From: Carpediemonas membranifera BICM
Lineage: Eukaryota > Protista > Fornicata
Direction of reading: 5' to 3'
DNA: 64,000 nucleotides
Assembly: GCA_019828565.1 (NCBI GenBank)
Contig: JAHDYR010000015.1
Span: forward strand, 175,926-239,925
A program made the position numbers and the translations under genes. Each line of letters opens with the position of its first letter. Within the stretch, counting starts at the first letter, position 1. This document shows positions 1 to 64,000 of the stretch, piece by piece. The notes beneath the pieces are model-generated. The model did not search any database and was not told the DNA's origin. It saw nothing but the letters and a program-made list of their open reading frames with translations.

Positions 1-3000
1 AGTCCTCGTCCATGGCGACGAGCTCGATGTCAGTGAGGAGGCCATTGGAGACGAAGTGGCGGAGGCGTGTGGCGTGATAGGTCTGGGTGCGACGAGTCGC
101 AGGATTGATAACCTCGTAAATGTCGTTCGAGCGGGGAAGTTATGGTGTAGGGGCCCATGAGCTTGGGGGTCAACTTGCTGTCGGGACGCGTCGGGTAGGT
201 TACTAAGACCTGGTCGCCGATGGCAAAGACGTCCGAGGTTGAAGGGCCGGGGTTGAAGGTCTGATCCTGGTTAAGGCGGGCTGCTTGAACGAGGATCTCC
301 TGGATTTGGACGATGTCTGGGTGCTCTCCCTCTCCCTATGACACTACGTCGATGATGCTGCGGTCGAGGTTGACGGCGGTGCCGAAGACGAGGGCAGCGG
401 GTGACATGCCAATGCTAGAGTTGGTGGTAGCGTTAAGAAGGCGTTGGACCATGGGCAGGTACAGAGACCACTTGGAGGAGAGTCTGAGTTCAGAGGTCAA
501 GGCGACGAGATGACGGTTCACCTCGCGGTTGACCCTCTCGACTAGGCCGTTCGCGCGGTGGTGGTAGGGCAGCGTGACGGTGTGGGCCACGTGCAGGGAG
601 GCCAAGATCTCCTTGAAGAGCTTGGCAGTGAACTGGGAGCCGCCATCAGTGCGGACGGTCTGAGGGAATCCGTAGTGGCCGGCGAACTGGATGAATGCGT
701 GGCAGGCAGACTCGGAGGAAGTTGAAGGGACAGCGACTAGCTCTGTAAAGCGTGATAAGTTGTCAACCGTGACGATGATAAACTTGTTACCAAAGTCATC
801 CTCCGGGAAGGGACCCATAGTGTCGATGGAGACGGCCACGAACGGGTCAGAGGAGAACGTAGGACGCAGGGTAGAAGTCGTCTTCTTGGCTGTCTCGCGG
901 ACCTTCTGACAGATGGGGCATGAGGCAATAAAGCCCTTGATGTCATCCAGCATGTTGGTCCATTCGATGCCGCGGAGCTTGAGGCGCTCCATGGTGGTCA
1001 CGGCGCCCATATGGCCGGCGACGGGACCATGCACGGACTCAATGTCCACATGATGGTCAGACAGGGAAGTGACAGCCTTGAGACAGCGAGAGAGGACATC
1101 TGCGGCCGCGTTGTCGAGGCCGGGGATGTGATGAATCACGAAGACATACTCTTGGAGACGGAGGCTCCAGCGCACGACCTTCGGGGTCTCACTGCGCGAC
1201 ATGTAGATCAAGTTCTTATGATCGGTCTGTACCTCGAAGAACTGGCCTCGGATGAACGGATCGAACTTGGTGATGGCGAAGAAGATTCCATATGCTTCTT
1301 GCTCGATCGTGGCCCAAGCTGACTCAGTCATCGTGAAGCGGCGCGAGACGAAGGCGACAGGTGCCTCCTTGCCGGAGACGGGATCTTGCTGCGCGAGGAG
1401 AGCGCCACAGCCGAGCGAAGAAGCGTCGGTCTTGATCACCAGGGGCTTCGAGTAGTCTGGGGAAAGATAGGAGGGGTGCCTGGACGATAGCGCGCTTGAC
1501 GGTGTCCCAAGCAGTCTGTTCGGACTCACCCCACTCGAAAACGGTCTTGGAGCCGCAGAGGTCGTACAGGGGAGCCATGATACGGGCGAAATCTGCGACA
1601 TGGTCACGGTAATAGTTCGCGAGACCGCAGAAGCTTCGCAGCTCGGAGGGGTTTGACGGAACGGTCATTGAGCCGAGGGCTTCCTTGCGCCAGCTGGAGA
1701 TGCTGATGCCCTGTGATCAGACCGTGTGGCCGACGAACTCGAGCTCGGTGCGGAGGAAGACGCACTTGCTCAGCTTCAGGCGTAAGTTGTGGGCGCGGAC
1801 GAGTTCGAAGACCTGATGCAGAAGGGAGTTGTGGCCCTCGATCGTAGACGCGTGTACGATGACATCATCAAGGTAGCACTCGACCCCGCGGCCCAAGAGT
1901 GGAGCTAAGATCCGCATCATGCCTCGCTGGAAGTAGGAAGGCGCGTTCTTGAGACCGAAGGGGACTCTAACGAACTCGTACAGGCCGTTGTGCGTGGCAA
2001 ATGCAGTCCGAGGAACAGCTGTTGCGTCGAGGGGGAACTGGTGGTAGCCACTGCGCAGGTCAAGCGTGGTGAAGTACTTGCTGCCATTCAGGCGAGACAA
2101 GATGGACTTAATGTTCTGCAGGGGGAATCGGAAGTCGCGGCTGACTGAGTTGAGGAGGCGGTAGTCTACGACCATCCTATGTTCACCGTTCGTCTTTGGC
2201 ACGACGAAGCAAGGGGCGGAGTAAGCCGACTCCGATAGGCGGATGATGCCAGCCTCAAGGAGGGCCTCGACCTCTCGATCGATGACCTCATTCATGGCCG
2301 GGGAGAGCCGGCGAGGGGGAACGTGGGTCGGAGTTTCGTCCGTGACGGCGATCTCCATAGGCTGAACCTTGGCAGGCTCACGAGGGATGGGACCGAAGAT
2401 GTCTTCGAACTCGCGAGCGAGGGCTGCGACGTTTTCATCGAGCTCGATCTGGCCATCTTCGTCAAGGGGTGTAACCTCGCCGAGGTCCTGAGGCTCAGTC
2501 GCGGGAGGAGCCAGTAGGTTGAACGTTTGGATCACGTCGAACCCAAGGATGAGGGGCTCACCGGTGTTGAGGACGTGGGCGCTGATAGTACCTCCGACTG
2601 AGTGGGGAGACCTGTTGACCTTGATGTCAAGGAGCGTGCGATGGGCAGACGTGGCGATGCCATTGGCCGTGCTTATCTTGAGCTCATCAGGGATCATGAC
2701 CAGGCCCAGAGACTTGGCCAGCACTGGGCTGATGAAGGATGAGGAGGCGCCTGTGTCGACCAGGGCGTCGACGCGGTCGGTGCTCTGGGGAGCAGGGGAG
2801 CCGACGGGCGCGAAGGCTCGTACATTGGTGCTGAGGCGCATGACTGGTCCGCTTGTTGCCATCTTCAGAGAGATGGGCGTCGTCCGGCGGCCCGTAGCGA
2901 AGAAGCCGGGCTTGGACTTGTTGGGGCAGTCAGGCCTAAGGTGGCCGGAGAGGCCGCATCCATGGCAGACAGGCTGCGGCTTGGCAGGGGTACCGACAGG

Positions 3001-3658
3001 CTTATGGTTGTCTGGTTTGTTGGATGGGAAGTGGGGAGCAGGCGCTGCGGTAGCGTGAGGACGAGTGGGGTGGAAGCTTGGAGGCGGACGTGTGGCCTGA
3101 GGGCGCGGGACCTCGGGCTGACCGAACTCGGCGATGGTGCGCTTGGCCTCAGCCAAGGTCTCGACCTCTTGGAAGGCGGCCCGCTTGGCGTCGGCGAGCG
3201 TCTCAGGTTCGGAGGCCTTGACCCGGCGGCGCAGTGAATCTGGGGACAGTCCGCGGATGAAAGTGCGGCGTAGTGTCTTCTCGTCGGGGGAGGTAAGTGG
3301 AACAGAGGTCCTCGACGCGGTCGAACCTGTCGAGGTAGGCGAGCAGAGCGCTGTTGCTGGCCGTCGTGGAGGACATGGCGGTTGCTTCCAGCTTAGACAG
3401 AACGGCCTGAGTGCTCTTGGGAGCGAAGAAAGCGGAGTAGATCGCCGACAGGACGTTTTCATCTGGAAGGTCGTCAAAGTTGTCAATGCGAAGGCGGATC
3501 AGGCGTAAAACACGGCTGGAAATGAGCATACGGACAGATAGTGCTCTGTCGTCGGGAACTTGGGCGGAATAGGCCTCGAACTTGTCGTTGAAGCTGCAGA
3601 AGGCCGTTTCGGAACGAATGTCGTTGAGAAAAGGGGCTGAAATCGTTTGATAGTCCAT
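1..3658 (-). pseudogene. gag-pol polyprotein with several single-base frameshifts (about 3285, 1717, 1470, 320)
   Basis: ATG MDYQTISAPFL at 3658; CCHC knuckle CHGCGLSGHLRPDC; protease LVDTGA; RT LDLRSGYHQ, PFGLKNAP, YLDD; RNase H TDAS, TDHKNL, ADVLSR; integrase HHCC, IDTMGP, TDGGSQF, NGLVER. Confidence 0.92.
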
Positions 3659-3676
3659 GGCGGTGAGTAAGCTTAC

Positions 3677-3766
3677 TGTGGCCAAATAAAGAGAACTAGT
3701 GACGAAGTGAGGTTTATTCGAAACCCGATCAAGGGCAAAAATGGTTATAACTAAAATTGCCCAACA
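3677..3766 (-). repeat. 5' LTR, 90 bp
   Basis: Minus strand reads TGTTGGG...GGCCACA, followed by palindrome GTAAGCTTAC and the gag ATG 18 nt downstream. The partner LTR is outside the window. Confidence 0.75.
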
Positions 3767-4779
3767 CCACTGCCACGAGACTCACAGGGTAACCGCTACA
3801 TCTTCGTCATGACAGACCTCTTCACGAGGTGGACCGAGCTGGTAGCAGCCCCGTCCAATGGCGCCCAGCCAGCCGCCTATGCGCTCTGGCACGGCGTGTT
3901 CTGCCGGCACGGCCTTCCGGCCAACATCCTCAGCGACAACGGCACGGAATATGTCAACCGCGTCATCCAGGAGCTGACCGCGTACCTCAAGGTGTCCCAC
4001 CACCGCACGATCCCATATCACCCGGCCAGCAACGGCCTCGTGGAGCGCCGGAATAAGGAAATCAAGCGGCACCTCCGCGTCCTGTGCGCCTTATTCGACC
4101 AGTTTGACCGATGGTCGGTCGCCGTGCTCCCCTACGTGCAGCTCCTACTGAACACGACGCCACACACCACGACCGGCTTTGCACCAATGGCCATGTTGAA
4201 CGGCCTACAGGCGACCCCGCGCCGATTCGCCCTCGAGGGGGGAAGAGCAAGCCGAACAGCCAGACGACCCGATCACCGACGCGGCCGCCTACGTCCAAGC
4301 CCTGGACGAACACCTACAGTCAGTCGCCGAGCGAGCTGCTGACTCACAGGCGGACCATCTGCGCCGCCGCAAGATCACTCCAGACGACCCAGTCGCACCT
4401 GGCGATATCGTCCTGGCCCTGAACCCACGGCCGTCCAAGCTGCACGGCCACCTTGGCCCGTTCAAGGTCCTCGCAGTGCGCGACCACCACGCCATCAGCA
4501 TCTCGCCACTGCTTGGCGGCGAGGAGAAGGTCATCCACGCCGATCAGGCAATCCGAGTCGAGGCCACCGAGCCCAACGGCCAACTGGCCGCTCTCCAGGC
4601 CGGTGACGCCGAGGAGTACTACGTCAAAGCCATCCTGGGCGTCGATGAAGCCGATCCCAGCCACCTTATCGTCAAGTGGCTCGGCTACGACGAGTCTTCC
4701 AGCGAGGGTCCGGACAACGAGTCCGTCATGGCAGCCGTACCCACCCGTGAGTGGCTGCAGCGGACTCGGGAGGGCAGGA

Positions 4780-4852
4780 TGTACCAGCAGAGGTACCTAT
4801 AAGTGCAGTTTATGTAAACACATCCATTCTCTTCACGCTTAGGGCTCCCACA
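4780..4852 (+). repeat. Putative 3' LTR, 73 bp (second copy at 5951-6023)
   Basis: Purine tract GGGAGGGCAGGA immediately followed by TGTACC...CCCACA. Confidence 0.7.
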
Positions 4853-4869
4853 CCCGCCTCAACAACTTC

Positions 4870-5973
4870 ATGAAGCGGTCGCTCCACACGACCATGACGA
4901 CAACGCCTTTTCACACGGTCGCCATCGACACCGTGGGCCCACTGCCACGAGACTCACAGGGTAACCGCTACATCTTCGTCATGACAGACCTCTTCACGAG
5001 GTGGACCGAGCTGGTAGCAGCCCCGTCCAATGGCGCCCAGCCAGCCGCCTATGCGCTCTGGCACGGCGTGTTCTGCCGGCACGGCCTTCCGGCCAACATC
5101 CTCAGCGACAACGGCACGGAATATGTCAACCGCGTCATCCAGGAGCTGACCGCGTACCTCAAGGTGTCCCACCACCGCACGATCCCATATCACCCGGCCA
5201 GCAACGGCCTCGTGGAGCGCCGGAATAAGGAAATCAAGCGGCACCTCCGCGTCCTGTGCGCCTTATTCGACCAGTTTGACCGATGGTCGGTCGCCGTGCT
5301 CCCCTACGTGCAGCTCCTACTGAACACGACGCCACACACCACGACCGGCTTTGCACCAATGGCCATGTTGAACGGCCTACAGGCGACCCCGCGCCGATTC
5401 GCCCTCGAGGGGGAAGAGCAAGCCGAACAGCCAGACGACCCGATCACCGACGCGGCCGCCTACGTCCAAGCCCTGGACGAACACCTACAGTCAGTCGCCG
5501 AGCGAGCTGCTGACTCACAGGCGGACCATCTGCGCCGCCGCAAGATCACTCCAGACGACCCAGTCGCACCTGGCGATATCGTCCTGGCCCTGAACCCACG
5601 GCCGTCCAAGCTGCACGGCCACCTTGGCCCGTTCAAGGTCCTCGCAGTGCGCGACCACCACGCCATCAGCATCTCGCCACTGCTTGGCGGCGAGGAGAAG
5701 GTCATCCACGCCGATCAGGCAATCCGAGTCGAGGCCACCGAGCCCAACGGCCAACTGGCCGCTCTCCAGGCCGGTGACGCCGAGGAGTACTACGTCGAAG
5801 CCATCCTGGGCGTCGATGAAGCCGATCCCAGCCACCTTATCGTCAAGTGGCTCGGCTACGACGAGTCTTCCAGCGAGGGTCCGGACAACGAGTCCGTCAT
5901 GGCAGCCGTACCCACCCGTGAGTGGCTGCAGCGGACTCGGGAGGGCAGGATGTACCAGCAGAGGTACCTATAA
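4870..5973 (+). CDS. Gypsy integrase catalytic core + GPF motif + chromodomain (N-terminal HHCC missing)
   Basis: IDTVGP, SDNGTEY, NGLVER (DDE); GPFKV; YYVEAILG...LIVKWLGY (chromo). Confidence 0.85.
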   Translation: MKRSLHTTMTTTPFHTVAIDTVGPLPRDSQGNRYIFVMTDLFTRWTELVAAPSNGAQPAAYALWHGVFCRHGLPANILSDNGTEYVNRVIQELTAYLKVSHHRTIPYHPASNGLVERRNKEIKRHLRVLCALFDQFDRWSVAVLPYVQLLLNTTPHTTTGFAPMAMLNGLQATPRRFALEGEEQAEQPDDPITDAAAYVQALDEHLQSVAERAADSQADHLRRRKITPDDPVAPGDIVLALNPRPSKLHGHLGPFKVLAVRDHHAISISPLLGGEEKVIHADQAIRVEATEPNGQLAALQAGDAEEYYVEAILGVDEADPSHLIVKWLGYDESSSEGPDNESVMAAVPTREWLQRTREGRMYQQRYL

Positions 5974-6716
5974 GTGCAGTTTATGTAAACACATCCATTC
6001 TCTTCACGCTTAGGGCTCCCACACCCGCCTCAACAACTTCATGAAGCGGTCGCTCCACACGACCATGACGACAACGCCTTTTCACACGGTCGCCATCGAC
6101 ACCGTGGGCCCACTGCCACGAGACTCACAGGGTAACCGCTACATCTTCGTCATGACAGACCTCTTCACGAGGTGGACCGAGCTGGTAGCAGCCCCGTCCA
6201 ATGGCGCCCAGCCAGCCGCCTATGCGCTCTGGCACGGCGTGTTCTGCCGGCACGGCCTTCCGGCCAACATCCTCAGCGACAACGGCACGGAATATGTCAA
6301 CCGCGTCATCCAGGAGCTGACCGCGTACCTCAAGGTGTCCCACCACCGCACGATCCCATATCACCCGGCCAGCAACGGCCTCGTGGAGCGCCGGAATAAG
6401 GAAATCAAGCGGCACCTCCGCGTCCTGTGCGCCTTATTCGACCAGTTTGACCGATGGTCGGTCGCCGTGCTCCCCTACGTGCAGCTCCTACTGAACACGA
6501 CGCCACACACCACGACCGGCTTTGCACCAATGGCCATGTTGAACGGCCTACAGGCGACCCCGCGCCGATTCGCCCTCGAGGGGGAAGAGCAAGCCGAACA
6601 GCCAGACGACCCGATCACCGACGCGGCCGCCTACGTCCAAGCCCTGGACGAACACCTACAGTCAGTCGCCGAGCGAGCTGCTGACTCACAGGCGGACCAT
6701 CTGCGCCGCCGCAAGA

Positions 6717-6985
6717 GAATTCCTCGTCCATAAGGCGTCTTGTCTCGCGTCGGAGTCGCTGGACTCTCAGGGGCTGCGTTGCCGGCCGGGAGAGTTGGTC
6801 TGCGACGACGTTGCTCGCGCATGCGACATGGAAAACCTGCAGGTCGTACTGCTCCATCTCAAGCCTCCAGCGGATGAGCTTGGCTGCGTTGGCCTTCTCT
6901 AGGTACTGAAGATTCCTATGGTCCGTCTCCACGGTCAGTGGACAGCCGAGCACCAATCCATTCCACGTTCGTAGAGCAAACAAGA
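6717..6985 (-). pseudogene. Gypsy RNase H fragment
   Basis: VETDHRNLQYL...IRWRLEM...NVVADQLSR. Confidence 0.85.
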
Positions 6986-7109
6986 TGTGCTCCTACTGGA
7001 GGAGGGAAAGAACTTTAATAAAGAGAAAACCCAATGGTTGCAAATATGGTGTAATCTATAAGTCATAAACTATGTAAGTATTGGGTAAGACCCACTACAC
7101 TGCCCCTTC
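6986..7109 (-). repeat. Orphan 3' LTR (6986-7099, 114 bp) with PPT (7100-7109)
   Basis: Minus strand GAAGGGGCAG|TGTAGTGGG...GCACA. Its start resembles the LTR at 60040 (gggtc.taccca...ttacatagtt). Confidence 0.65.
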
Positions 7110-7738
7110 AGTGCCCAAATGGGCACGACCTCAAGCGGTGTGACTGTACGACTAGTGAGGATTTGTCGAAGAGTCAGCTGCTTTGTTCACGGTTGCCACG
7201 CCGCTCGCGCCGCAGTCCATCTCATTGGCAGTGAGATGGGCTATGTCTGACCTTCTCGTCGGTGTCGCTGCGCGCACTGACAATGTCTCAAATCTTTTCC
7301 TGAGATTCAAATATTTTGTGTGGTACCACTGGAAAAATAGCGCGCTGATGTAAAATGGATTCTTACCGGGGACACTGCCCCTCCACGGCCAGTATAGGCC
7401 GTCAAATGAAACAAACCAGTTTGAAACAATCAAACGGTGCACCTTTGGATCAAACGACCTTCGGTTTCGTATTTTGCCCAACATGGGGACTTCTTCGCGT
7501 TCGTTACATAGTACTGTCGAAATATGGCCATTAGAGGCCTCAACGAGGCTTCGTTGTCGAGTTCTGGTGCTTTTTTCTTCACAGCCATTGCCGTCATCTG
7601 GTTCCTGCACCAATAACAATAACAACATCAAAATAGGTAATAAGGGGATAAATGGAGGTTATATGACGTTGTTTGGCAGCATTTTGGGGCAGTTTCGACG
7701 CGGAACTAAATTGTCAGATTTGGCATTTCGCTTTTCGC

Positions 7739-7921
7739 ATGCCAAAAGCGGGGGAAACGGTTTCTGCGTCATCTATTGCCGATATCCGTTCGCAGCTCAT
7801 GGAGCTTGCTCCCGCTGAGCTTCAGGATCTTCTGGCCACGCTGCCTTCCGCTTCTTCTGCCGCCGCCGCTCCTTCTGGCGCGATCCGTAAGCGCGCTAGC
7901 CGCAAAACGGCCAAAAAGTAA
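7739..7921 (+). CDS. Small 60-aa protein: helical N-terminus, Ala-rich linker, basic tail; function unknown
   Basis: MPKAGETVSASSIADIRSQLMELAPAELQDLL...AIRKRASRKTAKK; a GC-rich coding-like island between AT-rich flanks. Confidence 0.45.
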   Translation: MPKAGETVSASSIADIRSQLMELAPAELQDLLATLPSASSAAAAPSGAIRKRASRKTAKK

Positions 7922-8021
7922 GTAACAACATCAAACTAACGCTGATATAGCGCCACAATCACGACTGCCGTGCGCGAGAAGCTGTTGTCTTCTGTCCCCC
8001 TTGAGGGTTTTGAGTTACCGC

Positions 8022-8144
8022 TGTTATGGACAGTAAACCATAATTTATATATTGCAGTTTAAGACCACGACACCTATGTGTCGAAATTATAAACATTCCT
8101 GAACTAGGCTTAGTACGCCACAGTAATATTACTTTGGGGAAATG
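8022..8144 (+). mobile_element. 5' LTR (ends 8122; start uncertain), palindrome and gag ATG of a Gypsy element split by the giant DNA transposon; gag resumes at 50021
   Basis: CCACA|GTAATATTAC|TTTGGGGAA|ATG. Removing 8145-50022 gives in-frame MGRTSSETVEAPILRTIDF, which resembles the other gag N-termini here. Confidence 0.75.
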
Positions 8145-8192
8145 CATACTGTTAGAATGGCCAGTTAATCCGGGGATATACGGAGGATAAAC
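8145..8192 (+). repeat. Left TIR, 48 bp
   Basis: CATACTGTTAGAATGGCCAGTTAATCCGGGGATATACGGAGGATAAAC, the exact reverse complement of 49973-50020. Confidence 0.95.
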
Positions 8193-8416
8193 ACCCTTTT
8201 GCACAAGAAACTGCAAGAAAAAATGAGATTCACCCGTATCTTTTTCACTATTTCACACGTTTCACCAACGTTGGTGAAACGTAGAGAAACGTGCGGAAGG
8301 TACGGGTAAGTCTCATTTTTGCTTGCATACGACGTGCTAGGGGCATTCTTGTGATTCGTAGGTAGGTGCTGATGTTGCATAACCATTCATTGCTTATTCA
8401 AAGTGATAATAACGTG

Positions 8417-8644
8417 TTAGTGGTCTTTAAGTTGCTGTATTACATCTATAAACATATCTCCTATCTCTTCCAGAACGTGTTGTGTGTCATTCAGCCTCTC
8501 ATTCACCAAACCCTCGCAATTCAGCCCAGTGATGTGATTTCGTATTTCTCGAACAGAATCTTGTATCTTGCCGACTTCATGGAGGCAACTGGTCATATGA
8601 TTAAGCCTTTCGTTCGTGGATAACCGGAACATTGACGTCAACAC
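8417..8644 (-). CDS. Small helical cargo protein (start uncertain)
   Basis: Syntenic homolog at 60735-60959 (TS.L.EV.K.QDS...NDT...L.EI.D.FID.IQ). Confidence 0.65.
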   Translation of the reverse strand: MLTSMFRLSTNERLNHMTSCLHEVGKIQDSVREIRNHITGLNCEGLVNERLNDTQHVLEEIGDMFIDVIQQLKDH

Positions 8645-8666
8645 CTGCGCAGTTTAAGATGAGAAT

Positions 8667-9884
8667 ATGACGACCAGTGAAACTGCGAAGAAAGCTGAGA
8701 TTTCGCAGGGCACGTCTTGCGGATCGGATAAGAGAACAGAGTACCGCCGGCTGTTCGTGACTAGCTTCCTGGAATGCTTTTTCGACGTCGCGGACATCCC
8801 AACTATCGGTCTGACGACCTCTGACGTTCATCGCGCTCTCCTTGGCATGCAGGATGTGATATCGGGCCTCTGCAACGGCTTTCGCAAGATTGCTATTGCA
8901 AACTCCGTCAGGCGCACGACTACTGAGCCCATTCAGGCATTTGTGGCAAGTAGAAAGGGTGGCACAGAGCTCATTGGCACAAAGATACCCTACCTGGTTG
9001 TCAGAGACAGAGCAAATGCAGCTGAACACTTGCAGGAGTTTAGAAACAGGATGTCTGTGCTGTTTCGGGGACTTGGACTCCACGATGTCTCCAGTCTGAT
9101 CACTTGCACCGGCATTCAATGGCCTCCATCCGTTGTAATCAGGATCAAGCATCGCAAGCTCCAGCCTGAGCCACGTACCCCAGCAGAAACACCCGCAGAG
9201 ACACCCACAAAGACTCCAGTGACAACATTGGTACCAAAGCTCAGAAAAAGAGCTGACTTGGCTACCATCAAGCCTGATTCCCCCGTCAAGAAGCTTAATT
9301 TTGATGCGCAGATGCATGAGCCTGCTCAGAAGCGATCGAGGCTCGAAGAGGCTGACTTGAAGGAGGTTGCCGCGATGGTGACGGCTTCACTCTCCACAAC
9401 TGTCACTGATCTCCTCAAGCAGTCACCCAAGGCCGTTGAAATGAACGATAAGGTCCCCGCCCTCAAGCAAGCGACGTTTCTGAAGCTATATCAGCGTAAG
9501 TTACTGTTCGCATGCGCTGTTTGTGCTTCACCTGAATGGTACTTCAACCCAAACATGAAAAGAAACGAGTATGAAACGTGCTATCTCTGCCATCAGTTCA
9601 TGCATCTTCAGTGTGTCAGAGAGAAGAGGATTGATGGTAAGAACAGAAAGGTTTGCGCAGCTTGCAGTCTGGCAGGAAGGTCTAACAGATGTCACGCGTG
9701 TATCAAGGACGGAGACAAGTCGACAAAGGACACTGGCGTCTGCCGGGCGTGCCTAAACTGGTTCTGCGAAGAGAAACACTTCAGCTATGCTGAGTTCCAT
9801 CTCGACGGCCAGGACTATCGTGTCAGGGTTCTGCGACCAGTGTATGACTGTCTACCAGAAGGTGGCGGATATGAAGCCAATTGA
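8667..9884 (+). CDS. 405-aa protein with C-terminal Cys-rich PHD-like zinc fingers
   Basis: CAVC..PEWYFNP...CYLCHQFMHLQC...CAAC (C4HC3-like), then CHAC...CRACLNWFC; homolog at 61056-62279. Confidence 0.8.
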   Translation: MTTSETAKKAEISQGTSCGSDKRTEYRRLFVTSFLECFFDVADIPTIGLTTSDVHRALLGMQDVISGLCNGFRKIAIANSVRRTTTEPIQAFVASRKGGTELIGTKIPYLVVRDRANAAEHLQEFRNRMSVLFRGLGLHDVSSLITCTGIQWPPSVVIRIKHRKLQPEPRTPAETPAETPTKTPVTTLVPKLRKRADLATIKPDSPVKKLNFDAQMHEPAQKRSRLEEADLKEVAAMVTASLSTTVTDLLKQSPKAVEMNDKVPALKQATFLKLYQRKLLFACAVCASPEWYFNPNMKRNEYETCYLCHQFMHLQCVREKRIDGKNRKVCAACSLAGRSNRCHACIKDGDKSTKDTGVCRACLNWFCEEKHFSYAEFHLDGQDYRVRVLRPVYDCLPEGGGYEAN

Positions 9885-9911
9885 GTAAGTTAAATAGGGA
9901 GATTTTGAACT

Positions 9912-10937
9912 TTAAGTGTCTTCCAGTGCCGCTCTGTGCGCAACTGTCATCTCAGTAATGTAGCGCGAGGCCATAACATCCGCCGGAGATCTCTGCAGTG
10001 GTCTATATGCAAGTACCTCAGAAACAAGGTCGACCATCTCGGGAAGAGGGATTGGCGTGCGGAACTGAGTGGCTGTGAGGATCTCAATCGCGCCCGGGGT
10101 TATGGACATTGATCCATTCGCGATAACCCGTCTCCCTGCTGTGCCAGGTGCGAGCCCATAGCCGGAGAAGTAACGCGAGACGAAGTGGAGCGGGTTGTCC
10201 ATGCATGTAGTGCGGTAGAGCCAAAAGCAGTCCTGCAGGACGAGTTCGTTGGCAAGCATTTTCTCCGGAGTGAGAATGATGCACGTATGCTCGTATGCCT
10301 GGGTCGAAATGGACTGCTTAAGCAGAGAGAACTCGCTATTGTCCGCTCCGGTACAGGTGGCGAAGTAGATGAGCCGAACCCGGCTGGTGGTGACGAGGGA
10401 TGGCTCACGGAAAGCGAAGAGGATCATCTGTACGATATCGTGAAGGTACAGGAACTCGTTAGCGCTCGCATTAACGATCATTCTCGACGTTGTGGTCTCG
10501 CTGTGGCCAGAAACAACCCAGAATGTCTCGAAATTGGCGAATTCTGCAGCCAACTGTTGCAGTATGGAGCCGAGGTGGGTCGTCGAGACGAAACTGACGG
10601 CAACCGTGGTGAGCCACTCGTCGCTGACGAGATCGAGGATGGCCTTCATGCGCTTGTGGTACCCCTCGGAGCCAGCAAGCCCGGTGACAGTGAAGACCGG
10701 GTTCGCACAAGTAGGTGCTTCGAAGCCATGGACTGGCTCGAGCAGGATAACGATGCGGCGGTTCACAAGCTTGCTCAGGGTGAAGGGGCAGTCATGCGTG
10801 GACCTGATTCCGTCATATTCCTTCAGGCCCTGGTTGCGAAGGTCAGAACGCGGCCTAGTGATTCCACAGACGCATTCATACGTGAGAGGATGGTCGCTGA
10901 TGCGTCTGGTACCGAATTTGCCAAATTTCCTCTCCAT
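9912..10937 (-). CDS. CHAT/caspase-like (clan CD) cysteine protease, about 341 aa
   Basis: Hydrophobic strand then His (FWVVSGHS) and hydrophobic strand then Cys (RLIYFATCTG), the clan CD dyad pattern; C-terminal homolog at 62323-62700. Confidence 0.6.
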   Translation of the reverse strand: MERKFGKFGTRRISDHPLTYECVCGITRPRSDLRNQGLKEYDGIRSTHDCPFTLSKLVNRRIVILLEPVHGFEAPTCANPVFTVTGLAGSEGYHKRMKAILDLVSDEWLTTVAVSFVSTTHLGSILQQLAAEFANFETFWVVSGHSETTTSRMIVNASANEFLYLHDIVQMILFAFREPSLVTTSRVRLIYFATCTGADNSEFSLLKQSISTQAYEHTCIILTPEKMLANELVLQDCFWLYRTTCMDNPLHFVSRYFSGYGLAPGTAGRRVIANGSMSITPGAIEILTATQFRTPIPLPEMVDLVSEVLAYRPLQRSPADVMASRYITEMTVAHRAALEDT

Positions 10938-11124
10938 TTGGCAACTACCACTTTTTTTTTCCAACACTGGTAGTTGGCCGAACCAGCTATAGGGAAGGAT
11001 ATGGACCACAATAAGCAAGCATTCTGGTGTTACAGATAAGATATTGTATGTGTGTCCTTTACGGTGTGAGACGGCCCCATCAATCCCGAGAAATACCGCG
11101 TGTCCGTTTGCAAAAAAAAATCAG

Positions 11125-11934
11125 ATGGCGAGAAGAAAGGCGCTCCCACCAAAGCCGCAGCCTGGGGGTATCAGAATACCCATTACGTCCACTGCGGGCA
11201 AGACGCCGCCGTCTGCGCCTTCAAATGATTCTCAGGAGGGTTCCTCAAGCGAAGATTCCATCATTGAATCCGTTGTGCATACTCAGGCACTGCATCCGGA
11301 TCTGGTCGCCGCGATCTACCCAAACACTCCCGAGGAGTCGATCAGGGGAGCTTAAGGAGGCCGAGAAGGACCTTCCTCCCCTCGAACCCCCGAGTTGGTT
11401 ATCCACCCGGCTGACCCACCCCTCCATTGCCGTTGAGGTGCAGCCTTGTCTGGCTCCCGACCACACGGACGTGGGTAGAGGCCTCATTGCAACTGCCGCA
11501 ATTGAGCCCGGAAAGCTCCTCGGCATTTACGCCGGTAGGATTGTGTCCGACGAGGACTACCACGCGAATAACAGCAACATGGTGTTTGTTCATTGTTCAT
11601 TATGCCTTTACACAGCATTTCATTCGACGCTAGCAACATTTACGTCGACGCCGGCGAAGGTGAAGGCATTGGTGTACACCTCATCAACCACAGTGAGAGT
11701 GACACCAATTGCCAGTTCACCAACCGTTTGCTCAAGGACCTTCCAGTCCTTGCGGTTGAGTCGACGAACGTCATTCAGGCCGAAGAGTTTCTTCGTATCA
11801 GTTACGGCGAGATCTTCTTTGATGCGGGTGAGGTCTTGACCATTGCTAGGTTCCCGAGTCTGCCCATTTCTCATCTGAACTATCTCACAAGGTTCCTGGA
11901 GCAGTATCCGGCACTCAAGAAGCGGAAGAAATGA
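11125..11934 (+). CDS. SET-domain lysine methyltransferase; 32-nt intron at 11584-11615; +1 frameshift in a G run near 11347
   Basis: GRGLIATAAI.PG.LLGIYAG, LINHS..TNC, EFLRISYG; splicing GTTTG...ACACAG joins the frames (MV|ISFDAS). Confidence 0.85.
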
Positions 11935-11959
11935 ATTAAAATGTCAAAGCATCTCTTTT

Positions 11960-14900
11960 TTACTCGGGAACTCCACGCTTAACGTCCTCGGCATCAACAA
12001 CTCTCTTTTCGCGATCCTTATCGACTGCCTTGCGCTTGATATAAGTCGTATGAGCCTTTCTCTTACCACCCTTTGAACGTTTGCGGACAAATAGCGTCGC
12101 ATGCTCATCCTTGACGACCACAATAGCTTGCGCCGCAGCCACATCTTCATCAGATCCACGCCGGACCATGCCGGACTCATAAACTTCCGTCAAATGCATC
12201 CGCACAATATACTTGTCATGGTACGTCAACATCTTGACCCAGATAACGACTACAGTCTTGCTCTTCAGAGCTGACCAGGCCATGACACCAAAGTTGCTGT
12301 ACCAATCAGTGGCATCGTCGAACATCAGGGTGGGCACGAACACGTTAGACGTCTCAAGCCTCAGCCTCTCGCCAGCATCGGAGAATCCCCAGGCGCGCAC
12401 CTCCTCCCTCACTGCTGCCACTTCCTCTGCCGCAAACTTCTTGTCGAACTCGCCATTCTCAACCTTCTGCAGGCAGTAGCCGATGCACAATCCATCCGGG
12501 TTGACTGCAATCTTCCGCCAACTCTTACGATCTTTGAGAACTCGCTCGCCTACCTTGTCGTACTCCACGTCGATGTACTTCTGCCTATCAACGTCGCTCC
12601 GTAAGTATATCTGCATAGGGGGAACATTGGCAGGCGTCGGAGAGTGCTTGTGGTGAACGTAGGATTCACAGGGGAGCTGAACTGATTTATAAACTGCACT
12701 GACTTGATCACTACACTGCCCCCACGGCCCGGAGCCAAAGGTGAGGACAGGACATGATAATGAAGAGAGAGTCAGGGCAAAACCGAAGCGGACCGTGACT
12801 TGGAGGTTGGTGTGCCACGTGCTTTTGGTCAATAGTGAAGTCGAACGTCGTTGCTGAGAACGCTGATGTCGAACAAAGATGGGGAATGTAAGAGTGTCGA
12901 GATGTGGTCAGGAAGAGCGTGGACGTTGGCAAGGCCGATCGTCAGGTGCGCCAAAGCGGCATGCACCTGACAGCACTGCCCCCACGGCCCGAATCTCGAG
13001 GGTCGTACTCTAATAGGAAGGATGCATGACGCCGCTGATGTTGTAGCGTCGGTACTGGTGTGGCTACATGAGTCGCGTCTGTCGTCGAGACTTTGTCGCG
13101 TGTTAGTATGCCGGGAGCGTGGGCTGATATATACCCACAGCATGATAGGTGGCATTGGTACCGGGTGAGGTGAGAGGAGAAGTTGCCGCCCGTCACGAGG
13201 AAAATATGCCGAAGGTTGGCTACGCTAGAGTTGATTGATGACGTCGAGTCACTTGCAAAACGAGTCTAGCGATGGGTGGTGAGCTAGGTGCGAGAGCCAT
13301 GGAGAGGGCTCCTGGCCCAGTTAAGACTTGTCAGCCGGCACCATAAGGGAAGAGCGCTCGTGGAGGGACGTACTGTCGACCGACCCGACGTTTGAACCTG
13401 ATCTGGGGCTCAGTGTCGAAGCTGGTCTGGTCAAGAGACATGTTGTCAAGCCTTCGCAAGAGTGAAGCTCGGGTCTTGGGCACGGATGTAGCGCGCGGCC
13501 AAGAGCTGAAGGGGCGCGAGGAACCGGGGCGTATTGTCGCCAGCGTGCAGCTGTCTGTGTTGCGATGTCACCCAGTTGTTGCGCGATAGATGACCCGGCT
13601 GGACCCGCGCGGTGTAGACTCGGCTCATGAAGAGCGCTACTGGGAGTCGTACGCGACAGAGGTCAGTGGGCGCGGTCGGCTGATGTATGCCGAGGCTGCT
13701 GATTTCACGGATGGTCGCCGGGACCGTAACCCGAGGTAAAGCAAGCCAGTGATAATAGAGAAGGAACGTGCGGACTGTCCAAGAGCAGGCGGTTGACTGC
13801 CGCGTGTCGTCGAGACACATGAGCGTACAGTGTATAGATTCTGCCAAGATATAGGAGCGCTATGTCGCACATGTATGTTCTAAGGAAGCCGCTGAGGCCG
13901 CCGTAAGGTTGCTGTGTCCGCGGATAGCCGTTCAGACTATTGCTCCACGGGGTACAACGGTGGGGTGTCCTGATGTAAGGAGCAGAGGAGTACCGAATGT
14001 GTCATGGTGGTTGCACCCAGCCGTACAGGCTGCTGAAAGTTGAGCTTGGTACTCTGAGGATGTATAGGCAGGAGCTGTCCTGACGTCGAGTCAGTGTCGT
14101 GACGTCCTAGCCTTTGTGAACGTTGGGTGAGGTTATAGAGGCGGATCTGCGACGAGCAGGCCTCAAAACCCAGTCGTTCGTGTGAAATTGTGGCCTGGAT
14201 ATGGAGATATGGAAAATATCTCGACAGATATGATAGATCTGGAAGTTCGAGCATGTATGTTGTGACGCTGGGCTATCCCGGCTTACTCTGGAGAAAAGAT
14301 ATAAAAAGGCGAATCTAGATGCCGATGAATCTAGTTGGCGGAGATATAGTGCCGATCAGTCATAAAGAGTGGGTGTGCCCGAACGCTGCTGGGACTGGAG
14401 CGTCCGTGGGGCCCATGAATAACTTGAGGGTCAATTGAATGACTCACTCAGATGAGACCTCTAACCCATGGTCAGGGTCGCGGGCGTGGACGTGAACCAG
14501 TTGGTGAAGCCGCAGCTTGATCGTCTGGCTCGGTAATGGTGGAATAACTCGTCGAAGGCGAAAAGTAGAAATTACCGTGCGTGTGGAGTAGCGGAGCGCG
14601 GAAGACGGAAGAAAGCGCTGAGGAATGCACGAACTAATTAAATGGAACCCGAATTGCGCAGGTATTCGCTAAGGGATACTGGCTGAAGGGAAAAAGACTG
14701 AAGAAGTCTATCTTTGAGGAAACCGAGCTGGAAAATAGCTCCAAGGAGACAGAACTTGCTTCTGTAATGCTCCCAAAGCGTCGCTGCATACTTATTGGCA
14801 ATCGTAGGGAAGTATCAGCAATTGTAGGTGCGGCGCTAGGTGCTCTGACCTAAAACTGCGGAAAAGTAGACACGGTCCGACAGTCAAGGAGTGGGTCGTA

Positions 14901-16915
14901 TGAGGTGTGTGCTACCGCATTGCTGACGAATTTCGGTCGGATGGACCGGTCTCCGAGGTGAATGTGGCGTGGAAGCCTTGGCCGTTGATTCTCAGGATGT
15001 AGCCATGGAAGACTTGCCTCTGTAAGCCTAGACTAGTGTGTGCGGCCATTCTGATGATGATGGTATGAGGACTTAGTGGTTCGGAGACGATACGGACTCG
15101 TTGTGCAACAAGGAATTCTGAACAGCTGCTTCTGCCGAATTACAGTAGCATCGTTGATGCTAGCCCAATAGGCCTTGTCAGTTACCTACAACGAGGCATC
15201 TAGTTGTGTTCAAGTTGCAATTGGACACTTCTAGACGGGAAATTTCCGCAAACGCAATTAGAACGGCAGATACGTGTGATTTCCTATCCAAATTCCGTAA
15301 GAAAGCTCTACGTCAGTTGTTAACCCCTGAACACGCGCGCTTAGGAGTAATATTACTGTGGTGAACGTAGGATTCACAGGGGAGCTGAACTGATTTATAA
15401 ACTGCACTGACTTGATCACTACAGTGCTGTTTGATGATAGCCTTCATCTCTGGCGACAGACCGAGGTCGAGGGGTGGGACCGTTATGAACTTCTGGCCCC
15501 CGTACCTCATCATGGTGCTATTGATCAGAGTCCATAAGGCTCCAGTCACATTGTTCCTCTGGAACAGTACCATCAAGGCAGCGAGAGGAACGTAGCGGTC
15601 AAGCTCCACTGTTGCCTCCTCGGCGCGCCTGACAAGCTCAGCCCAGTTGTCCTCGAGTTCATCGGCGAGCGCTTCAAGCCCAGCCTCACTCGCGCGTGCC
15701 AACTCTGCTTGAGTAAGCTGATGGATCGCCTGATCCTCGGCCTTCTGCTGACCTAACTCAGCTTCAAGTCTCTTCTGGGACTCCTCAGACTCTCTGTTAG
15801 CCTGTTCAAGCGCCTCCCTCGCCTCCCGCTCCTCAGCAAGCCGTTTCATCAAGGGCTCGTACTGCTCCAACAAGCGCACAGACTCGGGTACATCATCAAG
15901 GCCTGCACTGGTGTCGTCTAGCTGCTGAAGGAGAGAACCAATGGTGTCTGTGTCGTCCACATCGGACTCTACGTCGACGTCTTGATCAGACTGGGGCAAA
16001 GGAACGCCGTCACCCTGCATGGCGGCCGGTTCAGAGTGGCCATCGGACTCGGACTCGTCAGTGTCGGAAAATTCATCGTGTGTCGTGGACTCTGCGTCGA
16101 CAACCGGAAGCGGCTGAGGGGCAGCAACGACTGCAGAAGGCTTGGTGGCTGCTGCTGAGTGGTTCTGGGCCCGGACTAACTCCTCTTGGACCTTCATCAG
16201 AGCAGCAGTCGATGAGGCGAGCTCCTTCTCAAGACGAGCGATCTTCCTCTTCAGAGGAGCTGACGGATCGAGCGAACCGATCTTAGCCAACTCCTCGGCC
16301 AGCTTCTCTGAGCCAGCGAAGGACAGCTTCTTGCTGAGCTGGGCGTGGGCGATAAACTGGCCAAATTGGCCTGCCGGAACACGAGAATCGAGTTTCTTCG
16401 AGTCCTTGTGGCGCAACACAAGGTGGAATGCGCGGTAAATCTCAACCTGCTTCTCAACAGGGAGCGAGTCGACGCCGACTAGAGCCTTATGAACAGATTT
16501 GGCGGTGAAGTGGTCACAAAACTTCCGTCGGAATGCCTCAATTGTGTCGGGAGAGTCAAAGTCGACCTCGCAGAGGTAGTTGCGGTTAGTTGCGTCACAT
16601 ATCGCGCGTAGTTTGGCAACTCCATAGTCGTGAACGTGCTGGCTTAAAGTGCGCTTCAACGGGAACCCGAAAACAACGTTGATCGTACGAATGCTGATCA
16701 GACGGACGCAAACGAAGAACAGAGGGTCATCAGAGACGATGCCGTGATCTTGCAGCCAGGTTATACGGCTCTTTGTGGACGAAAGGGCGTCGTATGCACG
16801 GAATGAATCATCTGTGTAAATAGGACCGTGAAAATGAAAGTGACACACCAGAATCGTCAGGAGCAAGCATTGTCTCCTTCAGTTTGCCGAGAGAGATGAT
16901 GTCTTCGTTAACCAT
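11960..16915 (-). pseudogene. About 712-aa protein with acidic/coiled-coil region and C-terminal OTU-like cysteine protease, interrupted by an LTR element; 37-nt intron at 16812-16848
   Basis: Removing 12649-15423 plus one TSD joins IIKQH|SPTPANVPP in frame. OTU-like motifs: VNPDGLCIGYC, DWYSN, VVVKDEHATL. Confidence 0.7.
12649..15423 (-). mobile_element. Non-autonomous LTR element, 2775 bp, with decayed interior
   Basis: Identical 67-bp LTRs (12649-12715, 15357-15423), 5-bp TSD GTGCT, PPT at 12716-12725, palindrome GTAATATTAC at 15347-15356, no long ORF. Confidence 0.92.
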
Positions 16916-17112
16916 TGTCAATTTGGTCCTCAGAAGACTTTCTCGAAAAATGAAATACGTTTTATCTCAATAAATATTGCCAGCTGTCATGTAAATACCT
17001 CCGATCAGCCATAAAGACCCAAGAGCTACCCCTTGGCCGATTTTCAGCTCATTCTGCACCTGCGCTGTTTTGGCCGTTTTTCGATGGGCATCTCATCGCT
17101 CCATTTTCGATT

Positions 17113-17269
17113 TTGTCAATTTGGTCCTCAGAGGACACAGATTAAATTTTTCAGTGTCCTCTGAGGACAACATTGACAGGATTTGTAGCTTATCTATGGC
17201 CAGAAACTGAAATCGCTGAAAAGCTCAGAGACGTCGTCATATCATCTATAACGGCATCTCTGAGCTTTT
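17113..17269. repeat. Two adjacent inverted repeats in the divergent intergenic region of the transposon
   Basis: gtcctcagaggacac...gtgtcctctgaggac (flanked by tgtcaat/attgaca) and aaaagctcagaga...tctctgagctttt. Confidence 0.8.
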
Positions 17270-17594
17270 GGGCGCACGGTTTCATCCTGACGTGGAGATC
17301 GATGGTGGTGAAAATGAAGAATTGACTAGGAGAGCTCTACGCTTGCATGCAGCCTTCTATTAGGTTGTTGATGTTGGTTATATGCTTCTTTTTCGTTCTC
17401 GATGCGTGTGGATGAGTATTCTGTTGCAAGATTCATTTTGATGGACTGATATTGGTTATAGAGGATAAAGGCACCAGAATGGATCATATGCATGCTATAA
17501 ACCCGTTCTGTGCCGTTGGAATACCATAGCTGCGCAGCAATGTCGAGAGTCACAGTTCATTTCACATTTTCACACGCATTTTAAGGAAACAACG

Positions 17595-18356
17595 ATGGCA
17601 AGAAGTAAACAAGGCAATATACAGGCCACTGAAGCTCAAAAGGAGAGGAGAATGGCTCTTGGCAAGAAAGCGCAGCAAAAGAGCCAGAGCAAGTCCAACA
17701 AGTCCACGAAAACAGCCCGAAAAGCTCACAAGACGCCCATCGAGATCGTTCAGACCTTTATCAGCAATTTCCTCACTAATAATGACGATATTACCCGCGC
17801 AAACGGATGGGTTGTCGACTTCAGCCAGAAGTTTGCCGCCGAGGTCCCTAAGATGAAAGTAGCCTCCTTGAAGAAGGACAAGCTCTACGGCAATCTCCAG
17901 TCGGTCGAAGAGATCAGCCGCAAGTGGCAGGGAGGCGGTGATGAGGACAAGCGTCACCGCTTCAAGGCTCTCCTCAGTCTTGACGCCCAGACAGATGAGC
18001 TGGACACGGACGACCCACTCATCGCGACTGTCCGCGAGATGGATGATGCCTTTCACCGCATTCCCATCGCCTACCGGGCTAAGGTCCATGCCTTCGCTGC
18101 TTCATCGTGCGGTGTGACGGTCGATGACGTCAAGCTCGTCCTGAGCAAGCCTTGCCGTGACCGCGACGCGGATATCATCTTCGCCAGACCCACCAGAGTT
18201 CTGAAGAAGGAGGCTAAGACACTCAGTCAGCTCACTTCTGTCATTGCCAAGCGGAATGCGGAACGTGCTGAGGCTGAATCGCGTGATGTGCTGCGTCGCA
18301 AGGTATACCAAGCCATCATGAATTACTACTTAGAGTGTTCGGCACAGGAGCTATAA
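17595..18356 (+). CDS. 253-aa Lys-rich hypothetical cargo protein
   Basis: Clean ORF with basic N-terminus, TTTCAC motifs upstream, convergent stop next to the GNAT gene. Confidence 0.7.
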   Translation: MARSKQGNIQATEAQKERRMALGKKAQQKSQSKSNKSTKTARKAHKTPIEIVQTFISNFLTNNDDITRANGWVVDFSQKFAAEVPKMKVASLKKDKLYGNLQSVEEISRKWQGGGDEDKRHRFKALLSLDAQTDELDTDDPLIATVREMDDAFHRIPIAYRAKVHAFAASSCGVTVDDVKLVLSKPCRDRDADIIFARPTRVLKKEAKTLSQLTSVIAKRNAERAEAESRDVLRRKVYQAIMNYYLECSAQEL

Positions 18357-18380
18357 ATTCTTGTTTTATTTTCATTTCAT

Positions 18381-19306
18381 TTACACTTCTTCGTCATCCT
18401 CAACGGAAATATTCCATTCACTGTCCCAGAAGTTGGCTTTCTTCTCCTTACGCATCTCGGCCCTCGTTTCCTTGATCTCTTTGACCAGCGTGAAAGAACG
18501 AAGGTTGTAATGGCGGATAATCATCAACTTCTGCCTGATTCGGGTGACGTTAGGCCGTTTTGCCGCACGTTCACGGCGCACGGACACACGGGTGCGTTCC
18601 ACGAACGAGTCAACACTCCTCTTGTCGGAAGCAGGCATCCCATGAGCGTGCTGATCAAGTCTATTACCATGGTTGGTCACGCGGATCAACGTAGAGCCTT
18701 GCATTATCATCCCACAGCACTCTGTCAGGCTCTTGCCGAGGTTGGTCCACTTGTTGGGACCCATCGTGCCCTCCATCGTGACAATGGCAAGTGGGTTGCC
18801 CCCCGTGTCCACCAGCTGCTCGACCTGCGACGGGTCCGATGACTCCTTGAGGCCAAAGGACGCATACATGTCCTGGAGTCGCTTGTCGCACTGCAGTCGG
18901 ACGAGTTCTTCGGCAGATGCTATGCTAAGAAGCACCCTCGCGAACCCAAGACCTCTGCAGGAGACGGCTGTCCGTAAGCCGATGACAAACCGCTCCTGGT
19001 GCAGTTGTCCGCTCAGGGTCTGCCCCTCCCTGTACGACTCGCGGAAGAGAAGGCATGCAGCCTTGATGTTGTCCATCTCAACCCCACGAATTGCGATGAG
19101 ACTGTGTTAACAAGAAGTGTAGTGGGTCTGACATACATGACGAATGAGTAGTTCAGACAGTCGAGGTTCGAAGTCGCCAGATCTCTGTTGAAGAAGGCCC
19201 TGACAGACGGCAAGAGCTCAGACTTGTCTGAAAGCTTGACATATTGAATATAGGCCTTGTGTTGCGATAAATTCATCGTCAGCCATGTCGGAAGTGGCGT
19301 TTCCAT
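18381..19306 (-). CDS. GNAT-family acetyltransferase; 35-nt intron at 19102-19136
   Basis: Motif A LRTAVSCRGLGFARVLL and motif B LQDMYASFGLKE; intron GTATGT...TAACACAG joins YSFVI|LIAIRGVEMDN in frame. Confidence 0.72.
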
Positions 19307-19430
19307 TGTTTTTCACCAAACAAGTGACGTAATGTGAAAATTGTGAAACTACCAATGTTGAAAAAGAAATTTGGTAGTTGGGGGAAACACACCAAATGGG
19401 ATGTACTGACCAATAAAACTCCTTTACTCA

Positions 19431-21659
19431 CTACTCAGCGCGTGCATGACCGCAAATGCAGCAAACAAGCTCCTCACCCATGTCTGCCAACTCGCAAACC
19501 ATCACCCCAGACTCTTCGTCCCATGCCAAAGCCGTATAATCGTTGACGTACTGCCACATCTCGTCAACGAGCTCCTGGAAGAGGCGCACCACCGCCGCCG
19601 TGGCATGGAATTGGTGCCTTGCCTCCATGTGGCTGCGAATGGCGAACCATGAGCGAGCTTGTCTGCAGCATTGGTGGACTCGGACACGACGAAGCCTGTT
19701 CAGCGGGGGGACTGAGTAGTCCTGGCGACCGAACGAGCGAATACCCGTTAAGAACGTGCAGATGAGGGTGGTCTGCTCGGTCAAACACAGCTTCCCGATC
19801 ATGGCCGACCTGTGCAACTCGGCTCGGACCTCCTGGTTCTTGATGAACTCTCTCTCAAAGAACTCCTCGAGGAGGTAAAAAAAGAGGAATGCGGAGATGA
19901 TCGTGAAGAAGAGGCTGGGCAGTGAGCCTGCTGTTGACATAGAGTGTCTGGGCACATGGCTTCTCCGCCTTGTCTGCTTGCCCAGGAGGGAGCAACGCCA
20001 GCTTTGTCTGGTGTGCCTGCAGACTGAGCATGACGTGGAACAGGTGGCACATGGACGCGGCCAAAAAGTGGAATGCGACTTTGCTGTCGGTGACAGGCTC
20101 GGTTGAGTAGTAAAGAGCCTGGAGATAGCCAATGAGTCGCACAATATCTTGGACGGACTCAGGAAGAGCCTCGTAATCCTCGTTCGTGGTGTTCGCCATG
20201 CGAACTCTGGCAGCAGACTGCTCGTTGCACCCGACAGTGCGGTCAATACTGCGGTTGGATGACATGCGTTGGAGCTTGCGCTTGTCTACGGCAGTTGCGT
20301 TCCGATCAGCGGGGAAGCTGGCGCATAGCCGTGCCACTTGCTCGAGCAGGCGGTGCGAGTTGTGCATGATCGGAGGACAAAAGACAACTCGCTCCGTGTG
20401 GATGACTCGGGGCTCTGGCCGGTTCTCGAAGATGGCCCTCTTGTCGGAGAAGTTGCCATACTCCTCTTTCGGGTCCTGCACACGGTCGGGGTCGGCCTGC
20501 ACGGCGTGGAACGCTGCCTTCTGCTCGAGCAAATCATGCAAGGTGACCCGAGAGTGCGCCGGAATGGGGTGCAGCGCCTTGTGGTCTCGACGGATGCTGT
20601 TGAAGGGCTGGGGATAGTGCCCTCCATTACCCTCGATGCCGGATGACAGCTTCCTGATGGCCGCGTGATCGCCCATGACGATGACTTGGTCGAAGGTGGT
20701 GACCTGGTCAGTTCCTCTGATCGGTATGAGGGCTTGATAGATCCGCTCGACTTCTTCCTCAACGAGTTGAAGGTTTCCCTCCTCCGTCAGCTCCTTCTCA
20801 CCGGCAAGACACTCAACGAGTCGGAAGGGGGGAGTGATGCGGTTAGGGAACGTGAAGCCTGACGGGTCGTAGATGCGGATCTTGAACGTTGCGGTATGTC
20901 TCTTCCATGCGTCGAGCCACAGGAGTAGTTTTAGTGGTTGGAACTCGACATGGCCTGGGTCCTGAAGGGCACGAGAGCAACGCTCGAAGTTCGTCTGGTC
21001 AGACTCGAGCCACCCCGGGTGAAGCACTGCCTGCTGCAGATAGTACACGCCATCGAACCACACCGTTTCCACCTTGTCCCAGGTCGAGCTGTTCAGTCGC
21101 TTGCCCAGATGGGCGATACCTACACTGCCTTTGAGGGACTGGTAGTGCTGGACAGCGTCGGATTCGCTGTCATAGTGGAGGGTGAGCGTCGGTCGCTCCC
21201 AAGTGTGGTCGGCGACGAGGTCGTGGTCGAAAAACGGAGTCGGCTCGGCTCCGTCGGCTACAGTCAAACGGTTCGTGAGCTCAAGTCGCGACTGCGTGCC
21301 GGACATGGTACGCCGCCATGTTGTATTGCCTGAGACCGACCTGCACGGCACGAGATGCTTGACGAAGGCGCGCTCCTCCTCAGTGAGGGCCTCTGAGACA
21401 CCAGATATTCTGGTCATGTCAATGCCAAGGTCCTTAATGAGCACCTCCGCGGTCTTGTTCTTCGAGATCGGCTTTCCAAGCCGGCGGGAGATGTTGTTGA
21501 TGAGCTTAAAGAGCTCTTGGGTCGAGTTGAAGCCATTGCGGACGTACATCAGGATCGATGTGAGCTCCATGATCTCAGAAAAGTTGGCGGAGCGCTCCTC
21601 TGAGTCGTTGTAGTCCTGCACAGCACGCTCCTGGATGGCGTGGGTGCGGTAATCGTCCC
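19431..21659 (-). pseudogene. RAG1/Transib-like DDE transposase, main body (N-terminus at 37864-38173; about 845 aa reconstructed); one frameshift in the A7 run near 19880
   Basis: LLLWLDAW (D1), VMGDHAAIRKLSSGIEGNGGHYP (D2), PPIMHNSHRLLE, TLYVNS...IPLFYLLEEFFE (E), in the order of the Transib/RAG1 core motifs. Confidence 0.7.
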
Positions 21660-22843
21660 GTACGAAGACAGGGTGAGGAAAGAAAGAAAGAAAGAAAGAA
21701 TTTAATGTGTCCTGCTACTCGTCCTGCTGTGTAAGCTGAATGTCACAGTTTGTGTCACCCCTTCGAGGAACGCCTAAGCGTGTTGGTACCTCTACAGAGC
21801 ACACCTAACACTTCCTAAGAGGGCGTGAACAACGGCCGTCAAGGCCTAGCTGGTACGCTAGAGGGATCCTATACATGGCCACATAAATCCCCCCAAAGTT
21901 AGGCTAACCCAGGTCTTACTCTTAGGGGCCCTTTGGGTCCCAGGTCTGCCTGGCACCTACAAAGCCTTGCCCTGCACGCTGCTGTCAGGGGACCTTCCGT
22001 ACGTTTCCCCTCTCCCCCGGGTCCCCTAGGGAGGTCCTGGAGTTTCCTCGACCCGCTCGCCATGTTTCAGGCACCCGCCAGGGCGGGGTCGGGTCTAGAG
22101 TTCGCCGTACCAGCTGGGCCGGGTTAGGAACCCACCGACGCCGCGTAGGTAGACTTCCACGGACTTGCCGGCTGCGTTCGGGCTCATCTAGCGCTGTCCG
22201 ATTTCACTCCAGGTTCCCATTATCGGGGGGGAGCTCCCAGGGGCGGTTGCCACGTCTTCCAGTGTTCCTGGCTAGGCGCCGGGCCACATCAGGATGGCCC
22301 TGCCTTCCCGGCAGGTTACCGACGGAGTGGGTAGCTTCTTGCGTCATCCAGTACCTCCGCCAGTCTGCCATGCATCATCCTCCTGGTGCGCCCCCACTGT
22401 GTGGGGAGGGGGTACCCCTTGCGCGCCGGAGGGATGCGCCGGACTGCTTGTCCGGACGCTTGCGCCCTACTGGCCCAGCTGTTTTGCCAGGCCTTCCATA
22501 TTTCGTGCTTGTTGTATGCGGTTGTCCCTTAGTGGTCCTTTGCAGCCTTCCCTCCGCCTGGCGCTACCGGAACATGTGGTGTTGTCCTCATTGGTTCCAG
22601 GCCCGCTGCGCTTGGGGTCGGTGCTCGGGCCACCTTTCCAGGCCGCCCTGTGGGTTGGGCCTGTCCCCTCTTGGTGGTGGGGGAGTTGTTTCAAGTGTGA
22701 TGCAGGCATCAGAGTGCTCCCTTGCTGCGTGGGTTGGGTTGGGTGTGCGGCCGGGCGCTACCGGAACATGTGGGGGGAAAACACCTCCCGCCGGTTCCAG
22801 GAATGTTCCGCCCTGTGCCTTGTCTTCACCCAGGGCTTTCCTC

Positions 22844-25800
22844 CTAGGGGTCTGGGCCTGTTCTGAGGTTCATGAGGGCCTTTTTCCCGCATAATAGACC
22901 CTCCTTCACTGTTTCATCCTCCTGTTGCAGTAGCCAGTGGAGCTCCAATATGGCCCTGGAGTTATACCACTCCCCATCTGGGCCGTGCCGCAGCCTACTT
23001 GCCATGGTGTGTGTTGCCGCAGCTTCCCAGCACTGCTCCCACCCACTTGGGCGGCCGACGCCCTGGCACTCCGCTATGATGTGGCTTTGTGTTCCTAGCG
23101 GTTGGTCTTCCAGCCACCCGGCTACTGCCACTAGCGCCTGCGCCTGGGGGGGGTATAGTTGGAGGTAGTTGATCAATTCGCGTTCGGCTGCGAGTGTGCA
23201 TATCGGGCATATTCTTTGGATACGGTCGCAGAGCATTTCCTGCCCAGGGTACCTCCTGCTTATGATGAGCGCGGCTCCTCGAGTTGTGTGGCTGTTGCTA
23301 GCGGAGGGGAGCGTGTTGGAGGCTGTTGCAACTACCCTCTTCAGCTCCCTCCTGAGCATCATCTCCCCTCTGATAATCTTTGGTTTCTTGGGTGCTCTCC
23401 CGCCTGCCATTGTTTGCATTGCCTCCGCAGCTAGCACTTCGGCGGCCGCCTTGGCTGTTCGGCTACCTTTGGTGGCGATGTCTCGTGCTGTCATCTTCCA
23501 TCCCCCGGCTATTGCTCTGGGTCTGGGTCCGTGAAGGTCGCTAGGGGCCAGATCTAGTACGTTGTCTGCCCACTTGTTCAGCTTTCCGATAACGGACTTG
23601 GGGTTCGCTCTTCCCCAGTCGAAGTCCGCTAGGGGCGATGGGCGGTCAGGGTCCCGGGCCGATTCGCGGATTCTAACCGCTCTTACACCCATGTCCGCTT
23701 CCCAGCACATCCATCCCATCATCAGGCGGGCGACACCCCTCCACCGGGTCCGGTTCCCGCCATGAGTCCTCGCCAGTCGTTCCAAAGCCTTCTGCCTCCT
23801 GGGACTTGGCCCCAGATTTCGATTCCGAATTCGATCTTTGGCCATAGGAAGGTGCGGAGGATGGACTCGGGAGACAGCCGCGGGCGTGGAGCCTTTAGTC
23901 CATCCCACTCTCCGGGCGAGGGCGATGTACTTGTTCGACTGTTCTCTTTTCTTTTGCGATGCATGCGCTGAGCGGATGAGGCCACTTGCTATCCAGAGTC
24001 CCAAGTATCGGCCTGACTCCGCTGCTCGGGTGGCCTCCCCTTGAATTCGCACTTCCGCATTTGGATTGGTACTTATGACGATGTTCTTTCCTGGGCTGAT
24101 ACACAGCTTGTGTGCCACTATCACTTCCACCATTGCGGCGGTGAGGGACTCCGCATCATTTTCTTTTCTTTGCCGAGATGCTCGTATCGTCTACGAACAT
24201 TGCTATGATGCCATTCCCGGGTCTGTGGTGGGTGGGGGAAGCTTCGGGTCTGTTATCTCGCCGTACTGTATTCTGAGTGACGCCTGGCTAATCCAGTTGG
24301 CCGTAAATAGTATGAATAGGGTGGGGGCGACCACGCAACCTTGCTTGACTCCTAGGTTCGTTTCGGACCATAGGTCGGATCCCCTTACCGCAATGTAGGT
24401 CCTCTCCATTGTGCTTTGTACTGCTCTGACTAGGTGGGGGTGTACACCCATATTGATCAGCTTGCTGACTAGGATGTCCCTGGGAACCGTGTCGTACGCC
24501 TTTGCAATGTCGAGCAGCACGCTGGTCCGGTCTCCTTCTTGGTGCAGTTGGGTTAGGAGGGCGATGTGGTCTATGACTGTCTTTCCCTTCATGAAGCCGA
24601 TCTGCTCTCTGGGGGTGTGCCTCTCAACTGTTGGTTTGAGCCTCCATTTGAGTACCTTCCCATATGCTCGGTAGAGGAGGGGGGGTGAGTGAGATGGGTC
24701 GGTAGGATCCTGGCAGTAGCTTATCTTTCCCTACTTTGTGTATCGGGGAGATGGAGGCGTACTTCCACGTGGTGGGTAGTTCCCCAGACTCGTATACTTT
24801 CTGGAAGAGGCATGTGATTGCCCTGTAGGCCGCCTGGGGGAGGTCTCTCAGACATTCGCCCGTGATACCATCCGGGCCTCCTGCCGATGATTTCTTCAGG
24901 GACTTGATGGCGGCCGTGACCTCCTCCTCCGTGGGGGGTTGATCAGTTGTTTGGGCCGCCGGGATCTGGTCCCAACTAGGTGCTATGCCACTACTGACTT
25001 GGGCGTATTGCCTCTGCAGCTCCCTAGCTATCTCGTTTTCCCTTGTTAAGATCGACCTCTTTCCTCTGAGCATCGCCGGTAGCCCTGCGTGTTGTTTCTC
25101 GTTCCAGAACCTGTGGACCTGGTTTGCTATGACCTTCTTGGTGGTCTTATACCCTGCCCTTGCGCTGTTTTCCACCTGCTGCGTCCACTCCTCCTTGAAG
25201 CTTTTCCATGACTTCTGGAGCTCGTTGTTCAGGGTCCGCTTGATTTCCGCGGTCCCCGCTTTGTTCCATCGGGCTAGGATGAGTTGCTTCCATACGTTCT
25301 CCGGGATCCTTTTTTGCGATCTCCCTGGTCTGACGTTCCTAGCGGAAGTTTGAAATCCCACCGATAAGAGTTCCCGTATTTGGTACTCGATTGTATCTAC
25401 ATGGAGCTCCACATCGGGTTGCGGCCATTCCCTTGCCCTTTCCCCGTTGCGCTCTGGGAGGACATTCCAGGTGGTTGTTCCTGGGATTTCCAGCTTGGGT
25501 TTGGCCGGTTGTTTCTTCCAATGCGGTTCGTCCCAGGTTAGCTCCACTGCCCTATGGGGGAGCCCCAATGCCCCATCTCAGCTTTGTCAATGACTCTAGC
25601 TTTGGCCCTCGTGATCCCCCCAGATACAGCTGCATAATCCAGCGTCGAGGTGGTATTCCCACTCATGTATGTGTGAGACGAGGGGAAAACTAGGTCTAGA
25701 TTGTTTCGCTGTAGTGTGGCGCTGGTGGCATGGCGCAGGCTCCGCGGGTCACGGTTCCAGTCCCCCATGATGATTATCTCGAAGCCGTGGTACTCTCTGA

Positions 25801-26011
25801 CGATGTTTTCCAGCTGTTGGTCGAAGCGGTCTAGCTCCGCTGCGCTGCGGTCACTTGGAGGGGCGTATATGTTGATGACTGCGATAGCCCTTGAGGTTTC
25901 GAGGATGCTAACTTGAACTCGGGGGTTCGTGCCGTCAGATTCTCCTACATCCCAGGTTGCCTGTGAATGTGGGCTGATCACCGTGGCTACGCCTAGGTTA
26001 ATCTTGCCCTT
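22844..26011 (-). pseudogene. LINE family 1 ORF2 (APE endonuclease, RT, C-terminal CCHC), frameshifted; N-terminal part at 30876-31083
   Basis: INIYAP, MGDWN, LDY (APE); GPDGI, YRPISLT, LDIAKAYDTV, GVKQG, MFVDD, YLG (RT); CPIC...SHIIAEC. Confidence 0.9.
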
Positions 26012-26086
26012 TGTGCCGTGTTACGAATGAGTTTTATGCAACCAACTCCCGCAGTTTAGGGTCACACTTCCCCCCATGCGGACGCA

Positions 26087-29000
26087 TTAACGGCGCCCGG
26101 AACTGCGGAACTTCTTCTTGGCGGCGGCGAACGCGGCTTCATGCTCTGGATGAGCGACGAGGTAATCATCGAGAGCCGCTAGCTGGTCATAGTACCGGTT
26201 ATAGGGTACATAGGAGTCTTCGTCGGGTGTGAGGCCTTCCCAACGGATGAGGAGCTCCAATGAGCCGTTCTTCTTCTTCTTGTGACCGACGATCTCCTTG
26301 ACGGGCTGTTCGCCTTGCTCGAAAGCGGCGATCCGCTCGAGCTCGGTGTCGGATAAATCGGTCTCGAATCGGACCAGTCTGTCGGCGTGGACCGTGCTGA
26401 CGCATCTTGTGACGAGGTCACGGACGCGGTAGGTGTTCGGGTGTTCGCCCTTCCCCTCCATGCGGAAGGGTCCGCGCAGGGGGGTGTAGATCTTAGCCGG
26501 GGGCTTGCCCGGGTAGCGCAGGAGAACGTATTGTTCTCTCTCCCACGCATGAGTGTCTGCTGTGGCCTTGGCCTTGCGCGCCTCGTACGCGCGAATCTTG
26601 ACGCGGGCGAGGGCTTGTAGAGCGGCTACGTCCTCCTGGAAGCGGACAATCTCACCTTCATCAACGCTCCCAGGGGTGCAGCTCTTCGTGGCGTTTGCCA
26701 GAGCGATCGGGGCGACCCGTAGCGTCGATTCTTTGCCGAACAGCAGTTCGAAAGGGGAGCGACCGGTGGTGGCGTGGCGGGTAGAGTTGATGACGTGTTG
26801 AGCGAGCGGTAAATAGGCGGGCCAGTTGCCGTCCTCTGCGTCTAGGAGGAGCGCTCTCATGCGAGACATGATCGTGCCGTTGAGTCGTTCAACGACTCCG
26901 TTGCTGGCCGGATGGTAAGGGGTTGAGAACCTGTGCTGAAGACTGATGATGGCGTTACACTCGGCAATGAGGGCGTTACGGAATTGAGTGCCCTGGTCGG
27001 TTTGAATCTCCTTTGGGACTCCGAACGTGGACCACACATCCAGCATCGCTGCTGCAGCCTCTTCGGCCTTTGTAGTAGCGACCGGACGGAGGATCGTGAA
27101 CTTGGAGAAGACATCCACGATCGTGATGATGTAGGACATGCCGGCCTCTTCCGGAAGGGGGCCTATTGTGTCAAGCTGGACCGTCTCGAAGGGCTTGAGT
27201 CGCTGCGTGGAGTGCCACTTCGTCTTCTCGCGGGCAGGGGGTCTAACCTTCTGGCAGACGGCGCAACTTCTGAGGGTCTCCCGGACGTCCGATTTCATGT
27301 CGGGCCAAGACTGCCCGGCGTTGCGGAGATTTTCCATCGTCTGAGCGACGCTGACGTGGCCCTGTGCACCGGCGTGGGCCTGGTTGATGAGGTGACGGTG
27401 AGAACTGGAGACCTGTTCGATAGCGGCCTTGAGGTCGTCTCGGTCCTCTGGGACGCTGCTAGGACGGGACAGCGAGTCGGCGACGACATTGTGGACGCCC
27501 TTGATGTGGGCGATGGAGTAGGGGTATTCGGTCATTGTCAGGCGCCAGCGAGTAAGCTTTTTCGTGCCCTCCTCGTCCGTCTTTCTCAGGAGCCAAATAA
27601 GGTTCCGGTGATCGGTTCTGAGAGAGAACGGCTTAATCTTAAGGAGGGCTGAGAACTCCGGTCGAGTTACACAGTGGATGATCGCGTAAAGCTCCTGTTC
27701 GACGGTCGACCACCTTTGCTGAGTCTCGTCCAAGGTCTTGGAATAAAAAGCGAGGGGAACCTTCTCAACTCCTTCGCCCTGCCAGAGGACCCCGCCGATC
27801 GCTACTGAGGAGGCATCGGTCTCCAAGGTCCAGGGCTTGTCTAAGTCTGGGAGGGCGAGCGCCGTGTGTTCGGTGACCAGGTCTTTCATCTTAGCGAAAG
27901 CGGCGTCCTGCTCGGCGCCCCAGGCCACGGGGGACGACTTCCCCGGAGAGCCCTTAAGCAGCCGGTTGAGAGGTGCTGCGGCGTCGGCGAGATGGGGAAT
28001 GTAATTCGACAAGTAGTTGAACTTGCCGAGGGATCGACGGAGTTCCGACGTGGTGGTCGGAGGAAAGAGGTCGCGGATGGCCTGGACTCGAGCGGGGGCA
28101 ACGGATCTGCCCATCTCGTTAACGATGAAGCCGCACACCTCAACCTCGGAGAGGCCGAGGCACACTTGTCGGCCTTCAGTCTGACGTTGGCCGCCAGTAG
28201 ATGATCGAAGAGATCCGTGATGGCGCTCTTGAACTCTTCCTCCGTGTGCGAGTAAGTGAAGATATCGTCGACGTAGGCTTTGGAGCTCTTGCAGTCTTCC
28301 AACACCTCGTCCATCGCTCTCTGGAACTTGGCCGGGGCATTCTTGAGCCCGAAGGGGGTACGAAGAAACTCGTAATGACCGCCTGGGATAGTGAAGGCGG
28401 TGAGTGAGACGCTGTCGGGGTCCATACGTTGCTGCCAGTAGCCGCTTCGGAGGTCGAGCGTGCCGAAGAGTGAGCAGCCGCTTGCCCTCATGGACGAAGG
28501 AGCGGATATCTGGTGTCGGGTAGCGATCGTCTTCGGTGGCTTCATTCAGAACGTTATACGCGACGCAGAACCTGTCCTCACCGTTCTTCTTCTTCGCCAT
28601 CACGTGTGGGGATGAGTACGGCGAGTCACTTGGGCGGATGACTAATTGTTGTAGCATCTTGTCGATTTCAGCGGCGGCGCTGGACGCTTGGGAACCCTTA
28701 AGGGGGCGTGGTCTTGCCTTCGGGAGCCTGTGGTCGCCAGGCTTCAGGGTGATCTTGTGTGGACGCAACTCGCTGCCGTCCTCTGGCAGCTCGCCGAAGA
28801 GCTCGCGGCGTTCGTATAGGAAGCCTTCGAGCCACTTAGTGAGGTCTGGATTGTCATCGTAAGGGATTCGGACCTTCTTCCACTCGTTATCAACATCAAT
28901 CTCATCTGTGCAGGAGTCGAGATACGGGTGTGGAGGCAGATTGTCGTTGTCGGAGATGGTGGCGGATGACGGGATCAGCAGTCTGTCGTTCATGAGGTAG

Positions 29001-29446
29001 CCCAACCTTCTGAGGAGGTCGCGGCCGATCAGGACCTTTCGGCGTTTGGCGCGGATCACCATCAGCAATGCGGTGGCCTGCACGGTCTTGCCATCGATAG
29101 ACGGGAGAGTGATGTCGACCTTTGCGGCCTTACCGATGGAGATGACCTCGTCGCCGGCGCCGAAGAGCTCGACTGAGGTGTCGATGAGCTGGTAATTCGG
29201 GACCTTCGCTAGTGCGGGCTCCGAGATGACTGAGACGCAGGCTCCGATATCGAACTTCGTCTTGATTTGGACACCGTTGATCGTGGCCGGGACGTTGATG
29301 GGGTCGTTGTCGATCTCAACAGCCCCCACCTCATAGACGTCACCTTCGTCCTCGGACTCGGCGTCATCTGAGGCGTTGTTGTCGACTTCATGGACGTCGC
29401 GCTGGCCGCGCGAGTTGCGAAGCTTTGAGGAGTCCCTCAGGAACAT
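26087..29446 (-). CDS. pol: PR-RT-RNase H-IN-chromodomain (compensating frameshifts in RT near 28490 and 28160)
   Basis: FDIGA; LDLRSGYWQ, PFGLKNAP, YVDD in the alternate frame; TDAS, TDHRNL; LDTIGP, TDQGTQF, NGVVER; RGPF; VKEIVGH...LLIRWEG. Confidence 0.9.
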   Translation of the reverse strand: MFLRDSSKLRNSRGQRDVHEVDNNASDDAESEDEGDVYEVGAVEIDNDPINVPATINGVQIKTKFDIGACVSVISEPALAKVPNYQLIDTSVELFGAGDEVISIGKAAKVDITLPSIDGKTVQATALLMVIRAKRRKVLIGRDLLRRLGYLMNDRLLIPSSATISDNDNLPPHPYLDSCTDEIDVDNEWKKVRIPYDDNPDLTKWLEGFLYERRELFGELPEDGSELRPHKITLKPGDHRLPKARPRPLKGSQASSAAAEIDKMLQQLVIRPSDSPYSSPHVMAKKKNGEDRFCVAYNVLNEATEDDRYPTPDIRSFVHEGKRLLTLRHARPPKRLLAATYGPRQRLTHRLHYPRRSLRVSSYPLRAQECPGQVPESDGRGVGRLQELQSLRRRYLHLLAHGGRVQERHHGSLRSSTGGQRQTEGRQVCLGLSEVEVCGFIVNEMGRSVAPARVQAIRDLFPPTTTSELRRSLGKFNYLSNYIPHLADAAAPLNRLLKGSPGKSSPVAWGAEQDAAFAKMKDLVTEHTALALPDLDKPWTLETDASSVAIGGVLWQGEGVEKVPLAFYSKTLDETQQRWSTVEQELYAIIHCVTRPEFSALLKIKPFSLRTDHRNLIWLLRKTDEEGTKKLTRWRLTMTEYPYSIAHIKGVHNVVADSLSRPSSVPEDRDDLKAAIEQVSSSHRHLINQAHAGAQGHVSVAQTMENLRNAGQSWPDMKSDVRETLRSCAVCQKVRPPAREKTKWHSTQRLKPFETVQLDTIGPLPEEAGMSYIITIVDVFSKFTILRPVATTKAEEAAAAMLDVWSTFGVPKEIQTDQGTQFRNALIAECNAIISLQHRFSTPYHPASNGVVERLNGTIMSRMRALLLDAEDGNWPAYLPLAQHVINSTRHATTGRSPFELLFGKESTLRVAPIALANATKSCTPGSVDEGEIVRFQEDVAALQALARVKIRAYEARKAKATADTHAWEREQYVLLRYPGKPPAKIYTPLRGPFRMEGKGEHPNTYRVRDLVTRCVSTVHADRLVRFETDLSDTELERIAAFEQGEQPVKEIVGHKKKKNGSLELLIRWEGLTPDEDSYVPYNRYYDQLAALDDYLVAHPEHEAAFAAAKKKFRSSGRR

Positions 29447-30800
29447 GTTGCCGGCCCGACGGTCGGACTGCGTACCGCTGGTCTGCTTCTGGTCGTTCTT
29501 CCGCGGCTGAGAGGAGCCGGAGGTGCCCTTGGACTGGTTGTCCTTCTGCCGTGCGAGGAACCTGCATGACTCTGTCGTATGGTTACTGTTCCACCCATGA
29601 GACTTGCACCACTTGTTGAAGTGCTGTGGGATGGCATACTTGTGCTTGTCTTTGAACTGGAGATAGGGATCGCTTGTATGGGGCAGTACTGTCGGCTTTT
29701 TGCTTGCCAGGGGCGCGACGGCCGCTGTCTTTCTGGTCGGCGGGTTGGGATGTTACCGCGAACGCCCGCCACGGGACAATAACGCGTTCGTCGTGATCGA
29801 CGTCGAGGTTCTCGAGGCGAGAATGAAGATCGTCGATTGACTCGGCTGGGTCCTCGATGATGTCCTCGTAAAGAGCCTCGGCGTCCTTGCTATAGCCCTT
29901 GAGGAAGATCGACCCCAGTAAGCGCTCGGTCGAGTTGTAGGTTAGTGCCTCGATGTCTGGGACGCATGGATCGTAAGCGTTGAGGATCCTACGTAGCTTG
30001 AAGACGGCGAGTCGGTGCTCGACGGCTGGGCCGAAGAATCTAAGGCCGGATGCCTTGTCGCGCACCATCTTCAGTCTCGATCCCATGTCGAGGGTCGGTA
30101 GGAGCGTATAAACGATGTAGGGGATGATCGCCTTTGCCTCGGCGCGGAGGTAAGCGTAAACGTCGGGGAAATCAGCACGCTTTGGCCAGGCGGCCAGGTC
30201 GGGCTTCTCATCTATGGTGGGCTCCGGGACCTTGTCAGAGAAATCTGGGAGTGTCATGTCGGTCCCGTCAGGCACGGGGACAGTCGGGGTTGCGGCGCTG
30301 AAGAGGTCGGACCATCTGTTGGCCGCGGGGTCCTTCATGTACGAGGTGATGAATGTCCTGGCCTTCTCAGTGGCCTCCGGGATTGCGCGTTGTATCTCTG
30401 CCGAGATTGACTCCTTTGTCAGGCTGGTGAGGGCCGGGTCCTTGAAGTTTGAAGAGACCCGCACACACTCTGCGTACTGCGCTCGCTTGCAGGCCGCCTC
30501 AAAGGCAGCAGCGAAACGCTTGGCGATTGCATCTGCGGTGGGATTGTGGGATATAGCTTGCGGAGCCTCGTCCGAACGGGCCTGAGCTCGGGCTTCGGCG
30601 TCAGACATAATGGAGGTCTGGAGGCTCTCAAGAGTGGGAAATTTCGCTGTCGGACGCCAATCACGCTTTAACTTCGCGACCGTGTCCGCTGTGAGCGTTT
30701 GGATGAAAGAAGTTGGGTTTCTCTCGTGGATAATTGCAGTGGTGTAATCCGCGAGCGCCTGGATTGCGCTTTCTGGATCATTAGTCGTGAATTGCTTCAT
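29447..30800 (-). CDS. gag (frameshifted near the C-terminus)
   Basis: ATG 20 nt after the 5' LTR; a CKSH...HTTESC zinc knuckle-like motif in the alternate frame. Confidence 0.75.
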
Positions 30801-30875
30801 TTCACCGGTAATATCGATATTGTGCCGTGTTACGAATGAGTTTTATGCAACCAACTCCCGCAGTTTAGGGTCACA

Positions 30876-31083
30876 CCTTTCGAGCCTTGATGGGTTTGGC
30901 GTGCCCTGCACATGCGTATTGTAGGTCCGCCCAACAGGGGACTACGGAGTTACCGTACCTGAATGTTTCCTGCAAGAGGAGGGCGTCCGGGCTCGTGTGC
31001 TTGCGAAGCGCTACCGCTATAGATCCGCTGTAGTCTTCATTGCCCGTTAAGTGTCCTTGGCTGTTAAGGGAGACTATTCGCAT
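30876..31083 (-). pseudogene. N-terminus of LINE family 1 ORF2 (APE)
   Basis: MRIVSLNSQG...DALLLQET, homologous to 43598 MRIISLNSEG...DAILLQET. Confidence 0.9.
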
Positions 31084-31737
31084 TCAGGTTGTTACTGCCT
31101 TAACCTGCACTCCTTATTCTGCACTACCTGCACACTTTCATCTTGTTGTTGGGGTTTAGCATCTGCATAGTTGCCTTCCCAATGGGTGAGCGCCTATGTC
31201 GTCGTTGTTTAGCACGTTGGGTGGGCCGCTTCCCGCCCTGTGGGTTGTTGGTGGGCGGCCCGGGTAGGCGTCTTCTTTGCCCTTGATATTTCTCCAGGAC
31301 CCAGAAGCATGCGCCATTCACATGGGGTGCTTGGCCAGAACGGCTGCTTCCTCCAGAGTCCCCAGACGTGGCCCAGGTTCCCTCTTGGAGCTGACCTAGG
31401 GTGTACCACCCCTTTCACTGGCCGCGCCCTCGCGGTGCTTGTCGGGACTTTCGTGCCAGTCTCTATAGCGCTTCTGGCCTCGCACATTGGCAGCATCGTT
31501 ACCTAACTACGCATAGGTGGGAGCGACTCCTTTCGGCGCCCCTCCCAAGGCTGGAGTTCCAGCCTGCCGGACAGGCGGGTCCTCGATGGCGTTCCAACTG
31601 CCTCTTACCCGCCCCCGGTCCCTGCGGGGAACAGGGGTTTTAAGAAAAGAAAAAGTCACCCGGGCATTGGCGCCAGTACAGCCCTTCTGGCGGGCTCCAA
31701 CGCTGCACCTATTCCGGCGCCTTCACTTCACCTAGTC

Positions 31738-34700
31738 CTACACTAACGTGCTATATATACACATCCCTTTAGACTCTGCACTCTTCCCTCCACTGCTTTG
31801 GTATGGCTCGTTACTCATGCATCTCTTGATCTGGTTCGTCGCTCTCGTGCTCCATTCCGATGCGTAGGAGCTCTTCTTCCTCGTCGCTTCCGTTGGCGGC
31901 GGCAAGCGCCTCCTCAAGCCTGGCCTCGAGGACTCTGTTTGTTTCACGGAGCCTGAGGCTGGCTCTTTGAAGGCCTCCGATTTCTCGGCGATGCGCTGGA
32001 GGCGCTGGCGCTCGCTCGCTCCTCTTGCTAGGGCTTCCCTTTCCTTGGCCAGCTGGCCTTGGAGGTGGGTAACCTCGTTGTTCAGCCGGGAGACTTCCTC
32101 TTCGTAATGGCTCATGATCCGCTGCCGCTCTTCTTCAGCTCTTCGCTCCACCTCCGCTTGGAAGAGGGCTTGGATGTAGGCACCCATCTGATCGACCGTG
32201 CCCAGTCTTGGGTTTGGGGGCCTCTTCCCTTCGGGGCCGCCCGGCGGGGGCCGGTGCTCGAAAGCCTGGCTCAGAGGCATCGCCGGGGGTTGGCCTCTTT
32301 GTGAGGCGTGAGGATCGCCTGTCCCGGGGCCGGGTGGGGGGGTTCATTCCTCTGGGAGTGGGGTAAGCAGGGCTTACCTGGTGCGCATTAGGGGTGATGA
32401 TTGCCCTTGGGGTGGGGTGGGCGGGGGGTTACCTGGCGCGGGTTGGGGGTGGGGTTTGTTTCCCCTTGGAGCCTGCTGGGGGAGGGGGTGGCGTTCACCT
32501 TCCTTTGAGATGGGTTCGGGGTGGGGACCTGTCGGTTCTCGGTGAGCGGGCCCTCAAGCAGCCCTAGGGCCGGCCACTCCATGCCTTGGTGAATCTCGTT
32601 GGTGAGCCTCTCCCGGTGCTCTTCGAGGCAGGCTCTAAGCGCGGCCCTTGCCGCGGTCACAGCCTCTTTTTGCTCTCGCTGCGACCTGTGCCCGTCGTTG
32701 TTCTGGGTGTACGGGAAGTCCCACAGGCGGATGGGGGGTAGTCTCATCATGGGACTGCATCCCAGGGCCAGGGTGCCGTCGTATTGGGGTTCGCCCAAGG
32801 CGCTCGGGCGGCGTCTTCCAGGCTCCCCTCCTTGTTCTACTGTGCGGATGCCCCAGTCTAGGGGAAGAACCGAGGGGAAGAAGTTGACATAATGCCTGGG
32901 CCCTCTATCTTGGCGCCGGAGTTCCGCGCTTACGATGAGTTTCGGGACGCCCGCTGGTGCTCTATCGCCGATGTTCACCAGGCAGTGGGTGAGCCGGTGT
33001 CTCAGCTGCTGGGCTGAGCCCCCATGCATCATGTCATGCTTATGGAGCGGGACCAGCGAGGCTGCCTGGGATAGGGTCAGGAGCTCGGGGTGGAGTTTGA
33101 CCGGGAGTTGCTCCATGACCCTGGGGGTCCAGGGTGGTACGGTTGCCATAGAAGTCTGGCCAGTAGCCCTTCTCCCTTGCTACGCGGCGCCTACCGTTCC
33201 ACTCGGATAGGAGCTCCACGACCAGGGGTCTCGTGCTTGGGCAGGAGTCCGGGCTGAGAACGGCTACGCCCCTCCTTTCAAGGACCCTTAGGATTCCTTT
33301 TCCTGTGCTGAACTCTTGCGCGGTCGTGTTGGCCATGTGGATTTCCTTCGGACGCGGCTTGGTGGTAAAGATCACGTGCTGTAGTTGCCCCAGGGGTGTG
33401 ATGACCTCTCGCCCTCTATGGCGGTTGATATCTACAGCCAGGTCTGGGACCCCGTGTCCTACTCTAATGATGGGGCTTTGTGCCCCCGTCACTTTCCCTC
33501 CTCGTGCGATTAGTTCCGCTCCCACATCAGCCCAGGTCCACGGGTTATACAGCATGTGGATGGCCAGGGATAGTCTTGTGTAGAAGAGCGATACATCCGC
33601 AAGCGCACAGTGACAGTAGGCTGGTGCGTTTCTGTGATAGGGGCACAGCCCCTTGGGTTCCCTTCTCCTTTGCTGGTCGCGGGTCCAGACCTTGGCCTGC
33701 TCGGCTGCCTTCTGGACCTCCTGTGGGAGGGTCTCTCGGACCGGGCGGTCCTCCTGGGAGGGGGGGTAGAAGAGGGTGAGGGTGCTATTGAGACGGGGGT
33801 ACACCGCATCTAGGCCGGCTTCATCGATTAGGTGGGTGGCTACCCATGCCCTGGCCGTGGAATCCGGTACGTATTTGGCGCTCGTGAGGACACTTCGTTC
33901 AGCTTCCACCCCTTTGGCAGTCAGGTGGATGAACGCGTTATGGTGTCCTTCGAGACGCCGGAGGGCATCGATCATTTCCGCGCACCATGTGGTGCTGTTT
34001 GGGAATGTGCTTTCGAATCCCTGGGGGCCTGCCCAGTGGTGATGTCGACGAAGGTGGCTGGGGGCAACCGTGGAGAATTCTTGAGCTCATCAGAGCCTGG
34101 TCGAGGTCGGCCACCCGAATATCTTCGCCTAACATCCCGTGCAGACTGGCGACGATATTCCCGTTGGCGGGGTCAAAGACTATGACCGCCCCTTCGCATA
34201 TGACGGCCTCATCCCCCGCCTTGGATGCGGGTTTGGACGCTTCGAAGTCAATGCACCCGATCAGCATCCTCTTGCCCTGCGGGTTGGTGAGCGGGCAGGA
34301 CGGGGGGAGTCTGCTGTTGGCTGACAGTTCTCTACCCCTTGGCGGGTTGACGTCACTATCACTGCCAGGGACTCTTCTGGCCGAGTCGTCGGCGTTGGGC
34401 CGGGGGCCATCTTGGGTACCCCCGGTCTCCGAGCCCGCACTTTCGCCGCTGGGCATGGTGGCGGGGTTCCCCCCGCTAGTTGGGTTCCAACCTGCTTCGC
34501 CCCCAATGAACGAGGGGGCGACTGGATCGCCCATGTTGGGTTGGCCAGTGGTCGGGTCGCCGCCGTTGTGCGGGGCAACGCCCAGGTTGCCCCTGGTGGG
34601 TGGGTCCGTCCTTGGGCCGCCGTTGGGCGGGCTATCACCTGCACTTGCTCTGCCATTATTCGGTGGGGGGTGACCGGGTTGCCCTCGTGGGGTGGGTTGT

Positions 34701-36150
34701 CGGTTTGCTCGTTGCCCTTGGGCGGGCCGTCCCCTGTGGATTCGGTGGCGAGCAGCTTGGTACCCTGGTCCGCCATCCAGATGTTTGCGATCCTGCTAAC
34801 GAGGGTGGAAGCGTCGCAGAGGTCCGGGTGGATGAACTCAGGGGCCGGCATTGGCCGGGTAGTAGTATCCCATGCGGCCCACAGCTCTTTGAAGCCCGGA
34901 ACCGTCCAGCGAAGCACTAAGTCTTCGGCCTCACTGCGCGCTAGCTCGTCGCCGGCAATGTTGAGGGCTGAATCCGTGGGTGTCCTGCTAACCAACACAG
35001 GTCTGGTCACCCCATCGGTCCTGCTGTAGACAGCTATCGCGGAGAACATGCCACCTTCCCAGGGCTTGACGGCCTGTCCGTCAAGGGGGGGGGAAGCCTC
35101 CTGCTGGGGGTCTGGGGCTAAGGGGGACGGGGGCATCCTCCCAGGCCCGACCTAGGGCCGCCCACTTGTTGTTGACGTTGTTGTGGGCTCTGTCCGCACC
35201 TGGCGCTTTCGCTGAGCCGGCTGTGGCTTGGCCGCCTGCCTTGAGGAGCCAGGCGGCGCTCTGCTGGCCGAACCTTGTCCTGATCCCAGGCCCTGTGAGG
35301 CTTTGGTGACCTGCGGCCTTGAGAGTGCTGGCAACTAGCTCGAACAGCAAGGATCTAGCCGGTGGCGGGCTTGATACCTTGAAGTTGGCGGCGTTATCCC
35401 TCGAGAAGATCACTGTGGTGTTGTTGCACTTGGCGAGGATGGAATCGGCTGCTCTTCGGACTTTTTGCCACTCTTCGGTCGTAGCTAAGCGTTTTCCAAG
35501 CTTGGTGAGCTCTGTTCCAGCTTCGTCTACATCATTCCCCCCGGCCCATGGCTTGTTGGGGGAACTTTGTGTTTGTGGCCGAAATTGGTCTCGAAAAGTC
35601 GGAGGGGGAAAGTCGGCATGAATCCCCCGGGGGAGCCCTCCCTGCCCGCCTCGCCTGTAGGCGCCGTTGCCGGCGCTCGTAGGCTGGGAAACCCGGGGTC
35701 AGGGAGTAATCGGCCTTGGAGGTGAACATCACGAAGGCCGGCCCGCATCGGGGCAGTGGCCGGCGCTGTTGGTCCTCGCGGTGGATTTTCCAGGCCGCCT
35801 GGCTTACCCACCATGGCCTTCCGGTTATCAGGGCGTAGTGGTATAGCAGGATGTCATTTTCTAGCATTTGGGTAGCCGTTATTTCCCTTTCTCGGCTGGG
35901 ATTCTGCCACCACTGTAGCTGGTGATCCACTCCTGGGGGGAAGGGATCCTTTATCTTGCTATACCCTTTTTAGGTCGCCGTACATCCGGATCAAGTCGGC
36001 GATTTTCTCGGTTCTCGTGCGCTCCTTGCGTAGAGGAGGCCCTATGGGATGCTCGGGGAGGAGATCTTCTGCTCGGGCAACGTACCCGCCCTGTGGGTTC
36101 CTGGGAAACGCGTCCATTGCCGGCCGGTGGCTCGGATGAGGAGTGTGCAT
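31738..36150 (-). pseudogene. LINE family 1 ORF1 region, probably one large polyprotein broken by frameshifts: unknown domain, DEDDh/Maelstrom-like nuclease (about 33580-34270), possible macro-like motif, C-terminal coiled coil
   Basis: Successive minus-strand ORF pieces align with family 2 pieces: CIDFE..VICEGA..LHG..ILHGCP..KGVEAE..CPYH..CHCALAD. Confidence 0.7.
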
Positions 36151-36278
36151 TTTAGTGCTCCATCACCTGATCACACCATAGCCTTGTGGCGTTGCACGTT
36201 GGCCTTTCCGAGCAGGGGCGGGGAGGTGTGGCCTATTGCCTGAGATGCGGGGTCGGTTGCGAACCTTGTAGCCATAAT

Positions 36279-37059
36279 ATGAGTTCACCACATTTGGTTC
36301 CTGTTACACCCATTAGCCCGCCTGGCGACTACCACCAAGGCCCAGGCATTGCCGCAGCTAAGGTTCAGCCTTCTAAGGTACCTGATTCCCCTCTTGGCCC
36401 TCATGCCGGTCACCTCCAAGGCCCAGGCATTGCCGCGGCGGAGCCCCAGACCCCTAGAGAGGGCTGGGGGTCGGATTCTTCCACCACATCGTCCTCTGTG
36501 GAGGATCTGCCCCCCGGGTCATTGGCATTGCCTTCCTCCCGCAGCGCCCGCGCCTCTGCTCCCAACCTGGTGGGATGGGGCCTCAGGAGTCCTCAACGCC
36601 GACTCTTCCGCTCCTTCCAGGGGGAAAGCCGTCCCCCGCCGCCTCCAGCTGGCCCGGTCCCCTGCTTCCCCCGGTCCTCACAACGGCGAGGGCGCTGCCC
36701 CGTTTGTCACGCCATTGGCTTCCTCCCCAGCTGGGGCTCGCACCGTTCGTCAGCCTGTGGCTCCACTTGCGTCAGCCCTCGACGCTCTCAGCACTTTGTA
36801 TCGCATCGCCATGGACTGGCACTCGTGTGCCTATGCCTTCGTGGACATGCTTCATGAGGGGACCGACGAGGATCAGCCTGTCGAGAACCTACAGGCCATT
36901 TTGGCATTCCAGCGCACTTCTCAGTCCCAGATGGTTATGTATCGCAGCAGCAGGGGCGCTCTTGAGCGGGCCCTTAGGCAGTATGTCCCTTCGGTTTCCC
37001 ATTTCCTTGCCGACGGAAGCCCCTCAGTGGAGTTCCTGGGCGCCGGGACTCCTCAGTAA
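36279..37059 (+). CDS. Antisense ORF inside the LINE 5' region (frameshift at G5 36620; intact in the copy at 54160-54939)
   Basis: Helical C-terminal domain conserved with 48190-48920. Confidence 0.7.
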
Positions 37060-37863
37060 ACACCCAGGGTTGAATGGGGGGTTGAGACCATGTTGCTGCT
37101 GTTCCTTGCGGTATCTGCCTACCACTCGGGTTGCTGGGCCCCGGCATTCTCCCCTTCTCCCAGCGGGGAGCGCGGCCACAGGGCGCCATTTGGGTTTCCC
37201 TCCAGTTGCGCGTCATTCCTACTAAATTCATGAGTTCATACCTTGGTTTCGGCTTGGTTGCAGTGGTGAGGGCCCTTGGCATGTTGCTGGGGGCTCCTCT
37301 GGACGTTCTTTGCCCTGTGGGTTGAGGAACGTCCGGGCGGTAAGCTTCCCTTGGTCTTTTGGATGGTAATATCCCATCAGACCGCTCACCGGGGGCTCCA
37401 TGCCCATACGGGTTTCGTTGCCCCAGAGGGTGCACTTTAGGGAGCACAGAGAACCAACCCAAGCACAGCGCCCGTCCGCTAGCGGGTTATACAAGGCAGG
37501 CAGGGTGGTTTCAGGGGCGACGGCTCGTGCCTCCGGCGCTCGCATCTTCCAGTTTTCTGCCACCGGCCCGTTTCGCTTCCGTTTGACTTGGTCTCCGGCG
37601 ATCTCATCGAGGAGGCTAGAGAGAGGCCTCGTCCGCCCTATGGGTAGAAGTGGTAAAGAGTTATGCTGTTCCTGCTGGTATTCCCCGAGCAGGAGAACTC
37701 CCGATGCTGAATTGACCAAAATGTGGCATTCCGCGCTATAGGTCACCGCCGCTCTGTTTTGAGCTCTATAAACCTCGAAAGAATCGCCAATGGCTATCAT
37801 TCCTCGGCGCTTGGCTTTGTTCCGGTTGGTGATTCCAACTTTCCATACCGGACATTTTAACTG

Positions 37864-38173
37864 GTACGAAGACAGGGTGAGGAGGGTGTTGATTTCCGTG
37901 TGCGGTTGCGGCACGTTGGAAGGGACGGGAGTCTGCTGGAGGGCGGAAGAACCTTGCGTCGTGAATGCGCTGGGAGATCAGGTCCGCCTCCTCCATCTCG
38001 CGGACGAGCTGGCAGAATTGCTCGCGCTGAGGTCTTGTTCTGGCGGAGTTGAGGCCAATTCCGACCATGGCGAAGTAGGTACAGCCAAGAAGGTAATTCA
38101 TGCGCTCAACTGAGCGTGGCTGGTCATCATATATTGTACCGATGTGGCTCTCGAACACAATATGAGCAACCAT
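37864..38173 (-). pseudogene. N-terminus of the RAG1/Transib-like transposase, separated by the LINE insertion
   Basis: MVAHIVFESH...HPPHPVFV joins in frame across the TSD to RDDYRTHAIQERAVQDYND. Confidence 0.75.
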
Positions 38174-40224
38174 GATTTCTGTAGAGTTTAAAAAAACAAG
38201 ATTTTTGTACAAAAACTAGGCAGGTACATGCGCAACGGTCTGTGAGATAAATCAGACAATTTGGCTGTTGCTATAGCTCTATAAGAGCAGCTACAACTGC
38301 GCTGCCGGGGTTCCTTCTTCTTCTCTGGCCGTTTCAACACTATTTCACAATTTCACCAGTTTCACACAATTGGTGAAACAATGTTCAGAACTCCTTCAGT
38401 TTATGGACGTTGGCTCCGAAACTAAAGCAGTGTGTGTATGAGAGTGCCTGATTAAGATTCATCTGATTTTCATCTGCATTACTTGCGAATTTGCTGTTGT
38501 GCTCCTTGTGCACAAAAAAAGCAAATCTGGATTTGATCTCGAATATTGCCATGATGAAGGCGACACAAAATGCTCATTTGCCAACCAGTGCAGCTAGAAG
38601 AAAATGGTAAAAAGTTATGGATACTGCATGGGATGAGGCCCCCGTTGATGTGTTAAACGGCCATGATCGACCGCTCAACGTCAGCGCCTCTTTGGGGGCA
38701 CCTTCTGCGGCGGTGGATCATGCCAATTGCCGATCTCAGCTCTATGGAGCTAAGTGCACTTGAGCTCTGAGCCAATTCTTCTGATTCCATCTTATCGCCG
38801 ATAAAAAATTGCAAATTTTGAGATACAGAAGATTGAATCTGTCCCCCAGAAAACCGAACATACTCCGATGATGTATACTGACTATATACCACCGTAGTAT
38901 GGCCTGCTTTCTGGGGGACAGCTTCATTCTTTTGATTGGTTGATTCAGTCATTAGTTCCCGGCGACTGAGAAGGAGTTGACGCATAAAAACAACAGAGGA
39001 TACTCTTTAGAACACACAGACTTTGCTGACAAGGCCACTTGGTCGTACGACCACTTTTGCCTTCGACCTTAAAATGCGAGAGGCAATTTGCTCGACCACC
39101 AATCTCGCACATGTTACATCAAGCATGGATATGTCATTAATGCACTCGCATCTATCATTTCTGCTGCTTCTTAGGACTTCGAACGCCCTGAAGCACGAAA
39201 GAAAGAAATAAAGAAAGAAATTTAACGTATCCTGTACACCTGTGTAAATCAGGGAATTACCAGTTTGCACCACCCCATGTCCCCGGGAACGCCTTAGCGT
39301 GTTGACTTCCCTTCGTGAGCGAGCCTGATACTACGTTGGGGGCGTTAGCACCATCACCGTCAGGGTCCAGCTGGTAAGGCTGGGTAGTCCCTTGCATGTT
39401 GACCTATCAACTGGCTGGCCCGATACCCCCAAAGTCGGGATAACCCAGGTCTTACTCTTGGGGGTCCTTCGGGCCCCCGTTCTGCCTGGCACCCGCAAGG
39501 CCTTGCCCTGCACACCCGCCACCGGGGCCTTCTGCTCGGTTTCCCCCTACAGGGCTCCTCTCAGGGATATGTTCTCCATACCATTCGACCCAGTTTGCAA
39601 TTTTTCAGGCACCCGCCGAAGCGGTTTCGGGCTTGGCGTTTGCCGTACCACGCAATTGGGCCAGTTATGAAACCCACCGATCATCGCTGGGTAGCTATAT
39701 GATTCACGGCTGCGTTCGGGCTCTTCCACACTTTCCGTTCCGGCATGGATCCCCTCCTCAAGGATTTGTTCCCTATAGGGCTTCTTCCTAGCTTCCGGCT
39801 GGTTCCAAGTTTTGGGTGCCGGGCCGTTCGGCGCAGCTCTGATTTGGTCCAGGTGCCGCCCAGGTGGTATTGTTGCCTTATGGTTACCCTCCTGTTTGGC
39901 TGCTGCGCCCCGATACCTCGCACGTACGTGTATACATGTGCATACGTGCCCCGCCCTATGGCTCTGGGTTATTTCTTATACGTGTGAAGAGTGTGCCGGT
40001 TCTGCCGGCTGAATGTTGTCTACGTTCCCAGTATGGGTGAGCGTTTGTGTGTTAGCGAGATTAGTGTTCGGGGTTGAGTCCCCCTTCCGCGGCTGGGTGC
40101 TACCGGGATACGTGGGGCTTGCGTCCCCCGCTGATCCCAGGAGCGCTCCGCTTCGGTTGAGGCGGGGGGTTGGGTCCCAGTTTGACCCTGGTCCCAGAGG
40201 TCATAGGATTCTGGGATGGTGTAC

Positions 40225-43200
40225 TTACCCATCTTTTCGGAGGTTCAGAAGGGCACGTCTGCCGTTCTGCAGTCCCTCTCTGACGGTATGGTCCTCGCTG
40301 CGGAGGAGCCAGAGCATTTCCAGGATTGCCCTTGAGTTGTACCACTCCGCCTCCTGCCCTTGCCTTAGGGCGTGGTACTGTGTGCGTAGATGCGCCTCCG
40401 CCAGGATGTCATTCCATCCTTCTGGGCGTTCTACCGCCTTGCATTGGCAGATGATGTGGCTTTGTGTTCCCAGGGGCTGGTTGTATGCCCATTCTGAGAG
40501 GATTTTGGTGGTTTCCGCCGCGGTTCTGGTGACAGTGTACAGGCGAGTAATGGTGTCACCTTCTGAGTCCAGGGTACATAGGGGGCAACACCGCTTGATC
40601 CTGCTCAGGAGGGCCTGGGGCTGGCCGATCGCGCTCCCAAGTATGGCTCTGCTTCTGCCACTGTTGCTGGGGGAGGGGAGTGTGTTGGATGCAGTCATGA
40701 TTACTCTCTTGACTTCCCGTCTGGTTATCATCTCACCCTTGATCATTCCTGGTTTCTTGGGTCTCTTCCCTTGCTGCATGCTGAGGATGACTTCCGGGGC
40801 TAGTACTGTTGCCACCCCTTTGGCCGTTCGGCTCCCGGTGTGCAGTAGTTCTTCTGCTGTGAGGGTCCAGCCTCCCCTCTTTGCTCTTTCCCTGGCGGGC
40901 ATCTCCTCCTGTGTGCCCTGGAGGACGCTCCGTCGCCATTGGTAGAGGCGATGTAAGACCGATCCTCTCTCCGCTGTCGCCCAGTCCAGATTCCCTAGGG
41001 GGGTCGGACGGTCCGGGTCGTGCGCAGACTCATAGAGCCTCACCGCTCTCTGCCCCATATCTGCCTCCCAGCACATCCATCCCATTAGTACACGGGCGGC
41101 TCCTCCTCCCCCTGGTCCTGTGCCTGCCATTAGGCCGCGCCAGTTGTTCCAGATGGCTCTTCCCCTGGCGCTTGGCCCCAGATCTCGATCCCGAACTCGA
41201 TCTTGGGCCAGAGGAAGGTTCTGAGGATGGATTCCGAGGTGGCGGCCGGGGTGGATCCTTTGGTCCACCCTGCTCTCCTTGCCAGGGCTAGGTATTTCCG
41301 GGATTGTGACGTCTTCATTTTGATGCATGCTGCCAACGGATTCTTCCCGCTGGCTAGCCAGAGTCCCAGATACCTTGCTGAGTCTGACGCCAGTGTGGGA
41401 GTTCCTTGGATGCTGACCGCTGCAGTTACGTCGGTACTTATCACCACACTTTTGCCTGGGCTGGTCTGGAGTCCATGGGCTTCAATTACCCTGACCACTG
41501 CGTCTGTGCCTTCTTCGGCGAGCTGCGGGGTCTCGGCTGAGATGCTTGTATCATCTACAAACATTGCAATGAGGCAGTTTTTGGGCCTATCGTCCGTTGG
41601 AGGGAGGCAGGGGTCCGGGATCTCTCTATGCCGGAGGTACAGTGCCGCCTGGCTTAGCCAGTTAGCTGTGAAGAGAATGAACAGAGTGGGGGCCACCACA
41701 CATCCTTGCTTGACCCCCATGTTTGTTCTGGACCATGTGCTTGCCCCTCGTACCGAGATGTACGTTTCTGTAAGTGTATTTCGGATGGCCCTCGTCAGTC
41801 TTGGGTGTACCCCCATGAGCGTCAACTTGTTCACCAGCAGGTCCCTTGGGACCGTATCATATGCTTTTGCTATGTCAAGTAGGACGCTGGTACGGTTTCC
41901 GGACTGGTGGAGTTGGGCTAGGAGGGCTATGTGATCCACTACAGTTTTCCCTTTCATGAACCCAACTTGCTCTCTGGGGATGAACTTCTCCACCGTCGGC
42001 CTGAGGCGCCATTTCAGTATCCTCCCGTAGGCTCTGTATAGGAGGGGGGTGAGGGAGATCGGTCTGTACGAGCTGGGCGTGAGCTTGTCCTTCCCAACCT
42101 TGTGGATAGGCGACACCGCTGCATACTTCCATGTGGTTGGCATGGTCCCGCTGTCGTATACTTTCGCGAGCAGGACTGTGATTGCCTCGTACGCTGACTC
42201 GGGGAGGTCCCTCAGACAATCTCCAATAATCCCGTCCGGGCCTCCGGCCGAGGACTTCCTTATGGACTTGACCGCCGCTGTCACTTCTTCAAGCGATGGC
42301 GGATGGTCCTCCATGTCCGTTTCCGGCTCGGTTTCCCAGGTGGGTTCCCAGGTGGGTTCCTTCCCGGAGCTTACCTTCGCGTACTGCTCCTGGAGGGAGT
42401 CTGCAATCTCCCTCTGCCTTGCTAGAATCTTGTTTCCAGCCTTCAGCATCACCGGGGAGACCGGCGTGCTGCTTCTCGTTCCAGAAGCGGAACACTTGGT
42501 TTGCGAGGATCCTTTTTGTCGTTTTGTACCCATCACGGGATCCAACCTCAACCTGCTCATTCCAGTCATGTTGGAAGGTCCTCCATGATCTGCTCAGTGC
42601 TCCGTTGAGGGACTTTTTGATATCTTTGGCGGCGGTTTTGCTCCAGGTGGAGGCTTTGGCCAGCCGTTCCCATACCTCACTAGGGATACGTTCCTGGTTT
42701 TCTACAGCGAATGGGTGCCTTCTGGAGGTAGCAAACCCGGTGGACAACCATTTCCTTATGAGAGTCTCCATCTCGTCCACTGGTATTTTTGCTGTCTAGT
42801 GGTGGCCACTCTTCTAGCTTGGGCCCTGTTCTCCTGGGTTTGACCAGCCACGTATCGATCCGTGGGATTTCCAGTCTCTTTGATATCTCTGGTTTCCCTG
42901 TCGGGTTGCTATCCCAGGTGAGCTCTATGGCTTTGTGTGCCGACCCCCAGTGCCCGATTGTGGTCTTGTCTATTACCCTAACAACCGGGTTTTGGATACC
43001 CCCTGTTACCGCTGCATAGTCTATTGTGGACGTTCGGGGAGTTAGTCCCGTACGTCGGTGCAGTTGGTGCTATTGGGGTGAGGTTCCATCGCTGGAGGGT
43101 CATCGCAGTTGCTTGCCTGAGTTTCCCTGGCCTCCTGTTCCAGTCCCCGATGATGATGATGTCACACCCCTCATAGTTCGCGACGGTTTGCTCTAGCATC

Positions 43201-43598
43201 CGGTCGAACTCCTCAATCTCGGGTCGTGCACATCCACTATCGGGAGCGTAGATATTGATGACTGCCGTGGCCCTCGATGCTTTGAGGATGCTTACTTGGA
43301 TTCGTGGGTTCGTCCCGTCGGACACGCCTACGTCCCATTCCGCTTTGGAGTGCGGGCTAATCAGTGTGGCCAGTCCCTTTGTGGGTCGCTTGCGCGTTGC
43401 CTCTAATGGCTTGACCTCTCCTGCACAGGCGTACTGGAGATCTACCCAGCAAGGGATGGTGGTATTACCGTACCGCTTGGTTTCCTGGAGGAGGATCGCA
43501 TCAGTCCTTATCCTCTTGCGGATGGATAAAGCTATGGATCCGCTGTAATCGTTTGCGCCCGCTAGGTGCCCTTCGCTGTTTAGCGATATTATTCTCAT
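40225..43598 (-). pseudogene. LINE family 2 ORF2 (APE-RT-CCHC), frameshifted
   Basis: LLQET, INIYAP, IGDWN; YRPISLT, QVGF, LDIAKAYDTV, GVKQG, AMFVDD, RYLG; CPLC...SHIICQC. Confidence 0.9.
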
Positions 43599-44213
43599 TC
43601 AGGTTGTTCTGACATAAACTGCGGGAGTTACCCTGCGCGCACTAAGTAGACATTCCCTTTTTGGGCGTACCTTTTGGTGGGTTGCTGAGGCCTCTAACCG
43701 AGCAGTCGTTTCCTTTTGGGCAGGCTTGTGCCTGTATTCCCTTAGTTCCCGGCCTAGGGCATACCATTCCCTTTCACAGTCGGGGCCTCACGATGCTTGT
43801 CGGCATTGCTGCCGGTCTCCGCTTAGCTTCCTTCCTCGCCGCATGGCAGGACCATTACCTAACGAGCTTAGGTGGGAGCGACAGTGGTTGTTGCCCCTCC
43901 CAAGGCTGGAGTTACAGCCTGCCGGACAGGCAGGGCTCTTTTTACCTTTTGGTAACCCTGCCCCCGGCCCCTGTGGGGCACAGGGGGTTTGTTGAAAAAG
44001 AATGTGTTGCATTTTTGCTCCCGCCGGAATGGTTCGCCGGTGTCCATTTGGACTTTAAGGCCCTACTAGTCACAGCCTGGCCATACTTGCTGGTTCATAT
44101 ATACACTTTTAGCTCAGACTTATATCACACTACCCTCTCCACCTCTTACTTATGATTGTTTCTACTCACCTTCCTTCTCCTCGCCTCTCTTCCTTCTCAG
44201 GTCAGACCTGAAG

Positions 44214-47200
44214 TTATCCATCTTGGCTGCTAGGGGTGAAGCTGAGGGCTTCGTTGGTCGCCGAGAGTCGGGCCGCGCGGCTGAGTAAGTCCTCGTTCTC
44301 TTCGGTTAGAGACGAGCACTTCTCCGTTGTCTTCCTGAGGTCCTTCCGCATCTCGTCCAACGCAGCTTGGGCTGCTCTCCGGGCTTCCCGTTCTTCCTCC
44401 AGCTCCTGGCTTTTGGCCTTGAGCTCGTTGATGGTTCTGGCTGCAGCTTCTTCCAGCTGTTGTCTGACCTCTGCTTCTCGCCGGGCCATGGCTTGGTCCA
44501 GCAGGGCCGCTATGCCTCTGCCCAGGTCGGTGTCCTCCTGTCGTGCTCTTTTTGGGCTGCAGGTCCTCTTGGTCCACCTGTCTGACCTGGCGGGTCTTGG
44601 CTGATGGGTTGGGGGTATGGGGGGGGGGCACAGCTCTTAGTTGGAGGGGGCCCGGGCTCTGTTCGCTCTGTCCTGCTACTTTGCGGTTGTTCAGTGACAA
44701 TTTGCCCGCGTGGAGGGCCATATAGGCCCCCTATGCCGCCATTCGGCAGGTAGACCTCCGTCCTCCTGTGGAGCATCTTGGCGAGTTCAGTAGCCCTTCG
44801 TCTCACCTTTGTTCGAAGCGCCTGCTTCCTCTCGGTCCTCAGTCTGTTCTTGGCGTTAGTGCTGGCGCCTTCCGGGAAAACACAGTTCAGCGTGTCCCAT
44901 GGCTTCCCCCCTTTTGGGTGTTCCACGCCTGAGCCCGCCAGGGCGAGTTTGCCTATCCAGGAGGCGCTCCTCAAGGTGCCCACTCGCCTCTTTCCTCTTT
45001 CTGCTGGTTCATCCGTGATACCCCAGTCCCGGGGGGAGGAACGAGGGGAGGAAGTTGATGGAGCCTGTCTCCGGGTCGACACACATGTTGGCCAGGAGTT
45101 CTCGATCGTCGGCTGGGACCTCCGTGAAGTAGTTGAAGATCTTCTTCCTGGCTTCTCTGCCCATGTGGCCTCCAGCTATGTCGAATTTGTGGACGGGCAT
45201 CAAAGACGCCGCTTGGGATAGGGTCATCGTTTTGGTGTCGCTGACGTCTAGAGTAAGCATCTTTTCCGCGTCTATTTCCGTGGGCTCCCCCTCAGGTTCG
45301 CCCAAGGGGAAACCGTCGTGGCGGCGCCCGTTCCACTCCGAGTGGATTTCCAGGAGGATGGGTCGCGCTGGTTCGCCTACTCTCGCGAGCGATTCTGGGT
45401 TTCCGATGATCACGGCTGTTCCTTCCAGGGCTCTGGTGATACCCTTTCCGGAGCTGAAATCGTTTTCCTCCCAGTTGGTCATGATAATCTGGCCCCGTTT
45501 GGGGTTCTTGGTGCCAAAGAGGTTGACTTGTTGGGACAATGGGGTTAGGCGACCGGCCGCCACGGTGCCGAGGCCGTGTCTGGCGTTGACTTTGGTCGCC
45601 AGGTCCTTGTATTCATCATGGTACGGCGACTCCCTGCCCATGAGCATGCTTCCTAGGGCTGTGAGGCGGGCTTCTACCTGCCCCCAGTCCCAGCCTGGGT
45701 TGTCTCTCATCCAGAACGCTGTTGCTAGTCTGGCGTAGAATATGGAGACATCTGCTAGGGCGCAGTGGCAGTGGTGGGGTGCGTGCTTGTGATAGGGGCA
45801 CACCAATTTTGCCTCCGGGCGCTGTTGGTACCTTCTGGTCCAGGTCCGGCCCAGTTCGGACTGGGGTCGGGAGGGGAGGCCGGTGAGGCTCTTCTCCCCA
45901 CTATTGGGGTAGAACCAGGTCAGCGTGTCGAGGATGTTGGGGAAGATCGTGTTGAGGTCAGTTTCATCCATGAGGCGTAAGCTTAGCCAGGTGCGGAGGT
46001 TCCCGTCTGGGACGAACTTCTCACTGGTCAGGATGCTTCTCTCAGCCTCGACTCCCTTAGCCACGATGTGGACGTGGGTCTTCTGTGGCCCCGAGTCGTC
46101 TTCCAGTCTCTTCAGCTCTGTAGCCATCTCGGTGCACCATCGCTTGGCGTGGGGGAAGTCTGCTTCGTATCCCTTGGGGGCTTTGCCCGTGGTGACGTCG
46201 ACAAACGTAGCTGGTGGGCATCCATGGATGTAGTGCGTGGCCCACAGACATTGGTCCAGGGCATCCACTGTGATGTCTTCCCCAAGCATCCCGTGCATGT
46301 AGTAGAGGATTTGCTCGTTAGCTGGGTCGAAAATCAGTGCCGCCCCTTCGCAAATGATGGCCTCGTCTCCTTGGTTGGATCTGGCTCTTCCTTCCTCAAA
46401 GTCCACCATAGCGATCAACTGCCTGGTGGTGTTGGCTCGTTGGGTGATATTGGAACGAGGCGGGCTAGCTCCCATGCTGGGCCCGCATGTGCCCTTGTTT
46501 GGCGTGGTGGGTGTGTCATCAGGGCCGGAAGTCCTGCTGCCGCTCGGGCCCAGGGGGGTTTCTTCTTCGTTAGTACCCAGGGCTCCATGAGATGCCCCGT
46601 CCCGTACGGGCTCTATAACTTGGGTCTGCCCCGTTGTGAGCCAGTAGTTAGTGATGTTGCGCGTCAGAAAGGAGGCAGACACCAGTTCGCGGGCAATCCT
46701 CGCGGGTGGGGGCCAGAGACGCCTGGTCTTATCCCATGCCGACCAGAGTTCGGGGAAGCCGGGGACTGACCACCGTTGGATGAGGTCTCTGACCTCCTCC
46801 CTCAGGTCTGCCTCTGCTGCCGAAGGCTCTTCTTCCAGGGGTGGGGGTGGGAAGACTGGCCTCATCACACCCTCGGTTCTGCTGTAGATGAGGATCTCCT
46901 CGACGGGGCCCTGGGTCCAGATCTGGATGGGCGTGCCGTCTGGTCTGCGGGAAACCTCCCTCCGGGGGGTGAGGGGCGTGGTAGCCTTGCCCTTTGGCTA
47001 GTTCCCGGCCTAGGTCGGCCCAGAGCTTCTTGTTTTCGCGTCCTAGTGAGGGGAGCCCTCTGGCTGCAGCTCCCGCGGAGATGGCGTGTCCGGCGGCATG
47101 GAGGAGCCACATTGCAGCCTCCATCCCGTACTTGGTCTGGATGCCGTTGCCTGAGATCGAAGAATGTCCTGCAGCTTGCAGCGATGTTGCCACGAGCTCT

Positions 47201-48008
47201 AGGAGGAGCGTCCTTGCGACCTTTCCCGTTCGGGCAGTGAAGTCCGTTGCGTCATCTCTGGTGAAGACCATGGCAACGTCCCTTGTGGGAATAGCCGCAT
47301 CTGCTGAGGCTCTGATGCAGTCCCATTCGTCCGGTGTGGCCAGTTGCTTGCCCAGTGGCGTTAACGACTCCTTGATCCCATTTGGGGGTGGTGTTTGCGC
47401 AATCCAAGGCGTCTGGGACGCTTTGGGAGCTGTTCGAGGTCATTGTGTGGCGTGGTCTCGAAAAGTCCCGGTTATGGATTCGGCCGAGATCAAGGCCCTC
47501 CTCCACGGGGAGAAGTGATGGGGGTGTGTTGATCACTAGCTGGTGCCGTCTGGCTCGTCCGGTGGGGATGTGCTACGTACTTGGAGTAGTCCGCCTGGAC
47601 TCTGGGGTAGAACACAAATTTGGGGGACCCTGGGCGAAGCCGGCTTAGTGTCTCCGCCTGCTCTAGGTCCAGCCGGTTCCCTTCAATGAATAGCCAGTAT
47701 GGCTGTTGGGCGGCTTTTGTGTACCGTCTCAGGAGGGGAAGTGATGCAAACAGCTTCTTGGCCCGGCTTTTCCGGAGCTCCCCTGGGCCTTCCTTTGCTG
47801 TAAAGCTTCCCTATTCTGGGTCTACAATCTTGTCGTATCCTATCGCGTTGCCGAGCTGGATAATGGACGTATTTGCTTTTTCCCTTCTGGTTTTCCTGAG
47901 ATCCCTTCTGGGTGCAGCCTTAAGGGCGAATAAGCCATAAATCATGCTTTCTTCCCTATCTGGCATGTCCCTGTTGGGATATTCCCCTGTTTCCATTTGG
48001 AGTGGCAA
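44214..48008 (-). pseudogene. LINE family 2 ORF1 region with DEDDh/Maelstrom-like nuclease (about 45740-46420) and C-terminal coiled coil
   Basis: The 619-aa piece at 45009-46868 contains MVDFEE..IICEGA..MHG..YIHGCP..KGVEAE..CPYH..CHCALAD. Confidence 0.72.
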
Positions 48009-48189
48009 AAGGCGGGAAGTGCACTTTTGCCAGCTTCTTGGAGGGGCTTGAGGAGGTTTGGTGGAGGTTCCAAGGGGCGCCAGCCAGCGATGTCCTGGTC
48101 TTGTATGGCTCCTTTCCCTTCCTCAGGGCGGATGGTTCAGGGGCGAGGTATGCGAGGTTTGTTGCGGACCTTGTTTCCACACAAAAACA

Positions 48190-48920
48190 TGTCTGGCGAA
48201 AACCCAAAAGGGAACCTTATTGCAGGGACAGGGAGCATCGCCCCACACGGGGCTGCTGTCCCTTATTCCCCATGCGTCCGTTCCATCTCTCCTTCCACCT
48301 TCACGCCTCCTCCTGGCCATTCGGCCGGCGCCTCCGCTGCCCAGCGGTCCCCAGAGGGGGAGGTGCATTACCAGGGGTTATGCACTCCGATCCCTATCGA
48401 GTCCTTGGCCCGAGTACGGCCTGGACTCCGATTTCGGGGGCGCCGCCTCTTTCCCGGGAAGCAGGGCCCTCTTCGCACTCCGACGGGGGATCCCATATTC
48501 CCCTCCGGGCCCCAGGGTAGTCCCTTGCCTTGTGGCGGCAGGGGCTTCACCGCTCCTTCTCGGGAGTCCCCGACTCCTGGCCCGGCGACTCCTCGGGGTT
48601 GGGAGGCGCATTTCCTGCGGACCATAGCTGACGATTTTGCCCAGGTGGACGTCCTGGCCAGCCGGTGGCGGGAGCGTGCCGCTGCCTTTTCCTACCTGGC
48701 TCAGAATTACCGTGACGAGGACCTGAGTCCCCACGAGTCTAAGTCGGCTCGGGGTTTCGACGCTGAGCTGAGGGGCCAAATGCGGGTCTATAAGCGCCTT
48801 CGTGCTCGCATAGACGCCCGGCTGCACCAGCTGGTTGCCATTCACGCCCCTCGTCCTGTATCTTGTGGTCGCAGCCCGGTTGTTTCCTTCCTGGGTCGCG
48901 TCACTCCCAAGAGGTTGTGA
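48190..48920 (+). CDS. Antisense ORF of LINE family 2 (start uncertain)
   Basis: W...A.AF...DED...F...QM..Y...R...L.Q...SP.V.FLG..TP shared with the family 1 antisense ORF. Confidence 0.65.
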
Positions 48921-49972
48921 GTCCTGGTAAACACCGTGATGGTTTATGCCTTTTGGCTTCGGCTGGGCGTTTCTTGTGGGGCTGTGGACGGGGCCCTCAG
49001 CGCTCCCGGTCTGTTGTCCGGTATGGCTGGTGTACTGGGGGCCTGTTGTGGTGGCCTTGTTGCCTATGCCGGCGGCGGGCGGCGATCCCGGCTCTCGTGG
49101 CGATGACGTCCACAAGCCCGGTCTTGGGCGGCATGAGAGCACGGGCGCCGGAGTAGTGTGGCCCAGTGGCCTCCCAGTGAGAGCCTATTGGCCGCCGGTC
49201 CCGGTGCTCTCGGGTTACTTTGCCATATGGCCCCAGTTAAGTTGTCTGAGGCAATCGTGTCGCAGTGCCTCTGGGGCCTACTGCGGGTACCGGTTACGGT
49301 AGGGGTTTCAATCATAAAGGTGGCGCAGTACGCTTGTTCGCGTTGATTTCCCTTGTGGGTTTGTGCGAGGAGCGCTTAGTTGCGTCTGGTCCCCTTGTGG
49401 GTCCCAGGAGCATGGGCGGTAGGTTTTGTTTGTTGTTAGAGTACTGTGTATTCTGTCAACGCTTTCCTACCGAGGCTAACTTATTCCCTTTTGGGTGGTT
49501 TTTGCCTCTGTGCATTTTTGGGCACACGAGGACGATCATCTGTTGCTCGACATAGCTTGGCGCACGGCGAGGTATACAGGGCAGGGGAGTGGGCTCCAGG
49601 TGAGGTGGTGCGCACCTCACCTGGAGCAGCCAGTTGTCCTCTGCCGGCCCGCTCTGGCGCTAACCTGCTTCGCAACGGGCGATCTCCTCCGGGGAGCAAT
49701 TTGCTTCCCCAATGTGCCCTATGGCTAGTGGGTTAGGAGAATACTTCCCATTTCTGCTCTCGTGCCCCAGAGCAGACGAACTCTTGGTCCTGAAATTACC
49801 ATTTGGTGGATGCTGGCGCCGCGGGGCACCGTCGCTCGCTTCGAGCTCGAATAGCTTTCAATGAGATCCGATAAATCCCGATTGCCAGCTTTTGGCCTTT
49901 TTCCGGTTGGTTTCGTCAACTTCCCATACCGGACATTTCCAACTGACCCTGAAGCACGAATAAGGAATTTGC

Positions 49973-50020
49973 GTTTATCCTCCGTATATCCCCGGATTAA
50001 CTGGCCATTCTAACAGTATG
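49973..50020 (-). repeat. Right TIR, 48 bp
   Basis: Exact reverse complement of 8145-8192. Confidence 0.95.
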
Positions 50021-50686
50021 TGGGAAGAACATCGAGTGAAACTGTTGAAGCGCCGATTCTTAGAACGATCGACTTTAATTCATTCATGACCTTTATCGAC
50101 ACTTACGAGGACTATAGCTGAAAGGAGGAAAGCGGTACATGCACGAGCTGGTTAAGGAGTCGATCCTCAAGCAACTAAGTCTAACGCACCAGCTAAGACT
50201 ATCGGAAGTTGTGGTGGAGAGCGAAGGGGATCTCACTGAACACCAGCTCAAGAAACTGGTTCTCTCCAAGCGTGACGAAGTGTTGAAGCAAACCCTAGCA
50301 ACTGCTCTTCTACCCGATGATGACTACGAGAGAGCGAAACTATTCTAGTTCAAGCTGAGAGACAGCACCGACTTCAACACGTGGCCAACAGATATGGCGG
50401 AATACGTGGCTAAGTTCGAGCGAGTTGCCAGCGTGATCGACATAGAAGCCATCGGAGCTGAAGCGGTCCGGAAGATGTTTATCAGAGGCATTTCTTCGAA
50501 GCCTCTCCGTTATCGTATTGATACCCTCACCGAGGACTCTACCTTCAACGAGACGGCAGCCACGGCCATGAAGACCGCAGCCAAGATGGCGAGCATGATG
50601 AGGGCTACGAGACCCTTCTGGGAGGAAGCAAGCGGCAAGCGCTGCAAGACCGAGACCGACAACGTCCAGAAAGGCCCACACAACCA
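50021..50686 (+). pseudogene. Gypsy gag remnant with stops (continuation of the ATG at 8142)
   Basis: VEAPILRTIDF..FIDTYEDY; VRKMFIRGISSKPLRYRI, similar to LRRTFIRGLSPDSLRRRV of the element at 1-3766. Confidence 0.75.
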
Positions 50687-52293
50687 TCTGCACTTCACTT
50701 CTGGTGTCTTGCTGCCGTCTCTCCTTACTCTCCAGTCTACGATCTCCTTAATGTACGCCTGACTTCTGTCGAGCGCGCACGCTATCCTGGCTTTCTCCTC
50801 ACTCCACTCTCCCTCGGCCACCTTCAGATGGCTGACGTGCTTCTTGTACGTCTTCTTCGTCTCCGGGTCTCTCACGACGTACGAATTGCTCTTCCCCGGT
50901 ACCTTCCTGACCACTATCAGCGGCCCGCGCCACTTGAGGTCGTACTTCTTCCGTATCTCTGCGTCGCGGTCAACAAACACCCAAAGCCCGGCTGCCACCC
51001 GCGACTCTGGGTGCTGTCGCTGTATGTCTGCTGCTCTCTTCTGACTGTCCTGCTTCTTCTTCTTCGGTGAGGATAAGTCGCCATCTCGTAAGCTTCCTCG
51101 TTCCCTCTTCCGACTTGTGGAGCAGCCACACGATGTTTCGATGATCGGTGAGGACTGTGAAGCTCTTCAGCTTCAAGAGCTGAGAGAACTCTGGTCTAGT
51201 GATGCAGTACACGATGGCGTAGAGCTCCTGTCCTATCGTTGCCCAGCGCCGCTGGGTTTCGGTGAATGTCTTGGAGAAGAAGGCGAGGGGCTTCTTGCCG
51301 TCCTCCTCGTGTTGCCAGAGCACTCTCCCGGCGGCTACCGTGGAGGCGTCAGTCTCCAAGGTCCAGGGGAGCTCCAAGTTCGGAAGGGCGAGAGCCGTGT
51401 GGTGGGTGCAGAGAGTCTTCAGCTCCTGAAAGGCCTGTTCGTGGGCCTCCGTCCAGTCGAGCCTGTCGGTCTTCTTCGGGGCACCCTTCAGTAGTGCGTT
51501 GAGGGTCGCGGCTGCCGTGCCGAGGCCGGGAATGAAGTTCGAGAGATGATTAAACTTTCCCATGGTCCTGCGAAGTTCGGTGACAGTTGTAGGCCGCGGG
51601 AGTTCGAGAAGAGCCTGAATGCGTCCGGGGCTGACGGAGCGCCCGGACTCGTTCACGATGAAACCGCAGACCTCGACTTCGCGAGCGCCAATCACGCACT
51701 TGTCTGCGCGAAGACGGAGCCGGGCGTCCTTGAGACGTGATAGGACGGCCTCGAGGGTCTGTAGGAACTCCTCGGCGGTGTGAGCGTAAATGAAGATATC
51801 ATCTACATAAACGCGGTTGGAGGCAATCCCTTCAAGGACGTGCTCCATGGCGCGTTGGAACTTTCCTGGCGCGTTCTTGAGGCCGAAAGGCACCTGTAGG
51901 AACTCGAATTGGTGGCCAGGAATGACGAACGATGTGAGGTGCACGCTGTCCTCCGCCATGCGCTGCTGCCAGTAGCCGGAGCGGAGATCCAGCGATGCAA
52001 AGAAGCTGCATCCTGTGGCCTCGTGCGGGAATTCCCTGAGATCTGGGAGCGGGAACGCGTCCGCGACCGTGGCGTCGTTCAGGCGGTTGTATGCCACGCA
52101 GAACCTGGGCTCGCCGTTCTTCTTCGTGGCCATGGTGTGCGGCGACGAGTACTCGGACGAGCTGTCCCGGATGATGCCCTGTGCGATCATCTTCGTGATC
52201 TCGCCGGTGGCGGCTGCACCGGGTGAACCGACAAGGGGGCGAGGTCTGGACTTCAGGTGAGTGGTCCTGCGAGTTCGATGTGATGAGGGCTTT
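50687..52293 (-). pseudogene. Gypsy pol fragment: RT-RNase H, integrase core deleted, GP motif and partial chromodomain; related to the 26012-30875 element
   Basis: LDLRSGYWQ, YVDD, TDAS, TDHRNI; WRGPL...YIKEIVDWR. Confidence 0.88.
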
Positions 52294-55200
52294 GGTACCC
52301 CCGGTCTCCGAGCCCGCACTTTCGCCGCTGGGCATGGTGGCGGGGTTCCCCCCGCTAGTTGGGTTCCAACCTGCTTCGCCCCCAATGAACGAGGGGGCGA
52401 CTGGATCGCCCATGTTGGGTTGGCCAGTGGTCGGGTCGCCGCCGTTGTGCGGGGCAACGCCCAGGTTGCCCCTGGTGGGTGGGTCCGTCCTTGGGCCGCC
52501 GTTGGGCGGGCTATCACCTGCACTTGCTCTGCCATTATTCGGTGGGGGGGGGTGACCGGGTTGCCCTCGTGGAGTGGGTTGTCGGTTTGCTCGTTGCCCT
52601 TGGGCGGGCCGTCCCCTGTGGATTCGGTGACGAGCAGCTTGGTACCCTGGTCCGCCATCCAGATGTTTGCGATCCTGCTAACGAGGGTGGAAACGTCGCA
52701 GAGGTCCTGGTGGATGAACTCAGGGGCCGGCATTGGCCGGGTAGTAGTATCCCATGCGGCCCACAGCTCTTTGAAGCCCGGAACCGTCCAGCGAAGCACT
52801 AAGTCTTCGGCCTCACTGCGCGCTAGCTCGTCGCCGGCAATGTTGAGGGCTGAATCCGTGGGTGTCCTGCTAACCAACACAGGTCTGGTCACCCCATCGG
52901 TCCTGCTGTAGACAGCTATTGCGGAGAACATGCCACCTTCCCAGGGCTTGACGGCCTGTCCGTCAAGGGGGGGGAAGCCTCCTGCTGGGGGTCTGGGGCT
53001 AAGGGGGACGGGGGCATCCTCCCAGGCCCGACCTAGGGCCGCCCACTTGTTGTTGACGTTGTTGTGGGCTCTGTCCGCACCTGGCGCTTTCGCTGAGCCG
53101 GCTGTGGCTTGGCCGCCTGCCTTGAGGAGCCAGGCGGCGCTCTGCTGGCCGAACCTTGTCCTGATCCCAGGCCCTGTGAGGCTTTGGTGACCTGCGGCCT
53201 TGAGAGTGCTGGCAACTAGCTCGAACAGCAAGGATCTAGCCGGTGGCGGGCTTGATACCTTGAAGTTGGCGGCGTTATCCCTCGAGAAGATCACTGTGGT
53301 GTTGTTGCACTTGGCGAGGATGGAATCGGCTGCTCTTCGGACTTTTTGCCACTCTTCGGTCGTAGCTAAGCGTTTTCCAAGCTTGGTGAGCTCTGTTCCA
53401 GCTTCGTCTACATCATTCCCCCGGCCCATGGCTTGTTGGGGGAACTTTGTGTTTGTGGCCGAAATTGGTCTCGAAAAGTCAGAGGGGGAAAGTCGGCATG
53501 AATCCCCCGGGGGGGAGCCCTCCCTGCCCGCCTCGCCTGTAGGCGCCGTTGCCGGCGCTCGTAGGCTGGGAAACCCGGGGTCAGGGAGTAATCGGCCTTG
53601 GAGGTGAACATCACGAAGGCCGGCCCGCATCGGGGCAGTGGCCGGCGCTGTTGGTCCTCGCGGTGGATTTTCCAGGCCGCCTGGCTTACCCACCATGGCC
53701 TTCCGGTTATCAGGGCGTAGTGGTCTAGCATGATGTCATTTTCTAGCATTTGGGTAGCCGTTATTTCCCTTTCTCGGCTGGGATTCTGCCACCACTGTAG
53801 CTGGTGATCCACTCCTGGGGGGAAGGGATCCTTTATCTTGCTATACCCTTTTAGGTCGCCGTACATCCGGATCAAGTCGGCGATTTTCTCGGTTCTCGTG
53901 CGCTCCTTGCGTAGAGGAGGCCCTATGGGATGCTCGGGGAGGAGATCTTCTGCTCGGGCAACGTACCCGCCCTGTGGGTTCCTGGGAAACGCGTCCATTG
54001 CCGGCCGGTGGCTCGGATGAGGAGTGTGCATTTTAGTGCTCCATCACCTGATCACACCATAGCCTTGTGGCGTTGCACGTTGGCCTTTCCGAGCAGGGGC
54101 GGGGAGGTGTGGCCTATTGCCTGAGATGCGGGGTCGGTTGCGAACCTTGTAGCCATAATATGAGTTCACCACATTTGGTTCCTGTTACACCCATTAGCCC
54201 GCCTGGCGACTACCACCAAGGCCCAGGCATTGCCGCAGCTAAGGTTCAGCCTTCTAAGGTACCTGATTCCCCTCTTGGCCCTCATGCCGGTCACCTCCAA
54301 GGCCCAGGCATTGCCGCGGCGGAGCCCCAGACCCCTAGAGAGGGCTGGGGGTCGGATTCTTCCACCACATCGTCCTCTGTGGAGGATCTGCCCCCCGGGT
54401 CGTTGGCATTGCCTTCCTCCCGCAGCGCCCGCGCCTCTGCTCCCAACCTGGTGGGATGGGGCCTCAGGAGTCCTCAACGCCGACTCTTCCGCTCCTTCCA
54501 GGGGAAAGCCGTCCCCCGCCGCCTCCAGCTGGCCCGGTCCCCTGCTTCCCCCGGTCCTCACAACGGCGAGGGCGCTGCCCCGTTTGTCACGCCATTGGCT
54601 TCCTCCCCAGCTGGGGCTCGCACCGTTCGTCAGCCTGTGGCTCCGCTTGCGTCAGCCCTCGACGCTCTCAGCACTTTGGATCGCATCGCCATGGACTGGC
54701 ACTCGTGTGCCTATGCCTTCGTGGACATGCTTCATGAGGGGACCGACGAGGATCAGCCTGTCGAGAACCTACAGGCCATTTTGGCATTCCAGCGCACTTC
54801 TCAGTCCCAGATGGTTATGTATCGCAGCAGCAGGGGCGCTCTTGAGCGGGCCCTTAGGCAGTATGTCCCTTCGGTTTCCCATTTCCTTGCCGACGGAAGC
54901 CCCTCAGTGGAGTTCCTGGGCGCCGGGACTCCTCAGTAAACACCCAGGGTTGAATGGGGGGTTGAGACCATGTTGCTGCTGTTCCTTGCGGTATCTGCCT
55001 ACCACTCGGGTTGCTGGGCCCCGGCATTCTCCCCCTTCTCCCAGCGGGGAGCGCGGCCACAGGGCGCCATTTGGGTTTCCCTCCAGTTGCGCGTCATTCC
55101 TACTAAATTCATGAGTTCATACCTTGGTTTCGGCTTGGTTGCAGTGGTGAGGGCCCTTGGCATGTTGCTGGGGGCTCCTCTGGACGTTCTTTGCCCTGTG

Positions 55201-55744
55201 GGTTGAGGAACGTCCGGGCGGTAAGCTTCCCTTGGTCATTTGGATGGTAATATCCCATCAGACCGCTCACCGGGGGCTCCATGCCCATACGGGTTTCGTT
55301 GCCCCAGAGGGTGCACTTTAGGGAGCACAGAGAACCAACCCAAGCACAGCGCCCGTCCGCTAGCGGGTTATACAAGGCAGGCAGGGTGGTTTCAGGGGCG
55401 ACGGCTCGTGCCTCCGGCGCTCGCATCTTCCAGTTTTCTGCCACCGGCCCGTTTCGCTTCCGTTTGACTTGGTCTCCGGCGATCTCATCGAGGAGGCTAG
55501 AGAGAGGCCTCGTCCGCCCTATGGGTAGAAGTGGTAAAGAGTTATGCTGTTCCTGCTGGTATTCCCCGAGCAGGAGAACTCCCGATGCTGAATTGACCAA
55601 AATGTGGCATTCCGCGCTATAGGTCACCGCCGCTCTGTTTTGAGCTCTATAAACCTCGAAAGAATCGCCAATGGCTATCATTCCTCGGCGCTTGGCTTTG
55701 TTCCGGTTGGTGATTCCAACTTTCCATACCGGACATTTTAACTG
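52294..55744 (-). mobile_element. 5' 3.45-kb fragment of LINE family 1, near-identical to 34415-37863
   Basis: Direct sequence identity apart from a few substitutions and homopolymer lengths; same 5' terminus ...ggacattttaactg. Confidence 0.95.
54160..54939 (+). CDS. Intact antisense ORF of LINE family 1 (259 aa)
   Basis: Uninterrupted frame MSSPHLVPV...VEFLGAGTPQ with an internal H.QGPGIAAA duplication. Confidence 0.7.
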   Translation: MSSPHLVPVTPISPPGDYHQGPGIAAAKVQPSKVPDSPLGPHAGHLQGPGIAAAEPQTPREGWGSDSSTTSSSVEDLPPGSLALPSSRSARASAPNLVGWGLRSPQRRLFRSFQGKAVPRRLQLARSPASPGPHNGEGAAPFVTPLASSPAGARTVRQPVAPLASALDALSTLDRIAMDWHSCAYAFVDMLHEGTDEDQPVENLQAILAFQRTSQSQMVMYRSSRGALERALRQYVPSVSHFLADGSPSVEFLGAGTPQ

Positions 55745-57231
55745 GCGGGGCTAGCGTAAGGCGATGAGGAAGGTCGGATGACGCCTTGGTCGAGGAGGCT
55801 CTCGACTTCACGCTGGATTACCTCTGCGAGGGCGGGTGAGAGACGGCGAGGCGGGAAAGGGGCGATATCTCGGCCCTCCATCAGCTCGATCTTGAATTCG
55901 TCGACGTCGATGGCACCGGGGAGGTCGTCCCTGAAGAGGTCAGGGAACGCGTTGACGACATTGGCCACGGCGCGAGGAAGCAGAGGCGTATCCTCGGGGT
56001 CGTCATGGAGGGGTGGCGCGTTGTCGCCCACCTCCTCGGGGGCGGGCTTGAGGTTGCCCAGCATGTTGATGAGGCCCGTCTCATGAAGGGTCTGCACGCC
56101 CAAAATAGCTTCCTCGCCGGTGGCGTGCACCAAGAAGTCCGCTGTAATCGTCAGCGGGCTGTCGAGGAACAGTGTCAGTGTGACGTTGCGAGCGACAAGA
56201 GTGCATCGGGCGGGACCTCCTGCGGTGTCTAGATCGACATCCATGGGGACCGTTTTGAGTCCTAGGTCCTCGACCGTCGTTGGGTCGACGAAGTTGTGCG
56301 TAGCGCCTGTGTCGAGCAGGACTGTGGAGATCGGGTTGTCATCACCGATAGTCGCTTCGACGCGTGGGGGTGCGATGGCATCGGTAGTATCAGAGTGGAC
56401 TGTGTCAGAGTGGGGCTCGACCAAATCTGGAGATACGATATCGCGAGATACGATATCGCGAGATTCGATATCGCGGGATCCGATCTTCTTTGCCTCAGCC
56501 TTGATCGGCGTAAGACGGATGGGGTTGCGGCGCATCCCCGTAGGGAAGAAATGGGGATGGCGGCTGTTCGGGCAGTTCGGGCGCATGTGGCCCTCGTGGC
56601 CGCATCCGTGGCACTTGACGGGTCCATGGTGCGGTGCGGTAGGGCGCTCGCGTCGGGCGGCGGGCGCCGCCGTGGCGCGTTCGGCGGAGGTAGCATGGTT
56701 GTCCTGCAAGCCGAGCTGTTCGCGGGCGGCGATAAGCTCGTCGAGCTCAGTGATGGCATGGTTGCAGGCGTCATCGAAGCTGCCGGGCTCCATGAGCTTA
56801 ACGCGGCTCTGTAGAAGCGGAGGCAGCGAGCGCACGAATAGCTTGCGCTGTTGAGCGGCGGATGGACGGGTGTCGTCGTCGCACAGCTCGAGGTTACGTT
56901 GGAAAGCGGCGATGTGCTGAAGAAGCGCTATGGGCGTCTTGGTGTGGAGATGGAGGCGCTCTAGGGCGCGGTGGGCTTCGATTTGCGCGTTGAATCGGAA
57001 GAACTCGTCCGTAATACGGCCGAAGATGTCGGCGTCGTCGAGTTCATTGAGATCGACGCGGATGCCGATGATGCGGGCTACAGTGGGGCTGATGAAGGTA
57101 ATACGCGGTGGAATGGCTAGATTAAGGGCGGTGGCTTGTGCGACATAGAGGTCGTAAGCATCGAGGAAGCGGAAAAAGGAAATCCTGTCCAAAGAGGACA
57201 AGAAAGGGACTTGCAAGTGTGTGTTGTTCAT
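55745..57231 (-). pseudogene. Gypsy gag-protease-RT N-terminus, cut by the LINE insertion
   Basis: MNNTHLQVPFL; CHGCGHEGHMRPNC; LLDTGA; PPRRLSP...VIRPSSSPYASP. Confidence 0.9.
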
Positions 57232-57569
57232 TTGAGAGAGTACTGTTCTCGCGAACGGAGACAACAAAGAAAAAACTTTCTGGGAGGATACTGGCCTTGA
57301 AATCGGTCAGATGCAAAGCCTCCTTGCGGTGGTGACTGAATGGAGGAAGACGCTGGAGCCAGACAAGCAAGAGCCTCAGGAGGAAGGCGCCGATAAGCAA
57401 AAGAGGTTGGCGTCTTGGGTGGCCAGGTCGATAAATGTTATGAGTCACTCGCACATGCCCTGTGGGATGGATTGCGGGCACCGTGGCGGCCAGACGTCTC
57501 GCGGTCGGCTGTCACCCTCGCCCCAAAGGGCAAGCAGACGAGGGCGAAGAGACAGAAGAAGCAAATGAT

Positions 57570-58065
57570 TCGGATTGATTCTGGCGAAGTCTTGGCTTGA
57601 TAGCGGACTCCCGCGACGAACGCCTCCACGAGTTGCTTGGCTTAAGGCTGCAGCTCGCCGAAGTATGAACACGTCTCCTTGAATGTCAGCACGTATTTTC
57701 TCGACGAGATTGCCCGACTCGGAGCAATTCAGCTTCTTCAGCCATTCGATGGCCTCTAGCTCGTCGAGAGGTTGGAACATCTTGTTAATCAGGTCGATAA
57801 ACTCCTCGTTCCACTCCGTATCACGATCGGGGTCATGCTCATCCATCGGTTCATCCACCACCTGAAGAAAAGAGCCCAGCATGGGAGAACGGCACTTAAA
57901 CGTTTCGAGCACTTCGTTTGACACCAGGTCGAAAATAGCAATCGGATCACGGCACCTAGCAGCATAAGCATGCCAGGACTTAACCATATGGCGCCACTCC
58001 GCCACAGAGACCTTATTAAGGTAGGGTGCGTAGTTCAGTACTGTTTCCGGTATTGCTGTTTTCAA
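57570..58065 (-). pseudogene. Gypsy gag-like fragment
   Basis: YAPYLNKVS..W..Y N-terminal pattern; LVEAFVAGVR in a shifted frame. Confidence 0.55.
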
Positions 58066-58136
58066 GTGAAAATGACCAGTAGATCAATAAAACACACCTA
58101 TTTCGAAACAGTGATCAGATCAATTGAAAACAGGCA

Positions 58137-58912
58137 ATGGTGGAACTAGAAATCGCAATCAAGAAGAACCGCACTCAGTCGTTCAAGAAGGTGAAGAAGG
58201 ATGTTAACCTTACACAGTTGTCCCCAGAAGAGTTTCTAGACACTGTCTCGGAGATAGTGACTGAATACAGCGATGCTGATGGCACAAGCTTGGCGATGAA
58301 GACTAAGAGCGCTGAGTACCTGATCATCAAGTTCGCCGCAAACGCAAGAAACAGCCTTCCGACATCTCCGCGACTGATTGGTCAAGATTCCAGAAGTACG
58401 CAACTCCTTCGGTGAGCGTCTATGTCCGCAGCCATCCAACAACAACAGCAGCAGCACGTCGCGAGGCCCAACAGGCAGAGCGCCAGCAGCAATTGGAGGC
58501 GACTAGACAACTGCATGCTTCGAACCGCGCTGCGATTGTCGCTGCACACGGCAGCACACCCATCAACGACGCAGCCCTCACGATATGGGCCTTCCAAATG
58601 GGCCAGAACACCGCCATAAGTCCGTTTAACCCCTCCGATGGAGATTTATTTGCCCGTTATCGTCCAGGCGCTGCACCAATGCCTGTACGCCGCAACGCAT
58701 TGGGAACTCGCCGACCTGTACGGCCCGCTGGTCAGCAAGACATCCTGCTCCCTGTCCCTCTGAGTCCTCTTGATGAGGTTGTGGCGATCCTACAACGGGA
58801 ATCGCAAGGCGAGGGTCCTGTCTCCCCCGTCCGCCCCCCTCCACCCCCCATTGCGAGCCTTGCTATTCCAGATGAGGAGCATGTCGACTCTGAGCACGAC
58901 CATGATGATTAA
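58137..58912 (+). CDS. Hypothetical protein in two frames (58137-58415 and 58412-58912), joined by a very short intron or a frameshift
   Basis: Coding-like ORFs ending convergently with the Tc1 transposase; GTGAG...GCAG (20 nt) would join the frames. Confidence 0.35.
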
Positions 58913-58918
58913 AGATGT

Positions 58919-59587
58919 TTACTTGTGGCTGACTTCAAAGAAGGTGTCGTGGTAGCCGTGATGGCTGAAGAGGCTGTGGTTATTGGGGTGGCATGCCTCA
59001 GTGAACACGAGGCGAAGAGTGTTGAGCGGGTCTGTCTCGTAAATGGCCCGGCTACGTGCAAGGCGGCTCTTGATGATTCCAAACGTCTGCTTTATCGGGT
59101 TGAGGTGCGGGCTGTAAGGCGGAAGGAAGATCAGTTTCGCCCCGACTTGCTCGATGGCGGTCCTAAGCTCTGGGAGCTTGTGTATACGTGCGTTGTCAAT
59201 AATCACGATGCTATTGGGTCCAGGCCATGGCGAAAGCCGGTAGTATACGTCCTTCAAGAACGCATAGTAGAAGGAGTGGGAGGTGAATGTTCCTTCCGTT
59301 ATCGAATGGGCCAAGAACCCTTCGCTGTTCTGCCATGCGCAGATTGAATACCGCTGGCCGCGGGCAAAGGACAATACGATCTTGCAGCGCTCGCCCTTTC
59401 GTGAGTAGCCACGCAGACGGCGGCCGGCCCTTAGATCTTTGGCGGTCTCGTCGCCGAACACAAGCTGATCCATGCCCTGGTATAGAGGGTAGAGCTCGTT
59501 GACGAACCGGTTAAACTCCCACTTGCGGGCTTCTTGGGCGCGGCGGTCGATCACCTTTCTGGTGAAGGTCTGGCCCTCTGGCGCGGC
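58919..59587 (-). pseudogene. IS630/Tc1-like DDE transposase, 5'-truncated, catalytic E replaced by K
   Basis: VFGDET, IIDNARIHK, FLPPYSPHLNPIK (canonical NPIE). Confidence 0.9.
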
Positions 59588-60039
59588 CATACTGTGAAAG
59601 TCGGTAGATAATCTAGGGCCTAAAAACCCTAGATTATCTACGGTTGCAAGAAAAAATGAACTCGACGATGAGCCGGAGCTGGATCTTCAAAGTGGTATGG
59701 TAGTACTTGGCTATACCTAAGCAATACGCATGCGCAGTATCAAACTTTAAATCTTGCTAGAAAAAAGTAACATAGGGACAAATTCGAATTGAGAGTTGAG
59801 ACTCAAAAAACGGGCAGGGGGGAGGAAATGGCCCATAGGTACGCCTTATGGGTCGCTTCCTCCCCTCTGCCCCTTTTTTTATCGCAAAATCGATTTGCCG
59901 GATTTGACACACGTTTGATGTGATCAAAATGGATTTGATAGACATGGGTCCAGATCATGCAGTTGGCCATCCTGAAGCGCTAGGGCAGCCTGCAGACCGC
60001 AGCAATGCCTCTGCTGAATGCCCTTCATGCCTGACGGAC
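59588..60039 (+). mobile_element. Left end of a third CATACTGT-family transposon
   Basis: Starts CATACTGT exactly where the Tc1 ORF is cut; carries the subterminal TGCAAGAAAAAATGA motif (59645) also seen at 8212 and 60640. Confidence 0.65.
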
Positions 60040-60582
60040 TGTCAGGGTCCTACCCATTGTTTACATAGTTGATATATTTATTATTGCCATATTTACCACA
60101 GCAGGGTCAAACCCTCTCTTCTTTGCTTTTACTAAAAGTTCTTCTAAGTCTTGACAGACCACAATACTAGTATTCCCCTTTCATCATGACATTTAAGAAC
60201 AAAGAAAAAGCGGTTCCCCCGCTATTCCGCGACCCTTCAATGAAGGCGTTGCTTGATTTTTACCTTCACCTCCAAACGTACCGTTCCCTCGGCGGTAAGG
60301 CCGATATCTCCGAACTCGTCGATCCATCTATCGCTGACTATGTCTCGCAATGCATCGACGAGGCCGGTAACTCCGAAGACGATGATTACGTACCGTTACT
60401 GATGGCAACTACCGAGCGCCGCCGTCAAAAGCGCAACTTCAGCGATCTACGAATCCTCAAGCGCCTAGGCAGCGTACTGCGTCCCAGCAGATCCACCGCT
60501 CAGCTCGATCTTTTCCGTCTACGCGCCAAGACCTTCGACCCCGTCGAGGTCAATAACGTCAATCGGAAGTTCAAGGCGCTCC
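60040..60582 (+). mobile_element. Gypsy 5' end: LTR (60040-60163, 124 bp), palindrome, gag start at 60186; interrupted at 60583
   Basis: TGTCAGGG...GACCACA|ATACTAGTAT|...ATG; gag-like AVPPLFRDPS..LLDFY..Y..LGG. Confidence 0.75.
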
Positions 60583-60734
60583 CATACTGTAAGAATGGCT
60601 AGAGTCTCCCGGGAGATACCCTGGAGATACTCCAAAAAGTGCAAGAAAAAATGAGATTCACTAGAATCTGTTTCACATTTCACATATTTCACAAGAATAT
60701 GTGAAATGAGAAGCAAAGCTAGTGAATGTCATTT

Positions 60735-60959
60735 TTACTTGTCCCTCATCGTCTGTATGGCATCTATAAACAAATCGCGTATCTCTTGCAGCAGAAACTC
60801 TGTGTCATTCACCTTTTTGTTGATTTCTTCTTCCTTTCGCAAGCCCTGAGCAGTTTTTCGGATTATTTGGTAAGAATCTTGTACTTTGGCAACTTCCACG
60901 AGCCCTGACGTTACCGTTTCTACCTTTTGGTGGCTAGTTGCTCGAATCATGATCGACAA
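60735..60959 (-). CDS. Small helical cargo protein, homolog of 8417-8644
   Basis: Alignable residues and synteny. Confidence 0.65.
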   Translation of the reverse strand: MSIMIRATSHQKVETVTSGLVEVAKVQDSYQIIRKTAQGLRKEEEINKKVNDTEFLLQEIRDLFIDAIQTMRDK

Positions 60960-61055
60960 ATGTCGCAGTTTTAGGTATTGTCAATGCCAGGAGTCTACGT
61001 AAATAGACAAATGTAACAACGTAAACAGCTTGGATAGAAATAATAACATATTCTC

Positions 61056-62279
61056 ATGAATTCAGAAGTGTCTGTACCAGAACCTATTGCTGCTACGCCC
61101 CCCATCAGACAGTATGGCAACAGTAAGCTCGCAAATCTCCGTCGTTCATTTGTTACAGCCGTTGTTTCTTCAGTATTTGAGGACGACGAGGCAACTGACC
61201 TCGGCTTGAGTGCACGCGACATCCATAAGGTACTTCTGGAGGTCCAGCGCAGGGTCGCCGCCGAATGCCCTGGGTTCAAGTCAATTGAACTCCGGGAACA
61301 GGTCAGGCGGACGACTGTTGTCGGCGTTACTACGTTTATAACAGCAGTTAGACCCTCTGCGGAGTACAATGGCTCTGTCATGCAGCACATTGCTGTCCGT
61401 AGTCAGCCCTGCCATGCCGAGTTCCGCCAGATGCTCTCAGAAGTTCTCTCAGATGCTGGACTGAACGATGTTTCCGACTCAATCAGCCTTGAGAACTTGC
61501 CTGTGATCAACCGGGTGAGATATAAGCCTGTCAAGCAAAAGGCAACGGTCAAATCGACCCCGACTACGATGATCAAGGCAGAGATCCCACCGATACGGTC
61601 GACTACGCAACTGTCTTCACTTGGTGTTGGTGATGAAGCAGACACACCTCAGTCAACGACAGATCGATCGGTGCCGGTTCGGAAGAAGATCGTCTTTGAC
61701 GACGAGGAAGCCAAGCGACCCAGGCTTGGTGACGACGATCTGCAGCAGGTGTCTAACAACGTGTCCGATGCTGTTGTTGACCGTATTAAGGTCCTGATCA
61801 ACGACGTTGTCTCAGAGACCCGTGTGAGAGACCCGCCTACCGAACCCGAGACATGTAAGACGACTTTCCTTAGCCTTCATCAGCGCAAAATGCTATTTGG
61901 ATGTTTTGTGTGTGGTACCCCCGAGTGGTTCTTCAATCCAGACGGCACTACGTTCAGGAGATGCTGTGCTTGCAAAGGTTTCCTGCACGAGCAATGTGTC
62001 AGGACGAAGGGCAAGAAGGACTACTGTCCCGCGTGCTATATTACCGGCTCTAGCAACAAGTGCCAGGCGTGCAAAAAGGGCCTAAGATCCAAGAACACGA
62101 AGAAAGCAGAAGAACAGGCTTCTACTCTTCTTTGCTGCCGAGGCTGTCACTGGTGGTACTGTGAGCATTGCTCTGAGGAAGTGCAGTACACCATTGATGG
62201 CAAGTTGTACATCGTTCCCCTCTGCAGCAAATGTAAGGTTGTCTATAAGCGAGTAGAGGGCATGAGACCGATTGTTTAG
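61056..62279 (+). CDS. 407-aa PHD-like zinc finger protein, homolog of 8667-9884
   Basis: TFL.L.QRK.LF.C.VC..PEW.FNP; CCACKGFLHEQC; CPAC; CQAC; CRGCHWWYCEHC. Confidence 0.8.
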   Translation: MNSEVSVPEPIAATPPIRQYGNSKLANLRRSFVTAVVSSVFEDDEATDLGLSARDIHKVLLEVQRRVAAECPGFKSIELREQVRRTTVVGVTTFITAVRPSAEYNGSVMQHIAVRSQPCHAEFRQMLSEVLSDAGLNDVSDSISLENLPVINRVRYKPVKQKATVKSTPTTMIKAEIPPIRSTTQLSSLGVGDEADTPQSTTDRSVPVRKKIVFDDEEAKRPRLGDDDLQQVSNNVSDAVVDRIKVLINDVVSETRVRDPPTEPETCKTTFLSLHQRKMLFGCFVCGTPEWFFNPDGTTFRRCCACKGFLHEQCVRTKGKKDYCPACYITGSSNKCQACKKGLRSKNTKKAEEQASTLLCCRGCHWWYCEHCSEEVQYTIDGKLYIVPLCSKCKVVYKRVEGMRPIV

Positions 62280-62322
62280 TGTTTAGTGAGAGATGATCAT
62301 AAATTGTATATATATCTGTTTA

Positions 62323-62700
62323 CTACACGTCTCTCTCAAGCGCACGGGTCATCATGCTTATGTATCGATCATTCATAAGTCTTCTCTGGTCGGTTCTTAA
62401 CGGGTCATACTCGTTGACATCAGAAACGATGTCTTGCATTTCAGGAAGAGGAATGGGCCGGGCATAGCTAGTCTCAGACATGATGACCCTGGCCTCGTTG
62501 GGAAATGACAAGGAACCATTGGCTATAATCCGTCTTCCTGCTGAGCCAGGCGCGAAACGATAGCCAGAGAAGTACTTCGTCAGAAAGAAAAGAGGATTGT
62601 CGAGGCATGTCACGCGGTAGAGCCAATAGGCGTCCTGGAGAACAAGCTCATGCGCCAGAACCTTCTCAGGAGTGAGGAGAGTGAGGAGAGAACCGGTAGG
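62323..62700 (-). pseudogene. C-terminal remnant of the CHAT/caspase-like gene
   Basis: LTPEKVLAHELVLQDAYWLYRVTCLDNPL matches LTPEKMLANELVLQDCFWLYRTTCMDNPL; catalytic region absent. Confidence 0.75.
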
Positions 62701-62704
62701 TAAG

Positions 62705-63667
62705 AGAAGGACTCAAAATCCACCCAACAAGACTTTTGAGTCATCTGCTTCTCCGCAGGATCAACGTCCTGCGGAAACGACTGTAACGGCAGCATCACCT
62801 CCTCCTCCGCCTCCCGAGTCGCCCGAGGATGGTAAGGAGCAAGATTCTCCTCCTCCTCCGCCTCCCGAGTCGCCCGAGGATGGTAAGGAGCAAGATTCTC
62901 CTCCTCCTCCGCCTCCCGAGTCGCCTTCCCATTCATCCAGCTCGTCTGAAGCCGAGGAGGACTCCGTCGAGGGGTCCGTCATGCACGTCCACCCTAGGTG
63001 GACGCATGTTACCCGGGTTCAGACCTGCAGGACGTCAAGCGGCTGATTTCGGATGAGATAAGCCTTCAGGCCATTCCTGCTCCGGCCTGGATCTCATCCG
63101 AGACCCGTTGCGACCCCCGTCTGACCCAGGAGCCCGACCATCCGGCCCTCAATCGGACGCAGAGCGTCGGCCGAGGCATGATTGCCACTGAGGATATCTC
63201 AGCTGGCACATGTCTCGGCATATACCCTCGGGAAGCTGATTCCCGATGCTGAGACGGCCAGCAACAACGGCCAGATGGTGTTTGTTTCGCATATTCCATC
63301 ACCATTACACAGCATGTCATTCGCTGACAGTCAGGTCGCCGTCGATGCCATGTCGGCCGCAGCGGGTGTCCACCTGATTAACCACAGCCCTGACGATGTC
63401 AACTGTGAGTTCGTGGACGTCTTGGTGGATGGCCTGCCAGTGATATCGGTCAGGGCCACTGCCAACATCGTTCGCGGCGAGTTCTTGCGCATCGATTATG
63501 GCGAGACCTACTTTGAGGCCGATGAAGAGGAGCACCCGGTTGCTCGCTTCAAGAGTCTCGCCATAGATGACCCTCACTACCTCGCTCGAAAGGTGGAGCA
63601 GTTCAAAAATACTGCAGGTCAAGCCGCAGCCCCGCAAGCGGAAGACCAAGTCCAACCCCGCCCGTAA
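62705..63667 (+). pseudogene. SET-domain gene, 5'-truncated and frameshifted; 33-nt intron at 63280-63312
   Basis: GRGMIATEDI..G..LGIY; LINHSPDDVNCEF; GEFLRIDYG; intron at the same codon position as in copy 1. Confidence 0.82.
62798..62925 (+). repeat. 51-bp coding tandem repeat, about 2.5 copies (PPPPPPESPEDGKEQDS)
   Basis: Direct repeats visible in the sequence. Confidence 0.9.
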
Positions 63668-63740
63668 GCGCTTCCACACTGCGCGCATGACTCAAGGCAA
63701 GAGTGAATAAACTTGAAGAGATATCAATTCAATCAATCAT

Positions 63741-64000
63741 TTATGAGCGGGTGACATCCTCCGGACGAGTAGCACGCTTCTCGGGCTCTGCGGCAGCTGC
63801 CTTGCGCTTGCGGTCCGGAAGACTGTAGACACAGGCATGACGATTCTCGATGACGATGAACTGAGTGAGCTTCATGCTCTCACAAAGACCTAAGATCTTG
63901 TCCAGCGTCGCATCCTGGATGGGCAAGAACTCTGAATCTTCCCAACCTTTGTGGACCCAGAGGCAGGTAAGGTCCTCGTCGATCTGGGTGATGATTACCG
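63741..64000 (-). CDS. C-terminus of the OTU-like protein homolog (partial)
   Basis: FIVIENRHACVYSLPDRKRK vs IVVVKDEHATLFVRKR; syntenic position. Confidence 0.6.
   Translation of the reverse strand, partial: VIITQIDEDLTCLWVHKGWEDSEFLPIQDATLDKILGLCESMKLTQFIVIENRHACVYSLPDRKRKAAAAEPEKRATRPEDVTRS

Follow-up and report, generated by a model that had tools for sequence, protein, structure and literature searches.

What occupies the 41.9 kb between two inverted repeats in the genome of the free-living protist Carpediemonas membranifera? Within the stretch of 64,000 nucleotides analysed here (the window), a preliminary description made from the sequence alone had placed a giant RAG1/Transib-like DNA transposon carrying a toolkit of chromatin and protein-modifying enzymes.

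Ends, insertions and copies of the element

The terminal inverted repeats (TIRs) at 8145-8192 (plus strand) and 49973-50020 (minus strand) are indeed 48 bp long, 100% complementary and flanked by TG on either side (8143-8144 and 50021-50022). The left TIR starts with CATACTG and is identical across all family-1 copies. The span that they enclose is inflated by three later insertions, all on the minus strand and none of them part of the element. Insertion 1 (12649-15423) is a non-coding LTR element of 2.8 kb with identical 67-bp LTRs and a duplicated target site (TSD) of 5 bp, GTGCT, and its site is empty in nine other loci; the surrounding repeat could also be read as a 71-bp TSD, which was rejected in favour of the 67-bp LTR pair plus 5-bp TSD. 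Insertion 2 (21680-37863) is a LINE1 of ∼11 kb with a 20-bp TSD, which holds a nested short-LTR gypsy element at ∼26011-30876, and insertion 3 (39200-49946) is a 10.7-kb LINE2 with a 14-bp TSD and an RVT_1 match (9e-33). Each of these insertion sites is uninterrupted in other copies, and the element stripped of all three measures 12,131 bp and contains all eight genes, including the 71-aa ORF. The three TSD-bounded insertions, the length of about 12.1 kb and the gene count given previously were therefore confirmed, whereas the 'giant' size was due to insertions nested in a 12.1-kb element.

In all six complete copies, the CATACTG ends were accompanied by an exact 2-bp target duplication (TG, CG, TG, GG, GA and GC). 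Exact empty sites at other loci were compatible with a 2-bp TSD only, and a TSD of 3-8 bp was ruled out by the complete copies together with these empty sites. The paired copies, duplications and empty sites that the preliminary description had proposed to look for were thus all found. The transposase recognises TIRs with CATACTG ends, and it inserts with a stagger of 2 bp. Family 1 comprises at least 11 loci with copies that are 99.3-99.7% identical (0.27-0.72% divergence), and empty sites show that these are polymorphic insertions; the element has moved recently. An autonomous cut-and-paste DNA transposon is the best explanation of the element as a whole. By plain count, most of the copies observed lie in repeat-rich surroundings.

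The window copy is damaged by frameshifts in the SET and transposase genes, located at homopolymers whose length varies among copies, and by a 5-bp indel through which the PHD/FYVE gene loses its last Cys pair; most indels among copies are homopolymer-length differences. The window copy is inserted at the start codon of a gag-like gene belonging to a gypsy element, 20 bp past the LTR of that element. Contrary to the earlier claim that excision restores a gag ORF, the gene read with X at the break stops after 33 codons, so that excision gives no intact ORF. The left part of a family-2 copy lies at 60583-64000 (plus strand) in another gag-like ORF and runs off the window. It contains a TIR, the small ORF, PHD/FYVE (61056-62279), a partly deleted caspase-like gene, SET and the end of OTU. 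As had been noticed, the gene order is kept, here up to the window edge, and the SET intron lies at the same codon position. The complete copies of family 2 (L002 and L020) measure 11.3 kb, with TSDs GG/GG and GA/GA.

The transposase and its classification

The transposase gene (19431-38173, minus strand) is split by the LINE1 and carries a T-run frameshift near 19873, while copy L011 encodes an intact protein of 846 aa. The catalytic residues are D at 20905-20925, D at 20659-20679 and E at 19851-19874, and D353, D435 and the Glu of LLEEFF are conserved in the transposase alignment. When the AF2 model (pLDDT 78.6) was submitted to Foldseek, it matched RAG1 (E 8e-10; TM 0.42/0.49), BbRAGL (4e-7) and HzTransib (3e-5), in a PDB whose content for the CMCT clade consists of RAG and Transib only. 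This kinship is visible by fold only: the transposase profile had no match among PDB sequences, and 19 transposases searched against Pfam at E<=1 had no Transposase_21, Plavaka or RAG1 match. These 19 were the matches of a full HMMER search of 1.8 billion proteins, none of them named RAG or Transib; a word-based search had returned only two transposases.

The element shares with Transib and RAGL/ProtoRAG the RAG1-like DDE fold and a conserved 7-bp terminus of the form CA...TG, and it resembles RAG1-RAG2 in that a RAG1-fold enzyme travels with a PHD-finger protein. The terminal CATACTG, conserved in all families, is identical to CACAGTG at 5 of 7 positions, but its third base differs from a CAC-type heptamer, and no nonamer layout was seen at the element ends. 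Only P0046, the most distant relative, has intact C(2)C and H(3-4)H zinc motifs (RCSFC; HSMLH), whereas elsewhere, the window included, they are reduced to YPxPF/YPCPF and one His or none. Sequence searches with all element genes gave no Kelch match and no sign of a RAG2-like gene, while seven cargo genes are present. Transib and RAGL elements duplicate 5 bp of target (PMC10629977). The RAG1-like part of the preliminary assignment was thus upheld by the fold, but membership in Transib/RAGL was not, since all six complete copies have a TSD of exactly 2 bp, no RAG2-like gene was found and the zinc motifs are degenerate.

The element has 5′-CA..TG-3′ termini and a TSD within the 2-5 bp of the CMCT clade (PMC12730594), features which it shares, along with a RAG1-like transposase, with EnSpm/CACTA, Mirage, Chapaev, PlavakaB, ESTA and Lanisha. 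Yet it differs from EnSpm/CACTA, of which enlarged multi-ORF forms of 16-20 kb occur in Chondrus (PMC6431247), in its CATAC rather than CACTA/CACTG (CAC..) ends and in lacking a Transposase_21 match. PlavakaB has CATCA ends and 2-3-bp TSDs (PMC12730594); the TSD fits, but the ends found here are CATAC..GTATG rather than CATCA..TGATG and no Plavaka domain was matched. Unlike in ESTA, the TSD is not TA-specific, and the cargo differs from that of the known clade members. The transposase lineage is apparently undescribed, probably within the CMCT clade and not Transib. To judge from the fold, excision may proceed by a nick-hairpin reaction of the RAG/Transib type.

Cargo genes and their persistence

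The seven cargo genes begin with a small helical protein of 71 aa (8417-8632, minus strand) that is open in six copies and has a 71-aa counterpart in family 2 (43% identity, dN/dS 0.31). The adjacent PHD/FYVE protein (8667-9884, plus strand), with its C-terminus frameshifted in the window copy, combines an N-terminal domain with two fingers, the first a C4HC3 finger of PHD type and the second FYVE-like, as judged from PDB profile matches to FYVE (1e-5) and PHD (0.002-0.02) and from Pfam PHD_4 (0.014). A caspase/CHAT-fold cysteine protease follows (9912-10937, minus strand), with His in SGHS (10500-10514) and Cys in YFATC (10353-10367); G144-H145 and C195 are invariant in six diverged homologues. 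The PDB sequence profile was blank for this protein and the fold search alone revealed its identity: with an AF2 model of pTM 0.74, the top 50 Foldseek matches were all caspase, CHAT, MALT1, C11 or Raptor (best E 4.6e-5). The SET-domain lysine methyltransferase (11125-11934, plus strand; intron 11584-11615) was recognised by Pfam SET on both exons, with E 4e-11 for the family-2 copy and a profile match to EHMT1 at 1e-11, and it displays the GxG, NH(S) and terminal Tyr motifs. The Legionella effector LegAS4 was also among the SET matches.

The next gene (11960-16915, minus strand), split by insertion 1 and present as one 712-codon frame in the uninterrupted copy L010, encodes an N-terminal domain, a coiled coil and a C-terminal domain that is probably an OTU protease. 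It has the D-G-x-C ... W ... H motifs (D-G-x-C at 12485-12499, His at 12092-12106), with G-x-C and H invariant in six diverged copies, and its top PDB matches were A20, nairovirus OTU, OTUD3 and EschOTU at sub-threshold E values of 0.05-0.4. A 253-aa protein with a basic N-terminus (17595-18356, plus strand), starting MARSKQ, has homologues in L020, L015 and L019 and no relatives outside these elements. The GNAT acetyltransferase (18381-19306, minus strand; intron 19102-19136) carries the acetyl-CoA motif RGLG at 18939-18959 and had profile matches to GNATs only. Its L023 homologue matched Pfam Acetyltransf_7 (2.5e-7) and was itself matched by the family-2 copy at 2e-7 and by the window protein at 1e-3. 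Pfam returned nothing for the window transposase, caspase-like, OTU, GNAT or basic protein alone; the spliced genes (SET, GNAT and coiled-coil/OTU) were searched exon by exon. The catalytic residues of the cargo enzymes are retained. Of the identities proposed earlier, support is good for SET and the caspase fold and moderate for GNAT and PHD. The SET and OTU proteins have basic C-termini, which would suggest nuclear import.

The same cargo types (SET, caspase-like, OTU, PHD/FYVE, basic and GNAT) are kept, in shuffled order, in distant elements from a second assembly (GCA_002919055.1) whose transposases are only ∼25% identical. TIRs of 74 bp in L015 enclose PHD, SET, basic, caspase-like and two OTU genes. 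By adjacency, the ends being unpaired, L019 has basic, OTU, SET and caspase-like genes, L023 two SET, GNAT and caspase-like genes, and L014, L016 and L026 all have PHD, joined by OTU in L014 and L016 and by SET in L014. A protein kinase, possibly a host gene, adjoins the basic gene of L019, and a chromodomain-like ORF in L014 was without Pfam or PDB support. The set thus reappears on both sides of the deepest splits in the transposase tree. All that homology searches with the cargo returned were hypothetical proteins from Carpediemonas and unnamed proteins of environmental origin; every homologue with an inspected neighbourhood adjoins this transposase or sits within its TIRs. No relatives were found in IMG/VR viral contigs, prokaryotic genomes, phages or BFVD. 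Against family 2, cargo dN/dS was 0.12-0.44, values that are rough since synonymous sites are near saturation (PHD is saturated). The cargo is old, and the element keeps its seven extra genes under purifying selection, in line with their earlier description as a stable part of it. The lineage probably occurs in at least one eukaryote besides Carpediemonas.

H3-like N-termini and the role of the cargo

Several cargo proteins start with what look like histone H3 tails (MARSKQ, MARRKMSARK), a new observation made here on the sequences. MARSKQ is shared by the L019 homologue of the basic protein. In the SET gene, the H3-like start MARRKALPPK and the SET domain lie in different reading frames in all 12 family-1 copies assembled, whereas family 2 (L021) has them in one frame; such starts are absent from the family-2 and L015 basic proteins and from distant SETs. 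They outscored all 269 other ORF starts, for a motif spotted post hoc and a null that is not a host proteome, with own-shuffle p values of 1e-4 to 0.015. A PDB search with a 33-aa H3-like start gave no match. Histone mimics are known from influenza NS1 (ARSK) and from G9a/GLP (ARKT). These likewise place a short H3-tail-like motif on a non-histone protein, but in the transposon proteins it occupies the free N-terminus, and SET and PHD genes of the same element lie beside it.

With a probability of roughly 0.55, we regard the element as an autonomous transposon of an undescribed CMCT-clade lineage, with a cargo that acts on chromatin as a counter-silencing kit. The predicted domain identities are best explained by anti-silencing remodelling of chromatin, an explanation that the H3-like N-termini strengthen. 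The PHD finger would read the state of the H3 tail, SET would write methyl and GNAT acetyl marks, OTU might deubiquitinate histones or proteins encoded by the element itself, and the protease might clip histone tails or silencing factors. The H3-like N-termini (ARSK, ARRKxxARK) could be decoys aimed at readers and writers of the host, or could supply the SET and PHD proteins of the element with built-in substrates. The element would thereby stay expressed and mobile within repeat-rich chromatin. A bolder version is doubtful: a new RAG1-fold lineage at superfamily level with a self-contained histone-code circuit (SET/GNAT writers, OTU eraser, tail-clipping protease, PHD reader and H3 mimics) that both escapes silencing and aims integration, its RAG1-fold/PHD pairing having arisen independently, in parallel to RAG1-RAG2.

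Proteins with SET, GNAT, OTU and caspase folds frequently have non-histone targets, the best SET matches (EHMT, E 1e-11) give no specificity, and the second zinc finger looks unlike a histone reader. The same transposon might instead carry a kit for host manipulation or self-maintenance with non-histone targets, in which OTU shields the transposase from degradation, the caspase-like protein and a kinase steer stress, cell-cycle and death pathways, or a toxin/antidote pair penalises loss. That neither the caspase fold nor the FYVE-like finger is specific to chromatin, that a kinase lies beside the basic gene of L019 and that LegAS4 is among the SET matches speak for this tentative alternative; large DNA viruses and intracellular bacteria typically have enzyme sets of this kind. 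PHD, SET, GNAT and H3-like tails occurring together, however, point to histones, and the basic C-termini would fit nuclear import. A compact, gene-dense, both-strand layout with shuffled gene order, nairovirus OTUs among the closest matches and three regions without assignment (the 71-aa ORF, the basic protein and the coiled-coil/OTU N-terminus) would also suit a virus-like integrated element comparable to Teratorn, Polintons or virophages, with the transposase as integrase and the enzymes as viral counter-defence. This is improbable, as complete 11-12-kb copies lack a polymerase, a packaging ATPase and a recognisable capsid, and viral, phage and BFVD searches found no relative. Slimmer still is the chance that host genes were passively captured, Pack-MULE-like, or that the locus is domesticated. 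Host-type short introns and the window copy's frameshifts agree with this view, but it is largely refuted by the company of this transposase or its TIRs in every cargo neighbourhood inspected, the cargo's purifying selection and recurrence at ∼25% transposase identity, and the polymorphic insertions with empty sites, whose indels are mostly homopolymer-length differences.

Mobile elements with enzymes able to alter chromatin or ubiquitin state have been described: SET in HarbingerS/MuDR of Phytophthora, anti-silencing VANC in Vandal and TET/JBP in fungal transposons including KDZ (PMC12730594), and OTU/SET in Helentrons (PMC4067079). For KDZ, to which the preliminary description had attributed SET, OTU and caspase-like cargo, these papers give TET/JBP. 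Such elements have unrelated transposases and one or two genes of this kind, whereas here a reader, two writers, an eraser, a protease and H3-like tails occur together and persist across ∼25% transposase identity. As had been suspected, no description of the combined set was found in the literature, single SET or OTU cargoes being known in other transposons.

Counter-silencing by transposons is known from single genes, namely VANC, TET/JBP and lone SET. If the counter-silencing reading is correct, a conserved multi-enzyme kit would mean that small eukaryotic transposons can wage epigenetic conflict on a viral scale, and the element would be a source of highly divergent SET, GNAT, OTU and caspase enzymes and a pointer to the silencing system of this protist. 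Its near-identical recent copies and the intact L011 transposase make it directly testable. For RAG/CMCT evolution, a new reference point is provided by this deep-branching metamonad, whose RAG1-fold transposase combines a 2-bp stagger with eroded zinc motifs and has a PHD partner.

Structure and dispersal of the element

The window copy is bounded by perfect 48-bp TIRs (8145-8192 and 49973-50020) and flanked by TG on both sides, as the preliminary description had stated. The proteins of the window map to contig JAHDYR010000015.1 of assembly GCA_019828565.1, other near-identical proteins of which carry the name Carpediemonas membranifera. Its 41.9-kb span results from enlargement by three later insertions, namely a non-coding LTR element (12649-15423; 67-bp LTRs, 5-bp TSD), the LINE1 element (21680-37863; 20-bp TSD), which has a gypsy nested inside, and a second LINE, LINE2 (39200-49946; 14-bp TSD). 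Each of these sites was unoccupied in 5-9 other copies, and removal of the three insertions left 12,131 bp, which bore out the earlier estimate of ~12.1 kb. The window element has inserted into a gypsy gag-like gene, at its start codon and immediately after the gypsy LTR. The suggestion that excision restores a gag ORF proved only partly right, since the frame, with X placed at the break, stops after 33 codons.

Look-ups with the cargo proteins revealed at least 10 further family-1 loci across eight contigs of this free-living anaerobic protist (PMC8516963), diverging from the window copy by 0.27-0.72%. Family 2 (11.3 kb, 50-bp TIRs) is complete in loci L002 and L020 and includes the copy at 60583. 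A third complete element type, L015, was found in the second assembly GCA_002919055.1; its transposase shows 24% identity, and its 74-bp TIRs end with CATACTG as in the other families. The TSD was exactly 2 bp in all six complete copies (TG, CG, TG, GG, GA and GC). For L006 and L002 an empty target was present elsewhere, the window included, and matching required the removal of exactly 2 bp; the L004 empty target likewise fitted 2 bp, except for a homopolymer difference. The paired TIRs, 2-bp TSDs and empty sites proposed as checks at the outset were all found. At the loci examined, most of the flanks that could be identified belong to further mobile DNA, namely LINEs, gypsies and a related family. 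On JAHDYR010000067.1 (~745-777 kb; loci L007 and L008), left-truncated family-1 copies form a head-to-tail array with a period of ~11.15 kb and identical right flanks, which reads as segmental amplification rather than transposition.

Several observations concern the surrounding repeats. The end of a family-3 element of the same transposon group (59588-60039; CATACTGTGAAAG..., as at L016 13671 and L021 5182) sits in a Tc1/DDE_3 gene (58919-59590, Pfam 6.5e-28), giving a four-level nest of Tc1/DDE_3 gene, family-3 element, gypsy and family-2 copy. A 112-bp fold-back miniature of family-3 ends lies at L009 2525-2636, flanked by GA and AG, without a clean 2-bp TSD. The LINEs at 21680-37863 and 39200-49946 represent two related families of ~11 kb, which is unusually long, with (TTTC)n tails; both carry a large upstream ORF with a DFE-type motif that resembles a DEDD exonuclease and has no Pfam match. 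Within a gypsy, the stretch 52290-55745 duplicates 3.4 kb from the 5′ part of LINE1 at 99.3% and is devoid of the 3′ end, the reverse of the usual LINE truncation. The LTRs of C. membranifera LTR elements are very short (57-67 bp; window 26011-30876 and 12649-15423, L026 17179-22101), and GTAATATTACT directly after the LTR is common to the non-coding insertion and the gag-bearing gypsy. Near-identical tandem units of 1171 bp (n = 2.5; 3767-6716), with a gypsy integrase-chromodomain segment, reflect either a true duplication or misassembly.

TTTCAC/GTGAAA repeats, frequently palindromic, form clusters at 8251-8279, 17578-17586, 19311-19342 and 38345-38380, with equivalents in family 2. They are non-coding in 13/14 cases in family 1 and 11/12 in family 2, and precede both the transposase and the GNAT gene, with others near the left end; L015 has none. 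They are possibly a common promoter or binding site, or they may be a general host motif.

Classification of the transposase

The transposase matched neither Pfam nor any PDB sequence, and a search of 1.8 billion proteins retrieved 19 relatives, each encoded in C. membranifera or in an environmental assembly. The aligned relatives share the motifs WxDGW, DHKA and LEExFER, ordered as the RAG1 D-D-E. The AlphaFold model (pLDDT 78.6) matched the folds of RAG1 (E 8e-10, TM 0.42-0.49), BbRAGL (4e-7) and HzTransib (3e-5), and nothing else under 0.01. This match places the clade and not the family, because the PDB has no other CMCT transposases. The CMCT clade, as defined by Kojima in 2025, has CA..TG ends, 2-5-bp TSDs and C(2)C/H(3-4)H motifs (PMC12730594). 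The element has the CA..TG ends and a TSD within this range; the C(2)C/H(3-4)H motifs are intact only in P0046, the most distant relative, and eroded in the remaining ones.

Transib/RAGL elements generate 5-bp TSDs (PMC10629977), in contrast to 2 bp here; EnSpm ends with CAC and PlavakaB with CATCA, whereas the element ends with CATACTG; and ESTA TSDs are TA, whereas we found TG, CG, GG, GA and GC. Membership in these four families, set apart by their descriptions, was therefore rejected on TSD or end sequences. The initial designation as a RAG1/Transib-like transposon thus holds for the fold, which matches RAG1 and HzTransib, but not for Transib itself: as modelled, the transposase would act as a RAG1/Transib-type enzyme, yet the element is not a Transib. 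In the family-1 copy L011 the transposase frame is intact (846 aa); the break in the window copy is a T-run, the length of which differs between copies.

Single epigenetic cargoes have been described in other transposons, namely VANC, TET/JBP and, in HarbingerS/MuDR, SET (PMC12730594); Helentrons carry OTU/SET cargo (PMC4067079), and EnSpm elements of enlarged size occur in Chondrus (PMC6431247). The C. membranifera genome paper is silent on such transposons, and literature searches, with Repbase outside their scope, found no description of an element with the combined cargo. We conclude that the element is an apparently undescribed lineage, probably of the CMCT clade, told apart from known families by their descriptions, with an unusually complete protein-modification toolkit.

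Cargo genes across families

SET was recognised by Pfam (E 4e-11, family-2 copy), and its profile matched EHMT1 at 1e-11. In the caspase-like protein G-H and C are invariant, and the best 50 fold matches of its model were all caspases, CHAT, MALT1, C11 proteases or the Raptor caspase-like domain. The GNAT profile matched GNATs only, and the L023 homologue, alignable with families 1 and 2, scored above Pfam cut-offs. The zinc-finger protein has a PHD-like C4HC3 finger followed by a FYVE-like finger. The OTU-like protein contains D-G-x-C, W and H motifs; its top matches (A20, nairovirus OTU, OTUD3 and EschOTU) were all sub-threshold. For neither the basic protein nor the 71-aa ORF did homology searches return a named relative. 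The spliced genes entered the searches as separate exons. The introns at 11584-11615 and 19102-19136 are short (32-35 nt) and end with ACACAG, one beginning with GTATGT; they are similar to the fused branch-point/3′ splice sites known in other metamonads.

Families 1 and 2 agree in gene order. The dN/dS comparison proposed earlier yielded 0.12-0.44 for seven genes, all values being rough due to near-saturated synonymous sites (fully saturated in the PHD gene). Across the transposase tree the set returns in shuffled order: L015 carries PHD, SET, basic, caspase-like and double OTU genes inside its TIRs, L019 has basic, OTU, SET and caspase-like genes with an adjoining kinase, and L023 has two SETs, GNAT and a caspase-like gene. 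PHD also occurs in other Carpediemonas families, accompanied by coiled-coil/OTU at L014 and L016 and, at L014, by SET as well. The cargo, correctly described as a stable part of the element, forms a flexible toolkit and not an invariable set of eight. Since it recurs with transposases and homology searches found no TIR-less host orthologue, the observations named beforehand as speaking against the element (TIR-less host loci, differing gene sets, unsupported folds) did not emerge.

Further ORFs adjoin these loci. A protein kinase at L019 1599-2990 (Pfam 2.6e-24) lies head-to-head with the MARSKQ gene and has an upstream repeat in common with the transposase; it may be cargo or a host gene, the end of the L019 element not having been located. 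A 605-aa ORF is repeated close to a family-5 transposase in L012 (11731-13548 and 19328-21145); its tail carries motifs like those of kinases (HRD...N, LIDWE), and it is possibly further cargo. In L014, a paralogous ORF pair (13085-13894 and 20497-21069) adjoining the family-3 transposase and SET has a chromodomain-like end (VKWIGF), with neither a Pfam nor a PDB match.

The basic protein begins with MARSKQ in the window and in the distant L019 element, and the SET genes start with MARRKALPPK (family 1) or MARRKM(S/P)ARKQ (family 2), K4 and K9 being in register with the histone H3 N-terminus ARTKQTARKS. In a post hoc test on the first five residues, these starts outranked each of the other 269 ORF starts from the examined loci, with own-shuffle p values, also post hoc, of 1e-4 to 0.015. 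The motif is missing from other family members. In family-1 SET, the H3-like start and the domain lie in different frames in 12/12 assembled copies, the shifts falling at three distinct homopolymers, and an alternative start gives a SET of 225 aa; in family-2 SET (L021) the H3-like start is in frame.

Proposed role of the cargo

The element moves by TIR-bounded cut-and-paste with a 2-bp stagger and has spread recently; excision would be of the hairpin type. That it is a virus-like element appears improbable. At the level of sequence, the cargo is under selection with its catalytic residues kept, and a passively captured cargo is the least credible reading. Manipulation of non-histone proteins, or addiction, is a possible role of the cargo, to which we give distinctly less weight than to chromatin counter-silencing. 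The latter model, to which we assign a probability of roughly 0.55, supposes that chromatin is the target of the cargo. The PHD protein would guide its action in repeat-rich chromatin, and the H3-like tails may serve as decoys or internal substrates.
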